Of a DNA stretch of 64,000 nt, positions 1 to 64,000 are shown one piece after another. This DNA is from Mustelus asterias (taxonomy: Eukaryota). A model generated the notes under the pieces. It ran no database searches, had not been told where the DNA came from, and saw nothing but the letters and a program-made list of their open reading frames with translations. The position numbers and the translations under genes were made by a program. Each line of letters begins with the position of its first letter. Positions within the stretch are counted from its first letter, which is position 1. Where the stretch lies: contig NC_135813.1 of the NCBI RefSeq assembly GCF_964213995.1, forward strand, positions 97,526,001 to 97,590,000, read 5' to 3'.

Positions 1-346
1 ATGAAATGCGCAGCAGAGATTCAATTTTATTTTTCAGGCTGGAAACTGTCTCATTTGGGGTCACGTTAATTGTCTTGAGACGTCCATCTGTATTCCTGAC
101 GAATATCTCCGTTAATTTTGTTGTGAGTAGCTGGAGCTTTGCATCAAAGAATATTCCGGAATCCAACAAGGATTTGTTGTCAGCCAGAATGGTTTCATTA
201 AAGATCAGGCGTTGCTGGGGAGCTGGAATCTTCCATTGTTGCTGGACTTGCTGCTTGATCATTGAGATCTTGTCGCTGATGTTAAGTTTCAGGCTTAACG
301 AGGATCCATCCAATTGAAACACCGTGATTTCAGTATTTTTCATTGG
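1..346 (-). CDS. OASL: OASL exon 6 (partial): tandem ubiquitin-like domains
   Basis: Acceptor TTAG at 347-350, phase 0. Manual translation: PMKNTEITVFQLDGSSLSLKLNISDKISMIKQQVQQQWKIPAPQQRLIFNETILADNKSLLDSGIFFDAKLQLLTTKLTEIFVRNTDGRLKTINVTPNETVSSLKNKIESLLRIS, i.e. UBL1 plus the start of UBL2. Open to the window edge. Confidence 0.9.
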
Positions 347-883
347 CTAAGACAAGTTTTTAAAAAATAAATAGAAACATTATGCTTTTTTTGGGAAATG
401 GAGACAGTTGTCTCTTTTTTAGTCAGTACTCCAATAACTACATCTACCTGTGGTTCTTCCTGTCCCTCCTGACTGATTCTGGCGGGGTTGATGACTATAT
501 TCCAGTATCTTACACAAGTGGCCACTCTTCTTGTCTGGGCTTTGACCAGGTTTATCTGACCTTTTTGTGCAAAACTACAATTCAATTTTTTTCTCACTCG
601 GGGGCTAATGAGCAAATTTTGGATAAATAATGTTTGACACAACATTGAACATGAGTTTCAAAACAAAAACAGTTCAGGCGTGAAAGAACCAACTTGCTCA
701 GAAAAAAAAAGTCAAAGCAATAAATTGATCATTTAAAAATTAGTGATAAATAAGATTGTCCATTCGAGTGTGGGAGGGTAAGAGTTTGAGTCCAGCTTAC
801 TCCAATTCTCAGGGTGCTCATTCACTCACCCTCATCCATTGTGATAGTGGCTGAGAATGCCTATTGAGAGCCAGACCTATGCT

Positions 884-1935
884 CACCCTCCCCCTCTCTC
901 TCTATGCACACCCTCCCCCTCTCTCTCTCTCTGTGCAGACCCTCCCCCTTCTCTCTCTCCATGCACCTCCGCCCCCTCTCTCTCTATGCACTACTTCCCT
1001 CTCTCTATGCACGCTTTCCCTCTCTTTCTGTCTCTATGCACACCCTCCCCCCCTCTCTCTATGCACACACTCCCCCTCCTCTCTCTCTCTCTGCACACCC
1101 TCCCCCTCTCTCTCTCTAATGCACACCCTTCCCCCCTCTCTAATGCACACCCTCCCCCCCCCCTCTCTAATGCACACCCTCCCCCCTCTCTCTAATGCAT
1201 ACCCTTCCCCCCTCTCTAATGCACACCCTCCCCCCCTCTCTCTAATGCATACCCTTCCCCCTCTCTCTAATGCACACCCTGCCCCCTCTCTCTAATGCAC
1301 ACCCTCCCCCACCTCTCTCTATGCACACCCTGCCCCCCCTCTCTCTAATGCATACCCTCCCCCCCTCTCTCTAATGCACGCACACCCTCTCCCCCCCTCT
1401 AATGCACACCCTCCCCCGCCTCTCTAATGCACACCCTCCCCCCCTCTCTAATGCACACCCTCCCCCCCTCTCTAATGCACCCCCTCCCCCCCCCTCTCTA
1501 ATGCACGCACACCCTCCCCCCTCTCTCTAATGCACACCCTCACCCCCCTCTCTAATGCACACCCTCACCCCCCTCTAATGGACACCCTCCCCCCCCTCTC
1601 TAATGCACACCCTCCCGCCCTCTCTCGAATGCACGCACACCCTCCCCCCCTCTCTCTAATGCACCTCCCCCCCCTCTAATGCACGCACACCCTCCCCCTC
1701 TCTCTAATGCACACCCTCCCCCCCTCTCTCTAATGCACCTCCCCCACTCTCTCTAATGCACCTCCCCCCCCTCTAATGCACGCACACCCTCCCCCTCTCT
1801 CTAATGCACACCCTCCCCCCCTTCTCTCTAATGCACCTCCCCCCCTCTCTCTAATGCACGCACACCCTCCCCCTCTCTAATGCACACCCTCCCCCCCTCT
1901 CTCTAATGCACACCCTCCCCCCTCTCTATGCACAT
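884..1935. repeat. Minisatellite, ~25-30 bp unit (CTCTCTAATGCACACCCTCCCCCC)n, in OASL intron 5
   Basis: Directly visible tandem array; G-rich on the OASL sense strand. Confidence 0.95.
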
Positions 1936-3039
1936 CGCTCCCCCTCACACACGTGCATACTTTCTCTCTGACTCTCTCATGCACACACTCTCTTTCTCAC
2001 ACACAAACGCACTCACTCGCTTTCCCACTCACTCTCTCACATTCCAGTGGACCCCATTCTTGCTCTGGATCCTGCTTTCTCCCTACGTCTTCCCTACAGG
2101 CCGCTCTTATTCTGACTCTCCTGGGCTCTGCTCTCGCTCTGGACACCACTGCAACTCTGGATCTGGCTCGTGCTCGTGCTCCAGATTCCACATTCGCTTC
2201 TGGTCCCATTCTCCTAACTCCCCTGGACCCAGCGCTCACTCCTGGGCCCTGCTCTGCCACCAACCCCCACCCCTCCCCCCACCTCCTGTACCCAGATCCT
2301 GTTCGCCACCCACTCTGCCCCAACCCCCTCTTACGCCCCCACTCTCTCCTGACCCCCCCTTCTCCTCCAACCCCTGGCACCCCCCAGCCCCACTCTTCCC
2401 TCCCCCCCCCCCCTTCCCCGGCCATGCTTTGCCCCACAATTGTGCTCAGTCAACCACCCCCCCCCCCCCCCCCCCCCCGCCCCCCCACCACATGAAATCT
2501 GGCGCAGCACTTGGACAAGCCCAGCCCAGACAGTCAGATTTGTTCAACCATTCGACTAAGTGGGATCCTGTATATCTGGTGTGTGCACACGTACAATATA
2601 TGATCAGTGGAAATTCCAGCTGATTCTTTCTGTAGCTCCAGTGCAAGGGTGTTGAGGCCAATTATAGCACTCCCCACATTCAGCTGACATCAGCTAACTC
2701 AGAACAGACTGAGAACGGAACCTGGGGAGTTTCTGATTGGAGCGAATCTCCAGATATCTTGCCGTGGGAATCCTCATGGGTGGGAAGGAGACTTGGACAG
2801 ACAGGCAAAAGGTCTGTTGCCCTCGGGCAGGGATTTCCGATCCTGGGGTGGGACGGACTGGAATATCCTACCCTTGGTCTTTGACCTCAGAGAGCTGAGT
2901 TCAAATCCTGCTCCTGAACCTGAAGTTGCCGTGTACTCTTGATAGCTGGAACTCCCAGATTTAACAACAGAGTCTTCACAAATCCTACAATCTGCGTTTC
3001 CTTGTATCAAAACTTTATTGTTTATTAAAACAGTTTTAC

Positions 3040-3172
3040 CTGGACGGCCCATGCTTGAACTCCAGAGACACATGGCATTCTCAGACACTTGCTGGCCTCA
3101 TCCACCATCACACGCCACACAGAAGGCATAGCCACGTTTCCTGTTGGATCAGCTGGGTCAAGAATTATTGGC
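3040..3172 (-). CDS. OASL: OASL exon 5
   Basis: (R)PIILDPADPTGNVAMPSVWRVMVDEASKCLRMPCVSGVQAWAVQ carries the OAS signature RPxILDPADPT. tttcag acceptor, GTAAAA donor, 133 nt, phases match neighbouring exons. Confidence 0.95.
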
Positions 3173-3229
3173 CTGAAAAATAAAACCGTTCCAAAAACAA
3201 TAATTAACCATAGGCCAGGACTCACTTAC

Positions 3230-3452
3230 AGGGGTGGGTTTAGCTCAGTTGACTGGATGGCCGCTTGTGATGCGGAGTGTCGCCAACTGCACGGGTTCAA
3301 TTCCCGTACCTGCTGAAGTGATTCATGAACCTTCTCAACCTTGTCCCTCGCCTGAGGTGTGGTGATCCTCAGGTTAAATCACCACCAGTCAGCTCTTCCC
3401 CTCAAAGGCAAGAGCAGCCTATGGCCATCTGAGACTATGGTGACTTTACCTT
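3230..3452 (+). mobile_element. tRNA-derived SINE, second family (non-V)
   Basis: A-box TAGCTCAGTTG and B-box GGTTCAATTCC; body shared with copies at 26785, 40812 and 58063. Confidence 0.7.
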
Positions 3453-3685
3453 GACATACTATATTTGTGATGAGGGTAAATATTTTAAACCTCATCACCA
3501 TTCAAATCTTTCCCCAAACAACGCTTTCTCTCTGTTGCCTTCACCAAGGATCCACATCTCGGATTTCAACCGTTGATTTCAGTATTCCTCTGTCCTGGAA
3601 CACCCTGTGCATTCAAGCTTCCACATAGTCTCTCAGTGCTCAGCCATGCCAACAGAACACCACTGCTTCACTTTCTACTTAGAAA

Positions 3686-3996
3686 GGAAGCTAGAACTAG
3701 AGGGCACAGCCTCAAAATAAAGGGGGGTCGGTTTAGGACAGAGTTGAGGAGGAACTTCTTCTCTCAGAGGGTGGTGAATCTCTGGAATTCTCTGCCCACT
3801 GAAGTGGTGGAGGCTACCTCGCTGAATGTGTTTAAATCACGGATAGATGGATTCCTGATCGGTAAGGGAATTAGAGGTTATAGGGATCAGGCGGGTAAGT
3901 GGAACTGATCCACTTCAGATCAGCCATTATCTTATTGAATGGTGGGGCAGGCTCGAGGGGCTAGATGGCCTACTCCTGTTCTTATGTTCTTATGTT
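3686..3996 (+). mobile_element. CR1 LINE 3' end
   Basis: RTRGHSLKIKGGRFRTELRRNFFSQRVVNLWNSLP is the CR1 ORF2 C-terminus; (TTCTTATG)n tail. Confidence 0.9.
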
Positions 3997-5034
3997 CACA
4001 GGCTGGATTAAGACATCACCAACCTTAGGATCACCATAGGTGCCTCGTTTCTTGGTAGCCAACTTTAAGTCTGCTTCAGGCAGTTGTCTTTTTAATTCCG
4101 AGCCCTTTCCCTGCTCTTTGCTTTAACTTCACCGAACAGGACTTGTCCAGATTCCTACTCTTTGTTCCTCTGACTCAATTGTCTTCCTGGGAAATTCCCT
4201 GGTTTCTGGGACTTTCTCCTTTAGTTTCTGGGACTTGTTTTCTGTTCCTCTGCATTGTCCTGCCTGCACTGACAGTTTGTGGAATGCTACTTGCCTCTGG
4301 GTTGCCTGGTTCAAACTGACAACTCAAGTGCTTCTGCTTTTCAGTCTGAGCCTCTGGCTGTGAGGCAACAGCTTAGTTTTTTTTTAACCCTTTAATTGTT
4401 TTACACCTTATTACAGTGCAGGCAATGTTTAAAGTGAAACTAAAGCTCACAGGCTTGCACCCACCTATTTTAACATGGGGCTAAACTGGAATTTTGACCC
4501 TTAGGGCACAAATGCAGAAACACAAATTAGGTTTAAACTTACACCTTGTTCCTAATACCCACAATGCAAACATAAATTACTTAAGCCATCTGTGGTTCTA
4601 ACACACAGAATTTTAAATATTGTAAATATCTCAAGATGCATGGGGAAGAAACAGATGTTGACCTGTCGTAGAATCGGAGCAGCTAACCAAAGGTTTTCAG
4701 GCAGTTTGAAAATGGGAAAAGACATCGTGAGCTGAAGATGTTTATGAAGACTTCCATAATGTGGCAGCAAGATGATGTAAAGCCTTGCTACTGATTGGCT
4801 AATAACTTACAATAGGAGGTGGCGGGCATGAGTGGAACAGAGACTGAAGAAAGGTGCAGAGGCAGGATAGGGAAACCAGATGAAATGATGATGAGGCTTG
4901 TAAATGAGGGTAAATATTTCACACCTTAATAATTAGTTGGCGAAGGAGCCAGAGTGGAATTTTTAATGGTAGCTAAGTACAGTCTCAGATGAGAATGTAG
5001 CATTGTCAGAACTGTTGCCTCATAGACACATTTT

Positions 5035-5125
5035 AAGAACATAAACATAAGAACTATGAGCAGGAGTAGCCCATCTGGCCCCTCGAGCCTGCTCCGCCAT
5101 TCAATAAGATCATGGCTGATCTTTT
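5035..5125 (-). mobile_element. CR1 LINE 3' tail fragment
   Basis: Reverse complement of the CR1 3'UTR/tail seen at ~3920-3996. Confidence 0.75.
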
Positions 5126-5369
5126 CACAAATAACCAGTGTCAATTCTCAATCCTAACATCCAGCTGCATATCCATCACATTCAAATAATGCATCCAACA
5201 TTTCACCATAGTATCAAAGTTAAGGACCGATATTAAAGACCAAGTGAGCTGGACTGTAAAAACTCTGAACGCCCCCCCCCCCCCCCCCCCCACCCCCATG
5301 CTTTACCATTGCTGTTCAAAGAAGTGGAATTGCTCTAATTGGTTTAGTTGCAGTGTGGCTGAAGCTTAC

Positions 5370-5620
5370 CTGTTGCCACGGAGTTTCTCCATTAGGAAGT
5401 CTGCAATGACTCTATTGTTGACATCATAGTATTTGGTCCAGTAGATGCGCAGCTCCTGATATTTGCAGATCAATTCAAGGACTGTGCGGAACCCTTCAGC
5501 TGTGTTGAATCTCTCCTGCCCATTGCCTTGCTCCCAGGCATAGATAGTCAGCAACTCCACTGCATACTTAGCAGGCAGGCGTTCACCAGGGCTCAGCTCA
5601 GATTTTCGTGGCTTGACATA
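5370..5620 (-). CDS. OASL: OASL exon 4
   Basis: YVKPRKSELSPGERLPAKYAVELLTIYAWEQGNGQERFNTAEGFRTVLELICKYQELRIYWTKYYDVNNRVIADFLMEKLRGNR contains the OAS motifs ELLTIYAWE and GFRTVLEL. tag acceptor, GTAAG donor, 251 nt. Confidence 0.95.
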
Positions 5621-6480
5621 CTAGAATAAATGGTTGATAAATATAAATAGACATTGAGTATTAAAAGTATTCAGTCCTCCTTCCATCCCATCCTATATTT
5701 TTGCTTCCATTTATTTCTATTATTCTTCCAAGACCACACAACTTTCCTGATCGGATTGGCCGGAGTTAGACCCAGACCAAAGCTGCCATCTTAGCGCCCA
5801 CCAGGAAATCTGGAGGATCTGCCCAGAGTGGCCTTGTTTCATCCTTTTCTCTGTCCATTGGATGACACCTCATTTCTGTTCAGTATTCCTTCATGAAGCT
5901 GAGCACACACACTGTCCATGTGCAACCTGTAGACATGAACCTACATGATGGTGTGTTGGAGTCAGGGTTCAAAGGGAAGCAGCAAGGACTTGCTGCTTAG
6001 ATACGGGGCATCTTTCACAACCTCAACATTGCTGAAAGTGCTTCCCAGTGATGAGGTATTTTAAAGTTGCAATGCAGCAACCAATTTCCACACAGCAAGA
6101 TCCCACAATCAACAATGAGTTCAATGGCTAGGTTTTCTGTTTTACATCATGTTGGTTGAGGTTAAAACTTGTCCAGCAGAACAACCTATTCTTCCTCGAA
6201 TCATCTTACGGGATATTTTAGGCTCACCCTGAGAGGGCTTTGATTGAATACCTGACCTGAAAGTTATGGGGGAAGAAATTTGTTTTGGTCCATGCGCTGT
6301 CCTGGGATGGTGTACTGACAGTGTGCTGAAACCAGACACTCACCTGAAATTGGACCCTGGCCCTTATTAGAAAATTGCTGGAAGGTTACGGTCTCCTATT
6401 GGGTATAAAACTGCAGTTACAGATCCCACGGGGACCAAGCTTCCTCCCCAGGAATGACCATCGTTTGGGCTATGACTATT

Positions 6481-6772
6481 GGGCAGCACAGTGGCACAGT
6501 GGTTAGCACTGCTGCCTCACTGCACCAGGGACCCGGGTTTGATTCCCAGCTTGAGTCACTGTCTGCGCAGAGTCTGCACGTTCGCCCTGTGTCTGCGTGG
6601 GTTTCCTCCGGGTGCTCCGGTTTCCTCCCACAAAAGGGTGCACTGGCCATGCTAAATTCTCCCTCAATGTACTCGAACAGGTGCAGGAGAGTGGCGACTA
6701 GGGGGTTTTCACAATAACTTCATTGCAGTGTTAATGTAAGCCTACTTGTGGCACTAATAAATAAACTAAACT
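6481..6772 (+). mobile_element. V-SINE (HE1-like), tail type B
   Basis: tRNA head GGCACAGTGGTTAGCACTGCTGCC, V-domain GGGTTTCCTCCGGGTGCTCCGGTTTCCTCCCAC, tail CACTAATAAATAAAC. Confidence 0.85.
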
Positions 6773-7549
6773 TATCAGATAGGGAGAGGACTGGGGGCGG
6801 GGGCGGGGGGGTGAATGAGAGTGTGCTGGAAGCAGCAGGAAAGCTGGGAACGCCACCGAGAGGAGGTCCTTTCTACACATAAAATATTTAAAACAATATT
6901 TAGATAGAAACTGCATGAATAGGAGAAGGCTGTTCAAACTTGCCACTGCAAGGCACAATGTTGAAGGACTAAAAGATTTCCGGGTAAAATCCTTGATATT
7001 TGGCCTGACTGGAAGTAGTTGCAGGTTGAGGGTTCGAGGATCCATGTCTGATCTGTTCTTCCTTTGAATTCAGCTCCTCCACAGAGCATGGGTTTTGGGA
7101 ATTTGCTCTTTAATTCCTTTGAAAATTAAGAGCTGATTTTATATATTTTCGGCCTAAACCAGAAGGTGTACAGGAACTCTCCCCTTCCTCCAAATTCATT
7201 CCAACAACTTCAACCAAAGGCAGATGGTGGCCGAAGGGCAGCACAGACCTCTAATTATTCTAAATATTGACCCTGACTTTCTATTGGTTCTGACAACCTC
7301 CTGTTGTAACCTCAGCAAAGACAAGTGGAGATCCCGGAGAAACAGCAGAAACTGACACTTCTCCAAAGAGTGTACCATTCCAGACACTGGTTTTTAATAA
7401 GGGGGAATCCCAGATTAATCTGCGGAGTGTTTGTCATTGGAGTGGGTGGACATTGAGACAGGGAGGGAAGCTATTTTTAAATTTATTTCAATTACAATCC
7501 TCCCATGTCCTCCAAGCATTAACAGTTGCCATGCTCCCCAGTCACTCAC

Positions 7550-7725
7550 CTGTTTGTACCAATATTTCAGCAGGCGAATCAAGTCTTTCAGTTTTGGTTT
7601 ACACTCCTTCACAAAGTTCCTCTGAAGCTCAGTAAAACAGGCAGAAAATTCTCCACATTCAGCTTTATTTTCGTTTACTAACTGGATTAGCTTGAGATGG
7701 GCTCCATGTGCATTGCCTGGTCCCT
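7550..7725 (-). CDS. OASL: OASL exon 3
   Basis: (E)GPGNAHGAHLKLIQLVNENKAECGEFSACFTELQRNFVKECKPKLKDLIRLLKYWYKQ contains the OAS motifs CFTELQRNF and LIRLxKxWY. tgcag acceptor, GTGAGT donor, 176 nt. Confidence 0.95.
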
Positions 7726-7779
7726 CTGCAAGGAATGAAATGATTAATGAGCAACAGAAAATGCACCATTTGTGGTTAT

Positions 7780-8475
7780 CACAAGTGAGCAGTGTATGAG
7801 CTCGCCTACTCTTTGGCTAAATAATCCATTCACCTGCTTACATTTTATGGCTGTTCTGTCAGATCTGTTCCATTTCACAGACTGCTCCGACCCCTTCCTC
7901 TCCCCTCCAGAGCTATAATAGGGTTCCATCGGTCTTCACTTTCTACCCCACCAGCGTTTCTATTCGATGGATTATCCTCCATCATTCTCACCACCTTCAG
8001 CGTGATGCCATTACCAAAAGGCATCTTCCCTTCTCTTTGTACAGCATTTGAAAAGGACCGATTCATCTGTGACACCCTGGTCCATTCCACTCCCTCAACA
8101 GCTCCCTCCCTTTCCCACAGCACCTTTCCATGCAAGCACAGGAGATACAATTCCTGGCCTTTTACTTCTTCCCTTCTCACTGTCGAAAGCCTCAAAGATT
8201 CCTTCCAGGTGAAATACTATGTCCTTTACTGTATTCACTGCTCATGTTATGGTCTCCTTCACATTGGAGAGGCCAAATCACCTCCCATCAGTCTGCAAGA
8301 TAGCTCCAAGTTTGCCCTCACCTGACATTCCCCGCCATGCGCCCACTCTGACCTCTACCCTGACCTTGACCATTGTTCCAGTGAAGCTCAATGTGTGTTT
8401 GAGGAACATCTCATCTCATCTTTCGATCAGTCCCCAGACAGCCTTCTGGACTCAACATCAAGTTCAACAATTTCA
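7780..8475 (+). mobile_element. Degenerate Penelope-like retroelement fragment (GIY-YIG endonuclease region)
   Basis: ORF 8002-8325: ...DTLVHS...TFPCKHRRYNSW...VLYCIHCSCYGLLHIGEAK resembles the Penelope Cys linker plus GIY-YIG motif. Confidence 0.65.
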
Positions 8476-8886
8476 GATCATAATCTCTGGACAATTGGGA
8501 TTCGCTTAGTGGTAAAAACTGTGCAGCATGGACAAGTTGGGCCGAAGGGTCTGTTTCCATGCTGTAAACCTCTATGTATACTAACCTTTCTGACAACATC
8601 ATCTTATTACCAAACTGTGTTAATGCCAGTGCTAAAATATTGTCAATCATAAACTCCTCAGTGTCTGTGACTGGCTGTTGCGATCTGATCCACTCAGAAA
8701 ACACTTTGAAAATACTCTCCCTCAACAACGATAACTCTAATAACTAAATATGGATCTCAATGACTGTATCATCTTAACTAAGAATAGGATACGTGGCAAA
8801 GGAGAGACAATAACACCCACTTGATGAGTAGCAGAGGCTCACATAGATTTAAAATTGAACTTGAGCTTTAGTGATTTAGTTCTTAC

Positions 8887-9184
8887 CTATTGCGTCAAAG
8901 CTTGGCAAAATATCGAAATCCACTCTGTCCGAACGTTTCTTTCTTGATTGGATTGAAAAGTTGAGGGATTTGGGTGGGGTGTCGTTCGGTGGAATATTGA
9001 TAGTGACATCACTGATGTCAAAAGCGATGCTTCTTGCACACTCTGTCAACACTTTCTGAATTTCTTTCAGAATCTCACACCTGTTGCTTCTCAGCTCCTG
9101 GAAACTCAGGAAACAGTTGAGGAAGACAACCAGATCCGCATCGGAACCGTTTCTTAAAGCTGTCCCTTTGCCTGATGACCCTCC
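8887..9184 (-). CDS. OASL: OASL exon 2 (nucleotidyltransferase core)
   Basis: Manual translation: GGSSGKGTALRNGSDADLVVFLNCFLSFQELRSNRCEILKEIQKVLTECARSIAFDISDVTINIPPNDTPPKSLNFSIQSRKKRSDRVDFDILPSFDAI. P-loop, DAD and third Asp (FDILP) intact. cag acceptor, GTAAG donor, 298 nt. Confidence 0.95.
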
Positions 9185-9414
9185 CTGAGGAGCAAGAAGA
9201 AGAAACTAACAGTTGTGATGATTCCAGTGACCGGTGACCATTTCAGAAATATTGAAGAGTCATTGAAACCAAATCTCTGTATCCCGGCTTCTGTCTCTTT
9301 CTTGCAGCCATTTCCTTCTCATTTTGTACCCTCTTGACCCCTTTTTGTGAAGGTGCTGACTTATGATGAGTCCGAGATCCACAAGCCCACTCATTAACCA
9401 TGCTTCGGAATTCG

Positions 9415-11150
9415 TGTGTGTGAGTGTGACACAGAGAGAGAGTGAGGGGTGAGTGTGTGTGTGTGTGTGTGAGGGGTGAGTGTGTGTGTGTGTGTGAGGG
9501 GTGAGTGTGTGTGTGAGTGTGAGGGGTGAGTGTGTGTGAGGGGTGAGTGTGTGTGTGTGAGGGGTGAGTGTGTGTGTGTGAGGGGTGAGTGTGTGTGTGT
9601 GTGAGGGGTGAGTGTGTGTGTGTGAGGGGTGAGTGTGTGTGTGTGAGGGGTGAGTGTGTGTGTGTGAGGGGTGAGTGTGTGTGTGAGGGGTGAGTGTGTG
9701 TGTGAGGGGTGAGTGTGTGTGTGAGGCGTGAGTGTGTGTGTGTGAGGCGTGAGTGTGTGTGTGTGAGGCGTGAGTGTGTGTGTGTGAGGCGTGAGTGTGT
9801 GTGTGTGAGGCGAGAGTGTGTGTGTGTGGGGGTGAGTGTGTGTGAGGCGTGAGTGTGTGAGGCGTGAGTGTGTGTGTGGGGGGGTGAGTGTGTGTGTGTG
9901 GGGGTGAGTGTGTGTGGGGGGGTGTGTGTGGGGGGGGTGAGTGTGTGTGTGGGGGGGTGAGTGTGTGTGGGGGGGAGTGTGTGTGTGGGGGGGTGAGTGT
10001 GTGTGTGGAGGGGTGAATGTGTGTGTGGGGGGGTGAGTGTGTGTGTGGGGGGGTGAGTGTGTGTGTGGGGGGGTGAGTGTGTGTGTGGGGGGGTGAGTGT
10101 GTGTGTGGGGGGGTGAGTGTGTGTGTGGGGGGGTGAGTGTGTGTGTGGGGGGGTGAGTGTGTGTGTGGGGGGGGTGAGTGTGTGTGTGGGGGGGTGAGTG
10201 TGTGTGTGGGGGGGTGAGTGTGTGTGTGGGGGGGTGAGTGTGTGGGGGGGTGAGTGTGTGTGTGGGGGGGTGAGTGTGTGTGTGGGGGGGTGAGTGTGTG
10301 TGTGGGGGGGTGAGTGTGTGTGTGGGGGGGTGAGTGTGTGTGTGGGGGGGTGAGTGTGTGTGTGGGGGGGTGAGTGTGTGTGTGGGGGGGTGAGTGTGTG
10401 TGTGGGGGGGTGAGTGTGTGTGTGGGGGGGTGAGTGTGTGTGTGGGGGGGGTGAGTGTGTGTGTGGGGGAGTGAGTGTGTGTGTGGGGGAGTGAGTGTGT
10501 GTGTGGGGGGGTGAGTGTGTGTGTGGGGGGGTGAGTGTGTGTGTGGGGGGGTGAGTGTGTGTGTGGGGGGGTGAGTGTGTGTGTGGGGGGGTGAGTGTGT
10601 GTGTGGGAGGGTGAGTGTGTGTGTGGGGGGGTGAGTGTGTGTGTGGGGGGGTGAGTGTGTGTGTGGGGGGGTGAGTGTGTGTGTGGGGGGGTGAGTGTGT
10701 GAGGGGTGAGTGTGTGTGTGAGGGGTGAGTGTGTGTGTGAGGGGTGAGTGTGTGTGTGAGGGGTGAGTGTGTGTGTGAGGGGTGAGTGTGTGTGTGTGTG
10801 TGGGGGTGAGTGTGTGTGTGTGAGGGGTGTGTGAGGGGTGAGTGTGTGTGTGGGGGTGTGAGTGTGTGTGTGGGGGCGAGGGGTGTGTGTGGGGGCGAGG
10901 GGTGTGTGTGTGGGTGAGTGTGTGTGTGAGGGGTGAGTGTGTGTGTGTGTGTGTGGGGGTGAGTGTGTGTGTGTGAGGGGTGAGTGTGTGTGTGGGGGTG
11001 TGAGTGTGTGTGTGGGGGCGAGGGGTGTGTGTGGGGGCGAGGGGTGTGTGTGTGTGCGCGCGCGGGTGAGAGGGGTGTGTGTGCGCGCGCGGGCGAGGGG
11101 TGTGTGTGTGCGCGCGCGGGCGAGGGGTGTGTGCGCGCGCGCGGGCGGGC
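9415..11150. repeat. Minisatellite, ~20 bp unit (GGGGGGTGAGTGTGTGTGT)n, in OASL intron 1
   Basis: Directly visible; it explains the long His/Thr/Pro ORFs at 9260-11223. Confidence 0.95.
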
Positions 11151-11838
11151 GAGTCAGTCTGGACGTGCATGTCTGAAATGTGAACCCCGCTCTCTGGCTG
11201 CTATTCACTGAATTTGTCAACAAAAGATCAGAATTACTCCAACATTAAAAATGACAAAAAGTAGGTAATACTTGAAGCATCTGTTGAATAAGAGAACTGT
11301 TTATTTGTAATAACTAAATACATGTAGCAAAATATTTTATATTTGTTTGTGTGTTTGTACCTATTGTACAATAATAATTTTTTCGTGGTTTAATTCTTCA
11401 ACATAATAAGAATGTTTCTTAGGGGTTCCGTCAGTCCTCTTGGGAGGTCAAAAGAGTTCTGTGGCTGGTAAAGTTTGGGAAATGCTGGGTTCACAGTGGG
11501 TATTGTCGGCTGACTGGGGTTTTCCAGTCAGCCTCCATTTTCCTGATGTGACTGGGGGCAATTCAACTGCCTGGAGGTGGACCCTTAAAGGCTGGGGGAG
11601 TGCTCTCGGCAAGCAAGCCCTCCCTGTGTCCGGGTGTGTTACAGTGTGTGTGTGTCAAGGTCTGATTACAGCCAAAGAGCAAATCCCTCCTCCCCACACC
11701 CACACTCTTGTGGCCTGGCTGAGGGACTTCTGAACTTTTTCATGACATTTTTCAAAGGTTGCTGACAAGCACCTCCATATTGAAGCATCCTGTTAGTTAC
11801 TTACCCTTTACGACAGCCAGCTGGTCCTCTCAATCCAC

Positions 11839-11877
11839 CCCCGCCCCGCCCCGCCCCGCCCCGCCCCGCCCCGCCCC
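11839..11877. repeat. (CCCCG)n array of tandem GC boxes
   Basis: About 7-8 CCCCG units, i.e. overlapping GGGGCGGGGC motifs on the minus strand. Confidence 0.85.
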
Positions 11878-12617
11878 AGAGCCCACCCACGCCTCTTAAC
11901 TGCACAAGGGACCTGAATCCATGTCAATGAAAGGATCACTCTGGACACAATCCCAAAGGACGACAGGTCTCCCTCTGGCCCCAGGACAAAGAATCAATTC
12001 CCATTCCTGCTTCCCTGCCCCGAAGAGAAAATTGGTCTCACTGTGATGTTATTGCAGCCGATTACAGATTGGATATAAATGGAGGCAAAATTGTGGGAGG
12101 GGAATTCCCTCTTTTCCCAAACTGTGAGGTGTATTTTATTGATAAATAATATGAAGTGCCTATTTTAAATGACACACAGTTAGAATTACAATTGTGTTGT
12201 CACTTTCGGAATTGATTTTGATGAGCTAATTTAACACACACTATACTTTTGACATCTAACGATAGCTTTTTTAAGAGAAACAGATTTGAAGTAAATGTTG
12301 TCTTTAACAGAAATACATTGAAAGCTGAAACAAGCGGATCAAAAACATTCTGTCTCCCTGTCAGCAAAGTAAATCCCCTTTTGGTCCGGATATTGCTGGA
12401 AATTTGTGCCATTGTGAGGGGGCACATCTACATTGTCCTGAGATCATCCCATGAAATTATCATGATCCCACCTAATCCCATTAACTCAGTCGAGGCAACT
12501 GGTGCCCGTGGGACTGTGTCCCATCGTGAGCTCATGTCTCCTGGAGAGTAGGAAGCACAGCACAGAACACAAGAAACTTCATAATCATATCAGAAAACAT
12601 CTCCAGACTTAAGCAAT

Positions 12618-12775
12618 GATGTGGAGATACTGGGGTGGGCACAGTAAGAAGTCTCCACCAGGTTAAAGTCCAACAGGTTTATTTGGAATCACAAGCTTTC
12701 AAAGCAGCGCTCCGAAAGCTCATGATTCCAAATAAACCTGTTGGACTTTAACCTGGTGTTGTGAGACTTCTTACT
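12618..12775. mobile_element. Inverted pair of Penelope-type terminal repeats (long hairpin)
   Basis: 12656-12691 is the perfect reverse complement of 12723-12758. Same repeat family as 41019, 53206 and 57717. Confidence 0.75.
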
Positions 12776-12870
12776 ATATTTAAGCAAGGCAAAATTCCTG
12801 ATATTGTAAGCAGCAATTTATAGTAAACACAATGAATTCCATATAGTCCTTTAAAACCAAAATAACTTAC

Positions 12871-13041
12871 TTTAACAGCTCTGATTACTTTGATCCCAGG
12901 TTGATTCAGAAAACACCGATCCCTCAGAAAGCTACAGATTCTGTCCACTGCATCCCTCAGATGCTTATTAAAATCATTTGGCTCCAGATTATTTTTAATG
13001 AAGTCGTCCAGCTTCCTCTGCTCTGTGTTGTATAATTCCAT
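12871..13041 (-). CDS. OASL: OASL exon 1
   Basis: MELYNTEQRKLDDFIKNNLEPNDFNKHLRDAVDRICSFLRDRCFLNQPGIKVIRAVK is a typical OAS N-terminus (LDxFI...L.P...ICxFL). GTAAG donor, phase 0 into GGS. Confidence 0.95.
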
Positions 13042-13084
13042 CCTTCCAGTTTTCACTCAAAGTGAGGTTGGTATAAGCACAGCT

Positions 13085-13305
13085 CCTTATAAAGCAGCTG
13101 CTAACACCTCCCTCAAATATTTAAAACATCTACCTGAGTAAGACTACCCAATAAATCGATGTTCCACACGTCACAGTTTCGGATCTCCACCCTGTTCAAA
13201 AGTTCCCGTTTCAGTGGTTGTGGTTAATTCTAAGCAAACAGCAAATAGATTTTGATTTCCTCAGAAACATGACTTGTTTGGCATGTTGAGTTTCGGTTTC
13301 ATTTC
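13085..13305 (-). promoter_or_regulatory. OASL promoter with ISRE
   Basis: Perfect ISRE AGTTTCGGTTTC at 13289-13300, a near-ISRE AGTTCCCGTTTC at 13201-13212, and TATA-like TTTATAA at ~13087-13093. Confidence 0.8.
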
Positions 13306-13676
13306 TCCAGTGCCAGAGCAGTCTGTAAGCACTCGTGCTGATTGTGAGTTGATAACAAAAACAGGACGTGTTTACACAGCATGACCACAGGGCGTCCCAA
13401 AGCATTCACAGCCAATTCCACATTATTGAAGTTCAGTCACTGTTATAATGTAGGAATGTCATGGAAAATATAATTGTGTTCTCCTTCCAATTCACATCAG
13501 CACGATCCTGTGGTGGGGAGCTGCCAAGAAAACACGTGTGAAATTCCCCCATAATCCCAGTGGGAATTTGATGGAAAAGAGTCGAATTATAAAGTTGGAA
13601 TTCCTCCGACTGTGTTGATAACATTTTCACCTTCAGAAGAGCACAGCTACCTCAGTATTAGATTATCTGAATCTAC

Positions 13677-16600
13677 GGGCGTGATTTTATCATTAGGTTG
13701 TGCCCATCTTTGGGCGCGAAAACTTGGTAAAGTCGGGCGTGAGGTGAGTAGCGCGATCCATGCCCGCCTCCACGGCAGTTCCCCCTTTACCAAGGCCCGA
13801 AAATGGACGTGATTGGGACTGTGCCCGAAAAGGGTGTGACAGCCATTTGCATGTATATAGAATCATAGAATCCTACAGTGTAGAAAGAGGCCATTCGGCC
13901 CATCGAGTCTGCACCAACCACAATCCCACCCAGGCTCTATCCACATATCCCTACATATTTTACCCACTAAGCCCTCTAACCTATGCATCCCGGGACACTA
14001 GGGGGCAATTGAGAATGGTCAATCAACCTAGCCCGCACATCTTTGGACTGTGGGAGGAAACCCACGCAGACACGAGGAGAATGTGCAAACCCCACACAGA
14101 CAGTGACTCGAGCCGGGAATCGAACCCAGGTCCCTGGAGCTGTGAAGCAGCAGTGCTAACCACTGTGCTACCGTGCCGCCCAAATTGACTTAATGGGCTG
14201 CACGCCCAACTTTACTGGCACCTCCCCTTTACCACCGCGTTTGCCAATCCAGAATCGGCGTGGAACAGATATGCTCCATTAAAGTCTGATTCAGGCACTC
14301 CATCAGTGAGGGTTAGTGAGGAGGTAAGTGTGTAGAGTCCGACAGCTCTCTGCTGCTTATGGGTGTCCTTTTATTGCAGCCATTTTCTTTCTCGGGCCGG
14401 TGGCGGCCCTGCGAGGGGGGGGGGGGGGGGCGTGGGGAACTATTGCTCAGCAGGGTCTCTGATGTCCAGCTTGCAGCACAGACCCGGGTCTCAGCACTGA
14501 CCTCAGGTCTTGTGGTGCTGCTGGGTCCTAGTGCACTCAGCACTCTTCCAGCTGAAGGATGTGCACAAAGCCCTTGGAAATTGCACTGCTGCAGCCTCTC
14601 AATGTTTCAAGGAGCTGTGACTTTGGGGAGTATTTGGCTGGGGAAATTGGGGGGTATGGACAGTGACTGTTGATAGGCTAGGGGTAAGCAGCATTCCTTA
14701 ACTTCTACATGGGTTCCTCTCCATCTCCAACACCCCCCTTCAGAGTGACGAGATGTCTTTTGCGATGCAACCAATCGATCTTGCTGTTCCTTTGGTTGCT
14801 GCTGGAGCTGAGGAGCAGGAGGAAGAATTGCAGCACAGGAGACCTGGGCCTTACCACTTCCACATGTAGAAGGAGATGATCACCAGAGGCAGGACCTGGA
14901 CGCCATTCACACAGAGGGGAGGGGCACAGGAGAAGGACGGCAGTTCTGTGCACGAGTGTCATTTGAACAGATGTCGGACAGCGTGTGCCGCCGACATCTC
15001 CCGTCCGAAAGGAGACAGTGCAACACCTGTGCAGCCTGTTGCAGGACCTGGCACCTAGGGGCGGGGGCGGGGGTGGGGGGGGCACAGAAGCAGGTCACAG
15101 AAGCCATGTATGACCGGGCAGGGGAGGTGGCGCGTGGGTGATATGGGTTACCCGCTTCGGACATGGCTGATGAAGCCTGTGTGGAGGCCTGTGACTGAGG
15201 TGGAGACCTGCTATAATGAGGCCCATGTAGCCACCCACGCGATAGTGGAGAGGTACATTGCGCTCCTCAAAATGCGATTGCGGTGCCTGGACCGCTCTGG
15301 CAGGGCCCAACAATACAGCCCTGTGACCTCATCCCGCATTGTGGTCGTGTGCTGTGCCTTACACAACCTGGCTCTGCAGAGAGGTGACTATTCGAGGAGG
15401 AGGACGTGGAGGCTAACCAGCCGGGCATCGCTGGGGAGGATGACCAGCAGGAGGAGGAAGAGGAGGCAGAGGAAGAGTACGCCGAGGAACACAGCCCTGG
15501 CGCTGGAGGGCTGGCAGCTCAGATGAGGCATGTGAGGGTGGCAAGGGAGGCCCCTGATCACAAGGCGGTTCAGTCGCTAGGGGCTTGTGTCTGTGGGCTC
15601 CATCCGCCCCACAAAGTCTTTCTATCTTCTGCAACATCATCACAACAGAGTGGTGGGCCTGGGTACGCTGTGTTAGTGAGTTTCTTTGGCAGGCAGGAGC
15701 GTAATGACGACTCCATGATGAAAATGCCCTGGTGCAAACTAGTCTGATTCCTACCTGAGCTCCACATGCACGCTGGCATCTGGGCCCTCATCTGTGTGGT
15801 TGGTAAGGGATCTGAAACCCTCTTACAGGCCCCTGGGGAGGGTGGGGTGGGGGGATGGGAGCGAATCGCTCGTGGGTTCTGGGGAACCAATGGCTTCCTT
15901 TTCTCAGTGACACAGCATTGAGGGGCCTCCCCAACTGACATCAACATGAGGCATCACTCCGGCAATCATCAATGAAAGAGGATTCCTGTTCGAGACAAAT
16001 CTGAGACGAATGAATCACAGGTGAGTGGTGAAAAAACATTTAATAATTGCAATAAAGGTGTTTAAATAATAAATTCTAACATAAAAACTTGTGAACGGAA
16101 AATGTTAAGGTGCTTAAAGATCTATTTAACTAGTGCAGTCCTTCATCCTGCCATCTCAGTGCAACTACAACTTCCTAACCTTACGTGGCCTACCACTAAG
16201 TCTCAGTGTCTCGCCAGAATGTACATCGGAGGTGGAGGGGGCCAGCTGCCTACCTCGCCCCGTTGTCTGTGATGCGTGTGGCGGGCGTCCTCTGAAGGCC
16301 CTGGACCTTGAGGGCCCTGGCCAGCTTCCAGGTATGTGGGACATTTCCATGACACCCCCTTAATCCCACTGGCCCTGAGGTGCCCCGGTGTCAGGAAGGG
16401 AGGAGTCAGAAGATGTAGCCGCAGCCACAGTCTCCTGGCTGGAAGGCCCCGGCATGGGCTCGAGCCCTTCCTCTTCCCTTGGGGTTCCGGTGGGCCCCTG
16501 GATCACTCCATGGGATGGCGGTGCTTCCGCAGTGAGCTCCAGAAGCTCCAGCGTCACCTGGCCCTGCCAATCCTGGAGGACTACCTGAGTCCTATGGAAG

Positions 16601-19045
16601 GTGGTCGAGCCCTCTGCGATGGCCACCTGAGTCGGAGTACACCTGTTAATGGCCGCAGCAAGTGCCCTCGGACCGGGCCATGCTCTGCAGCCCTTCAGCC
16701 ATGACCCTCTGCGACTGGGCCACGTTCTCAAGGGCTGCTGCCGTAGCCCGCTGTGTCTCAGTGCTGTCCCGGTGGGTTTCCTTCAGGCTCTCGACTGTCT
16801 CAGCCATGGGCCGCAGAATTACGAGAAGCCTGTTCAGTCCCTTAGCTGTGGCCTGCTGTGATTCAGCCATTGCTTGGAGCCTCATGGTGAGGATCTCCTG
16901 CCCCAGACTTTCCACTGCGGACACCACTCTTGCAGGGAACCTCGCAGGACGGGCAATAGCTGGTCCGTCCGAAAACTTTGGGATTCCACCCACCAGCCTC
17001 TCAGTTGTGGCCGTCAGCCCCTCCTGCATTCCCTGGCTCTGTTGCTGCATCTCCAGCAGCTGAGGGAGAAGTGATCTCAGAGGCCCAGCCTGTAGCCTGG
17101 AGCCAGCTGAGTCCTCGCCTCCGGCAGACCCCCGTGTGTCAGAGGCCTCGGACGTTCCCTCCTCCACCCAATGTACATCAGCAGATGTGCCGTGCTCACC
17201 AGAGAGCGACCCAGAAGCCCCACAACTAACTGGACCAACCGACGTGTCAGTATCTGGGATTGTGAGTTGTGAGGTGGAAGCTGACGCCAAAACGGTGCCA
17301 CTCGGAGGTCCCTTCACCCATATCCTCCGAGGAGCTGTCCTGAGCAGGATGGGCAGGAGCTGCAGCAGGGGCCTGTAGTCCAGAAGACCCTGGGGCACCC
17401 GGTTCTGTCCCTGCAACACAGGACACAAGGTTAAGTGCAAGGGAGGGAGAGGAATCCGGGATGCAAAACACGTGAATCACATTTCTCCATTGAACATAGA
17501 ACCAGGCACAAAGAAAATTACATCACAGGAACGGGCCCTTTGGCCCTCCAAAGCTGTAGCGACCAGGCTGCCCATCTGATTTGTTACCCCCTAACTTTCC
17601 AGGGACCATGTGCCTCCATTCACGTCACTGACCTTTCTGCTTCCGTGACCTCCCCGGCAGCGAGTTCCAGGCACCCACTACCCTCTCTGTGCAAATAAAC
17701 ATGCCTTGTACATCCCCGTTAAAACTTGCCCTTGTACCCAAAATTCAAGCCCCCAAGAAGTTGCTTCAAAGTGAATGGAGAAATGACAGGTGCTGACGTC
17801 TTGACAGCAGCCCGACCGTGCTGTCACTCACAGCCCGCATCTCCCCTTCCCTTCAGAGCTCCAGCATCTGCTCCTCAAAGGGGGTGAGGGCCCAGAGGTC
17901 TGGCTCACCGCAGCTGTCTTCACACTCTCATGGGTGTTATGGTCAGTCTTCTCTTGTGGAGCCAGAAGGAGCCATGAAAGAAATGATGGCGTGACTGCTG
18001 CAGAGTATCAGGTGGTGGCCCTTAGAGAGCAAGCGCAGTGGGGTTCTTGGGGGGGGGGGGGGGGGGGGGGGAAGGAAGGTTGTGCTTGGGGGACAGGAGC
18101 TGGAAGCATGCACGGTGCTGGGGACGGGAGGATCTGGGGAAGATTTGGGGGAAGATGCAAGATGGGGTTCAACACTCACCCTTGCTGCACAGATGAGGTC
18201 ATTGACCTTTTTCTGGCACTGCTTCCCGGTTCGGGGGGCCAGTGCCCTGGCACTGACCGAGGCGGTGACTGCCTCCCAGGCCGCATTTCCATCAGAGCCC
18301 CTGGGTCTGCGTCCTCCTGGGGGGAAGAGGGTGTCCTGCCTTCCCTCTGCTGCATCCAGTAGCCTGCCCAGATCGCCCTCAGAAAAACAGGGAGGGGGGT
18401 GCGGGTGGGGGGTTGCTGGTCATGCGCACAGTGTCCTGCACTGCCTGCCTGTCCATTCTTGAGTTTTTAATGGGGCTGCACCTCGTTCGGGCAGATCAGC
18501 TGCAGGCAGTTTGGCAGAACATTCCAGCAAGTTCCATACAGTTTGCTTCTTAGCATTGAGGGGAAGGCAAGTGAGAACTTGCAGGTGTGCTGATGGGGAG
18601 ATGAGGGCTGTCAGCGACAGCGTTGGTCGGGCTGCTGTCAAGACGTCAGCACCTGTCATTCCTCAGTGCCTCAATGATTGGGGACAGGGGAGAGAGATGG
18701 AGGTGTCACACAGCCATCGGAGTCCGGAGGAGATGGGGGCCTTGTGCAGGAGGCTCTGGGGTGGGGGTGCGGGGGATCACTCTGCCTGATATCTGTAGAG
18801 TGGAGGCGGGAGGGTGGATCTCTCTGCCTGAGATCAGTGTGGGGGAAGGGAGAGGGGCTCGCAATCGGTCTGGGTGGTGGAGAGGGTGCGGGGATAAGGC
18901 AGTCAGTAATGTTGTGGGGGGTGGGACAATGTGGGGGCAGGGGGAGGCATTATCCGGCCCAGAAGGGATGTGGCAGAGAAGAGTTATTCTATCATTTTTT
19001 TTCTACGCATGCGCAGTTGGAGGCTCCGATCGGAGCTGCAGCGTC
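13677..19045 (+). mobile_element. PIF/Harbinger DNA transposon copy 1 (decayed, one end truncated)
   Basis: TIR-like GGGCGTGATTTTATCA at 13677. HARBI1-like transposase remnants on + (GDMGYPLRTWLMKP...[30 protein letters not shown]...CCALHN, 15110-15526). Convergent spliced Myb/SANT gene on - (~16160-18423). Inverted relative to 32021-37888. Confidence 0.9.
13859..14180 (-). mobile_element. V-SINE (HE1-like) nested in Harbinger copy 1
   Basis: Reverse-complement tRNA head and V-domain; (GATTCTAT)n tail. Confidence 0.85.
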
Positions 19046-19089
19046 CATGTGCCCTTTATTTTCTTATTTTTTTGCCCTATTCCTCCTTT

Positions 19090-19426
19090 GGCATGATGGC
19101 ACAGTGGTTAGCACTGCTGCCTCACAGTGCCAGGGACCAGGGTTCGATTCCGGCCTTTGCACATTCTTCCCATGTCTCTGTGGCTTTCCTCAGGGTGCTC
19201 CGGTTTCCTCCCACAGTCCAAAGATGTGTAGGTTAGGTGGAGTGGCCATGCTAATTTGCCCCTTAGTGTGCCAAGAAGTGTAGGTTAGGGGAATTCATGA
19301 GGTAAATACAAGAGGTTCTAGGGATAGGGCAGGGGGGTTGGGCCTGGGTAAGATGCTCTGTTGGAGAGTTGGGGGAAACTCGAAGGACCAAATGGCCTCC
19401 TTCTGCACTGTAGGGATTCTATGATT
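19090..19426 (+). mobile_element. V-SINE (HE1-like)
   Basis: tRNA head, V-domain, GATTCTATGATTC tail. Confidence 0.85.
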
Positions 19427-19664
19427 CATTCTTCGAAGTGTTGATTTGAGTTGGGGTGCCACCAGTCCTCCAGGTCCTCATGGTGAGGCTTAATGCTAAT
19501 AATTAGTGGGTACCAAAACTGAACCTTGCCTGACCCCAGTCGCAATTTCTGCTTCCCTTTAAGCAATGCCAGCACCAAACATATCTTCCCAACCCCTCCC
19601 CTCCCAGTCCCACAAAGGGATTGTTCCCTCTATTACATTCTGATTCACTCTTCCATCTTCCCTA

Positions 19665-20190
19665 TCACCTGTCCACCATCTACAAGGCACAAGTCAGGAG
19701 TGTAATGAAATACTCTCCACTTGCCTGGACGGGTGCAGCTCCAACAACACTCAAGAAGCTCAACACCATCCAGGACAAAGCAGCCTGTTTGATTGCTACC
19801 CCTTCCACAAACATTCACTCCCTCCACCGCTGGCAAACAGCGGCAGCCGTGTGTACCATCTACAAGAAGAACTGCAGTAATTCACCAATTTCTTTCGACA
19901 GCATTTTTCAAACCCACCACCATTACCATCTAGAAGGACAACAACAACAGATACCTAGGAACATCACCACATGGAGGTTCTTGTCTAAGTCACTCTGTCC
20001 AAAATTGGAAATATATCACCATTACTTCACTGTCTCTGGGTCAAAATCCTGGAACTCCCTCCCTAATAGAACTGTGTGTAGCATTTGAAGAAGACAGATC
20101 ACCACCGCCTTCTCAAGAACAACAAGAGATGGAGAACAAATGCTGGCTTAGCCAGCGACACTCCCATCCCGTAAATGAATTTTAAAAAAT
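19665..20190 (+). mobile_element. CR1/L2-group LINE 3' fragment
   Basis: LSTIYKAQVRSVMKYSPLAW...KLNTIQDKAACLI...SKSWNSLP; related copy at ~57250-57716. Confidence 0.75.
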
Positions 20191-20799
20191 AATCCATTTG
20201 CCTTCCACAGATATCTTCCTATGCAAGCGCAAAGGATTTAACAAATGGCCTTTCCCCTCTTCCCTTACCACCATTCAGATCACTAAATACTCTTTCAATG
20301 TATTAATAGGTGAATCTGGCTTACATGTCACAAACTATGTCCTCCTAACCTGGAGCAGCAGAGGGACATGGGCCAGGTATAAGCTGCAGACCAGAGCGGC
20401 AGCTAAAATGAGTTTGTGACAATAGTCACAGAGGAAACTCAGGCTTTAGAAACATGGCAAAGATTAAGAGAGATCTGTCCACGAAAACACTCTTGCAGAT
20501 TCTGAACAAACACCATGACATGGAAGTGAGATTTTGCCTTCAGAAAGGGAGTGGTTTTTTTTCTCTGTGTGACCTCGCCTCGTAGAGCTGGAACCTGGCA
20601 ATTTGAGGCCAAAGCATTTGATTTGATAATTAAATTGCCTGCTGTGATGCTCTGTAAGTTTACACGTCCAGCCCCTGACTACAGCTTTGAACAGGCAGCC
20701 AATCTTTCTGAGTCACCACTCAGCTGATTCTGCTCTTGTTGATTTTGTTTGTGACGCCAGGCAGGAATCTGAAACTGATCTACCTGGAATTCAGTACCT

Positions 20800-21190
20800 G
20801 TCACCTGCAGCAAGGTTCACTTCCTGCTCTCACTGTCAGGTTATTTCCCGGACTCTGCGGGGAACTTTCAGGAAATGAAACTTCAGCTCAGATCTATCTC
20901 ACTTGTTTGTTCTAACAGTGCAGGAGGGTGGCAGCAAGCAAAGGGCAGCAGGGCTGTGACGTTCTGTCACAGGCTGTCAGAAAGAATTAAAGGAGTGAGG
21001 AGGGAGCCAGAGACTCACTCACTTATTTAACGGAGGGAAACACAGAGCAAGACTCAGAGCAGTGGAAGCGGACAGAATTTTATTCACTTCTTCCAGGTCA
21101 GACAGTTGTGTTGAGGAAAACTGCGAAAACAAATCGTGCAGGAAAGTGAATCTGTCAACAATCTGCAGATCCAATTTCTTCTGACCTGAT
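20800..21190 (+). promoter_or_regulatory. Diverged ISG15-like promoter and non-coding exon 1
   Basis: GGAAATGAAACT (20871-20882), GGCTGTGACGTTC, AGGGAGCCAGAGAC and TTTTATTCAC occur in the same order as in 27640-27960. Confidence 0.7.
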
Positions 21191-21838
21191 TGGATTTGTC
21201 CTTTCAGTTCAGGAATCTCAGTATTCTAATTCTAGATTTTAAAATGGGTTGTTTTGAATCTCAATGCCACTCACAATTTAAATAAGTTCTTAATATTCTC
21301 TGATCGGGGACAGTATCATTTCAAACACCCCAGGGCCATTTTTCTCCAATTACACTCATTCCCTTAGACTCCATTGATGATCTGCTGAAATGATAATGGA
21401 AAATCAAGGGAAACCCCACAGAATTCCCGAGCCCAGGTTTTTTTTAACCTCCCCAGTAACCCAAACCCACACCCACAGACGGTAGCACATTACACCGCTC
21501 GCTGAGAGCCACTTCAGGCAGATGCCAGTATTGAAGCTCAGAAGACAGACACTCCAGTTTCTGAATATGTTAATAATAGACAGGATAGATCAACAAAGAC
21601 ACATCCAAATGCAAATGGAAGAACAGATTGGGAATCTGCTGCTTATTTTTCCAGGCTGGGAGGAAGGAGTTTGTGCAGATTGGTTTCTTTGGGATTCAGA
21701 TGTTGAGTAGAAAGCCAGACTTTAAGATTATTGTCGATGAGATTTACACAACAGTTACTCCTCACACTTTGCAGCCTGTGCCTGGGATAATGTGTAGTGT
21801 GTGTTAAATTCTGACAAGAGGCTGTTCTCACTGCTGTC

Positions 21839-22143
21839 ATCGCTTCTCGGCCTTTTGGCTAAGATCAAGTGTGGTCTGCTGATGCTGCACTTGGTTGAGG
21901 TCATTGGGTTGCATTTAAGCTTCATTTTCATATGAAGCAATTTTGTAAAGCGGCATCTCGGCCTTTTGGCTAAGATGCAAATGAGATTAAGCCTTGGAGG
22001 AGGTGCAATGCCTACTCCAATCAGCTTGGCTCATGTAGATCAGGCCCAAGACAGGAGTGGAGGCCCTGTCTTGTCAGCTTGGATCGGGAATGTCTCAACT
22101 TGTTGAGACTCTGAATTGGACTTGATTTGATTGAATTGGAAAA
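21839..22143 (+). mobile_element. U2 snRNA-headed repeat, copy 1 (candidate U2-SINE)
   Basis: Starts with U2 5' sequence ATCGCTTCTCGGCCTTTTGGCTAAGATCAAGTGT; second U2 fragment at 21956-21976; flanked by a 20-bp direct repeat at 21806-21825 and 22155-22174. Confidence 0.8.
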
Positions 22144-22206
22144 GTATTTTTTAAAAATTCTGACAAGAGGCTGTCTGACTACAGTGTCTCCCCCAGCAAT
22201 GCTGTC

Positions 22207-22464
22207 ATGCTGATTGTCACCAATGAGGAGCGCATGCAGATATTCCTGAAGAATGAGAAGGGGAAAACATCTACATATGACGTTCTTCCCTTGGAGTCTG
22301 TTCAGGATTTTAAAGCACACGTACAGCTGCAGGAAGGTGTTACAACCAGACAGCAGAGCCTGGTATATGAGGGGAAAGAGCTGGAGGATGGCTGCACACT
22401 CGCCGATTACAATATTCAGCCAAAGGGAACCATCTTCATTACACTACGTCTACGAGGTGGTTAA
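22207..22464 (+). pseudogene. Truncated ISG15-like paralog (C-terminal UBL only, LRLRGG intact)
   Basis: 85-aa ORF homologous to the second half of the 155-aa genes; homology starts at DKRLSDY (~22162) and most of UBL1 is missing. Confidence 0.7.
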
Positions 22465-22511
22465 CATGCACTTGCAGCGGTTAAGATGATCCCTAGATAT
22501 TACAGAAATGA

Positions 22512-22823
22512 ATCGCTTCTTGGCCTTTTGGCTAAGATCAAGTGTAGTATGGACAGGCTGCGCTTGGTTGAGGTCATTAGGTTACACTTTAGCTTCATTT
22601 GAAGCAATTTTTAAAAGCGGCATCTCGGCCTTTTGGCTAAGGTGCAAATGAGATCAAGCCTTGGAGGAGGTGCAATGCCTACTCCAATCAGCTTGGATCA
22701 TGTAGATCAGGCCCAGGACAGGAGGTGAGAGCCCTGTCTTGTCAGCTTGGATCGGGAATGTCTCAACTTGTTGAGACTCTGAATTGGACTTGATTTGATT
22801 GAATTGGATAAATAAATAAATAA
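22512..22823 (+). mobile_element. U2 snRNA-headed repeat, copy 2
   Basis: 38/39 match to vertebrate U2 nt 1-39 (22512-22550); same body as 21839-22143; (TAAA)n tail. Confidence 0.8.
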
Positions 22824-23071
22824 TCATTTATAGTGTATTAATTGATCTTTTTTTCATACATTCCTGTTCTCTCATGTGCAGTTTGTAAGAGACCTGGATT
22901 GCACAGTCACTGACTTAATGATGCTTTTGGCTCTTATTACTAACCTTCTTGCATTCTCAGCTAGGAAAAGATGCTGGTTTAAGCCACTGAACATGATTTT
23001 TACAAGTTACAGCAACTTAATTAACAACATAGGAGCAATCAGGAAACCAGCGAGGTAATGTGTCCAATTCT

Positions 23072-23310
23072 CACAGAATCACAGAATACTACAGTGCAGA
23101 ACAGGCCCTTCGGCCCATTGAGTTTGCACCAATGCATGAAATGCCCTGACCTGCCCACCTAATCCCACTTGCCAGCACTTGGCCCGTAGCCTTGAATGTT
23201 ATGACGTGCCAAGTACTCATCCAGGTACTTTTTAAAGGATGTGAGGCATCCCGCCTCCACCACGACCCCCCCCCCCCCCCCGCCCACCCGCCCCAGGCAG
23301 TGCATTCCAG
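23072..23310 (-). mobile_element. CR1-type LINE 3' end
   Basis: (CACAGAAT)n tail followed by the reverse complement of a CR1 3'UTR and ORF2 end. Confidence 0.7.
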
Positions 23311-24235
23311 ATTCTGATCATTGACTTTGTATTACTTCAGTTCAAATGAATCTTGTCTGATCATTGGTCTAAAACGTGGTTTGTTACCCTTAGAGATTCT
23401 TCTGAAGGGTGAGGCTAATAATGATCCAGTCCCTAATGAGGTCACAGCTCCAAACTGGTCTCTCATTCAGGACAATTCACTTCCTCACTTAAAGAGACAA
23501 TGAGTTAGCTGTTAAAGCAATCCCAAAAACGTCTCGCTGTGGAGAAGGGGCAAACATTCCCCGTATAAACATCAGAAAAATATCAACAAGGATTATCTTC
23601 CTATTTCATTTTAAAATAACTGTTACAGGTAATTGCTTTAGCCTGAATGTGATCTCAGAGAAATGTTTGTGTTCAGCATTGGAATAATTTAATCTGGCTG
23701 CTTCATGTTTTACAACAACAAAGGATATCAGGACTACAATTTACTCCTGCTAAAATATCCAATGTGATTTGAAAATAAAACTGTTTATTTGTATAAAAAT
23801 AAGATGTGTGTTTATATGTGTCTGAATCATCGGTGGTTTTTCCTGAGTTACATCCGGGATCCATATCCAAACCCAGGTTTTGATGATTTACCCAACTGAG
23901 TGTTCGGGGGAGAATCAGCTGTGAATGGGACACCTCTGAACAATGTCCAAGAATCAGCACCGGCCCAGATTTTCCTCACTTTCATTTTATTAATTATATT
24001 GCACCGGTTGATCTTCTGATCCCCATCACATGACTGGCGGCATTTGGAATTCCCGACAGCAGCAGGCGCCAGGTTGGACCTGAAGGGAAAATGTGGAAAA
24101 TGGCCAAAAGTCAGTTTCCCGCTGGTGGGACACAAGTTGGCAATTTTCCAAACCCAACGTTCATGTTGGATTGGGTAGCCCACTGCACCATGTTAGGAAT
24201 TGTATTTGAATATCATGAAGACTCATTAATAAATT

Positions 24236-25421
24236 GGCGGCATGGTGGCACAGTGGTTAGCACTGCTGCTTCACAGAGCCAGGGACCCGGATTTGATTCC
24301 CGACTTGGGTCACTGTCTGTGCAGAGTCTTCATGTTCTTCCCGTGTCTGCGTGCGTTTCCTCCGGGTGCTCCGGTTTCCTCTCACAGTACGGATGATGTG
24401 CTGGTTAGGTGCATTGGTCGTGCTAAATTCTCCTTCAGTGTACCCGAACAGGCGCCGGAGTGAGGCGACTAGAGGATTTTCACATCGAAACATAGAAAAT
24501 AGGTGCAGGAGTGAGCCTGCACCACCATTCAATATGATCATGGCTGATCATGTACTTCCAGTGTCCCTCTACCCCTTGATCCCTTTAGCCACAAGAGCCA
24601 CGTCCAGCTCCCTCTTGAACATATTTAACGAACTGGCCCCAACAGCTTTCTGTGGTAGAGAATTCCACAGGTTCACAACTCTCTGAGTGAAGAAGTTCTT
24701 CCTCATCTCAGTCCTGAATGGCTTACCCCTTATTCTTAGACTGTGCTCCTAGTTCTGGACTTTCCCAACATTGGGAACATTCTTCCCGCATCTAGCCTAT
24801 CCAGTCCCATCAGGATTCTAAATGTTTCTCTGAGTTCCACTTTCATTCTTCTAAATTCCAGTGAGTACAAGCCCAGTCAATGCAGTCTTTCTTCATATGT
24901 CAGTCCTTCCTTTCTAGGAATCAGTCTGGTGAACCTTCGCTAGACTCCCTCAATAGCAAAAATGTCCTTCCTCAGACTAGAAGACCAAAACTGCACACAA
25001 TACTCAATGTGTGGCCTCTCCAAGGCCTTGTGTAACTGCAGCAAGACATCCTTACTACTGCACTCAAATCCTCTTGCTATGAAGGCCAGCATGCCATTAG
25101 CTTTCCTCACCACCTGCTGTACCTGCATGCCAACCTTCAGCGACGATTCCACCATGACACCCAGGCCATGTTGCACTTCCCCTTTTCCTAAACTGCCACC
25201 ATTCAGATAATAATCTTCCTTCCAGTTTTTGCCACCAAAGTGGATAACCTCACATTTATCCACATTATATTGTAGTTACCCACTCAGCCAGCCTGTCCAA
25301 ATCACCCTGCAGCCTCTTAGCATCCTCCTCACAGCACACACTGCCACCCAGCTTAGTGTTGGCTGCAATTTGGAAATCATTGCAGTGTTGTCAGCCTACT
25401 TGTGACACTAATAAATAAACT
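24236..25421 (+). mobile_element. V-SINE (tail type B) split by a CR1 insertion
   Basis: Head and V-domain at 24236-24483; tail CATTGCAGTGTT...CACTAATAAATAAAC resumes at ~25378. Confidence 0.75.
24487..25370 (-). mobile_element. CR1 LINE 3' part (RT C-terminus)
   Basis: KCEVIHFGGKN...KANGMLAFIARG...RPHIEYCVQFWS (ORF 24940-25263). Confidence 0.9.
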
Positions 25422-25934
25422 TTAAAGCAGCTGGTCACAATCACACCCACACTCGACATCACTTCACTCTTGGCCTATAATTACATTCACCAGATGGTCA
25501 TTGCATTGAGTTCACGGCTGTTCAGGTAAGACCAGCGGCAACTCAAAGTGGAGTCAGAGTCTAGGCCTACCATGTGAAGCGAGTGGGGAGGTGGCCGGAT
25601 TGGAAGGTACAGGAGGGCAAAGGGTTGATTGGGTTGGAGTGTGGGACAAGGGAGAGGAAAGGGAAGGTGCTGTGGGTGGGAGGAGGGGATTGTAGTTGAG
25701 GTGGTGAGGGCAGGAGGAGATAATCATGAGAGTAGTGGAGGGAGGGGACCTGCTGATCCAGTCAGGGCCCGAGAGCAGAGCCAGTCCTGTGGATCTGCGC
25801 CTCAGTTTAAATGGCTGTGCTAGGAACACCTCTCCAGGACCCAGTCAGAGGAAGCAGAGGGCCTGTTAGTCCTGTGACAGTCCTGCCCAACCTGATGCAC
25901 AGGCCGTGGTCCCTCCTGTGGGCTGCTCGCAGTG

Positions 25935-26380
25935 CCAGTGGTTTGCCACAACAGCAACATGTGGGAGCTTGTGGAGAGCATTGCAATCGCAGACAACCAC
26001 ATCCACAAAGTGTCTGAATCTCAAGGAAGTTCGACTTTGGAGTTGTTGAGCTGCAGTCTGAGATGCAGACATTGTGGGGAATCACAAAGGGAGGAACTTA
26101 CCTGGACACCTTATCCAGGAAACAATCTCACTCCTTGGGTTAGGTGCTGGTTCAGATCTAGAGAGTGATTAGGGACAGGACAGTGTGACTGGGGGTCAGG
26201 GTGGTCTGGAGAACCCAGGCGCAAAGTAACAAATAGGGATTTATACACCATAGGGCGATGCTGCAGTGCTGGGAACCACAGCCATTGCCCTTAACCAACA
26301 GACACGAGGTTCCTGCTGTCCTGTGTGCATGAGGGCAAAGTCGGGCAGATGAGAAAACACACCACAGCACCGTGGTTGGA
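25935..26380 (+). mobile_element. Old CR1 ORF1-like fragment; empty site of the Harbinger insertions
   Basis: CHNSNMWELVESIAIADNH..., contiguous here but split by the Harbinger at 32021-37888 and 46105-49721. Confidence 0.55.
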
Positions 26381-26784
26381 AAAATGTTGGAACGTCAAAT
26401 TATTATCAGAAAGAGTCGAGATTTAGCCCTTTGAACCTGCTCTGCCAGTCAGCGAGGTCATTGCTGATCTACCTGACTCCACCTTCCCATACTCTCCCCA
26501 TAGCCCACAAAAACCAACTCCAACACTCAACTCAGACACACGCTGCGGGATTTTACGGCCCCGCTCGTCCCAAAACCGTAAAATCCCACCTGAGATCAAT
26601 GACCCATCCCATGATCCGCCACTCGCCCGATCTGATTCCCATGGTGGGCGGGGTGGTGTGGCCAAAACAGGTTTTTCCCTCTCCGCAACCTGTACAAAAC
26701 TTAAATCATAGAATTCACATCAGTGTTGGCAATGTGGAGATGCCATGATGCTACCAGCCACAACACTGTAAAACCTTCCCTGTC

Positions 26785-27026
26785 AGGGGGTCGGTTAAGC
26801 TCAGTTGGTTGGATAGCTGATTTGTGATGTGTGAGCGACAGGTTCAATTCCCACACCGGCTGAGGTTATTTTTGAAGCTCCACTATCTCAGCTTTGCTTC
26901 TCATCTGCGCTGTGGTGAACCTCAGGTTAAATCACAAGTCAGCTTCCACCTCCCCCCGCCCACCGTCCCCCACAGACTCAAAGGGGAGCACAGTCTATCG
27001 TCAACTGGAATTACAGTGACTTTATT
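26785..27026 (+). mobile_element. tRNA-derived SINE, second family
   Basis: AAGCTCAGTTGG...GGTTCAATTCC; same body as 3230-3452. Confidence 0.65.
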
Positions 27027-27541
27027 TATGGTTAGGCTGACACAGTTAGTATCAAATCAAAACAATGCCTTTCACCATAGGGCCTGAGTCAGGATGGCTG
27101 AGTGACTCTGAAACATTACATGGTAAATGTTTGCTAATTTGCATCCCAGTAAGTTTCATGTTTACAATTTATGTAGCATCACGCCTTAAATATGTTACTC
27201 CATTCTTAAAGTTACAAAGCCAATGCTCAGAATGGACCGGGGAAACCCAAATCCATTCCTTACTTGTTTCAAAAACCAAAGTCAAATTCCTATTAATAAT
27301 GGCTTATCAAGCAGGTCAGTTTTTATCTATATATAAATGCTGTGTACTGAGTCTTGTATTAAAACAAAGATTGTTTTAAAAAGAAAACATTGGGGTGAGA
27401 TGAGATTTCTCAGAGTAATAAGTGCTCTGAGGACCCGGGGATTGGGGGTCGGGGTGTGGGGGCCGGGAGAGGGGGAGGGGGTGCGCAGTATCGCATCAAT
27501 CCGCACCGCCCCAATCATTGCTCGGCTGGAGATGGTCTGCA

Positions 27542-27760
27542 GGAAATGGAAAGTGAAACTGATCAGAGGCTGTTTGCTGTCAGCAACAACACAGCTCCCC
27601 GGCTGAGGGTGCGATAATTTGTCAGACACTGAGGGGATTTTTCGGAAATTGAAACTCGAGTTCAGATATATATTTTTATAACAGAGCCGGAGAATGTTGG
27701 GCAATCAGGGAGCAGCAAGGCTGTGACGTTCGGAAACAGGCTCTGAGAATAAAAGGGGGA
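27542..27760 (+). promoter_or_regulatory. ISG15-like copy 1 promoter: two ISREs, CRE half-site, TATA-like sites
   Basis: GGAAATGGAAAGTGAAACT at 27542-27560, GGAAATTGAAACT at 27644-27656, TGACG at ~27724. Confidence 0.8.
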
Positions 27761-27774
27761 GGAAGGGAGCCAGA

Positions 27775-27967
27775 GACACTCGCAGACAGAATAGTTTCAC
27801 ACAGAAGCGACGGAGCAACATCCAGAGCAGCAGAAGCAAAGAGTTTTATTCACATATTCTCCAGATCTGAGAGTCGGTGTGAAGATAAACAGAGAAGACT
27901 AACTGCGCAGAAACAGAGCATCAGAAAATATTCTGCAGTTTAACTTTCCTGCACCTCTGCAAATACT
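27775..27967 (+). other. ISG15-like copy 1 non-coding exon 1 (intron 27968-29537)
   Basis: Donor GTGAGT at 27968; branch-like CACTGAC and acceptor TTTCTCAACAG ending 29537. Conserved in all three copies. TSS approximate. Confidence 0.7.
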
Positions 27968-28515
27968 GTGAGTTCATTCTGCTTTTGGTGGATTTTATTA
28001 TTTTATTTCTGGTGTGTAAATTGGTTTGTTCTGAATCTCAGTCGCGATTTATGATAAATTATTATACAAACCGGGTGGGAAAAAAATAAAGCAAAACATT
28101 TAAAATCTCAAACATGTTGGAGACAAAAATGTGAAATCGGATGTTATTTATTCCAAGGGAGGTTTTCCAATATTTGAAATCAATGCATTAAACATTGATT
28201 CACTCAAATTACAAAGGTCATGGCTTGTTTTTAATTAAAATAGTAAGAGGTTTGGGGTGAATTTCTGAGGCGGGTTCGGAATGGGTTACATTGAATCTCA
28301 CTCATGATTAAAGATACAATCTGATTTCAATGTGGGGACAGTGCATGAGAATATCATTGCAAATTGAAACAGCGAGAGAGATGTGAGTGAGATCAAACAT
28401 TTTTCTCTCCCCGGGTACATTTAGATTTTGGGCGGTCATTTTCATCTCGGTGCGGCATTTAAAACAAACTGAATTCTGATGGAACTCTTCACAACAATTT
28501 CATCATTTGTTATTG

Positions 28516-28822
28516 GGGCGGCAAGGTGGCACAGTGCCAGGGACCAGAGTTCAATTCCGGCCTCGGGTCACTGTCTGTGTGGAGTTTGAACGTACTCCTC
28601 GTGTCTGCAGGGCTTCCTCCGGATGCTCTGGTTTCCTCCCACACTTCGAAGATGTGCAGATTAGGTTGATTGGCCATGATAAATTGTCCCTTAGTGTAAG
28701 GGGTAATTAGCAGGGTAAATACATGGGGTTAGGCAGATATGGCCTGGGTGAGAGAGTTGTTGATGCAGGCTCGATGGGCCAAATGGCCTCCTTCTGCACT
28801 GGAGGGATTCTATGATTCTATG
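28516..28822 (+). mobile_element. V-SINE in ISG15-like copy 1 intron
   Basis: V-domain and GATTCTATGATTCTAT tail; same insertion at 42600. Confidence 0.8.
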
Positions 28823-29549
28823 AACATCCAACACTTTAATCGTTCCAGGTGTAGAGACCTCTGCTGTTAGTTTATTAAGGATGATGAGCACTTCTGAGAA
28901 TTAAACGCCTTCATTCACAGCTCATGCCAGACGGTTTATTTAAGTCACTCTTGTGACATAAAGCAAGATTTAAGAATGTGGGAAGGCTGGGAAAGGGTTT
29001 TGTGAAGAGTGGGATCATTATCAGTTCTTCCAGTTCCCGCAAAGTATTCACCCCTGAAATGTTTACACATCTCAGTTTGGGTTCTGCTAGGATCACCACT
29101 GAATTCCACATCTCGGTGCAACTTGGTCCAAACATGGACTTAAGAATTAAATCGAGAGGTGAGAGTTACTGCTCTTGACAGCAAGGTAGTATTTGACCAA
29201 GTGTGGCCTCATGGCCCTGGTACCACATCGCCACCGGCTGCTCAGTATGTTCAGCGGTCCATGGCTTTGATGTATTGCTCCACTTGGGAATAAAACATTG
29301 AAAGGAAGTCAGATTGAGTTGGGAATACAGTCAGTGCGAATTGCACAATATATTCTTTCCCTAGATTCTGTAACTGTCTGGACAATACATTGCATGTTCA
29401 AAATAGTATTATGTGACTGATCACAATACGCAACATCTTTGATTTGATTTATTATTGTCACATGTATTAGTATCCAGTGAAAAGTATTGTTTCTTGCGCG
29501 CTAGACAGACACTGACATTTAGTCCATTTCTCAACAGAAATTTGACAAG

Positions 29550-30017
29550 ATGAGACTCCAGGTGAAGTTTATGACCGGTGAGATTGTTGAACTTGAGGTC
29601 AACCCTTCCATCCAAGTCTCGGCTCTCAAGAAGATGATCTATGAAAAAACCAAGGTGCCCCATTTCCGTCAGCGCCTGATGGTTCAAAACGGAAACACGG
29701 TGGTTTTGAGAGATGACAAGCGGCTGTCTGACTACAGTGTCTCCCCCAGCAATGCTGTCATGCTGATTGTCACCAATGAGGAGCGCATGCAGATATTCCT
29801 GAAGAATGAGAAGGGGAAAATATCTACATATGACGTTCTTCCCTCGGAGTCTGTTCAGGATTTTAAAGCACGCGTACAGCGACAGGAGCGTGTCCCAACC
29901 GATCAGCAGCGTCTGATGTACGAGGGGAAACAGCTGGAGGATGGCCGCACACTCGCTGACTACAATATTCAGTCTGAAAGCACCATCTTCCTTATGCTAC
30001 GTCTGCGAGGTGGTTAA
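29550..30017 (+). CDS. ISG15: ISG15-like di-ubiquitin protein, copy 1 (155 aa)
   Basis: Two UBL domains, C-terminal LRLRGG directly followed by stop, single coding exon, ISRE promoter, AATAAA at 30939 and 31126. Confidence 0.9.
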
Positions 30018-30269
30018 CTGCTTCAGCACCAATATGGAATTAGTGAAAAATGTTACACAAGAACTAGCATAAAGCCTGTTGTACTTTTCACAATGTTTCA
30101 ATCTGTGAGGTTCTGGGTCTCAGACAGTAATTTTAATTGGAGCTGTGACTGTCACTCTTGGCTTGTTTGATTTATAACATGGGGATGTTTGTGTATATGT
30201 TGGTGCCTGTCTACCAAGCAGGTCACTGCCTGCACTCATCGTCTACAGGAGATGTGTTAGGTAAAGCAT

Positions 30270-30616
30270 GGGTGGCACGGTAGCACAGCGGTTAGCACTG
30301 CTGCTTCACAGCTCCAGGGACCTGGGTTTGATTCCCAGCTTGGGTCACTGTGTGGAGTTTGCACATTCCCCTTGTGTCTGTGTGGCTTTCCTCTGGGTGC
30401 TCCGGTTTCCTCCCACAGTGCAAAGATGTGCGGGTTAGGTTGATTGGCCATGCTAAAAATTGCCCTTAATGTCCTGAGATGCGTAGGGTAGAGGGATTAG
30501 TGGGTAAATGTGTAGGGATATGGGGGTAGGGCCGGGGTGGGATTGTGGTCGGTGCAGACTCGATGGGCCGAATGGCCTCTTTCTGTACTGTAGGGTTTCT
30601 ATGATTTCTATTCTAT
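30270..30616 (+). mobile_element. V-SINE in 3'UTR of ISG15-like copy 1
   Basis: Full V-SINE flanked by AAAGCA direct repeat; empty site at ~61568 in copy 3. Confidence 0.85.
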
Positions 30617-32020
30617 GAAAGCAGGGGAGGGTATCTTTAAAACAGAAAAATATTTTTATTTTATAAATGAGGCCAAAGGCGACAAAACCTTTTCCTTTGG
30701 GATATGAATTCAGTTTAGGCCCAAACTCACTCAAGTCTGCTGCTTGTGGGAATCGTCTGTGAAACAGGTTGTGTGAGCGTCAGTGTTAACCTAATGTATG
30801 TGTGCTCACAGCATAAACATGATTCCAGTTCTAATTCTCACTCAGGCTGGTGCCACAAGATGGTTAATATGAGAAATGGGACACTTCTTGTTGTGGGGCA
30901 TGGAAACCTACTGTATATAATGGATGGATAAAATGCTGAATAAAACTTTTCTCAGTTCACAGTGATGTTAAATATCCTGCGAGTATTCCTTTAGTCTCAC
31001 TTCATGTGAGTAGATGTGTTTGTGTTCAAAATAGAAATGATTTAGTCAGAGTGCTTTGTCCATTGCAATAACATTATATATGGCTTGGACTGTTCATTTT
31101 GTTATCATGTGCAATCTTACTTGAAAATAAAGCTGTTTCTTAAATTATAATGCAGTTGAGTTGTTTTTTGCCTGGTGAACATTTGTAAATTGGCACTGTC
31201 TGTGAACCTGTGTATCTTACATCAGAGATCCAAAGTTCAAACCATTTTCAGATGATTTCTCCGAACCAAGAGTTGAAAGGAAACTACACTGACTGATACA
31301 CTGAGGACTCACTATGGTCTGGGTTGAGATTAGCCTCAGTGCATTGAGACAATAGTAACAATATCTAGGAACCGAATTAAGAGACACACAAAGGGCACAG
31401 ATCAATTTCAGTATTGCTATTTGCCACTTGGCTGCAGCTGCTTCCTGTGTGATGTTCAGTTCGTACAAGATCCCACACGGGGGTATCCCGTACGTGTAAG
31501 CTATAAATCAACTCTATTCTGAGGTCTAAGGTGTGGTCAGATACATCACTGGATTTTAATGGCAGTGATTTTACACTCAAGGAAGTGTTGGTTTGAGAGG
31601 CAGGTCTCCTGTGATTGTAAGAAGGGTGAGGTCTCGAGTGGAATGCGTAAAAAAAGAGGTTAAGGCTGAGATTGGAATGGGGTGGAGCAGGGGAAAAGGA
31701 CGTGAACAAGGTCGGAGAGGGCAGAGTTAGAAATGGACAAACTGTGAGTCTGTGAGGAAACAATCACAAAGTGGTGTCTCAGCACAAGGAGGGAATGAGC
31801 AACTTTCAAATAAATAACACACCAAAACTTCCAACTATATCGTGCACTTATATTAAAAACCAAAAAATACAAGCTAAATTGAATAGAGGAAAGAAACTTT
31901 AATGAATTAAGTGAGTAAAACAGGGTTAGGCAGAGAGGGCAGTGTAAGTGCTTTGTCACAACAGCAGCATGTGGGAGTTTGTGGGCAGCATTGCAATTGC
32001 AGACAACCACACACAGGAAC

Positions 32021-35000
32021 GGCCCTATTTTACCATTTTGATTCTAAATACTGGGTGGACTTGAAACTGGGAGTGTTTCAGATCCGACTTTTAGACCCGT
32101 TCTCAGGCGCCCCCATACACACACTGCCTGAAAAAATATCAGCGAGTCCAAATCATACTACACAAACCTGTGGATGGGGCTTAACGCACCCGACACCCTG
32201 CAGCTCCGATCGGCGCCTCCGGACTCCGATGGCTGTGTGACACCTCCCTCTCTCTCCCCTGTCCCCAATCATTGAGGCACTGATCCACCCCCTCATCAGC
32301 ACACCTGCAAGTTCTCACTTGCCTTCCCCTCGATGCTAACAAGCAAACTGTAAGTTACTTGCTGGAATGCTCTGCCAAACTGCCTGCATCTGATCTGCCC
32401 TAACGAGGGGCAGCTCCATAAAAAACTCAAGAATGGACAGGCACGCAATACAGGACAATGTGCGCATGACCAGCACCCTCCTCCCCCCCCCTGTTTTTCT
32501 GAGGGCGATTTGGGCAGGCTACTGGATGCAGCAGAGGGAAGGCAGGACACCCTCTTCCCCCCAGGAGGACGCAGACCCAGGATTCTGATGGAAATGTGGC
32601 CTGGGAGGCTGTCACCACCTCAGTCAGTGCCAGGGCACTGACCCCCCGAAACAGGAAGCAGTGCTGGAAAAAGGTCAATGACCTCACCCGGGCAGCAAGG
32701 GTGAGTGCTGAACCCCATCTTACATCTTTCCCCAAATCTCCCCCAGATCCTCCCATCCCCAGCACCCTGCATGCTTCCAGCTCCTGTCCCCCAAGCACCT
32801 CCTTCCTTTCCCCCCCCCAAGAGCCCCACTGTGCTTGCCCTCGAAGGGCCACAATCTGATACTCTGCAAGAGTCACGCCATTATTTCTTTCATGGCTCCT
32901 TCTGTCTCCACAGGAGAAGACCGACCATAACACCCATGAGAAGGCAAAAACAGGGGGTGGTGAGCCAACCTCTGGATCCTCACCCCCTCTGAAGAGTGGG
33001 CACTGGAGTTCTCAAGGGAAGGGGGGATGCGGGCTGTCAGCAACAGCACGGTCGGGCTGCCATCAAGATGTCAGCACCTGTCATTCCTCCACTCACTTTG
33101 AGGCAACGTCTCAGGGGCATGCGCTTTGGGTGCGAAGGGCAAGGTTTAAAAGAGATCCATGAGGCATGTTTATTTGCACAGGGAGGGTAGTGGGTGCCTG
33201 GAACTCGCTGCTGGGGGAGTTCACGGAGTCCAATACAATAGTGACCATTAGGGGGCGTCTTTACAGATACATGAATGAGATTGGAATAGAGACATATGGT
33301 CCCCGGAAGGTTAGGGCGTAACAAATCAGATGGGGAGCCTGGTCGCTGCAGGTTTGGAGGGCCAAAGTGCCTGTTCCTGTGATGTAATTTTCTTTGTGCC
33401 TGGTTCTATGTTCAATGGAGAAATGTGATTCACATGTTTTGCATCCCGGATTCCTCTCCCTCCCTTGCATTTAACCTTGTGTCCTGTGTTGCAGGGACAG
33501 AACCGGGTGCCCCAGGATCTTCTGGACTACAGGCCCCTGCTGCAGCTCCTGCCCATCCTGTTCAGGACAGCTCGGACGGGTCCACGGACGATATGGGTGA
33601 AGGGACATCCGTGTGGCACCGTTTTGGCGTCAGCTTCCACCTCACAACTCACAATCCCAGATACTGACACGTCGGTTGGTCCAGTTAGTTGTGGGGCTTC
33701 TGGGTCATTCTCTGGTGAGCACGGCACATCTGCTGATGTACATCGGGTGGAGGAGGGAATGTCCGAGGCCTCTGGCACACGGGGGCCTGCTGGAGGCGAG
33801 GACTCAGCTGGCTCCAGGCTACAGGCTGGGCCTCTGAGATCACTTCTCCCTCAGCTGCTGGAGATGCAGCAACAGAGCCAGGGAATGCAGGAGGGGCTGA
33901 CGGCCACACTGGGCCAACTGAGAGGCTGCTGGGAGGAGTCCCAAAGCTTTCAGCGGATCAGCTGTTGCCCGTCCTGCGAGGTTCCCTGCAAGCGTAGCAT
34001 CTGCAATGGAAAGCCTGGGGCAAGGGATCCTCAACATGAGAAGCAGGCTCCAAGCGATGGCTGAGTCACAGCAGGCCACAGTTGAGGGACTGAACAGGCA
34101 TCTCAAGATTCTGCGGCCCATGGCTGAGAGACTCGAGAGCTTGCAGGAGACCCAGTGGGACAGCGCTGAGACACAGTGGGCTACGGCAGCAGCCCTTGAG
34201 AACATGGCCCATTGAGAGGGTCAGCCCTAGAGAGGGTCATGGTGAGGGGCTGCAGAGCGTGGCCCAGTCTACAAAGGGCACTTGCTGCGGCCATTGACAG
34301 GTGCCCCGGACCCCGGTGGCCATCGCAGAGGGCTCGACCACCATGGGTAGGACGCAGGTGATCCTCCATGACTGGCAGTGCCTGGTGATGCTGGAGCTTT
34401 TGGAGCTCACTGCGGAAGCACCGCCATCCCATGGAGTGATCTAGGTACCCACCGGAACCTCAAGTGAGGAGGAAGGGCTTGAGTCCATGCTGGGGCCTTC
34501 CAGCCAGGAGACTGTGGCTGTGGCTACACCTTCTGACTCCCCCCTTCCTGACACCGGGGCATCTCAGGGCCAGCAGGATGAAGATGGTGTCATGGAAAGA
34601 TCCCACACACCTGGAAGCCAGCCAGGGCCCTCAAGGTCCAGGGCCTCCAGAGAACACCCACCACGTGCATCACAGACAACGGGGCGAGGAAGGCAGTTGG
34701 CCCCCTCCACCTTCAATGTACATTTCGGGGAGTCACTGAGACGTAGCGATAGGCCACGTACGGTTAGGAAGTTGTTGTTGCACTGAGATAGCACAGGTGA
34801 AGGGCTGCACTAGTTAGAAAGATATTTAAGCACTTTAACGTTTTCTGTTCACAAGTTTTTATGTTAGAACATATTATTTAAAGACCGTTATTGCAATTAT
34901 TAAATGTTTTTTCACCATTACCTGTGACTAACTTGTCTCAGATTTGTCTCGAATAGGAATCCTCTTCCATTGAAGATCGCTGAGGGATGCTTCAAGTTGA

Positions 35001-37888
35001 TGTCAGCTGAGGAGGCTCCTCAATGTTGTGTCACTGAGAAAAGGAAGTCATTGGTTCCCCAGAACCCACGGGCGATCCCCTCCCATCCCCGACCCCACCC
35101 ACCCAGGGCCCTGTAAGTGGGTTTCAGATCCCTTACCCACTACACAGACGTGGGCCCAGATGCCAGCGTGTATGCGGAGCTCAGATTGAAGTCAGACTAG
35201 TTTGCACCAGGGCATCATCACAATGGTGCTGAACGAGTCATCATCACCCTCCTGCCGGCCAAAGAAACTCGCTAACACAGCGTACCCAGGCCCACCACTC
35301 TGGTGTGACGGTGTTGCAGGAGACAGAATGAATTTTGGGGTGGGGGGGATGGAACCCACAGACACAAGCCCCTAGCGACTGAACCGCCTGGTGTTCAGGG
35401 ACTCCATTGCTGCCCTCGCATGCCTCATTTGAGCTGCCAACCCTACAGCGCCTGGGTGGTGTTCCAAGGAGTGCTCTTCCTCCTCTTCCTCCTCCTCCTG
35501 CTGGTCATCCTCCCTAGCGACAGCCAGCTGGTCAGCCTTCACATCCTCCTCATCCTCCTCCTCCAATAGGTCACCTCTCTGCAGAGCCAGGTTGTGCAAG
35601 GCACAGCACACGACCACAATGCGGGATGAGATCACAGGGCTGTATTGTTGGGCCCTGCCAGAGCGGCCCAGGCACCGGAATCGCATTTTGAGGAGCCCAA
35701 TGTACCTCTCCACTATCGCGTGGGTGGCTACATGGGCCTCATTATGGCGGGTCTCCACCTCAGTCACAGGCCTCCACACAGGCTTCATCAGCCATGTCCA
35801 AAGTGGGTAACCCATATCACCCACGAGCCACCCCCGCAGCCTGGGTTCCTCCTCAAATGCCTCAGGGAGGTCAGAGCTCCTGACAATGAAGCTGTCATGC
35901 ACGCTGCCTGGGTGCCTTACGCAGACGTGCATCATGTTCATATTATGGTCACACACTTGTTGAACATTCAGGGAGTGGAACCTCTTCCTGTTGATGAATC
36001 TTTGTGGTTTCTATAGGGGGGCCGGGGGGGCCTTGAGGGTGATGTGGGTGCAGTCGATGGCCCCCTGAACGTTAGGCATCCCCGCAATGGCTGCAAACCC
36101 TGCCCCGGGCTTCCTGATGGCCTGGTCCAGGTTGAATTTGATGTGCTGCCCTGCCCGGGCACACAGGCCTTCTGTGACCTGCTTGACACAGGTGTGCACA
36201 ACTGACTGGGAAATGTCACAGACATCTCCGCAGGGGGTCAGGAAGGAGCCAGTCGCATAAAAGAGCAGCCGAGAATTTGACAGCCACCAAGAGTGGGTGC
36301 ACCCCCCCCGCCCCTCCACCCCCCCAACCTCTCCATCCCACCCCCACACCCTGACCACCCCCACCCTCCCCCCACCCCCCCAACTCCCCCACCCTGACCA
36401 CCCCTACCCTCCCCCACACCCCCCCACCCCCACCTCCCCCCAACTCCCCTCCCACTCCCCACCCTCCCTCACTGCCCCTAGGTGGCAGGTCCTGCAACAG
36501 GTGACACAGGTGTTGCACTGTCTCCTATCGGAGTGGGAGATGTCGACGGCACACGCTTTCCGACATCTATTCAAATGACACTTGTGCACGGAACTGCCAG
36601 GGTCTCTGCTCCCTCCTTCTCCTTCAACCCCCCCTCTGAGTCAATGGCGGCCACCTCCTGCCTCTGGGGTTGTCTCCCTCTACTACTGCAAGTGGCAAGG
36701 CCCAGGCCTCCGGTGCTGCAATTCTTCCTCCAGCTCCTCCTCCTCAGCTCCAGCAGCAACCAAAAGAACAGCAAGATCGACCGGTTGCATCGCAAAAGCC
36801 ATCTCGTCACTCTGAAGGGTGAGGGTGGCGGGGGGTGGGGCGGGGGGGGGGCGGGGGTGGTGTGGTTGGAGATGGAGAGGAACACATGTAGAGGTTGAGG
36901 AACGCTGCTTATCCCTAGCCTATCAACAGTTACTGTCCATACCCCCCAATTCCCCCAGCCACATGCTCCCCACAATCAGAGCTCCCCCAATTCCCCCAGC
37001 CACATACTCCCCAAAATCACAGCCCACCCCCCAATTCCCCCCATCACACACTCCCCACAATCACAGCCCCCTCAATTCCCCCAGCCACATGCTCCCCACA
37101 ATCACAGCCCCCTCAATTGCCCAAGCCTCATGCTCCCCAATATCACAGCTCCTTGAAAAGTTGAGAAGCTGCAGCAGTGCAATTTACAAGGGCTTTGTGC
37201 CCACCCTTCAACTGGAAGAGTGCTGAGTGCACTAGGACCCAGCAGCACCACGAGACCCGAGGTCCGTGCTGAGACACGGATCCGTGCTGCAAGCTGGACA
37301 TCGGAGAACCTGCTGAGCAACAGCCCCCCCAACCCCTCCCCCCACACTCGCAGAGTCGCCACCAGCCTGAGAAAGAAAATGGCCGCAACAAAAGGACACA
37401 CATGAGCAGCAGAGAGCTGTCGGACGCTACACACTTACCTCCTCACTAACCCTCACTGATGGAGCGCCTGAATCAGACTTTTATGGAGCATGTCTGTTTC
37501 ACACCGCTTCCGGATTGTCGAACGCAGCGGTAAAGGGGCAAGTGCCGGTAAAGTTGGGTGTGCGTCAGTCAATTTAAATGCAGCAAATGCATTTAGAAGA
37601 AACATAGAAAACATAGAAAAACAGGCCCTTCGGCCCCACAAGTTGTGTCGAACATATCCCTACCTTTTAGGCCTCCTATAACTCTACATCCTATTAATAG
37701 AAACATACACATATTTAAATTGCCGTCGCGCCCGTTTCAGGCATGGTCCCAATCGCGTGCATTTTTGGGCCTTGGTAAAGGGGGAACTGGCGCGGAGGTG
37801 GGTGCGGATCGCGCTACTCGCCTCCCGCCTGACTTTACCAAATTTTCACGCCCGAAAACGGGCGCAACCTGATGGTAAAATCGGGCCC
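32021..37888 (-). mobile_element. PIF/Harbinger DNA transposon copy 2 (near full length, ~5.9 kb)
   Basis: TIRs GGCCCTATTTTACCA ... TGGTAAAATCGGGCCC followed by TAA. Transposase on - (GAIDCTH...PGSVHDSFI...GDMGYP...[15 protein letters not shown]...CCALHN, ~35372-36600, frameshifted). Spliced Myb/SANT gene on + (WEAVTTSVSA...KQCWKKVNDL, donor at 32701, then EKTDHN..KTGGG). Confidence 0.92.
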
Positions 37889-38679
37889 TAAGTGTCTGAA
37901 TCTCAAGGAAGTTGAACTGTGGAGTTATTGAGCTGTAGTCTGAGACTCTGACATTGTGACGTATCAGGGAGGGAGTTACCTGGACACTTTACCCAGGGGG
38001 CAGTCACAGCCCGTAGATTCGGTGGTGGTTCAGATCTACAGGAGAAGGCGGGTGTGACTGTGAGTCGGGTCAGCATGGAAGCCCCAATTGCAGTGCTGGA
38101 GGAAGCTCAGCAATTGTCCTTATCTAACAGCAATGTACTTCCTGCTGCCCCTGTGGGTGAGGACAAAATCTTCCTGGTGGATGAGAAACCTGACCATGGC
38201 TCCACTGGACATGAGGCCATTGAAGCGGAGGTGAATGTGTGGGCCCACAGCCTGCTGTCACTAATGTTTGTAATTTTATTTCTATTGCACTTTTGATTTT
38301 TATTTGCAGCTGGAGTGGATTATTCAACCAGTGAAGATACAGAGGAAGAGACATTGACGTGACTGGCCGAAGAACCCACCCCCATGAAAAGCTATTCAGG
38401 ATTTTATGAATGTATGTATCAAGGGGGGGATTTACCAACTTAATGCCCTGTTGTGGAATGGACAATTTGGGGTTATTGTTTTTGTTTAAAAAAAAGTTTC
38501 CTTTTCTTATATATATCAGAATAAATATAAAATGCCTCCCCTTTTCACTAAAGTTATCATTCCCTTTGCATCTTTTTAGATTATCAATTATAATTGTTGC
38601 ATCACTATGATTATTACAATTTCCTTATTCAATAAAATTGTTGTTTTAACACATTCCTTGGCATCGTCACTCATTCCTG

Positions 38680-39123
38680 TTACGTACAGAATATTACTCT
38701 AAACCTAAATGAGACTCCACAAGGGACTCTCACGCCTTTACAGTTTTTTGGCATTCCAGCTATGAACCCAAAGATGACCATGGATGAGGCTGCATTAGGG
38801 AGAAGGAAGGGGCTGTTTGAGACAGTGAGTGGAGAGGCCTTACTTCCCTTCCCAACTCCAGGGCCTCCCATTCATCAATGACAGGACCACTCCCCGCCCG
38901 AGTGCTTGTTTCCACTCATGTATGATTCTTATCAACGATTTTGCATGTATGTAAAGGTAGAGGGCCGGGGTAGAATTGATTCACTGAATGTTGGAGCATC
39001 TCGCACGGTCATTTATTCTGAGGCTCCATTTATTTCCCAGAGGGATTTGCTGGGGATGGTTCAATAGGAACAGTGTTGGTTTCTCTGGAGATTGAGTTGG
39101 GACCACCATGTACAAATGACCAT
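38680..39123 (-). pseudogene. Decayed ORF with by-eye similarity to a Polinton/adintovirus/adomavirus-type penton (minor capsid)
   Basis: Joined across frameshifts: GHLYMVVPTQS...FLLNHPQQIPLGNKWSLRIND / LYL.TCKIVDKNH / KNCKGVRVPCGVSFRFRVIFCT*. Not confirmed by any search. Confidence 0.4.
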
Positions 39124-40811
39124 GTTTATTAATCAAATAGTCAGACACAGAGTGGGAATATTGGGATTGGGTGGATGAAGGCCCACGATGTTGCAGTAAA
39201 TATTTACAATCACTAATTGTGGAGGGGAATAGAAGAGGGAAATACATTTTGGTTATTCCTCCAGTAAAATCTACAGAAGGGACAGACAGCAAGTTAACGG
39301 TTGAACAACTTCACCGGCCCAGTGGAGTCGGTCTCTCCCAGGTTTCAGGAGATATTAACACGACGGAGAAACCTTTGCCCCGCACAAAAATGATTGTGGT
39401 TGAGTTCAAGGGGTGGAGGTTAGAATTGATGGAAACCCCATGCCACCACCTCATAGACAGTACAATTTCCCACAGGAGGCAGACACAGATCTTACCAGTA
39501 TGTGTCATGAACCCCGGGGATGTTATCTGCAAGGATGTCTCAACTGGTTTGTGGCAGTATCTAGTTTTGTTTTTGGAATGTTGTGAGGAGTCACGTGAAG
39601 CCCCAGTGTGAATAACCAGTCTAGTCATTGTGTAATAATTACTAAATACAATTTACTAAATTAAAGAAAAGACAAATACACACAAATAGGACTATAATAT
39701 TCTAGGACAACTAAATATATGAATTACTAAACCCACGCACGGTTCATACTCCTTGTTCCAAAATGCATCTGTTATCCCTGAACTCCTTAAGACTTTCCAT
39801 TCCCAAAGAACTTCCACATTAAATAAATGTACGAGACCCATCAGCTTATAGTTACCACACAATGCAAGGCAGATGATCAAGTCTGGGAAATATTATTTTT
39901 AAAATCTTTATATGGTGAATGTTTGACAAGAATTCCTGTGACCTGCAGCAGGATTCACTTTCTGCTCTGACTCTCAGGTTATTGCCCAGACTGAGGGGAG
40001 ATTTCAGGAAATGAAACCTCAGTTCAAATGAATCTTGTCTGATCGTTGGTCTAAAGAATGGTTTGTTACCCTTAGAGATTCTTCTGAAGGGTGAGGCTAA
40101 TAATGATCCAGTCCCTAATGAGTTCACAGCTCCAAACTGGTCTCTCATTCAGCACAATTCACCTCCTCACTCACAGAGTCAATGAGTTAGCTGTTAAAGC
40201 AATCCCAAAAACGTCTCGCTGTGGAGAAGGGGCAAACATTCCCCGTATAAACATCATAAAAATATCAACAAGGATTATCTACCAGTTTCATTTTAAAATA
40301 ACTGTTACAAGTAAGGTTGTGTGGGCCCAGCTCCCATCGGGGCATCTTCATCCTGAGCAGCAGATTGGTCTCCAGAACCTTTCTCCTCCTCACCTTCTCA
40401 TTCTCTGATCTGTTCAGTGCAGCCACCTATATCCTGCTGCTGATTTCCCGGGATGGTAACTGGGTGGAAACACACAGAAATATTGAAACTGGCAAATTCA
40501 CATTAAAAAGAGTCAAGATTTAGCCCTTTGAATCTGCTCTGCCAATCAGCGAGGTCATTGCTGATCTACCTGAGCTCCACCTTCCCATACACTCCCGAGA
40601 TCCCACAAAAACCCACTCCAAACACTCAGCTCAGACACACGGAATCAGGAAATTCACACTGATCATGACACAGGGAATTGTGTGGCCAAAACCTGCTTTC
40701 CCACCCTCTCCTTAATCGGTCCAAACACTAAAATCATAGAATTCACATCAGTGTTGGCAATGTGGAGATGCCATGTTGCTGCCAGCCACAACACTGTAAC
40801 TCCTTCCCTGT

Positions 40812-41015
40812 CGGGGGTCGGTTCAACTCAGTTGGTTGGATAGCTGGTTTGTGATGTGTGAGCGACAGGTTCAATTCCCACACCGGCTGAGGTTATTTAT
40901 GGAGCTCCACCTTCTCAACCTCCCCCCTCGCCTGAGGTTAAATCAGCACCTGTTAACTCTCCCCCTCAAAGTGGAGTGCAGCCTATGGTCATCTGGGGCA
41001 AGGGCAACTTTACTT
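40812..41015 (+). mobile_element. tRNA-derived SINE, second family
   Basis: Duplicated counterpart of 26785-27026. Confidence 0.65.
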
Positions 41016-41626
41016 AAGGAAGAAGTCTCACAACACCAGGTTAAAGTCCAATGAATCACGAACTTTAGGAGCGCTACTCCTTCCTCAGGATATAATTTAT
41101 TTATAGTTAGGCTAACACAGTTAGTATCAAATCAAAACAATGCCTTTCACCATAGGGCCTGAGTCAGGATGGCTGAGTGACTCTGAAACATTACATGGTA
41201 AATGTTTGCTAATTTGCATCCCAGTAAGTTTCATGTTTACAATCTATGTAGCATCATGCCTTAAACATGTTGCTCCATTCTTAAAGTTACAAAGCCAATG
41301 CTCAGAATGGACCGGGCAAACCCAAATCCATTCTTTACTTGTTTCAAAAACCAAAGTCAAATTCCTATTAATAATGGCTTATCAAGCAGGTCAGTTTTTA
41401 TCTATATATAAATGCTGTGTACTGAGTCTTGTTGTAAGTCTTTTTTAAATAAAGATTTTTTAAAAAAAGAAAACATTGGGGTGAGATGAGATTTCTCAGA
41501 GTAATAAGTGCTCTGAGGGCCCGGTGGGGGTATGGAGGGCGGAGGGGGGGGGGGGGGGAGGGGGGGTAGTGCGGGACCGGTGGCGATAGTATTCCATCAA
41601 GCCGCACAGGCTGGAGATGGTCTGCA

Positions 41627-41845
41627 GGAAATGGAAAGTGAAACTGATCAGAGGCTGTTTGCTGTCAGCAACAACACAGCTCCCCGGCTGAGGGTGCGAT
41701 CATTTGTCAGTCACTGAGGGGATTTTTCGGAAATTGATTCTTTAGCTCAGGTGATTTTTTTATAACAGAGCCGGAGAATGTCGGGCAATCAGGGAGCAGC
41801 AAGGCTGTGACGTTCGGAACCAGGCTCTGAGAATAAAAGGGGAAG
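41627..41845 (+). promoter_or_regulatory. ISG15-like copy 2 promoter (distal ISRE intact, proximal ISRE mutated)
   Basis: GAAAGTGAAACT at 41634-41645; GGAAATTGATTCT at 41729-41741. Donor at 42052, acceptor ending 43621. Confidence 0.8.
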
Positions 41846-42599
41846 GAAGGGAGCCAGAGACACTCGCAGAGAGAATAGTTTCACACAGAAGCGACGGAGC
41901 AACATCCAGAGCAGCAGAAGCAAAGAGTTTTATTCACACATTCTCCAGATCTGAGAGTCGGTGTGAAGATAAACAGAGAAGACTAACTGCGCAGGAACAG
42001 AGCATCAGAAAATATTCTGCAGTTTAACTTTCCTGCACCTCTGCAAATACTGTGAGTTCATTCTGCTTTTGGTGGATTTTATTATTCTATTTCTGGTGTG
42101 TAAATTGGTTTGTTCTGAATCTCAGTCGCGATTTATGATAAATTATTATAAAAACCGGGTGGGAAAAAAATAAAGCAAAACATTTAAAATCTCAAACATG
42201 TTGGAGACAAAAATGTGAAATCGGATGTTATTTATTCCAAGGGAGGTTTTCCAATATTTGAAATCAATGCATTAAACATTGATTCACTAAAATTACAAAG
42301 GTCATGGCTTGTTTTTAATTAAAATAGTAAGAGGTTTGGGGTGAATTTCTGAGGCGGGTTCGGAATGGGTTACATTGAATCTCACTCATGATTAAAGATA
42401 CAATCTGATTTCAATGTGGGGACAGTGCAAGAGAATATCATTGCAAATTGAAACAGCGAGAGAGATGTGAGTGAGATCAAACATTTTTCTCTCCCCGGGT
42501 AGATTTAGATTTTGGGCGGTCACTTTCATCTCGGTGCGGCATTTAAAACAAACTGAATTGTGAAGGAACTCTTCACAACAATTTCATCATTTGTTATTG

Positions 42600-42906
42600 G
42601 GGCGGCAAGGTGGCACAGTGCCAGGGACCGGGGTTCAATTCCGGCCTCGGGCCACTGTCTGTGTGGAGTTTGAACGGACTCCTCGTGTCTGCAGGGCTTC
42701 CTCCGGATGCTCTGGTTTCCTCCCACACTTCGAAGATGTGCAGATTAGGTTGATTGGCCATGATAAATTGTCCCTTAGTGTAAGGGGTAATTAGCAGGGT
42801 AAATACATGGGGTTAGGCAGATATGGCCTGGGTGAGAGAGTTGTTGATGCAGGCTCGATGGGCCAAATGGCCTCCTTCTGCACTGGAGGGATTCTATGAT
42901 TCTATG
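42600..42906 (+). mobile_element. V-SINE in ISG15-like copy 2 intron
   Basis: Same insertion as 28516-28822. Confidence 0.8.
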
Positions 42907-43633
42907 AACATCCAACACTTTAATCGTTCCAGGTGTAGAGACCTCTGCTGTTAGTTTATTAAGGATGATGAGCACTTCTGAGAATTAAACGCCTTCATTC
43001 ACAGCTCATGCCAGACGGTTTATTTAAGTCACTCTTGTGACATAAAGCAAGATTTAAGAATGTGGGAAGGCTGGGAAAGGGTTTTGTGAAGAGTGGGATC
43101 ACTATCAGTTCTTCCAGTTCCCGCAAAGTATTCACCCCTGAAATGTTGACACATCTCAGTTTGGGTTCTGCTAGGATCACCACTGAATTCCACATCTCGG
43201 TGCAACTTGGTCCAAACATGGACTTAAGAATTAAATCAAGAGGTGAGAGTTACTGCTCTTGACAGCAAGGTAGTATTTGACCAAGTGTGGCCTCATGGCC
43301 CTGGTACCACATCGCCACCGGCTGCTCAGTATGTTCAGCGGTCCATGGCTTTGATGTATTGCTCCACTTGGGAATAAAACATTGAAAGGAAGTCAGATTG
43401 AGTTGGGAATACAGTCAGTGTGAATTGCACAATATATTCTTTCCCTAGATTCTGTAACTGTCTGGACAATACATTGCATGTTCAAAATAGTATTATGTGA
43501 CTGATCACAATACGCAACATCTTTGATTTGATTTATTATTGTCACATGTATTAGTATCCAGTGAAAAGTATTATTTCTTGCGCGCTAGACAGACACTGAC
43601 ATTTAGTCCATTTCTCAACAGAAATTTGACAAG

Positions 43634-44101
43634 ATGAGACTCCAGGTGAAGTTTTTGACCGGTGAGATTATTGAACTTGAGGTCGACCCTTCCATCCAAA
43701 TCTCGGCTCTCAAGAAGATGATCTATGAAAAAACCAAGGTGCCCCATTTCCGTCAGCGCCTGATGGTTCAAAACGGAAACACGGTGGTTTTGAGAGATGA
43801 CAAGCGGCTGTCTGACTACAGTGTCTCTCCCAGCAATGCTGTCATGCTGATTGTCACCAATGAGGAGCGCATGCAGATATTCCTGAAGAATGAGAAGGGG
43901 AAAACATCTACATATAACGTTCTTCTCTCGGAGTCTGTTCAGGATTTTAAAGCATGCGTACAGCGACAGGAGCGTGTCCCAACCAATCAGCAGCGTCTGA
44001 TATACGAGGGGAAACAGCTGGAGGATGGCTACACACTCGCTGACTACAATATTCAGTCTGAAAGCACCATCTTCCTTGTGCTACGTCTGCGAGGTGGTTA
44101 A
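43634..44101 (+). CDS. ISG15: ISG15-like di-ubiquitin protein, copy 2 (155 aa)
   Basis: Intact ORF ending LVLRLRGG*; 12 amino-acid differences from copy 1. Confidence 0.9.
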
Positions 44102-44352
44102 CTGCTTCAGCACCAATATGGAATTGGTGATAGATGTTACACAAGAACTACCATAAAGCCTATTGTACTTTTCACAATGTTTCAATCTGTGAGGTTCTGG
44201 GTCTCAGACAGTAATTTTAATTGGAGCTGTGACTGTCACTCTTGGCTTGTTTGATTTATAACATGGGGATGTTTGTGTATATGTTCGTGCCTGTCTACCA
44301 AGCAGATCACCGCCTGCACTCATCGTCTCCAGGAGATGTGTTAGTTAAAGCA

Positions 44353-44701
44353 TGGGTGGCATGGTAGCACAGCGGTTAGCACTGCTGCTTCACAGCTCCA
44401 GGGACCTGGGTTTGATTCCCAGCTTGGGTCACTGTGTGGAGTTTGCACATTCTCCTTGTGTCTGTGTGGCTTTCCTCCAGGTGCTCTGGTTTCCTCCCAC
44501 AGTCCAAAGATGTGCGGGTTAGGTTGATTGGCCATGTTAAAAATTGCCCTTAATGTCCTGAGATGCGTAGGTTAGAGGGATTAGTGGGTAAATGTGTAGG
44601 GATATGGGGGTAGGGCCGGGGTGGGATTGTGGTCGGTGCAGACTCGATGGGCCGAATGGCCTCTTTCTGTACTGTAGGGTTTCTATGATTTCTATTCTAT
44701 G
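44353..44701 (+). mobile_element. V-SINE in 3'UTR of ISG15-like copy 2
   Basis: Same insertion as 30270-30616. Confidence 0.85.
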
Positions 44702-46104
44702 AAAGCAGGGAAGGGTATTTTTAAAACAGAAAAATATTTTTAATTTATAAATGAGGCCAAAGGCGACAAAACCTTTTCCTTTGGGATATGAATTCAGTTT
44801 AGGCCCAAACTCACTCAAGTCTGCTGCTTGTGGGAATCGTCTGTGAAACAGGTTGTGTGAGCGTCAGTGTTAACCTAATGTATGTGTGCTCACAGCATAA
44901 ACATGATTCCAGTTCTAATTCTCACTCAGGCTGGTGCCACAAGATGGTTAATATGAGAAATGGGACACTTCTTGTTGTGGGGCATGGAAACCTACTGTAT
45001 ATAATGGATGGATAAAATGCTGAATAAAACTTTTCTCAGTTCACAGTGATGTTAAATATCCTGCGAGTATTCCTTTAGTCTCACTTCATGTGAGTAGATG
45101 TGTTTGTGTTCAAAATAGAAATGATTTAGTCAGAGTGCTTTGTCCATTGCAATAACATTATATATGGCTTGGACTGTTCATTTTGTTATCATGTGCAATC
45201 TTACTTGAAAATAAAGCTGTTTCTTAAATTAAATTGCAGTTGAGTTGTTTTTTGCCTGGTGAACATTTGTGAATTGGCACTGTCTGTGAATCTGTGTATC
45301 TTACATCAGAGATCCAAAGTTCAAACCATTTTCAGATGATTTCTCCGAACCAAGAGTTGAAAGGAAACTACACTGACTGATACACTGAGGACTCATTATG
45401 GTCTGGATTGAGGTTAGCCTCAGTGCATTGAGACAATAGTAACAATATCTAGGAACCGAATTAAGAGACACACAAAGGGCACAGATTAATTTCGGTATTG
45501 CTATTTGCCTCTTGGCTGCAGCTGCTTCCTGTGTGATGTCTTGTTCGTACAAGATCCCACGCGGGGTTACCCCGTACGTGTAAGCTATAACTCAACTCTA
45601 TTCTGAGGTCTAAGGTGTCGTCAGATACATCACTGGATTTTAACAGCAGTGATTTTACACTCAAGGAAGTGTTGATTTGAGAGGCAAGTCTCCTGTGATT
45701 GTAAGAAGGGTGAGGTCCAGAGTGGAATGCGTAAAAAAAAAGGTTAAGGCTGAGATTGGAATGGGGTGGAGCAGGGGAAAAGGACCTGAACAAGGCCGGA
45801 GAGGGCAGAGTTAGAAATGGACAAACTGTGAGTCTGTGAGGAAACAATCACAAAGTGGTGTCTCAGCACAAGGAGGGAATGAGCAACTTTCAAATAAATA
45901 ACACACCAAAACTTCCAACTATATCGTGCACTTATATTAAAAACTAAAAAATACAAGCTAAATTGAATAGAGGAAAGAAACTTAAATGAATTAAGTGAGT
46001 AAAACAGGGTTAGGCAGAGACGGCAGTGTAAGTGCTTTGTCACAACAACAGCATGTGGGAGTTTGTGGGCAGCATTGCAATTGCAGACAACCACACACAG
46101 GAAC

Positions 46105-49100
46105 GGCCGTATTTTACCATTTTGATTCTAAATACTGGGTGGACTTGAAACTGGGAGTGTTTCAGATCCGACTTTTAGACCCGTTCTCAGGCGCCCCCAT
46201 ACACACACTGCCTGAAAAAATATCAGCGAGTCCAAATCATACTACACAAACCTGTGGATGGGGCTTAACGCACCCGACACCCTGCAGCTCCGATCGGCGC
46301 CTCCAACTGCGCATGCGCAGAAAAAAAATGATAGAATAACCTCCCCTGCCACATCCCTCCTGGGCTGGATAATGCCTCCCCCTGGTGCCAGCAGACATTG
46401 TCCCACCCCCCACAACATTACTGACTGCCTTATGCCCCCACTCCCCACCACCCAGACTGATCATGGGCCCCACCACCTTCCCCCCACCGATCTCGGACAG
46501 TGTGGCAGCGGACCCCCCCTCCCCCTCCACTGATCTCAGGCAGAGTAGCAGCGGACCCCCCTTCCCCCTCACTCATCTCAGGCAAACAGATCCACCCTCC
46601 TCCCTCCACCCTACAAATATCAGGCAGAGCGATCCCCCTCACCCCCACCCCTGACCCTCCCGTACGAGGTCCCCATCTCCTCCAAACTCCGATGGCTGTG
46701 TGACACCTCCCTCTCTCTCCCCTGTCCCCAATCATTGAGGCACTGATCCACCCCCTCATCAGCACATCTGCAAGTGCTCACTTGCCTTCCACTCAATGCT
46801 AACAAGCAAACTGCAAGTAACTTGCTGGAATGCTCTGCCAAACTGCCTGCAGCTGATCTGCCCTCACAAGGGGCAGCTCCATAAAAACTCAAGAAAGGGC
46901 AGGCAGGCAGTGCAGGACAATGTATGCACGACCAGCGCCCCATTTTCCTGAGGGTAATTTGGGCAGACTACTGGATGCAGCAGAGGTGAGGCGGGACACC
47001 CTCTTCCCCCCAGGAGGACACAGACCCAGGGGTTCTGATGGGAATGCAGCCTGGGAGGCAGTCGCTGCCTCGGTCAGTGCCAGGGCCCTGGTCCTCCGAA
47101 CATGGGAAGCAGTGCCAGAAAAAGGTCAATGACCTCATCTGGGCAGCAAGGGTGAGTGTTGAACCCAATTTGCATCTTCCCCCAAATCTCCCCTAGATCC
47201 TCCCATCCCCAGCTCCTGACCCCCAAGCACCTTCTTCCTATCCCCCCCCCCCCCTCCAAGAGCCCCACTGCACTTGCCCTCTAAGAGCCACCACATGACA
47301 CTCTGCACTAGTCACACCATCATTTCTTTCATGGCTCCTTCTGTCTCCACAGGAGAAGACCGACCATAACACCCGTGAGAGGGTGAAGACAGGGGTTGGT
47401 GAGCCAGAGCTCTGGGTCCTCACCCCCTTTGAGGAGCAAGTGGTCCTCCAGGACTGACAGTGCCAGGTAACGCCGGAGCTTCTGGAGCTCACGCCATCCC
47501 ATGTAGTAACCCAGGGGCCCACAGGAACCCCAAGGGAGGAGGAAGGGCTTGAGCCCATGCCAGGGCTTTCCAGCCAGGAGACTGTGGCTGTGGCTACATT
47601 TTCTGACTCCCCCCCCTTCCTGACACTGGGGCATCTCAGTGGCAGCGGGATGAAGAGGGTGTCATGGAAACATCCCAGAATCCTCTTCCATTGATGATTG
47701 CCGGAGTGATGCTTCATGTTGATGTTGGTTGGGGAGGTCCCTCAATGCTGTGTCACTGAAAAAATGAAGCTATTGGTTCCCCAGAACCCACGAGCGATTC
47801 GCTCCTGAACCCCCACCCTCCCCAGGGCCCTGTATGAGGGTTTCAGATCCCTTGCCCTCTATACATTCATGGGCCCAGGTGCCAGAGTGCATGCGGAGCT
47901 CAGATTGAAGTCAGACTAGTTTGCACCAGGGCATCATCATAATGGTGCTTCGCAGGTCGTCATCACCCTCTTGCCTGCCAAAGAAACTAACGAACACAGT
48001 GTACCCATGCCCACCACTCTGGTGTGACGATGTTGTAGAAGATAGAAGGAATTTTGGGGTGGGGGGGATGGAACCAAATGACACAAGCCCCTAGCAACTG
48101 AACCGCCTGGTGATCAGGGGCCTCCCCAGCTGCCCTCGCATGCCTCATTTGAACTGCCAGCCCTCCAGCGCCTGGGTGGTGTTCCCAGGTGTGCTCTTCC
48201 TCTTCTTCTTCCTCCTCCTCTTCTTCCTCCTCCTGCTGGTCATCCTCCCAAGCGATGCCCGGCTGGTTAGCCTCCACATCCTCCTCCTCCTCCTCCAATA
48301 GGTCACCTCTCTGCAGAGTCAGGTTGTGCAAGGCACAGCACACGACCACAATGCGGGATGAGATCACAGGGCTGTATTGTTGGGCCCTGCCAGAGCGGTC
48401 CAGGCACCAGAAACTCATTTTGAGGAGCCCAATGTACCTCTCCACTATCGCGCGGGTAGCTACATGGGCCTCATTATAGCAGGTCTCAGCCTCAGTCACA
48501 GGCCTCCACACAGGCGTCATCAGCCGTGTCTGAAGCGGGTAACCCAAATCACCCAGGAACTACCCCCGCAGCCTGGGGTCCTCCTCAAATGCCTCCGGGA
48601 TGTCAAAGCTCCTGACAATGAAGCTGTCATGCACACTGCCTGGGTGTCTTACGCAGACGTGCATCATGTTGATATTATGGTCACACACTAGCTGATCATT
48701 TAGGGAGTGAAACCCCTTTCCGTTGATGAATCTTCGTGGATTTTGTAGTTGGGCCTTAGGGTGACGTGTGTGCAGTCATTGGCCCCCCGTACGTTAGGCA
48801 TCTCCACAATGGCGGCGAACCTTGCCCCCGGGCTTCCTGATGGGTCTGGTCCAGGTTACATTTGATATGCTGCCCTGTCCGGGCACACAGGGCTTCTGTG
48901 ACCTGCTTGACAAAGGTGTGCACAACTGACTGGGAAATGCCACAGACATCTCCGCTGAGGGTCTGGAAGGAGCCAGTCGCATAAAGGTTCAGAGCAGCCG
49001 TCAATTTGACAGCCACTGAGAATAGGTGCCCCCCCCCCCGCCCCACCACCACGCTCCCCCCCCCCCCCCACCACGCCCCCCCCCCCCCCCCCCCCACCCC

Positions 49101-49721
49101 ACACTCCCTGCCACAAGGTGCCAGGTCCTGCAACAGGCTGCACAGATGTTGCACTGTCTCCATTCAGAGTCAGGGATATCGGTGACACATGGCTTCCGAC
49201 ATCCGTTCAAATGACACTCGTGCCCATGGAACTGCCAGGGTCTCTGCTCCCTCCTTCTCCTGTTGCAAGCTGGACTTTGCTGAGCCACAGTCCCCCACCC
49301 CCTCCCCCCACACTCGCAGAGTCGCCACCAGCCCGAGAAAGAAAATGTCCGCAACGAAAGGACACACATGAGCAGCAGAGAGCTGTCGGACGCTACACAC
49401 TTACCTCCTCACTAACCCTCACTGATGGAGCGCCTGAATCAGACTTTTACGGAGCATGTCTGTTTCACACCGCTTCCGGATTGTCGAACGCAGCGGTAAA
49501 GGGGGAAGTGCTGGTGACGTCTGCCCATTAAGTCAATTTAAATGCATTTAAATGGCCGTCGCGCCTGTTTCAGGCATGGTCCCAATCGTGTGCATTTTTG
49601 GGCCTTGGTAAAGGGGGAACCGGCGTGGAGGTGGGTGCGGATCGCGCTACTCGCCTCACGCCTGACTTTACCAAATTTTCACCCCCGAAAACGGGCGCAA
49701 CTTGATGGTAAAATCAGGCCT
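46105..49721 (-). mobile_element. PIF/Harbinger copy 3 (internally deleted, same insertion site as copy 2)
   Basis: TIRs GGCCGTATTTTACCA / TGGTAAAATCAGGCCT followed by TAA; transposase remnant 47987-49230 on -; Myb exon MYARPAPHFPEGNLGRLLDAAEVRRDTLFP at 46920. Confidence 0.9.
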
Positions 49722-50530
49722 TAAGTGTCTGAATCTCAAGGAAGTTGAACTGTGGAGTTATTGAGCTGTAGTCTGAGACTCTGACATTGTGACGTATCAG
49801 GGAGGGAGGGAGTTACCTGGTCAGTTTACCCAGGGGGCAGTCACAGCCCGTAGATTCGGTGGTGGTTCAGATCTACTGGAGCAGGCGGGTGTGACTGTGA
49901 GTCGGGTCAGCATGGAAGCCCCAATTGCAGTGCTGGAGGAAGCTCAGCAATTGTCCTTATCTAACAGCAATGTACTTCCTGCTGCCCCTGTGGGTGAGGA
50001 CAGAATCTTCCTGGTGGATGAGAAATCTGACCATGGCTCCATTGGACATGAGGCCATTGAAGCGGAGGTGAATGTGTGGGCCCACAGCCTGCTGTCACTA
50101 ATGTTTGTAATTTTATTTCTATTGCACTTTTGATTTTTATTTGCAGCTGGAGTGGATTATTCAACCAGTGAAGATACAGAGGAAGAGACATTGACGTGAC
50201 TGGCCGAAGAACCCACCCCCATGAAAAGCTATTCAGGATTTTGTGAATGTATGTATCAAGGGGGGATTTACCAACTTGAGGCCCTGTTGTAGAATGGACA
50301 ATTTGGGGTTATTGTTTGTGCTTTAAAAAAAACTGTCTCCTTTTCTTATATATATATATATATAAGAATAAATATAAAATGCCTTCTCTTTTCAATAAAG
50401 TTATCGTTCCCTTTGCATCTTTTTAGATTATCAATAATAATGGTTACTTCACTATGATTATTACAATTTCTTTATTCAATAAAATTGTTGTTTTAACACA
50501 TTCCTTGGCATCATCACTCATTCCTGTTAC

Positions 50531-50870
50531 ATAGAAATCATAGAAACCCTACAGTGCAGAAGGAGGCCATTCAGCCCATCGAGTCTGCACCGACCACAAT
50601 CCCACCCAGGCCCTACCCCCACATATTTACCTGCTAATCCCTCTAACCTACGCATCTCAGGACTCTAAGGGGCAATTTTTAACCTGGCCAATCAACCTAA
50701 CCCGCACATCTTTGGACTGTGGGAGGAAACCGGAGCACCCGGAGAAAACCCACACAGACACGAGGAGAATGTGCAACCTCCACACAGACAGTGACCCGAG
50801 CCGGGAATCGAACCCAGGACCCTGGAGCTGTGAAGCAGCAATGCTAACCACTGTGCTACCATGCCGTCCC
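50531..50870 (-). mobile_element. V-SINE
   Basis: Reverse-complement head, V-domain and tail; absent from unit A. Confidence 0.85.
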
Positions 50871-51190
50871 GTGGCTGGTGTGATAGGTCTTAAACCTATC
50901 TACTCTAATTACCTCAACCACTCTGTGGTCGCAAGTTCCACTTTCTCACTACTCCTTAGGGCAAGAATTTCCTGTTGGGTTCAGTTGTGATTATCTTATA
51001 TCGATGACCCCTAGGTTTGGTCTCCCGACAAGCGGAAACACCTTTGCCCACCCTATCAAATCCTTCCCCAGGAAAACAGCCCAAGCCTGTTCAATCTTTC
51101 CTGATAGTTACAAACCTGACAGTTCTGGCAATCTTTATAAAGTTCCACTTTTACTCAAAACATGGTTAGTGAAATCTGCACAGAATAATC

Positions 51191-51634
51191 TTACGTACAG
51201 AATATTACTCTAAACCTAAATGAGACTCCACAAGGGACTCTCACGCCCTGACAGTTTTTTGGCATGCCAGCCATGAACCCAACGATGACCATGGATGAGG
51301 CTGCATTAGGGAGAAGGAAGGGGCTGTTTGAGACAGTGAGTGGAGAGGCCTTACTTCCCTTCCCAACTCCAGGGCCTCCCATTCATCAATGACAGGACCA
51401 CTCCCCGCCCGAGTGCTTGTTTCCACTCAAGTATGATTCTTATCGACGATTTTGCATGTATGTAAAGGTAGAGGGCCGGGGTAGAATTGATTCACTGAAT
51501 GTTGGAGCATCTCGCACAGTCATTTATTCTGAGGCTCCAATTATTTCCAAAAGGGATTTGCTGGGGATGGTTCAATAGGAACAGTGTTGGTTTCTCTGGA
51601 GATTGAGTTGGGACCACCATGTACAAATGACCAT
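51191..51634 (-). pseudogene. Second copy of the penton-like decayed ORF
   Basis: Near-identical to 38680-39123. Confidence 0.4.
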
Positions 51635-51726
51635 GTTTATTAATCAAAGTCAGACACAGAGTGGGAATATTGGCATTGGGTGGATGAAGGCCCACGATGT
51701 TGCAGTAAATATTTACAATCACTCAT

Positions 51727-52028
51727 GGGTTCGATTCCCGGCTTGGGTCACTGTCTGTGTGAAGTTTGCACATTCTCCTTGTGTCTGTGTGGGTTTCCTC
51801 TGGGTGCTCCGGTTTCCTCCCACAGTCCAAAGATGTGCGGGTTAGGTTGATTGGCTATGCTAAAATTGCCCCTTAGAGTCCTGGGATGTGTAGATTAGAG
51901 GGATTAGTGGGTAAAATATGTAGGGATAAGGGGGTAGGGCCTGGGTGGGATTGTGGGTCGGTGCAGATTCGATGGGCCGAATGGCCTCTTTCTGTACTGT
52001 AGGGTTTCTATGATTTCTATGATTTCTA
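51727..52028 (+). mobile_element. 5'-truncated V-SINE
   Basis: Starts at the B-box; empty site at ~39214 in unit A. Confidence 0.8.
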
Positions 52029-52154
52029 ATTGTGGAGGGGAACAGAAGAGGGAAATACATTTTGGTTATTCCCCCAGTAAAATCTGCAGAAGGGACAGAT
52101 AGCAAGTTAACGGTTGAACAACTTCACCGACCCAGTGGAGTCGGTCTCTCCCAC

Positions 52155-52600
52155 TGTCTGTCCTGCTCGGCTACTCTGCTAATCAACTCTGGCCAACTCC
52201 TCCTTCATCGCGGTCTTTTTACCTAATGATTCTTCAACTCTGCCCACACAGATTCTACATCCTCTGACTTTACATTGTTTCTTGCTATCGATTTAATGTG
52301 ATTTCTTACGAACGAGGCAACCCCGCCCACTCTGCCCACCTGCCTGTCTTTTCGGTAGGATGTGTATCCTTGGATGTTTAGCTCCCAGCCCTGATCCCCT
52401 TGCAGCCACGTTGCTGTGACACCCACAACATCGTACCCGTCAATTTCAATCTGCCCGACAAGAACATTTACCTTATTTTGTATACTGTGTGCATTCAAAT
52501 ACTTCACCCTCAGTCTTACATTAACTGCCTCCCTTCTCATTGTCACCCCTTTATCTGCTGTGTCTGAAGTTAGATTCCTAACCCTTTCCATCACTCTGTC
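52155..52600 (-). mobile_element. CR1 LINE APE-endonuclease fragment
   Basis: YLNAHSIQNK...DVVGVTATWLQGDQGWELNIQGYTSYRKDR...GGVA (ORF 52223-52594). Confidence 0.85.
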
Positions 52601-53026
52601 CTATCATTTGTCCTGGAGAGTTTAATTCAAGACACATCCATGACATACAGTCGATGCCATAGCAGAGCAAAGAGTATTAAGACCATGAACCAGATGGGTC
52701 ATGGAGGTTGACGGTAGATCATCATCAGGTCTTAAATAAGAACATTCCTGCCAGTGCACCCGTGTTGGCAGACTTGGTGTCTAACTTATGAGTGGGTTAA
52801 CTGGTTTCATCTTAATCAAATTAAACTATATAAAGAGGAACATGTTTAAAGGTTAACATTTGCTGAAATGGAAAGCAGCCAGTATCAGACCCTTGCACCC
52901 AATCGTATGGGATCCGGAAGAGCCACTTCCAAGGGGATGCTACAGGAGGAGTTCAAGTTGGGAGACAGCTCTGCCGGAAGGTTAAACAGGGACAGAATTT
53001 AGCATTACAAAGACAGGATTAACAAT

Positions 53027-53200
53027 GGGTGGCACAGTGGCACAATGGTTAGCACTGCTGCTTCCCAGCTCCAGGGTCCCGGGTTCAATTCCCAGCTTGG
53101 GTCACTGTCTGTACGGAATCTGCACGTTTTCCCGGTGTCTGCGTGGCTTTCCTCCGGATGCTCCAATTTCCTCCCACAGTCCGAAAGACATGCTGGTTGG
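53027..53200 (+). mobile_element. V-SINE 5' half
   Basis: tRNA head and V-domain, directly followed by a Penelope-type terminal repeat. Confidence 0.8.
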
Positions 53201-53205
53201 TCACT

Positions 53206-53247
53206 TACCTGATGAAGGAGCAGCGCTCCGAAAGTTAGTGGCTTGTG
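53206..53247 (+). ncRNA. Minimal hammerhead-ribozyme-like motif in a Penelope-type repeat (repeat extends to ~53300)
   Basis: TAC-CTGATGA-A-GGAGC agc GCTCC-GAAA-GT tagtg GC-TT-GTG: hammerhead core boxes with three pairable stems. Confidence 0.55.
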
Positions 53248-53684
53248 CTACCAAATAAACCTATTGGACTTTAACCTGGTGTTGTGAGACTTCTTACTGT
53301 GTGAGGTTATTTCCCAGACTCTGCGGGGAACTTACAGGAAATGAAACTTCAGCTCAGATCTCACTTGCTTGTTGGTGGTGGGTATTGTGCTGGGAGGGGG
53401 CACCATGGGGGGTGGGGAGGGGATGCCGTGGGGAAGGGGTGGGCGAGGAGAAACTCAATTGTGAGAAACGTGGGGGGAGCGGATCTGCTGATTCAGTCAG
53501 GGCTAGAGAGCAGTGAGAGTCCTGTGGATCTGCACGTCAGTTCAAATGGCTGTGCTAGACATTCCTCTCCTGGACCCCGTCAAGGGAAGAAGAGGGCCTG
53601 TTCGTCCTGTTACAGTCCTGCCCAACATGGTGAACAGGCCATGGTCATTCCTGTGGGCTGCTGGCAGTGCCAGTGGTCTGCCAG

Positions 53685-56600
53685 TGATTAGTGTGGGAGA
53701 AATGGGTTTGAATTCATGGGACATTGGCACCAGTATTGGGGAAGAGGGGACCTGTTCCAATGGGACAGTCTTCATCTGAATCGTGCTGGGACCAGAGTCC
53801 TGGCGAATCGTATAACTAGGGCTTAGATTGGCCTTTAAACTAAATAGTGGAGGGGAAGGTTCAGTGGAATGGAGAACTAGAAAATCAAAGTTAAAGGAGA
53901 GGGTGGAAGTGCAGGCTAATGGAAGTGAGGGCTTAGGAGAGGTTAGTAAAGTTTCCACACCACGTATTAGAACAGAAAGTATAGAAGGTGGCAGGAATTT
54001 AACCTCAGGCAGAGCAAAAAAGGTGACAAGTATGAGAAGGGAGGTGGTCAATGCAGGATTGAGGGTGTTGTACCTAAATGTGCGCAGGATACGGAACAAG
54101 GTAAATAAGCTTGTTGCGCACATTGAAATAGTCCGGTACGATGTTGTGGGCATCACAGAGACATGGTTGCAAGGGGATCAGGGCTGGGATCTAAATATCC
54201 AAGGATATTGTCCTATCGGAAGGACAGGCAGATGGGCAAAGGGGGCGGGGTTGCATTGTTAGTAAGGAATGAAGTTGAACCAATAGCAAGAAGTGATATC
54301 GGATCAGAAGGCATAGAATCTCTGTGGGTAGAGTTGAGGAATCTAAAGGTAAAAATACCCTGATGGGAGTTATGTACAGGTCCCCTAGCAGTAGTCAGGA
54401 TGAGGGGCAGAAAATAAATCAGGAGATAGAAAAGGCATATTAAAAAAGGCAATATTACAATAATCATGGGGGACTTCAATATGCAGGTGGACTGGGAAAA
54501 TCAGGTAGGTAGTGGATCCCAAGAAAAGGAATTTGTGGAATGTCTAAGATGTTTTTTTGGAGCAGCTTGTGACAGAGCCTACTAGGGAACAGGCTATTCT
54601 TGATTTGGTGATGTGTAATGAGGCAGACTTGATTAGGGAACTTAAGGTGAAGGAACACTTAGGAAGTAGTGACCACAATATGACAGAATTTACCCTGGAG
54701 GGAGAAGCTGGAATCAGATGTAACGGTATTACAATTAAATAAAGATATCTACAAAGACATGAGGGAGGAGCTGGCCAGAGTTGATTGGAAAGGGAGCCTA
54801 GCAGGGAAGACAGTGGAACAGCAATGGCAGGTGTTATCATAGAATCACAGAAACCCTACAGTACAGAAAGAGGCCATTCGGCCCATCGAGTCTGCAACGA
54901 CCACAATCCCACCCAGGCCCTACCCCCATATCCCTACATATTTTACCCGCTAATCCCTCTAATCTACGCATCCCAGGACACTAAGGGACAATTTTTAACC
55001 TGGCCAATCAACCTAACCCGCACATCTTTGGACTGTGGGAGGAAACCGGAGCACCCGGAGGAAACCCATGCAGACACGGGTTTTTGAGAGTTATTCAGGA
55101 GGCACAACAGAAGTTCATCCCAAGGAGGAGGAAACATGCTAAGGGGAGGATGAGACATCCATGGCTGACGAGGGAAGTGAAGGACAGCATAAAAGCAAAA
55201 GAAAAAGCATATAGAGTGGCAAGGATTAGTGGGAACTCAGAGGATTGGGAAGCCTCTAAAAGCGAGCAGAGGTCAACTAAAAAAGCAATAAGGGGGGAGA
55301 ACATGAAATATGAGTGTAAGCTAGCGAGTAATATAAAAGAAGTTGGAAGAGTTTTTTTTCAATATATAAAAGGTAAGAGAGAGGCAAAAATAGCCATTGG
55401 ACCACTGGAAAATGAGGCTGGAGAAGTAATAATAGGAAACAAAGCAATGGCAGAGGAACTGAATAGTTACTTTGCATCAGTCTTCACGGTGGAAGACACC
55501 AATGGGATACCAGAGCTCCAGGAGAGTCAGGGGGCACAGGTGAGTGTAGTGGCCATCACTAAGGAGAAGGTTCTGGGGAAACTGATAGATCTGAAGGTGG
55601 ATAAACCACCTGGACTGGATGGACTACACCCCAGGGTTCTAAAAGAGATAGCTGAGGAAATTGAGTAGGCATTGGTGGTGATCCTTCAGGAATCACTGGA
55701 GGCAGGGAGGATACCAGAGGACTGGCAAGTACCTAATGTAACACCGCTGTTTAAGAAGGGAGGGAGGCAGTAAGCGGGAAATTATAGGTCAGTTAGCCTG
55801 ACTTCGGTCAATGGCTAGATTTTAGAGTCCATTATTAAAGATGAGATCACAGGGTACTTGGAAGTGCATGATAAAGGAGGACTGAGTCAGCACGGCTTTG
55901 TCAAGGGGAGGTCATGTCTGACAAATCTGTTAGAGTTCTTTGAGGAGGTAACAAGGAAGTTAGATAAAGGAGAATTAGTGGACGTGATTTATTTAGATTT
56001 CCAGAAGGCCTTTGATGAGGTGCCGCATAGGAGACTGTTAAATAAGTTAAGTGCCCATGGTGTTAAGGGTAAGAGCCTGACATGGATAGAGGATTGGCTG
56101 ACTGGCAGAAGACAGAGATTGGGGATAAAGGGATCTTTTTCAGGATGGCAGCCAGTGAATAGTGGTGTGCCTCAGGGGGTCAGTGCTGGGATCACAACTT
56201 TTCACAATATACATTAACGATTTGGAGGAAGGAACTGAAGGCACTGTTGCTACGTTTGCAGATGATACAAAGATATGTAGAGGGACAGGTAGTATCGAGG
56301 AAGCAGGGGGACTGCAGAAGGACTTGGACAGGTTGGGAGAGTGGGCAAAGAAGTGGCAGATGGAATACAATGTGGAAAAGTGTGAGGTTATGCACTTTGG
56401 AAGGAGGAATGGAGGCATAGACTATTTTCTAAATGGGGAAATGATTAGGAAATCAGAAACACAAAGGGACTTGGGAGTCCTTGTTCAAGATTCTCTTAAG
56501 GTTAACGTGCAGGTTCAGTCAGCAGTTAGGAAGGCAAATGCAATGTTAGCATTCATGTCAAGAGGGCTAGAATACAAGAGCAGGGGTGTACTTCTGAGGC

Positions 56601-57175
56601 TGTATAAGGCTCTGGTCAGACCCCATTTGGAGTATTGTGAGTATTGGAGTTTTGGGCCCCATATCTAAGGAAGGATGTGCTGGCCTTGGAATGGGTCCAA
56701 GGGAGGTTCACAAGAATAATCCCTGGAATGAAGAGCTTGTCGTATGAGGAACAGTTGAGGACTCTGGTCTGTACTCGTTGGAGGTTAGAAGGATGAGGGG
56801 GGATCTTATTGAAACTTACAGGATATTGTGAGGCCTGGATAGAGTGGACATGGAGAGGATGTTTCCACTAGTAGGAAAAACTAAAACCAGAGGGCACAAC
56901 CTCAGGCTAAAGGAACGATCCTTTAAAACAGAGATGGAGGAGGAATTTCTTCAGCCAGAGAGTGGTGAATCTGTGGAACTCTTTGCCACAGAAGGCTGTG
57001 GAGGCCAGGTCATTGAGTGTCTTTAAGACAGAGATCGGTAGGTTCTTGATCAATAAGGGGATCAGGGGTTATTGGGAAAGGTAGAAGAATGGGGATGTGA
57101 AAAATATCAGCCATGCTTGAATGGCGGAGCAGACTCGATGGGCCGAGTGGCCTAATTCTGCTCCTATGTCTTATG
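53685..57175 (+). mobile_element. CR1 LINE, ~3.5 kb (end of ORF1 plus decayed endonuclease-RT ORF2)
   Basis: ORF1 end HWHQYWGRGDLFQWDSLHLNRAG, then GITETWL, GSSDHN, QHGFVKGRSCLTNL, YLDFQKAFD, FADDTK and the CR1 tail. Stops and frameshifts present; empty site at ~25950. Confidence 0.93.
54836..55080 (-). mobile_element. V-SINE (5'-truncated) inserted in the CR1
   Basis: Reverse-complement V-domain and tail interrupt ORF2. Confidence 0.85.
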
Positions 57176-57249
57176 TGGGAGTTTGTGGACAGCATTGCAA
57201 TCGCAAACAACCACACTAATTGCAAGGAAGTTGGCACAGATCTCGAGAA

Positions 57250-57716
57250 TGATCAGGGACAGGAATGTAATGGAATATTCCCCACTTGCCTGGATAGTGC
57301 AGATTCAACAACAGTCAACAAGCTTGACACCATCTAGGACAAAGCAGCCCACTTGATTGGCACCATATCTACAAACACCCACTCCCTTCACCATCGATGC
57401 TCAGTAGCAGCAGTGTGGCACCAAAGATCCTTAGACAGCACCTTCCAAACCCACGACCACTTCCACTTGGAAGGACAAGGGCAGCAGATTGATGGGATCA
57501 TTACCACCTGCAAGTTGCTCTCCAAGCCACTCACCATCGTGACTTGGAAATATATTGCTCTTCCTTCAGTTGCTGAGTAAAAATCCTGGAATTCCCTCCC
57601 TAACAGCATTGTGGGTAAACCCACAGCACATGGACTGCAGCGATTCAAGAGGCAGCTCACCACCACCTTCTCAGGGGCAACTAGGGTTGGGCAATAAATG
57701 CTGGCCAGCCAGCGAC
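57250..57716 (+). mobile_element. CR1/L2-group LINE 3' fragment
   Basis: Homologous to 19665-20190. Confidence 0.7.
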
Positions 57717-57850
57717 GATGTGGAGATGCCGGCGTTGGACTGGGGTAAACACAGTAAGAAGTTTAACAACACCAGGTTAAAGTCCAACAGGTTTATTTGG
57801 TAGCAAAAGCCACACAAGCTTTCGAAGCTCTAAGCCCCTTCTTCAGGTGA
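57717..57850 (-). mobile_element. Penelope-type terminal repeat with hammerhead-like core
   Basis: Minus strand reads CAC-CTGAAGA-A-GGGGCT tag AGCTTC-GAAA-GC ttgtgtg GC-TT. Confidence 0.6.
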
Positions 57851-58062
57851 GCATGTCTCACGAATGTATATAAAGAAACAACTCCAAACATGGAATCAGG
57901 AAATTCACACTGATCAGGACACAGGGAATTGTGTGGCCAAAAACTGCTTTCCCACCCTCCCCTGAATCGGTACAAAAACGAAAATCATAGAATTCACATC
58001 AGTGTTGGCAATGTGGAGATGCCATGATGCTACCAGCCACAACACTGTAACCCCTGCCCTGT

Positions 58063-58278
58063 CGGGGGTCGGTTAAACTCAGTTGGTTGGATAGCTGGTT
58101 TGTGATGTGTGAGCGACAGGTTCAATTCCCACACCGGCTGAGGTTCTTTATGAAGCTCCACCTTCTCAACCTCCCCCCTCGCCTGAGGTGTGGTAATCCT
58201 CAGGTTAAATCAGCATCCATTAACTCTCCCCGTCAAAGTGGAGTGCAGCCTATGGCCATCTGTGACTGTGGCAACTAA
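58063..58278 (+). mobile_element. tRNA-derived SINE, second family
   Basis: Duplicated counterpart of 26785-27026. Confidence 0.65.
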
Positions 58279-58631
58279 ATTAATAATTAGGCTGACACAT
58301 CAAAACAAGTATCAAATCAAAACAATGCCTTTCACCATAGGGCCTGAGTCAGGATGGCTGAGTGACTCTGAAACATTACATGGTAAATGTTTGCTGATTT
58401 GCATCCCAGTAAGTTTCATGTTTACAATCTATGTAGCATCATGCCTTAAATATGTTACTCCATTCTCAAAGTTACAAAGCCAATGCTCAGAATGGACCGG
58501 GGAAACCCAAATCCATTCCTTACTGGTTTCAAACACCAAATTCAAATTCCAATTCAGATTTTATCTATATATAAAAGCTGTGTATTCAGTCTGGTTGCAA
58601 GTCTTTTTTAAACAAGGATTGTTTTAAAAAC

Positions 58632-58970
58632 GGGCGGCACGGCAGCACAGTGGTTAGCACTGCTGCTTCACGGCTCCAGGGACCTGGGTTCGATTCCCGC
58701 CTTGGGTCACTGTTAGTGTGGAGTTTGCACATTCTCCTCGTGTCTGTGTGGGTTTCCTCCGGGTGCTCCGGTTTCCTCCCACAGTCCAAAGATGTGCGGG
58801 TTAGGTTGATTGGCCATGCTAAAATTGCCCCTTAGTGTCCTGAGATGCGTAGGTTAGAGGGATTAGCAGGTAAATATGTGGGGATATGGGGATAGGGCCT
58901 GGGTGGGATTGTGGTCGGTGCAGACTCGATGGGCCAAATGGCCTCTTTCTGCACTGTAGGGTTTCTATGA
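58632..58970 (+). mobile_element. V-SINE upstream of the ISG15-like copy 3 promoter
   Basis: Full-length; absent from units A and B. Confidence 0.88.
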
Positions 58971-59113
58971 TGATTCAATAAAAAGAAAACATTGGGGTGA
59001 GATGAGATTTCTCAGAGTAATAAGTGCTCTGAGGGCCCGGTGGGCGGGGCCGGGAGGGGCCATGGCATCAAGCCGCACCGCCCCAATCATTGCTCGGCTG
59101 GAGATGGTCTGCA

Positions 59114-59330
59114 GGAAATGGAAAGTGAAACTGATCAGAGGCTGTTTGCTGTCAGCAACAACACAGCTCCCCGGCTGAGGGTGTGACCATTTGTCAGACA
59201 CTGAGGGGATTTTTCGGAAATTGAAACTCGAGTTCAGATATATATTTTTATAACAGAGCCGGAGAATGTCGGGCAATCAGGGAGCAGCAAGGCTGTGACG
59301 TTCGGAAACAGGCTCTGAGAATAAAAGGGG
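59114..59330 (+). promoter_or_regulatory. ISG15-like copy 3 promoter: two ISREs
   Basis: GAAAGTGAAACT at 59121-59132 and GGAAATTGAAACT at 59216-59228. Donor at 59540, acceptor ending 60844. Confidence 0.8.
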
Positions 59331-60856
59331 GAGGAAGGGAGCCAGAGACACTCGCAGAGAGAATAGTTTCACACGGAAGGGACGGAGCAACATCCAGAGC
59401 AGCAGAAGCAAAGAGTTTTATTCACATATTCTCCAGATCTGAGAGTCGGTGTGAAGATAAACAGAGAAGACTAACTGCGCAGGAACAGAGCATCAGAAAA
59501 TATTCTGCAGTTTAACTTTCCTGCACCTGTGCAAATACTGTGAGTTCATTCTGCTTTTGGTGGATTTTATTATTCTATTTCTGGTGTGTGAATTGGTTTG
59601 TTCTGAATCTCAGTCGCGATTTATGATAAATTATTATAAAAACCGGGTGGGAAAAAAATAAAGCAAAACATTTAAAATCTCAAACATGTTGGAGACAAAA
59701 ATGTGAAATCGGATGTTATTTATTCCAAGGGGGTTTTTCAACATTTGAAATCAATGCATTAAACATTGATTCACTCAAATTACAAAGGTCATGGCTTGTT
59801 TTTAATTAAAATAGTAAGAGGTTTGGGGTGAATTTCTGAGGGGTTCAGAATGGGTTACATTGAATCTCACTCATGATTAAAGATACAATCTGATTTCAAT
59901 GTGGGGACAGTGCATGAGAATATCATTGCAAATTGAAACAGCGAGAGAGATGTGAGTGAGATCAAAATTTCTGTCTCCCCGGGTAGATTTAGATTTTGGG
60001 CGGTCATTTTCATCTCAGTGCGGCCTTTAAAACAAATTAAGTTGTGAAGGAATTCTTCACAAATAACAATACTTTTATTATTCCAGGTTTAGAGACCTCT
60101 GCTGTTGGGTTTATTTAATTTATCAGGTTAGACAGTTATTCGAGTCACTCTTGTGGCATGAGGCGAGTATTGCAGCTGTGTACCCGATAGCCCCAATATG
60201 TTAACATTGATTCAGAATACAAGTTACACAAATATTTCTAATTCAGTTTCTTCCTCATTCAAAGTGGAAACGGGCAAAACATCGAAATGGCGCAGCTTTA
60301 AGAATGTGGGAAGGCTGGGAAAGGGTTTTGTGAGGAGTGGGATCATTGTTATTTCTTCACCCCTGAAATGTTTAACATCTCAGTTTGGGTTCTGCTCGGA
60401 TCACCACTGAATTCCACACCTCGGTACAACTTGGTCCAACATGGACAAAAGAATTAAATCGAGAGGTGAGAGTTACTGCTCTTGACAGCAAGGTAGTATT
60501 TGACCAAGTGTGGCCTCATGGCCCTGGTACCACATCGCCACCGGCTGCTCAGTATGTTCAGCGGTCCATGGCTTTGATGTATTGCTCCAGTTGGGAATAA
60601 AACATTGAAAGGAAGTCAGATTGAGTTGGGAATACAGTCAGTGTGAATTGCACAATATATTCTTTCCCTAGATTCTGTAACTGTCTGGACAATACATTGC
60701 ATGTTCAAAATAGTATTATGTGACTGATCACAATACGCAACATCTTTGATTTGATTTATTATTGTCACATGTATTAGTATCCAGTGAAAAGTATTGTTTC
60801 TTGCGCGCTAGACAGACACTGACATTTAGTCCATTTCTCAACAGAAATTTGACAAG

Positions 60857-61324
60857 ATGAGACTCCAGGTGAAGTTTTTGACCGGTGAGATTATTGAACT
60901 TGAGGTCGACCCTTCCATCCAAATCTCGGCTCTCAAGAAGATGATCTATGAAAAAACCAAGGTGCCCCATTTCCGTCAGCGCCTGATGGTTCAAAACGGA
61001 AACACAGTGGTTTTGAGAGATGACAAGCGGCTGTCTGACTACAGTGTCTCTCCCAGCAATGCTGTCATGCTGATTGTCACCAATGAGGAGCGCATGCAGA
61101 TATTCCTGAAGAATGAGAAGGGGAAAACATCTACATATGATGTTCTTCCCACGGAGTCTGTTCAGGATTTTAAAGCACGCGTACAGCGACAGGAGCGTGT
61201 CCCAACCGATCAGCAGCGTCTGATGTACGAGGGGAAACAGCTGGAGGATGGCCGCACACTCGCTGACTACAATATTCAGTCTGAAAGCACCATCTTTCTT
61301 ATGCTACGTCTGCGAGGTGGTTAA
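60857..61324 (+). CDS. ISG15: ISG15-like di-ubiquitin protein, copy 3 (155 aa)
   Basis: Intact ORF ending LRLRGG*. Confidence 0.9.
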
Positions 61325-62946
61325 CTGCTTCAGCACCAATATGGAATTGGTGATAGATTTTACACAAGAACTACCATAAAGCCTATTGTACTTTTCACAA
61401 TGTTTCAATCTGTGAGGTTCTGGGTCTCAGACAGTAATTAATTGAAACTGTGACTATCACTCTTGGCTTGTTTGATTTATAACATGGGGATGTTTGTGTA
61501 TATGTCCGTGCCTGTCTACCAAGCAGGTCACTGCCTGCACTCATTGTCTACAGGAGGTGTGTTAGACAAAGCAGGGGAGGGCGTCCTTAAAACAGAAAAG
61601 TATTTTTATTTTATAAATGAGACCACAAAACCTTTTCCTTTGGGATATGAATTCAGTTTAGGTCCAAACTCAAGTCTGCTGGCTGTGGGAATCCTCCATG
61701 AAACAGGTTGTGTGAGTGTCAGTGTTAACCTAATGTATGTGTGCTCACAGCATAAACATAATTCCAGTTCTAATTCTCACTCAGGCTGATGCCACAAGAT
61801 AGTTAATATGAGAAATGGGACATTTCTTGTGGGGCACTGAAATTTATTGTATATAATGGATGGATAAAATGCTGAATAAAACTTTTCTCAGTTCACAGTG
61901 ATGTTAAATATCCTGCGAGTATTCCTTTAGTCTCACTTCATGTGACCAGATGTGTTTGTGTTCAAAATAGAAATGATTTCGTCAGAGTGCTTTGTCCATT
62001 GCAATAACATTATATATGGCTTGGACTGTTCATTTTGTCATCATATGCAATCTTACTTGAAAATAAAGCTGTTTCTTAAATTAAATTGCAGTTGAGTTGT
62101 TTTTTTTTGCCTGGTGAACATTTGTGAATTGGCACTGTCTGTGAACCTGTGTATCTTACATCAGAGATCCAAAGTTCAAACCATTTTCAGATGATTTCTC
62201 CTAACCCAGAGTTGAAAGGAAACTACACTGACTGATACACTGAGGACTCACTATGGTCTGGATTGAGATTAGCCTCAGTGCATTGAGACAATAGTAACAA
62301 TATCTAGGAACCAAATTAAGAGACACACAAAGGGCACAGATTAATTTCGGTATTGCTATTTGCCACTTGGCTGCAGCTGCTTCCTGTGTGATGTTCAGTT
62401 CGTACAAGATCCCACGCAGGGGTATCCCGTACGTGTAAGCTATAAATCAACTCTATTCTGAGGTCTAAGGTGTGGTCAGATACATCACTGGATTTTAACG
62501 GCAGTGATTTTACACTCAAGGAAGTGTTGGTTTGAGAGGCAGGTCTCCTGTGATTGAGGTCTCGAGTGGAATGCGTAAAAAAAGGTTAAGGCTGAGATTG
62601 GAATGGGGTGGAGCAGGGGAAAAGGACCTGAACAAGGCCGGAGAGGGCAGAGTTAGAAATGGACAAACTGTGAGTCTGTGAGGAAACAATCACAAAGTGG
62701 CGTCTCAGCACAAGGAGGGAATGAGCAACTTTCAAATAAATAACACACCAAAACTTCAAACTATATCGTGCACTTATATTAAAAACCAAAAAACACAAGC
62801 TAAATTGAATAGAGGAAAGAAACTTAAATGAATTAAGTGAGTAAAACAGGGTTAGGCAGAGAGGGCAGTGTAAGTGCTTTGTCACAACAACAGCATGTGG
62901 GAGTTTGTGGGCAGCATTGCAATTGCAGGCAACCACACACAGGAAC

Positions 62947-63478
62947 GGCCCTATTTTACCATTTTGATTCTAAATTCTGGGTGGACTAGAAACTGGGAGT
63001 GTTTCAGATCCGACTTTTAGACCTGTTCTCAGGCGCCCCCATACACACACTGCCTGAAAAAATATCAGCGAGTCCAAATCATACTACACAAACCTGTGGA
63101 TGGGGCTTAACGCACCCGACACCCTGCAGCTCCGATCGGCTGTGTGAGTATCTCTCCCCCCTCACCTTAAACCTATGCCCTCTAGTTTTAGACTCCCCAG
63201 CCTTTGGGACTCGAACTGCGCATGATGCTCTCCTGGGCTGGATAATGCCTCCCACTGGCCCCCACAGATATTGCCCCACCCCCCCACAACATTACTGACT
63301 GTCTTATGCCCCCACTCCCCACCACCCAGACTAATCAAGGGCCCCTCTCCCTTCCCCCCACTGATCTCAGGCAGTGTGCTAGCAGACACCCCTTCTCCCT
63401 CACTGATCTCAAACAGAGTGGCAGCAGACCCCCCCTTCCCCCTCACTGGTCTCAGGCAGAGTGGCAGCGCAGCCCTCA
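62947..63478 (-). mobile_element. PIF/Harbinger copy 4, terminal fragment
   Basis: TIR GGCCCTATTTTACCA at the same insertion site as 32021 and 46105; interrupted by CR1. Confidence 0.8.
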
Positions 63479-64000
63479 GGTAGATGAGGACAGTGCAGTT
63501 GATGTTGTCTACATGGACTTTAGCAAGGCCTTTGACAAGGCACCGCATGGTAGGTTGTAGCATAAGGTTAAATCTCATGGGATCCGGGGTGAGGTATCTA
63601 AATGGATACAAAATTGGCTTCTTGACAGAAGCCTGAGGGTGGTTGTAGAGAATTGTTTTCCAAACTGGAGGCCTGTGACCAGTGGTATGCCTCAGGGATC
63701 AGTGCTGGGTCCACTGTTATTTGTCTTTTATATTAATGATTTGGATGAGAATATAGGAGGCATGGTTAGTAAGTTTGCAGATGACACTAAGATTGGTGGT
63801 ATAGTGGATAGTGAAGAAAGTTATCTCCAATTGCAACGAGATCTTGATCAATTGGGCCAGTGGGCTGACGAATGGCAGATGGAGTTTAATTTAGACAAAT
63901 GTGAGGTGATGCATTTTGGTAGGTTGAACCAGGTCAGGACCTGCTCAGTTAATGGTAGGGCATTGGGGATTACAGAACAAAGAGATCGAGGGGTACATGT
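63478..64000 (+). mobile_element. CR1 LINE RT fragment
   Basis: VDVVYMDFSKAFDK...PQGSVLGP...FADDTK. Confidence 0.9.

What the first reader, a model, noticed from the sequence alone, without database searches (positions are those of the whole stretch)
1..30017. OASL is linked head-to-head to an ISG15 array, and its UBL exon shares the ISG15 splice position
Seen: OASL exon 6 begins acceptor-PMKN-TEITVFQLDG. Each ISG15-like coding exon begins acceptor-AAATTTGACAAG-ATG, which reads KFDK in frame with no stop, then MRLQVKF(M/L)TG. In both genes the acceptor is exactly 12 nt (phase 0) upstream of ubiquitin position 1, both UBLs lie in one exon, and UBL2 starts IF(V/L)(R/K)N-x-x-G. Established: the OASL tail resembles ISG15, and the two genes are on different chromosomes in human. 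Inference: this locus may preserve the ancestral linkage in which an OAS gene captured an ISG15 coding exon by splicing, or ISG15 budded from the last OASL exon.
Basis: partly seen in the sequence, partly recalled or inferred. Interest (0 to 1): 0.85.

Follow-up and report, generated by a model that had tools for sequence, protein, structure and literature searches.

The report
ISG15 sits beside OASL in sharks
In this shark the antiviral tag gene ISG15 lies in a tandem array right beside the OAS/OASL virus-sensor genes, and family trees plus a shared splice position indicate that OASL likely gained its two-ubiquitin tail by splicing onto an ancestral ISG15 exon.

Summary
Confirmed. An intact OASL (500 aa, ends LRLRGG+KEI) faces away from one broken and five intact ISG15-type genes. 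Both splice acceptors lie 12 nt before ubiquitin position 1, and contigs from relatives show both junctions. The linkage is not confined to this species. ISG15-type and OAS genes share a contig in 7 of 7 comparable sharks and rays. Salmon ISG15 lies among genes of the same segment. Coelacanth and boa gene models join an OAS unit to an ISG15-type exon. Trees pair UBL1 with UBL1 (90/86) and UBL2 with UBL2 (96/97); rival groupings are rejected only in the largest controlled set (p 0.004-0.044). Phase 0 and a single coding exon are not diagnostic, because this genome's polyubiquitin genes have both (3 and 6 nt). The exact 12 nt recurs in seabass ISG15B but not in human ISG15. Best reading: OAS captured an ISG15-lineage exon at this locus before jawed vertebrates split, and mammalian ISG15 later moved. 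The direction is inferred. FAT10, teleost and mammalian ISG15 were not in the trees. Not found in ten literature searches or in earlier findings of this scan.

The parts
1..346 (-). OASL exon 6 (4-codon lead, UBL1, UBL2; continues to C13:97525873 and ends LRLRGG-KEI-stop)
   Evidence: junction to exon 5
3040..3172 (-). OASL exon 5, phase-0 donor at 3040
5370..5620 (-). OASL exon 4 (OAS1_C)
7550..7725 (-). OASL exon 3
8887..9184 (-). OASL exon 2 with the D72-x-D74 pair and a third Asp at 148
   Evidence: catalytic role from established knowledge of OAS enzymes
12871..13041 (-). OASL exon 1, coding part
13289..13305 (-). Tandem ISRE-like site upstream of OASL
20843..21168 (+). Diverged exon-1-like region of a broken ISG15 copy (68% to copy 1), ISRE-like site at 20872-20882
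22161..22465 (+). 3' remnant of an ISG15 coding exon (90% to copy 1; front of UBL1 missing), between two U2 snRNA-like sequences
27549..27656 (+). ISRE-like sites of ISG15 copy 1 (27549-27560, 27645-27656)
27600..27967 (+). ISG15 copy 1 non-coding exon 1 (5' end approximate; in-frame stop 11 codons before the ATG after splicing)
29538..30017 (+). ISG15 copy 1 exon 2: 12-nt lead, CDS 29550-30017, 155 aa ending LRLRGG
41634..44101 (+). ISG15 copy 2 (ISRE 41634, donor 42051, acceptor 43622, CDS 43634-44101)
59121..61324 (+). ISG15 copy 3 (ISREs 59121 and 59217, donor 59539, acceptor 60845, CDS 60857-61324)

Best explanation
An intact OASL and a tandem array of ISG15-type genes lie side by side in this shark, likely preserving the ancestral jawed-vertebrate locus where an OAS gene likely captured an ISG15-lineage coding exon as its ubiquitin-like tail. 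Shown: gene structures, both junctions, the 12-nt leads, the gene order in this genome. Inferred steps: (1) A two-unit polyubiquitin-type gene (non-coding exon 1, phase-0 acceptor, Met at ubiquitin position 1) lost the cleavable junction after unit 1 and became proto-ISG15. (2) A copy came to lie downstream of an OAS gene on the same strand. The phase-0 donor of OAS exon 5 spliced to its acceptor, so the 12-nt untranslated lead became a four-residue linker and LRLRGG was kept. (3) The free gene stayed beside OAS in sharks and rays, stayed in the segment after teleosts lost OAS, and moved next to AGRN in the mammalian line. Predicted function today: both genes are interferon-induced. The array makes a 155-aa tag that needs no C-terminal trimming. 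OASL is an active 2-5A synthetase whose tail could be conjugated once three residues are removed, as reported for chicken OASL.
For: Linkage: same longest-contig length for ISG15-type and OAS proteins in 7 of 7 species where both were listed with a chromosome-scale contig. Near-consecutive RefSeq numbers in 2 of the 6 species looked up for both genes. Order here: INPP5J-like, PLA2G3-like, OAS-B, OASL, ISG15 array, P2RX2, POLE, PXMP2-family. Salmon ISG15.1 is next to PXMP2 and near PLBD2 and MORC2A (PMC12234341 supplement SF1.5); matches to these three families lie on C13 here. Coelacanth models H3BDF0 and XP_014342322 and boa model XP_063171880 join an OAS unit to a di-UBL that groups with the shark array at 97/92. 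The boa di-UBL's best non-ubiquitin structure match is ISG15. Common ancestry: UBL2+UBL2 95/91, 95/96, 96/97 and UBL1+UBL1 99/97, 90/84, 90/86; OASL1+2, ISG1+2 and Ub+ISG-UBL2 are rejected (p-AU 0.004, 0.023, 0.044). The 12-nt lead recurs in seabass ISG15B (read by eye in the supplement of PMC9680060) and as a four-residue lead in the coelacanth model; this genome's polyubiquitin genes have 3 and 6 nt. Direction: ISG15 keeps Met exactly at ubiquitin position 1 and the polyubiquitin gene layout, its UBL2 is closer to ubiquitin (58%) than OASL's (45%), and invertebrate OAS lacks UBLs (PMC6307210).
Against: The 67-row tree leaves the base unresolved and misplaces mammalian OASL UBL2. In the 29-row set the rival groupings are not rejected (p 0.145, 0.076). 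UBL1+UBL1 is not starred once controls are added. By raw identity the OASL tail of sharks and rays is closer to ubiquitin than to ISG15 (UBL1 34 vs 25%, UBL2 45 vs 40%), and mammalian ISG15 is not among the best 60 structure matches to OASL UBL1. Shark ISG15 UBL1 has an insertion that shark OASL UBL1 lacks. Human ISG15 has its ATG in exon 1 and, by alignment, a 3-nt lead. The present divergent orientation cannot itself produce an OAS-to-ISG15 splice. Same contig is not adjacency, and these species share karyotype history. The coelacanth and boa records are gene models and may be chimeric. No chimaera ISG15 appeared. FAT10 and teleost and mammalian ISG15 were not in any tree.
Confidence: 0.62

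Rival explanations
1. Same shared ancestry, reverse direction: OAS first gained a di-ubiquitin tail, and ISG15 budded from a copy of that last exon with a new promoter and first exon.
For: The trees are symmetric and cannot give direction. OASL exon 6 carries an ATG in codon 2 here, and lungfish OASL has Met at ubiquitin position 1, so a start codon could be inherited.
Against: It needs a new non-coding exon 1 that happens to recreate the polyubiquitin layout. ISG15 is the less diverged from ubiquitin. Position 1 is Met in only 1 of the 24 OAS proteins read out.
Confidence: 0.15
2. OASL's tail and ISG15 came separately from polyubiquitin (a four-unit gene lies 18 Mb away on C13). Their pairing in trees reflects later gene conversion between neighbours or similar constraints.
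For: Polyubiquitin genes share phase 0 and one coding exon. Raw identities favour ubiquitin. The coelacanth OAS model carries an ISG15-type tail (UBL2 65% to shark ISG15, 43% to shark OASL), which suggests exchange does happen at this locus.
Against: OASL tails from chimaera to mammals form one group (99/95), so any conversion would predate jawed vertebrates and amounts to shared ancestry. Independent-origin topologies are rejected. The 12-nt lead differs from both polyubiquitin genes.
Confidence: 0.15
3. The shark array is a cartilaginous-fish di-ubiquitin family unrelated by descent to mammalian ISG15, so the linkage says nothing about ISG15.
For: Sources name these proteins 'polyubiquitin-like'. 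The UBL1 structure match to mouse ISG15 (39.9 bits) barely beats UBL4A (39.3). No ISG15-type match lies near AGRN on C22.
Against: The array groups with a boa di-UBL whose best match is ISG15. The second-ranked Atlas cluster is ISG15 (0.95). Gene layout and neighbours match teleost ISG15. No other free di-UBL gene was seen among 58 ubiquitin-family matches (the list is a lower bound).
Confidence: 0.08

Closest known systems
Teleost ISG15 (seabass ISG15A/B, PMC9680060; salmon ISG15.1-6, PMC12234341)
   Same: Two exons with the whole CDS in exon 2, ISREs, tandem copies, two UBLs ending LRLRGG, a 12-nt lead in seabass ISG15B, neighbours from the same segment (PXMP2, MORC2, PLBD2).
   Different: Teleosts have no OAS, so the linkage cannot be seen there. 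The shark array still faces an OASL.
Mammalian ISG15
   Same: Two UBLs, C-terminal LRLRGG, ISRE promoter, insertion in UBL1.
   Different: ATG in exon 1 with a 3-nt lead, C-terminal extension, HES4-AGRN neighbourhood. Shark UBL2 keeps ubiquitin's QQRL where human has an aromatic stretch.
Avian OASL (PMC8764230)
   Same: OAS unit with catalytic aspartates plus a tandem UBL ending LRLRGG and a short extension. The paper notes the ISG15-like structure and self-conjugation.
   Different: Birds lack ISG15. The passages read treat resemblance and function; 'ancest' and 'synten' do not occur in its main text.
OASa.U class (PMC10400998) and the OAS-UBL fusion model (PMC6307210)
   Same: Both date or propose a UBL gain by OAS; the first places it before the last common ancestor of jawed vertebrates.
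   Different: Neither main text contains 'ISG15', so no donor is named there. This locus supplies a candidate donor and a splice mechanism.
Polyubiquitin genes (UBB/UBC type)
   Same: One coding exon, phase-0 acceptor just before the ATG; one such gene is on the same contig.
   Different: Leads of 3 and 6 nt, identical units, cleavable junctions.

Membership tests
ISG15 | Two tandem non-identical UBLs, no cleavage site between them, C-terminal LRLRGG | tested here: met
ISG15 | Two-exon gene with both UBLs in exon 2 | tested here: met
   junction; teleost layout in PMC9680060
ISG15 | Groups with bony-vertebrate ISG15 | tested here: inconclusive
   97/92 with coelacanth and boa di-UBLs; boa matches ISG15 structures best; no mammalian or teleost row was available
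ISG15 | Conserved neighbourhood with teleost ISG15 | tested here: met
   PXMP2-family match 240 kb from the array; MORC and PLBD families on the same contig
ISG15 | Mammalian HES4-AGRN neighbourhood (a mammalian trait, absent in salmon too) | tested here: not met
   AGRN on C22; no match in 120 kb upstream or on C22
ISG15 | Interferon induction | tested here: inconclusive
   ISRE-like sites at each copy; 14 matches in the window against 0.77 expected, but the copies are not independent; no induction data
ISG15 | Conjugation through UBA7, UBE2L6 and a HERC ligase | not testable with these tools
   needs biochemistry
OASL (OASa.U) | One NTase plus OAS1_C unit followed by tandem UBLs in a last exon | tested here: met
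OASL (OASa.U) | Tail groups with tetrapod OASL tails | tested here: met
   99/95; best non-ubiquitin structure match is chicken OASL
OASL (OASa.U) | 2-5A synthesis or RIG-I enhancement | not testable with these tools
   three aspartates present; activity untested
FAT10/UBD | Closer to FAT10 than to ISG15; MHC linkage | tested here: inconclusive
   Atlas score 0.93 for a ubiquitin D cluster against 0.95 for ISG15; not in the best 60 structure matches; no FAT10 row in trees
Polyubiquitin (the database label) | Near-identical ubiquitin units with cleavable RGG junctions | tested here: not met
   33% and 58% identity to ubiquitin, no internal RGG

The most novel reading that the evidence does not exclude
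The OAS cluster is the birthplace of ISG15 and a standing exchange site. A 12-nt, phase-0, stop-free lead on the ISG15 exon has stayed splice-compatible with OAS exon 5 since early jawed vertebrates. It made OASL once, was used again in the coelacanth, whose OASL carries a fresh ISG15 exon, and may explain the late UBL gains reported in squamate OAS. Bird OASL conjugation would then be inherited ISGylation, and the prenylated tail of OAS1 p46 the remnant of a sister UBL-CaaX exon.
Probability: 0.3. Interest if true: 0.82.

Novelty: new variant of a known kind. Interest (0 to 1): 0.64.

Why it matters
Papers date the UBL gain by OAS to early jawed vertebrates but name no donor. This locus offers a donor, a place and a one-step splice mechanism, all testable from public genomes. 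It ties the 2-5A and ISGylation arms of the interferon response to one ancestral cluster. It suggests why bird OASL can be conjugated where ISG15 is missing. It recasts human ISG15's position as derived. It also shows that shark and ray ISG15 genes are hidden in databases as 'polyubiquitin-like'.

Tried and rejected
Expected human-type OASL neighbours: the adjacent P2X gene matches P2X2 best, not P2X7, and the HNF1 match on C13 is 32 Mb away, so the HNF1A-OASL-P2RX7 order (recalled) is not kept here. A UNG search found nothing and is uninformative. A targeted search for teleost and mammalian ISG15 returned only cartilaginous fish (21 of 23 candidates), so those rows are missing from the trees. 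RefSeq number adjacency was uninformative in 4 of 6 species. No holder is on record as RNA; X9 and X10 showed intron cover and no splice joint at these exons. The idea that bird and turtle OASL tails were converted from ISG15 was dropped because all OASL tails except the coelacanth's form one group. The coelacanth and boa tails were tested inside the OASL group: p-AU 0.049 and 0.116, so exclusion is marginal for the first and not shown for the second. Phase 0 and single exon were rejected as evidence. Neighbour scans covered the 150 longest of 691 left and 145 of 564 right non-repeat frames, so small genes may be missed. PMC162331 and PMC7172724 were not held; the supplement of PMC10400998 could not be read and may bear on the coelacanth and squamate UBLs. 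Earlier findings of this scan: nothing relevant.
Full report
Observation. The window is G000:C13:97526001-97590000. It holds a six-exon OASL on the minus strand, open for 500 aa and ending LRLRGG-KEI just left of the window. On the plus strand lie three intact 155-aa di-UBL genes and one broken one; two more intact copies follow the window. The five intact coding regions differ by 5-30 of 468 bases, a recent tandem expansion. Each has a non-coding first exon, ISRE-like sites and a coding exon whose acceptor is 12 nt before the ATG. Contigs of related organisms, guessed to be RNA, bridge 27967/29538 in 2 of 4 runs and continue from 346 into exon 5 in 3 of 4 runs.

The locus. A second OAS gene (OAS-B) lies downstream of OASL and ends in one diverged UBL plus a CaaX box. 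The order is INPP5J-like, PLA2G3-like, OAS-B, OASL, ISG15 array, P2RX2, POLE, PXMP2-family gene. These names rest on Pfam domains and, for P2RX2, a structure match. AGRN, the neighbour of human ISG15, is on C22 with no ISG15-type match in 120 kb upstream.

Linkage elsewhere. Seven species had both an ISG15-type and an OAS protein listed with a chromosome-scale contig: Hemiscyllium, Heterodontus, Cetorhinus, two Scyliorhinus, Heptranchias and Mobula birostris. Carcharodon, Rhincodon, Pristiophorus, the skates, the other rays, Stegostoma, Chiloscyllium and Callorhinchus could not be compared, because one gene or the contig was missing. RefSeq numbers are near-consecutive in Heptranchias (044 against 046-047) and Cetorhinus (448-451 against 458-469) and uninformative in four others. 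The salmon supplement lists PXMP2-ISG15.1-RBM19-PLBD2-MORC2A and TPCN1-ISG15.2-IQCD-CFAP73. Matches to the PXMP2, MORC and PLBD families lie on C13 at 97.85, 96.0 and 74.6 Mb. That most of those salmon neighbours lie near human OAS1-3 and OASL on 12q24 is recalled, not from a call. A coelacanth gene, modelled with the same junction in two databases, joins an OAS unit through four residues to a tail of ISG15 type, with OAS-B behind it as in sharks. A boa model joins an OAS unit to a di-UBL that matches ISG15 structures best, through a stretch that looks like mis-modelled sequence. Either record may be chimeric, but a chimera still implies a close neighbour on the same strand.

Common ancestry of the tails. 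Four single-domain trees were built. With 67 rows the base is open and mammalian OASL UBL2 falls with the long UBL1 branches. With 29 rows (mammalian OASL and OAS-B left out), UBL1s pair at 99/97 and UBL2s at 95/91, but rivals are not rejected (p 0.145, 0.076). With seven unrelated UBLs from this genome as long-branch controls, support is 90/84 and 95/96. With coelacanth, boa, lungfish and five controls it is 90/86 and 96/97, and OASL1+2, ISG1+2 and ubiquitin+ISG-UBL2 are rejected at p 0.004, 0.023 and 0.044 (the last group was named after earlier trees were seen). The alignments have only 76-79 columns, raw identity favours ubiquitin, and FAT10 and teleost and mammalian ISG15 are absent. One shared feature outside the trees: the linker of seabass ISG15B, translated by eye, reads LLVTEPQ, as in turtle OASL.

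The splice position. This genome's two polyubiquitin genes also have one coding exon and a phase-0 acceptor, 3 and 6 nt before the ATG, so phase and exon number prove nothing. The exact length is more telling. In seabass ISG15B the last AG is 12 nt before the ATG; I placed the intron by GT..AG and length, counting 113 nt against the paper's 115, with a CA repeat inside, and the ISG15A part was cut from view. A Scyliorhinus partial model starts four residues before its Met. A four-residue lead fits 24 of 25 OAS proteins examined; the script fixed the lead at four, the register was judged from alignments, and the exon boundary was checked on DNA only in this genome. Human ISG15 differs: ATG in exon 1 and one residue before position 1.

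Mechanism and direction. Splicing OAS exon 5 to an ISG15-type acceptor yields an in-frame fusion with a four-residue linker and the conjugation motif intact, which is what OASL is. This needs a same-strand downstream copy; today's divergent layout could not do it. Capture is preferred over budding because ISG15 keeps the polyubiquitin layout and Met1, is nearer to ubiquitin, and invertebrate OAS lacks UBLs. The direction is inference. My odds: linkage ancestral to jawed vertebrates about 0.85, shared di-UBL ancestor about 0.78, capture direction overall 0.62.

What is in print. PMC8764230 (passages) shows chicken OASL's ISG15-like tail and self-conjugation. PMC10400998 (passages; supplement unreadable) dates the UBL gain and notes late UBL gains in squamate OAS; 'ISG15' does not occur in its main text. 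PMC6307210 (one fifth of the text plus passages) proposes UBL fusion without naming a source. PMC12234341 (passages, part of the supplement) lists salmon neighbours; 'OASL' does not occur in its main text. PMC9680060 (passages, both supplements) gives teleost gene structure. PMC8357416, PMC6002735, PMC13030082, PMC10300353 and 10.1101/693333 were seen as passages only. Ten searches found no statement of OASL-ISG15 linkage or descent. Most subscription papers were not searchable, including two older ones asked for by id, so an earlier mention is possible.

Verdict. The genes are ordinary members of known families, and exon capture from a neighbour is a known way to make genes. What appears new is the conserved linkage and the specific origin it suggests for the OASL tail. 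Interest 0.64.

Noticed in passing
G000:C13:97495099-97513222 (L002-L004), left of the window: OAS-B ends in a last exon with one diverged UBL followed by a CaaX box (WCILM). The same ending occurs in other sharks and rays, coelacanth and a caecilian. The CaaX tail of mammalian OAS1 p46 may descend from this exon after decay of the UBL.
   Followed up: partly
P0286 and P0422 (coelacanth): The OASL-position gene carries an ISG15-type tail (UBL2 65% to shark ISG15, 43% to shark OASL) with Ile at position 1: a possible second capture or conversion, or a chimeric model.
   Followed up: partly
P0314 (boa): A gene model fuses an OAS unit to an ISG15-type di-UBL, implying linkage in snakes; it may relate to the late UBL gains in squamate OAS noted in PMC10400998.
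   Followed up: partly
window 21839-22034 and 22512-22701: Two U2 snRNA-like sequences flank the broken ISG15 remnant (one above and one just below the curated score). They may mark the rearrangement that truncated it.
   Followed up: no
P0134, P0121, P0123-P0125, P0276: Database 'OAS2/OAS3-like' proteins of sharks and rays (up to 2277 aa) look like separate tandem genes joined by gene models; P0134 reads through the OASL stop via two doubtful exons.
   Followed up: partly
P0277 (caecilian), P0292 and P0423 (axolotl): Amphibian OAS proteins carry a single UBL ending in LRLRGG or a variant of it, rather than two.
   Followed up: no
G000:C6:93234072-93243208 (L046, L047): A distant OAS-family gene on another contig, about 30% identical, with no UBL seen; possibly the OASb class.
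   Followed up: no
G000:C523 (L094-L096) and G000:C13:97864813-97865034 (L091): Unassigned single UBL exons: three near-copies on C523, two ending in GG, and one 250 kb from the ISG15 array.
   Followed up: no
G000:C13:97619207-97619406: A 200-N assembly gap between the last ISG15 copy and P2RX2; the copy number of five intact genes is a minimum.
   Followed up: no

Follow-up and report, generated by a model that had tools for sequence, protein, structure and literature searches.

A candidate U2 snRNA-headed, SINEU-like retroposon with a predicted self-pairing head at an ISG15-like locus of the shark Mustelus asterias

The window analyzed here is a 64,000-nucleotide stretch of the Mustelus asterias genome (NCBI RefSeq assembly GCF_964213995.1, contig NC_135813.1, positions 97,526,001–97,590,000, forward strand); all coordinates below are counted from its first letter. 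Three intact genes with two ubiquitin domains, 93–96% identical to each other, are located at 29550–30017, 43634–44101 and 60857–61324 on segmental duplications of 14–17 kb. We take these genes to be ISG15-like, judging by their pair of ubiquitin domains and terminal LRLRGG; the intact paralog protein is 86% identical to a protein of Carcharodon carcharias and 84% identical to one of Scyliorhinus torazame, which the sources call “polyubiquitin-like”. An OASL-like gene on the minus strand adjoins the cluster, with Pfam matches to Nucleotidyltransferase (2–346), OAS1_C (7418–7816) and ubiquitin (8879–9205). The window also holds several classes of repeats: DDE_Tnp_4 transposase fragments (15059–15523, 35375–36010 and 47990–48559) in three related GC-rich repeats of 3–4 kb, which are presumably Harbinger-like; fragments of LINE reverse transcriptase (55819–56665 and 63561–63998); and a common SINE-like repeat of ~340 nt with 13 hits (30270–30611 and 12 other places), which served as a control below. 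We assume that the common repeat is HE1-like, HE1 being a chondrichthyan SINE.

At lower coordinates than the intact genes lies an ISG15-like gene remnant, with a copy of a U2 snRNA-headed element on either side. The two copies occupy 21839–22154 (copy 1) and 22512–22823 (copy 2) on the plus strand, each ~310 bp long, and are 90.6% identical over 309 alignment columns (21839–22146 against 22512–22814), which bears out the original prediction of two related copies at this place. The features of the locus are as follows, with hairpins numbered H1 to H6 in the predicted fold:

21806–21825, plus strand: left-hand repeat of the 20-bp target-site duplication at copy 1, with TT just before it (exact repeat)
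21826–21838, plus strand: 13 extra nt between the left repeat and U2 nt 1 in copy 1 (junction comparison)
21839–21875, plus strand: U2 head of copy 1, U2 nt 1–37 with A35G (35/37 against the Rfam consensus)
21884–21911, plus strand: antisense arm of copy 1, predicted to pair with head nt 10–37 in hairpin H1 (14 Watson-Crick and 10 G·U pairs)
21919–21938, plus strand: small hairpin H2 of copy 1, loop 6 nt longer than that of copy 2 (predicted fold)
21953–21978, plus strand: H3 of copy 1, a second U2 stem-loop I (U2 nt 7–27) with a new outer stem (predicted fold, U2 match)
21981–22034, plus strand: H4 of copy 1, one of two duplicate modules, containing a 1x3 internal loop and, in its 5' strand, a resemblance to U2 nt 24–31 (predicted fold)
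22037–22085, plus strand: H5 of copy 1, second copy of the H4 module (predicted fold)
22092–22109, plus strand: H6 of copy 1, a 7-bp stem and 4-nt loop without differences from copy 2, a candidate stem for 3' recognition (predicted fold)
22110–22139 and 22140–22154, plus strand: 3' end of copy 1 in common with copy 2, and its 15-nt A/T tail (sequence)
22155–22174, plus strand: right copy of the target duplication of copy 1, its last 14 nt being coding sequence of the ISG15-like remnant (exact repeat)
22161–22464, plus strand: ISG15-like remnant, the 3' two-thirds of a two-ubiquitin-domain gene ending in LRLRGG, between the copies (paralog and domain comparison)
22512–22550, plus strand: U2 head of copy 2, U2 nt 1–39 with C10T (37/39 against the Rfam consensus)
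22557–22584, plus strand: antisense arm of copy 2, predicted to pair with head nt 10–37 (15 Watson-Crick and 9 G·U pairs)
22592–22605 and 22620–22645, plus strand: H2 and H3 (second U2 stem-loop I) of copy 2 (predicted fold)
22648–22701 and 22704–22753, plus strand: duplicated modules H4 and H5 of copy 2 (predicted fold)
22760–22777, plus strand: H6 of copy 2 (predicted fold)
22808–22823, plus strand: (TAAA)n tail of copy 2 (sequence)

The first ubiquitin domain of the remnant is missing or unrecognizable, and its reading frame remains uninterrupted up to LRLRGG, giving 85 aa if counted from the ATG at 22207 and 76 aa from 22234. Relative to the three intact paralogs, the remnant is a mosaic: identity is 98% for the first 158 bp and 80% thereafter, with a switch at ~22319 (the first 158 bp carry 3 differences relative to the paralog, the following 147 bp carry 29), and pN/pS is about 0.5 in the diverged part. 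The remnant may represent a ubiquitin-like gene with a single domain, or else a pseudogene that underwent conversion. Its stop codon lies 47 bp before the start of copy 2.

Copies 1 and 2 are spaced 370 bp apart in the same orientation, their flanks differ and share nothing, and a word-7 BLASTN search of the 64-kb window returned no third copy. Two random points in 64 kb would fall this close in about 2% of cases, so that either a target preference or luck is needed to account for such spacing between copies that seem to belong to distinct subfamilies. The ~310-bp element is non-coding and falls below the 500 bp of the SINEU class, the snRNA-headed SINEs of crocodilians; Pfam gave no match in the two long frames overlapping copy 1, and no reverse transcriptase (RT) or endonuclease (EN) domain in the element region.

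Both copies begin exactly at U2 nt 1, as had been claimed. The claim that the match extends to about nt 39 holds for copy 2, but in copy 1 the match reaches only nt 37. The branch-point-pairing GTAGTA is present in the head of copy 2, as noted originally, and is altered by A35G in copy 1. As judged by Rfam U2 bit scores of 52.2 (copy 2) and 45.2 (copy 1), copy 2 exceeds the U2 threshold, with 42.3 of its 52.2 bits coming from the head alone (E 4.5e-8). The second U2 fragment that had been described was recovered in both copies (21956–21976 and 22623–22641), ~110 nt into the element, and corresponds to stem-loop I (nt 7–25/27). The 3' part of U2, from nt 39 onward, was not found by Rfam after either copy. 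That the element is a full-length U2 gene in diverged form was considered and rejected: although the Rfam alignment spans all 190 nt, most of the score derives from the head, the H4-to-tail part has no U2 match, the firm match is confined to the head and falls short of stem II, the Sm site and stem-loops III–IV, and no site like a proximal sequence element (PSE) lies upstream. For the H4-to-tail part, the best Rfam hit has an E value of 4.5, with no convincing family; that the body contains a known RNA, such as a ribozyme or snoRNA, was rejected as well, Rfam offering no convincing match (other hits E 1.3–9.3).

The 70–80 nt that follow the head had been described as non-U2 sequence. This description fails, since the stretch begins with an arm complementary to the head: element positions 46–73 pair with U2 nt 10–37 at 24 of 28 positions without a gap. 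Shuffled arms reached 24 pairs in 1 and 4 of 20000 trials, and in the whole window only the two arms do so, the heads' own reverse complements aside. The head is near-identical to U2 while the arm departs from the perfect complement, and 9 of 13 and 10 of 14 of these departures are A>G or C>T, yielding G·U pairs; H1 should therefore form on the sense RNA only. Calculated folding of the first 79 nt agrees with this asymmetry (z −5.07 sense, −0.77 antisense). Whole copies fold far better than shuffled sequences (z −5.04 and −4.49), with a strand asymmetry equalled by 8 and 2 of 97 background windows. Pair probabilities in the predicted ensemble are mostly 0.8–1.0, and native U2 stem-loop I reaches at most 0.016. 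In U2 snRNA, this region of the head pairs with the branch point and with U6. By the model, then, H1 forms at the expense of native U2 stem-loop I and buries the region that pairs with the branch point and U6, and the sense RNA would fold as a chain of hairpins in which head nt 10–37 are locked by the arm. This element, highly double-stranded in its predicted fold, sits in what is likely an interferon-response locus.

Downstream of H3, modules H4 and H5 align to each other with a score of 42, against a shuffle mean of 7 and none of 2000 shuffles as high, and the 5' strands of both resemble U2 nt 24–31. Much of the body (the antisense arm, the second stem-loop I and the nt 24–31 repeats) thus appears to be U2-related. 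The original prediction of a non-autonomous U2/retrotransposon chimera is upheld in that the element is short, non-coding, U2-headed and retroposon-like, but not in its account of the body, which does not appear plainly retrotransposon-derived. The hairpin proposed near the 3' end, with 8 bp and a TT loop, is present in both copies but folds as 7 bp with a 4-nt loop (H6), and the 3' part with H6 alone is not unusually stable (z −0.93). The region 22119–22133 at the 3' end resembles antisense U2 nt 24–33 and can, in an alternative fold, pair with the 5' strand of H4 (21980–21993); the same holds for copy 2.

The 20–21 substitutions between the copies were analyzed relative to the predicted structure. 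The fold was predicted from one copy alone, the substitutions of the other copy were applied, and the broken pairs were counted against random placement. With 21 substitutions, 1 and 0 pairs are broken in the two directions where 8.4 and 6.8 are expected (1 and 0 of 5000 randomizations); in a second alignment, 2 and 0 are broken against 8.6 and 7.5 expected (0/3000 each). The same test was run 22 times on controls, with 12 comparisons between copies of the common SINE-like repeat (four copies) and 10 between paralogous stretches; every one scored between 40 and 3000 of 3000. When only the stem changes are re-placed, within stems, the result is 272 and 192 of 20000, and with refolding energy as the measure it is 2 and 13 of 600. 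Taken by itself, the scarcity of substitutions in stems is a weak signal (286 and 344 of 5000), and a covariation shuffle (226/500) is uninformative with two rows. At the level of individual pairs, there is one double compensatory change, C10–G73 to U–A, and six single changes keep pairing; in the H1 loop, 5 of 8 bases differ between the copies while the stem is kept. CpG sites hold 2 of the 21 substitutions, and the copies agree throughout the final 77 nt ahead of the tail. The copies therefore come from separate source genes, between which the fold has been kept. Most of the differences probably arose in source genes under selection for RNA folding, with little decay after insertion. It is also consistent with the shared register of head and arm, together with the compensatory change, that head and body were inherited together. 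As far as two copies can tell, the element has transposed as a unit from master copies rather than arisen as independent chimeras. The view that the copies are separate insertions is strengthened accordingly by the differing flanks, the target-site duplication at copy 1 and the structure-preserving differences.

The direct repeat reported around copy 1 is exact over 20 bp, and is the sole exact 20-mer pair spaced 250–450 bp apart in the window outside two tandem-repeat arrays. The junction reads TT/AAAT, like an L1-type nick site; a TT/AAAA pattern is named for LINE and SINE targets in the available text of PMC5322556. The 13 extra nt at the 5' junction, together with U2 nt 1–2, match the target at 22187–22208, 13–34 bp past the right repeat, in a gapped alignment, and a repeat comparison gives 11/12 matches there; they may thus reflect an original duplication of greater length, a jump between templates or conversion of the right copy at a later time. 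The AT-rich or (TAAA)n tails anticipated for the element are there, as a 15-nt A/T run with six consecutive T in copy 1 and as (TAAA)n in copy 2. No target duplication was detected at copy 2. The flanks of copy 2 at 22506–22511 and 22824–22829, when joined, form a perfect 12-bp palindrome by eye, AAATGA/TCATTT. The three intact ISG15-like paralogs do not carry the element, and the flanks of the copies cannot be aligned to them above shuffled sequences (shuffle counts of 1000: 921 right and 909 left of copy 2, 166 and 432 upstream of copy 1; 104/1000 with another scoring).

An snRNA promoter in place at the copies was considered and rejected. One octamer lies at 21609–21616, position −230 of copy 1, and ~230 bp upstream is the usual distance of the snRNA distal element; another lies inside copy 1 at 21975–21982. 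We regard these octamers as chance occurrences because the window contains 7 where 3.15 are expected, copy 2 lacks the internal one at the matching place, and no PSE-like match to the consensus as commonly known was found upstream of either copy. The missing PSE is expected at both sites if these are inserted copies and not masters; a master was not seen either. No tRNA was called in the element, A and B boxes being judged by eye, and T4 occurs at element nt 15–18 together with a further T4–T5 run. A partner LINE was sought in the window by shared ends and by domains: no LINE remnant shares an end with the element, and a Pfam scan of 135 of the 171 long frames gave three RT fragments, far from the element and sharing nothing with it. 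Two body motifs gave 0 hits in the ten Utopia supplement files of PMC4640811, in which the U2 motif was found.

The element shares with the SINEU class a U2 head in a short, non-coding and heritable unit. SINEU-1, like SINEU-3, is described as short (<500 bp) and non-coding, with a U2 5' head, internal oligo-T, an A-rich 3' end and variable target-site alteration, and several SINEU-1 subfamilies, like the shark element, contain more than one U2 fragment (PMC4494074, in the text available). In the same source, crocodilian SINEU prefers Mariner-N4_AMi as a target; the shark copies lie beside an ISG15-like gene remnant, whose coding sequence forms the 3' flank of copy 1, and the SINEU descriptions at hand include no antisense arm pairing with the head, such as the shark element has. 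We call the element SINEU-like and do not assign it to SINEU-1, -2 or -3. According to the accessible text of Kojima 2015 (PMC4494074), no SINEU was detected outside crocodilians, and how promoterless snRNA-headed elements are transcribed was left open; later literature, as far as its text is available, repeats the crocodilian restriction or adds nothing. We found no report of a U2-headed element or SINEU in sharks in the openly accessible literature searched; the element may already be catalogued in Repbase or Dfam.

The end of the head invites comparison with retrotransposons that insert into U2 genes. Keno (Tx1 clade) and Utopia leave U2 nt 1–38 upstream of their insertions, and the shark head ends at nt 37–39; the U2 flank downstream of Utopia starts at nt 39, and reptile Utopia has 20-bp target duplications, the same length as that of copy 1 (PMC4640811, section 6 and other accessible parts, in which sharks are not mentioned). 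Keno and Utopia are autonomous and protein-coding with U2 nt 39 onward as 3' flank, whereas the shark copies are 310 bp, non-coding and outside U2 genes. We therefore rejected identity with either, there being neither EN/RT coding nor a 3' flank of U2 nt 39 onward. The U2 piece of SINEU-3, at 32 bp, also ends in the 30s, so an end at nt 38/39 is not specific (PMC4494074, text as available). U2 pseudogenes and U2-LINE chimeric retrocopies resemble the copies in being 5'-complete and 3'-truncated U2 with a target duplication, but lack the shared, structured 260-nt body that covaries with the head. The 5' end of R2 elements is known to fold together with target-derived sequence. By analogy of workings only, R2 borrows the promoter of its target RNA gene, 28S rRNA (PMC4494074, in part); for the shark element, Rfam gives no ribozyme family match, U2 is the RNA targeted, and the head stays in place instead of being cleaved off. 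The chondrichthyan SINEs SacSINE1, CmiSINEs and HE1 are similar in size, but have tRNA-related heads and L2-type tails. In the accessible text of PMC5499810, a paper on chondrichthyan SINEs, “snRNA” does not occur. The common ~340-nt repeat of the window shares no significant sequence with the U2-headed element.

Based on these observations, we consider the copies to be, on balance, two young insertions of a short, non-autonomous, U2-headed retroposon that is SINEU-like and probably arose independently in sharks; that its family is structure-selected appears quite likely. An element of much the same workings, but classed as a non-autonomous LINE and not as SINEU, would result from internal deletion of a U2-headed Tx1/Keno-type LINE, with the head and hairpins as 5' UTR and the last 60–80 nt as 3' end. 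Some crocodilian Tx1 elements carry U2 heads, that of Tx1-11_Crp being nearly identical to those of SINEU-1C/E/H (PMC4494074, as far as available), the shark head ends at the Keno site, and the last 77 nt agree between copies as a LINE-recognized tail would. We find this origin unlikely, if not negligibly so, since no LINE in the window shares either end, the three RT-bearing frames have nothing in common with the element, and U2-related repeats explain much of the body. Strong structural selection among the sources and the exact U2 +1 start would also be expected of a small structured RNA, specific to sharks and made by a modified U2 gene, that serves the host in some cellular function for which it is selected and that LINEs copy no more than passively, as they do snRNA pseudogenes, and Rfam aligns a U-rich stretch between H2 and H3 to the Sm site. 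This stretch differs between the copies, however, the Rfam U2 score is mostly that of the head, the H4-to-tail part has no convincing U2 or Rfam match, and sources ~7% apart would suit subfamilies better than one conserved gene; a host RNA is accordingly improbable.

The proximity of the copies, their shared orientation and their being alone in the window could instead reflect local duplication or gene conversion of one U2-containing pseudogene, with neutral decay of both copies, at a locus where the break in paralog identity of the remnant at ~22319 testifies to recombination. Neutral decay predicts ~7–9 broken pairs where 0–2 are seen, which argues for structure-selected sources and not for one decayed local duplicate; with 5 of 8 loop positions changed above an intact stem, flanks that share nothing and few CpG changes, we regard such a duplication as very improbable. 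U2 chimeras and tailless U2 retrocopies have been reported in mammals (PMC4494074 and PMC5322556, in part), and 5' additions occurred repeatedly in SINEU-2 (PMC4494074, same text), so that two template switches between a U2 fragment and another RNA during LINE reverse transcription could be envisaged in place of a heritable U2-headed element. The arm complementary to the head, in the same register in both copies and with a compensatory head-arm change, largely refutes independent chimeras, to which we give hardly any credence.

For the SINEU-like retroposon that we favor, a source copy may lie within a U2 gene or behind one, at nt 38/39, where Keno and Utopia also insert. Driven by the upstream snRNA promoter, RNA polymerase II would begin at U2 +1 and continue into the element; the antisense arm would hide the branch-point- and U6-pairing region and so keep the cell from treating the chimeric RNA as U2; an L1/Tx1-type LINE would reverse-transcribe the RNA from the A-rich tail into new sites; and the new copies at these target sites would be without a promoter. 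We infer polymerase II transcription from a U2 promoter because snRNA genes have no known internal promoter, T runs disfavor polymerase III (both points after PMC4494074, as available), the copies start at +1 and the heads end at nt 37–39. Of the parts of this scheme, a Tx1/L1 partner LINE is somewhat favored, and a master driven by a U2 promoter at the Keno site is plausible but doubtful. The full picture, a shark retroposon living off the U2 locus, with masters at the Keno/Utopia site, a U2 promoter, a G·U-rich self-masking arm and hairpins duplicated from U2 nt 24–31, is tentative and rather unlikely to hold in every part. It predicts masters inside U2 genes, capped transcripts from U2 +1 and a hidden branch-point region.

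Since copy 2 scores above the Rfam U2 threshold, annotations of shark genomes may include elements of this kind among their U2 genes. If the proposal is correct, no snRNA-headed retroposon outside crocodilians precedes it in the literature searched, and it would answer, directly and testably, how SINEs without a promoter come to be transcribed and tolerated. Should the shark element prove to be a young family, the snRNA-headed design would have arisen more than once.
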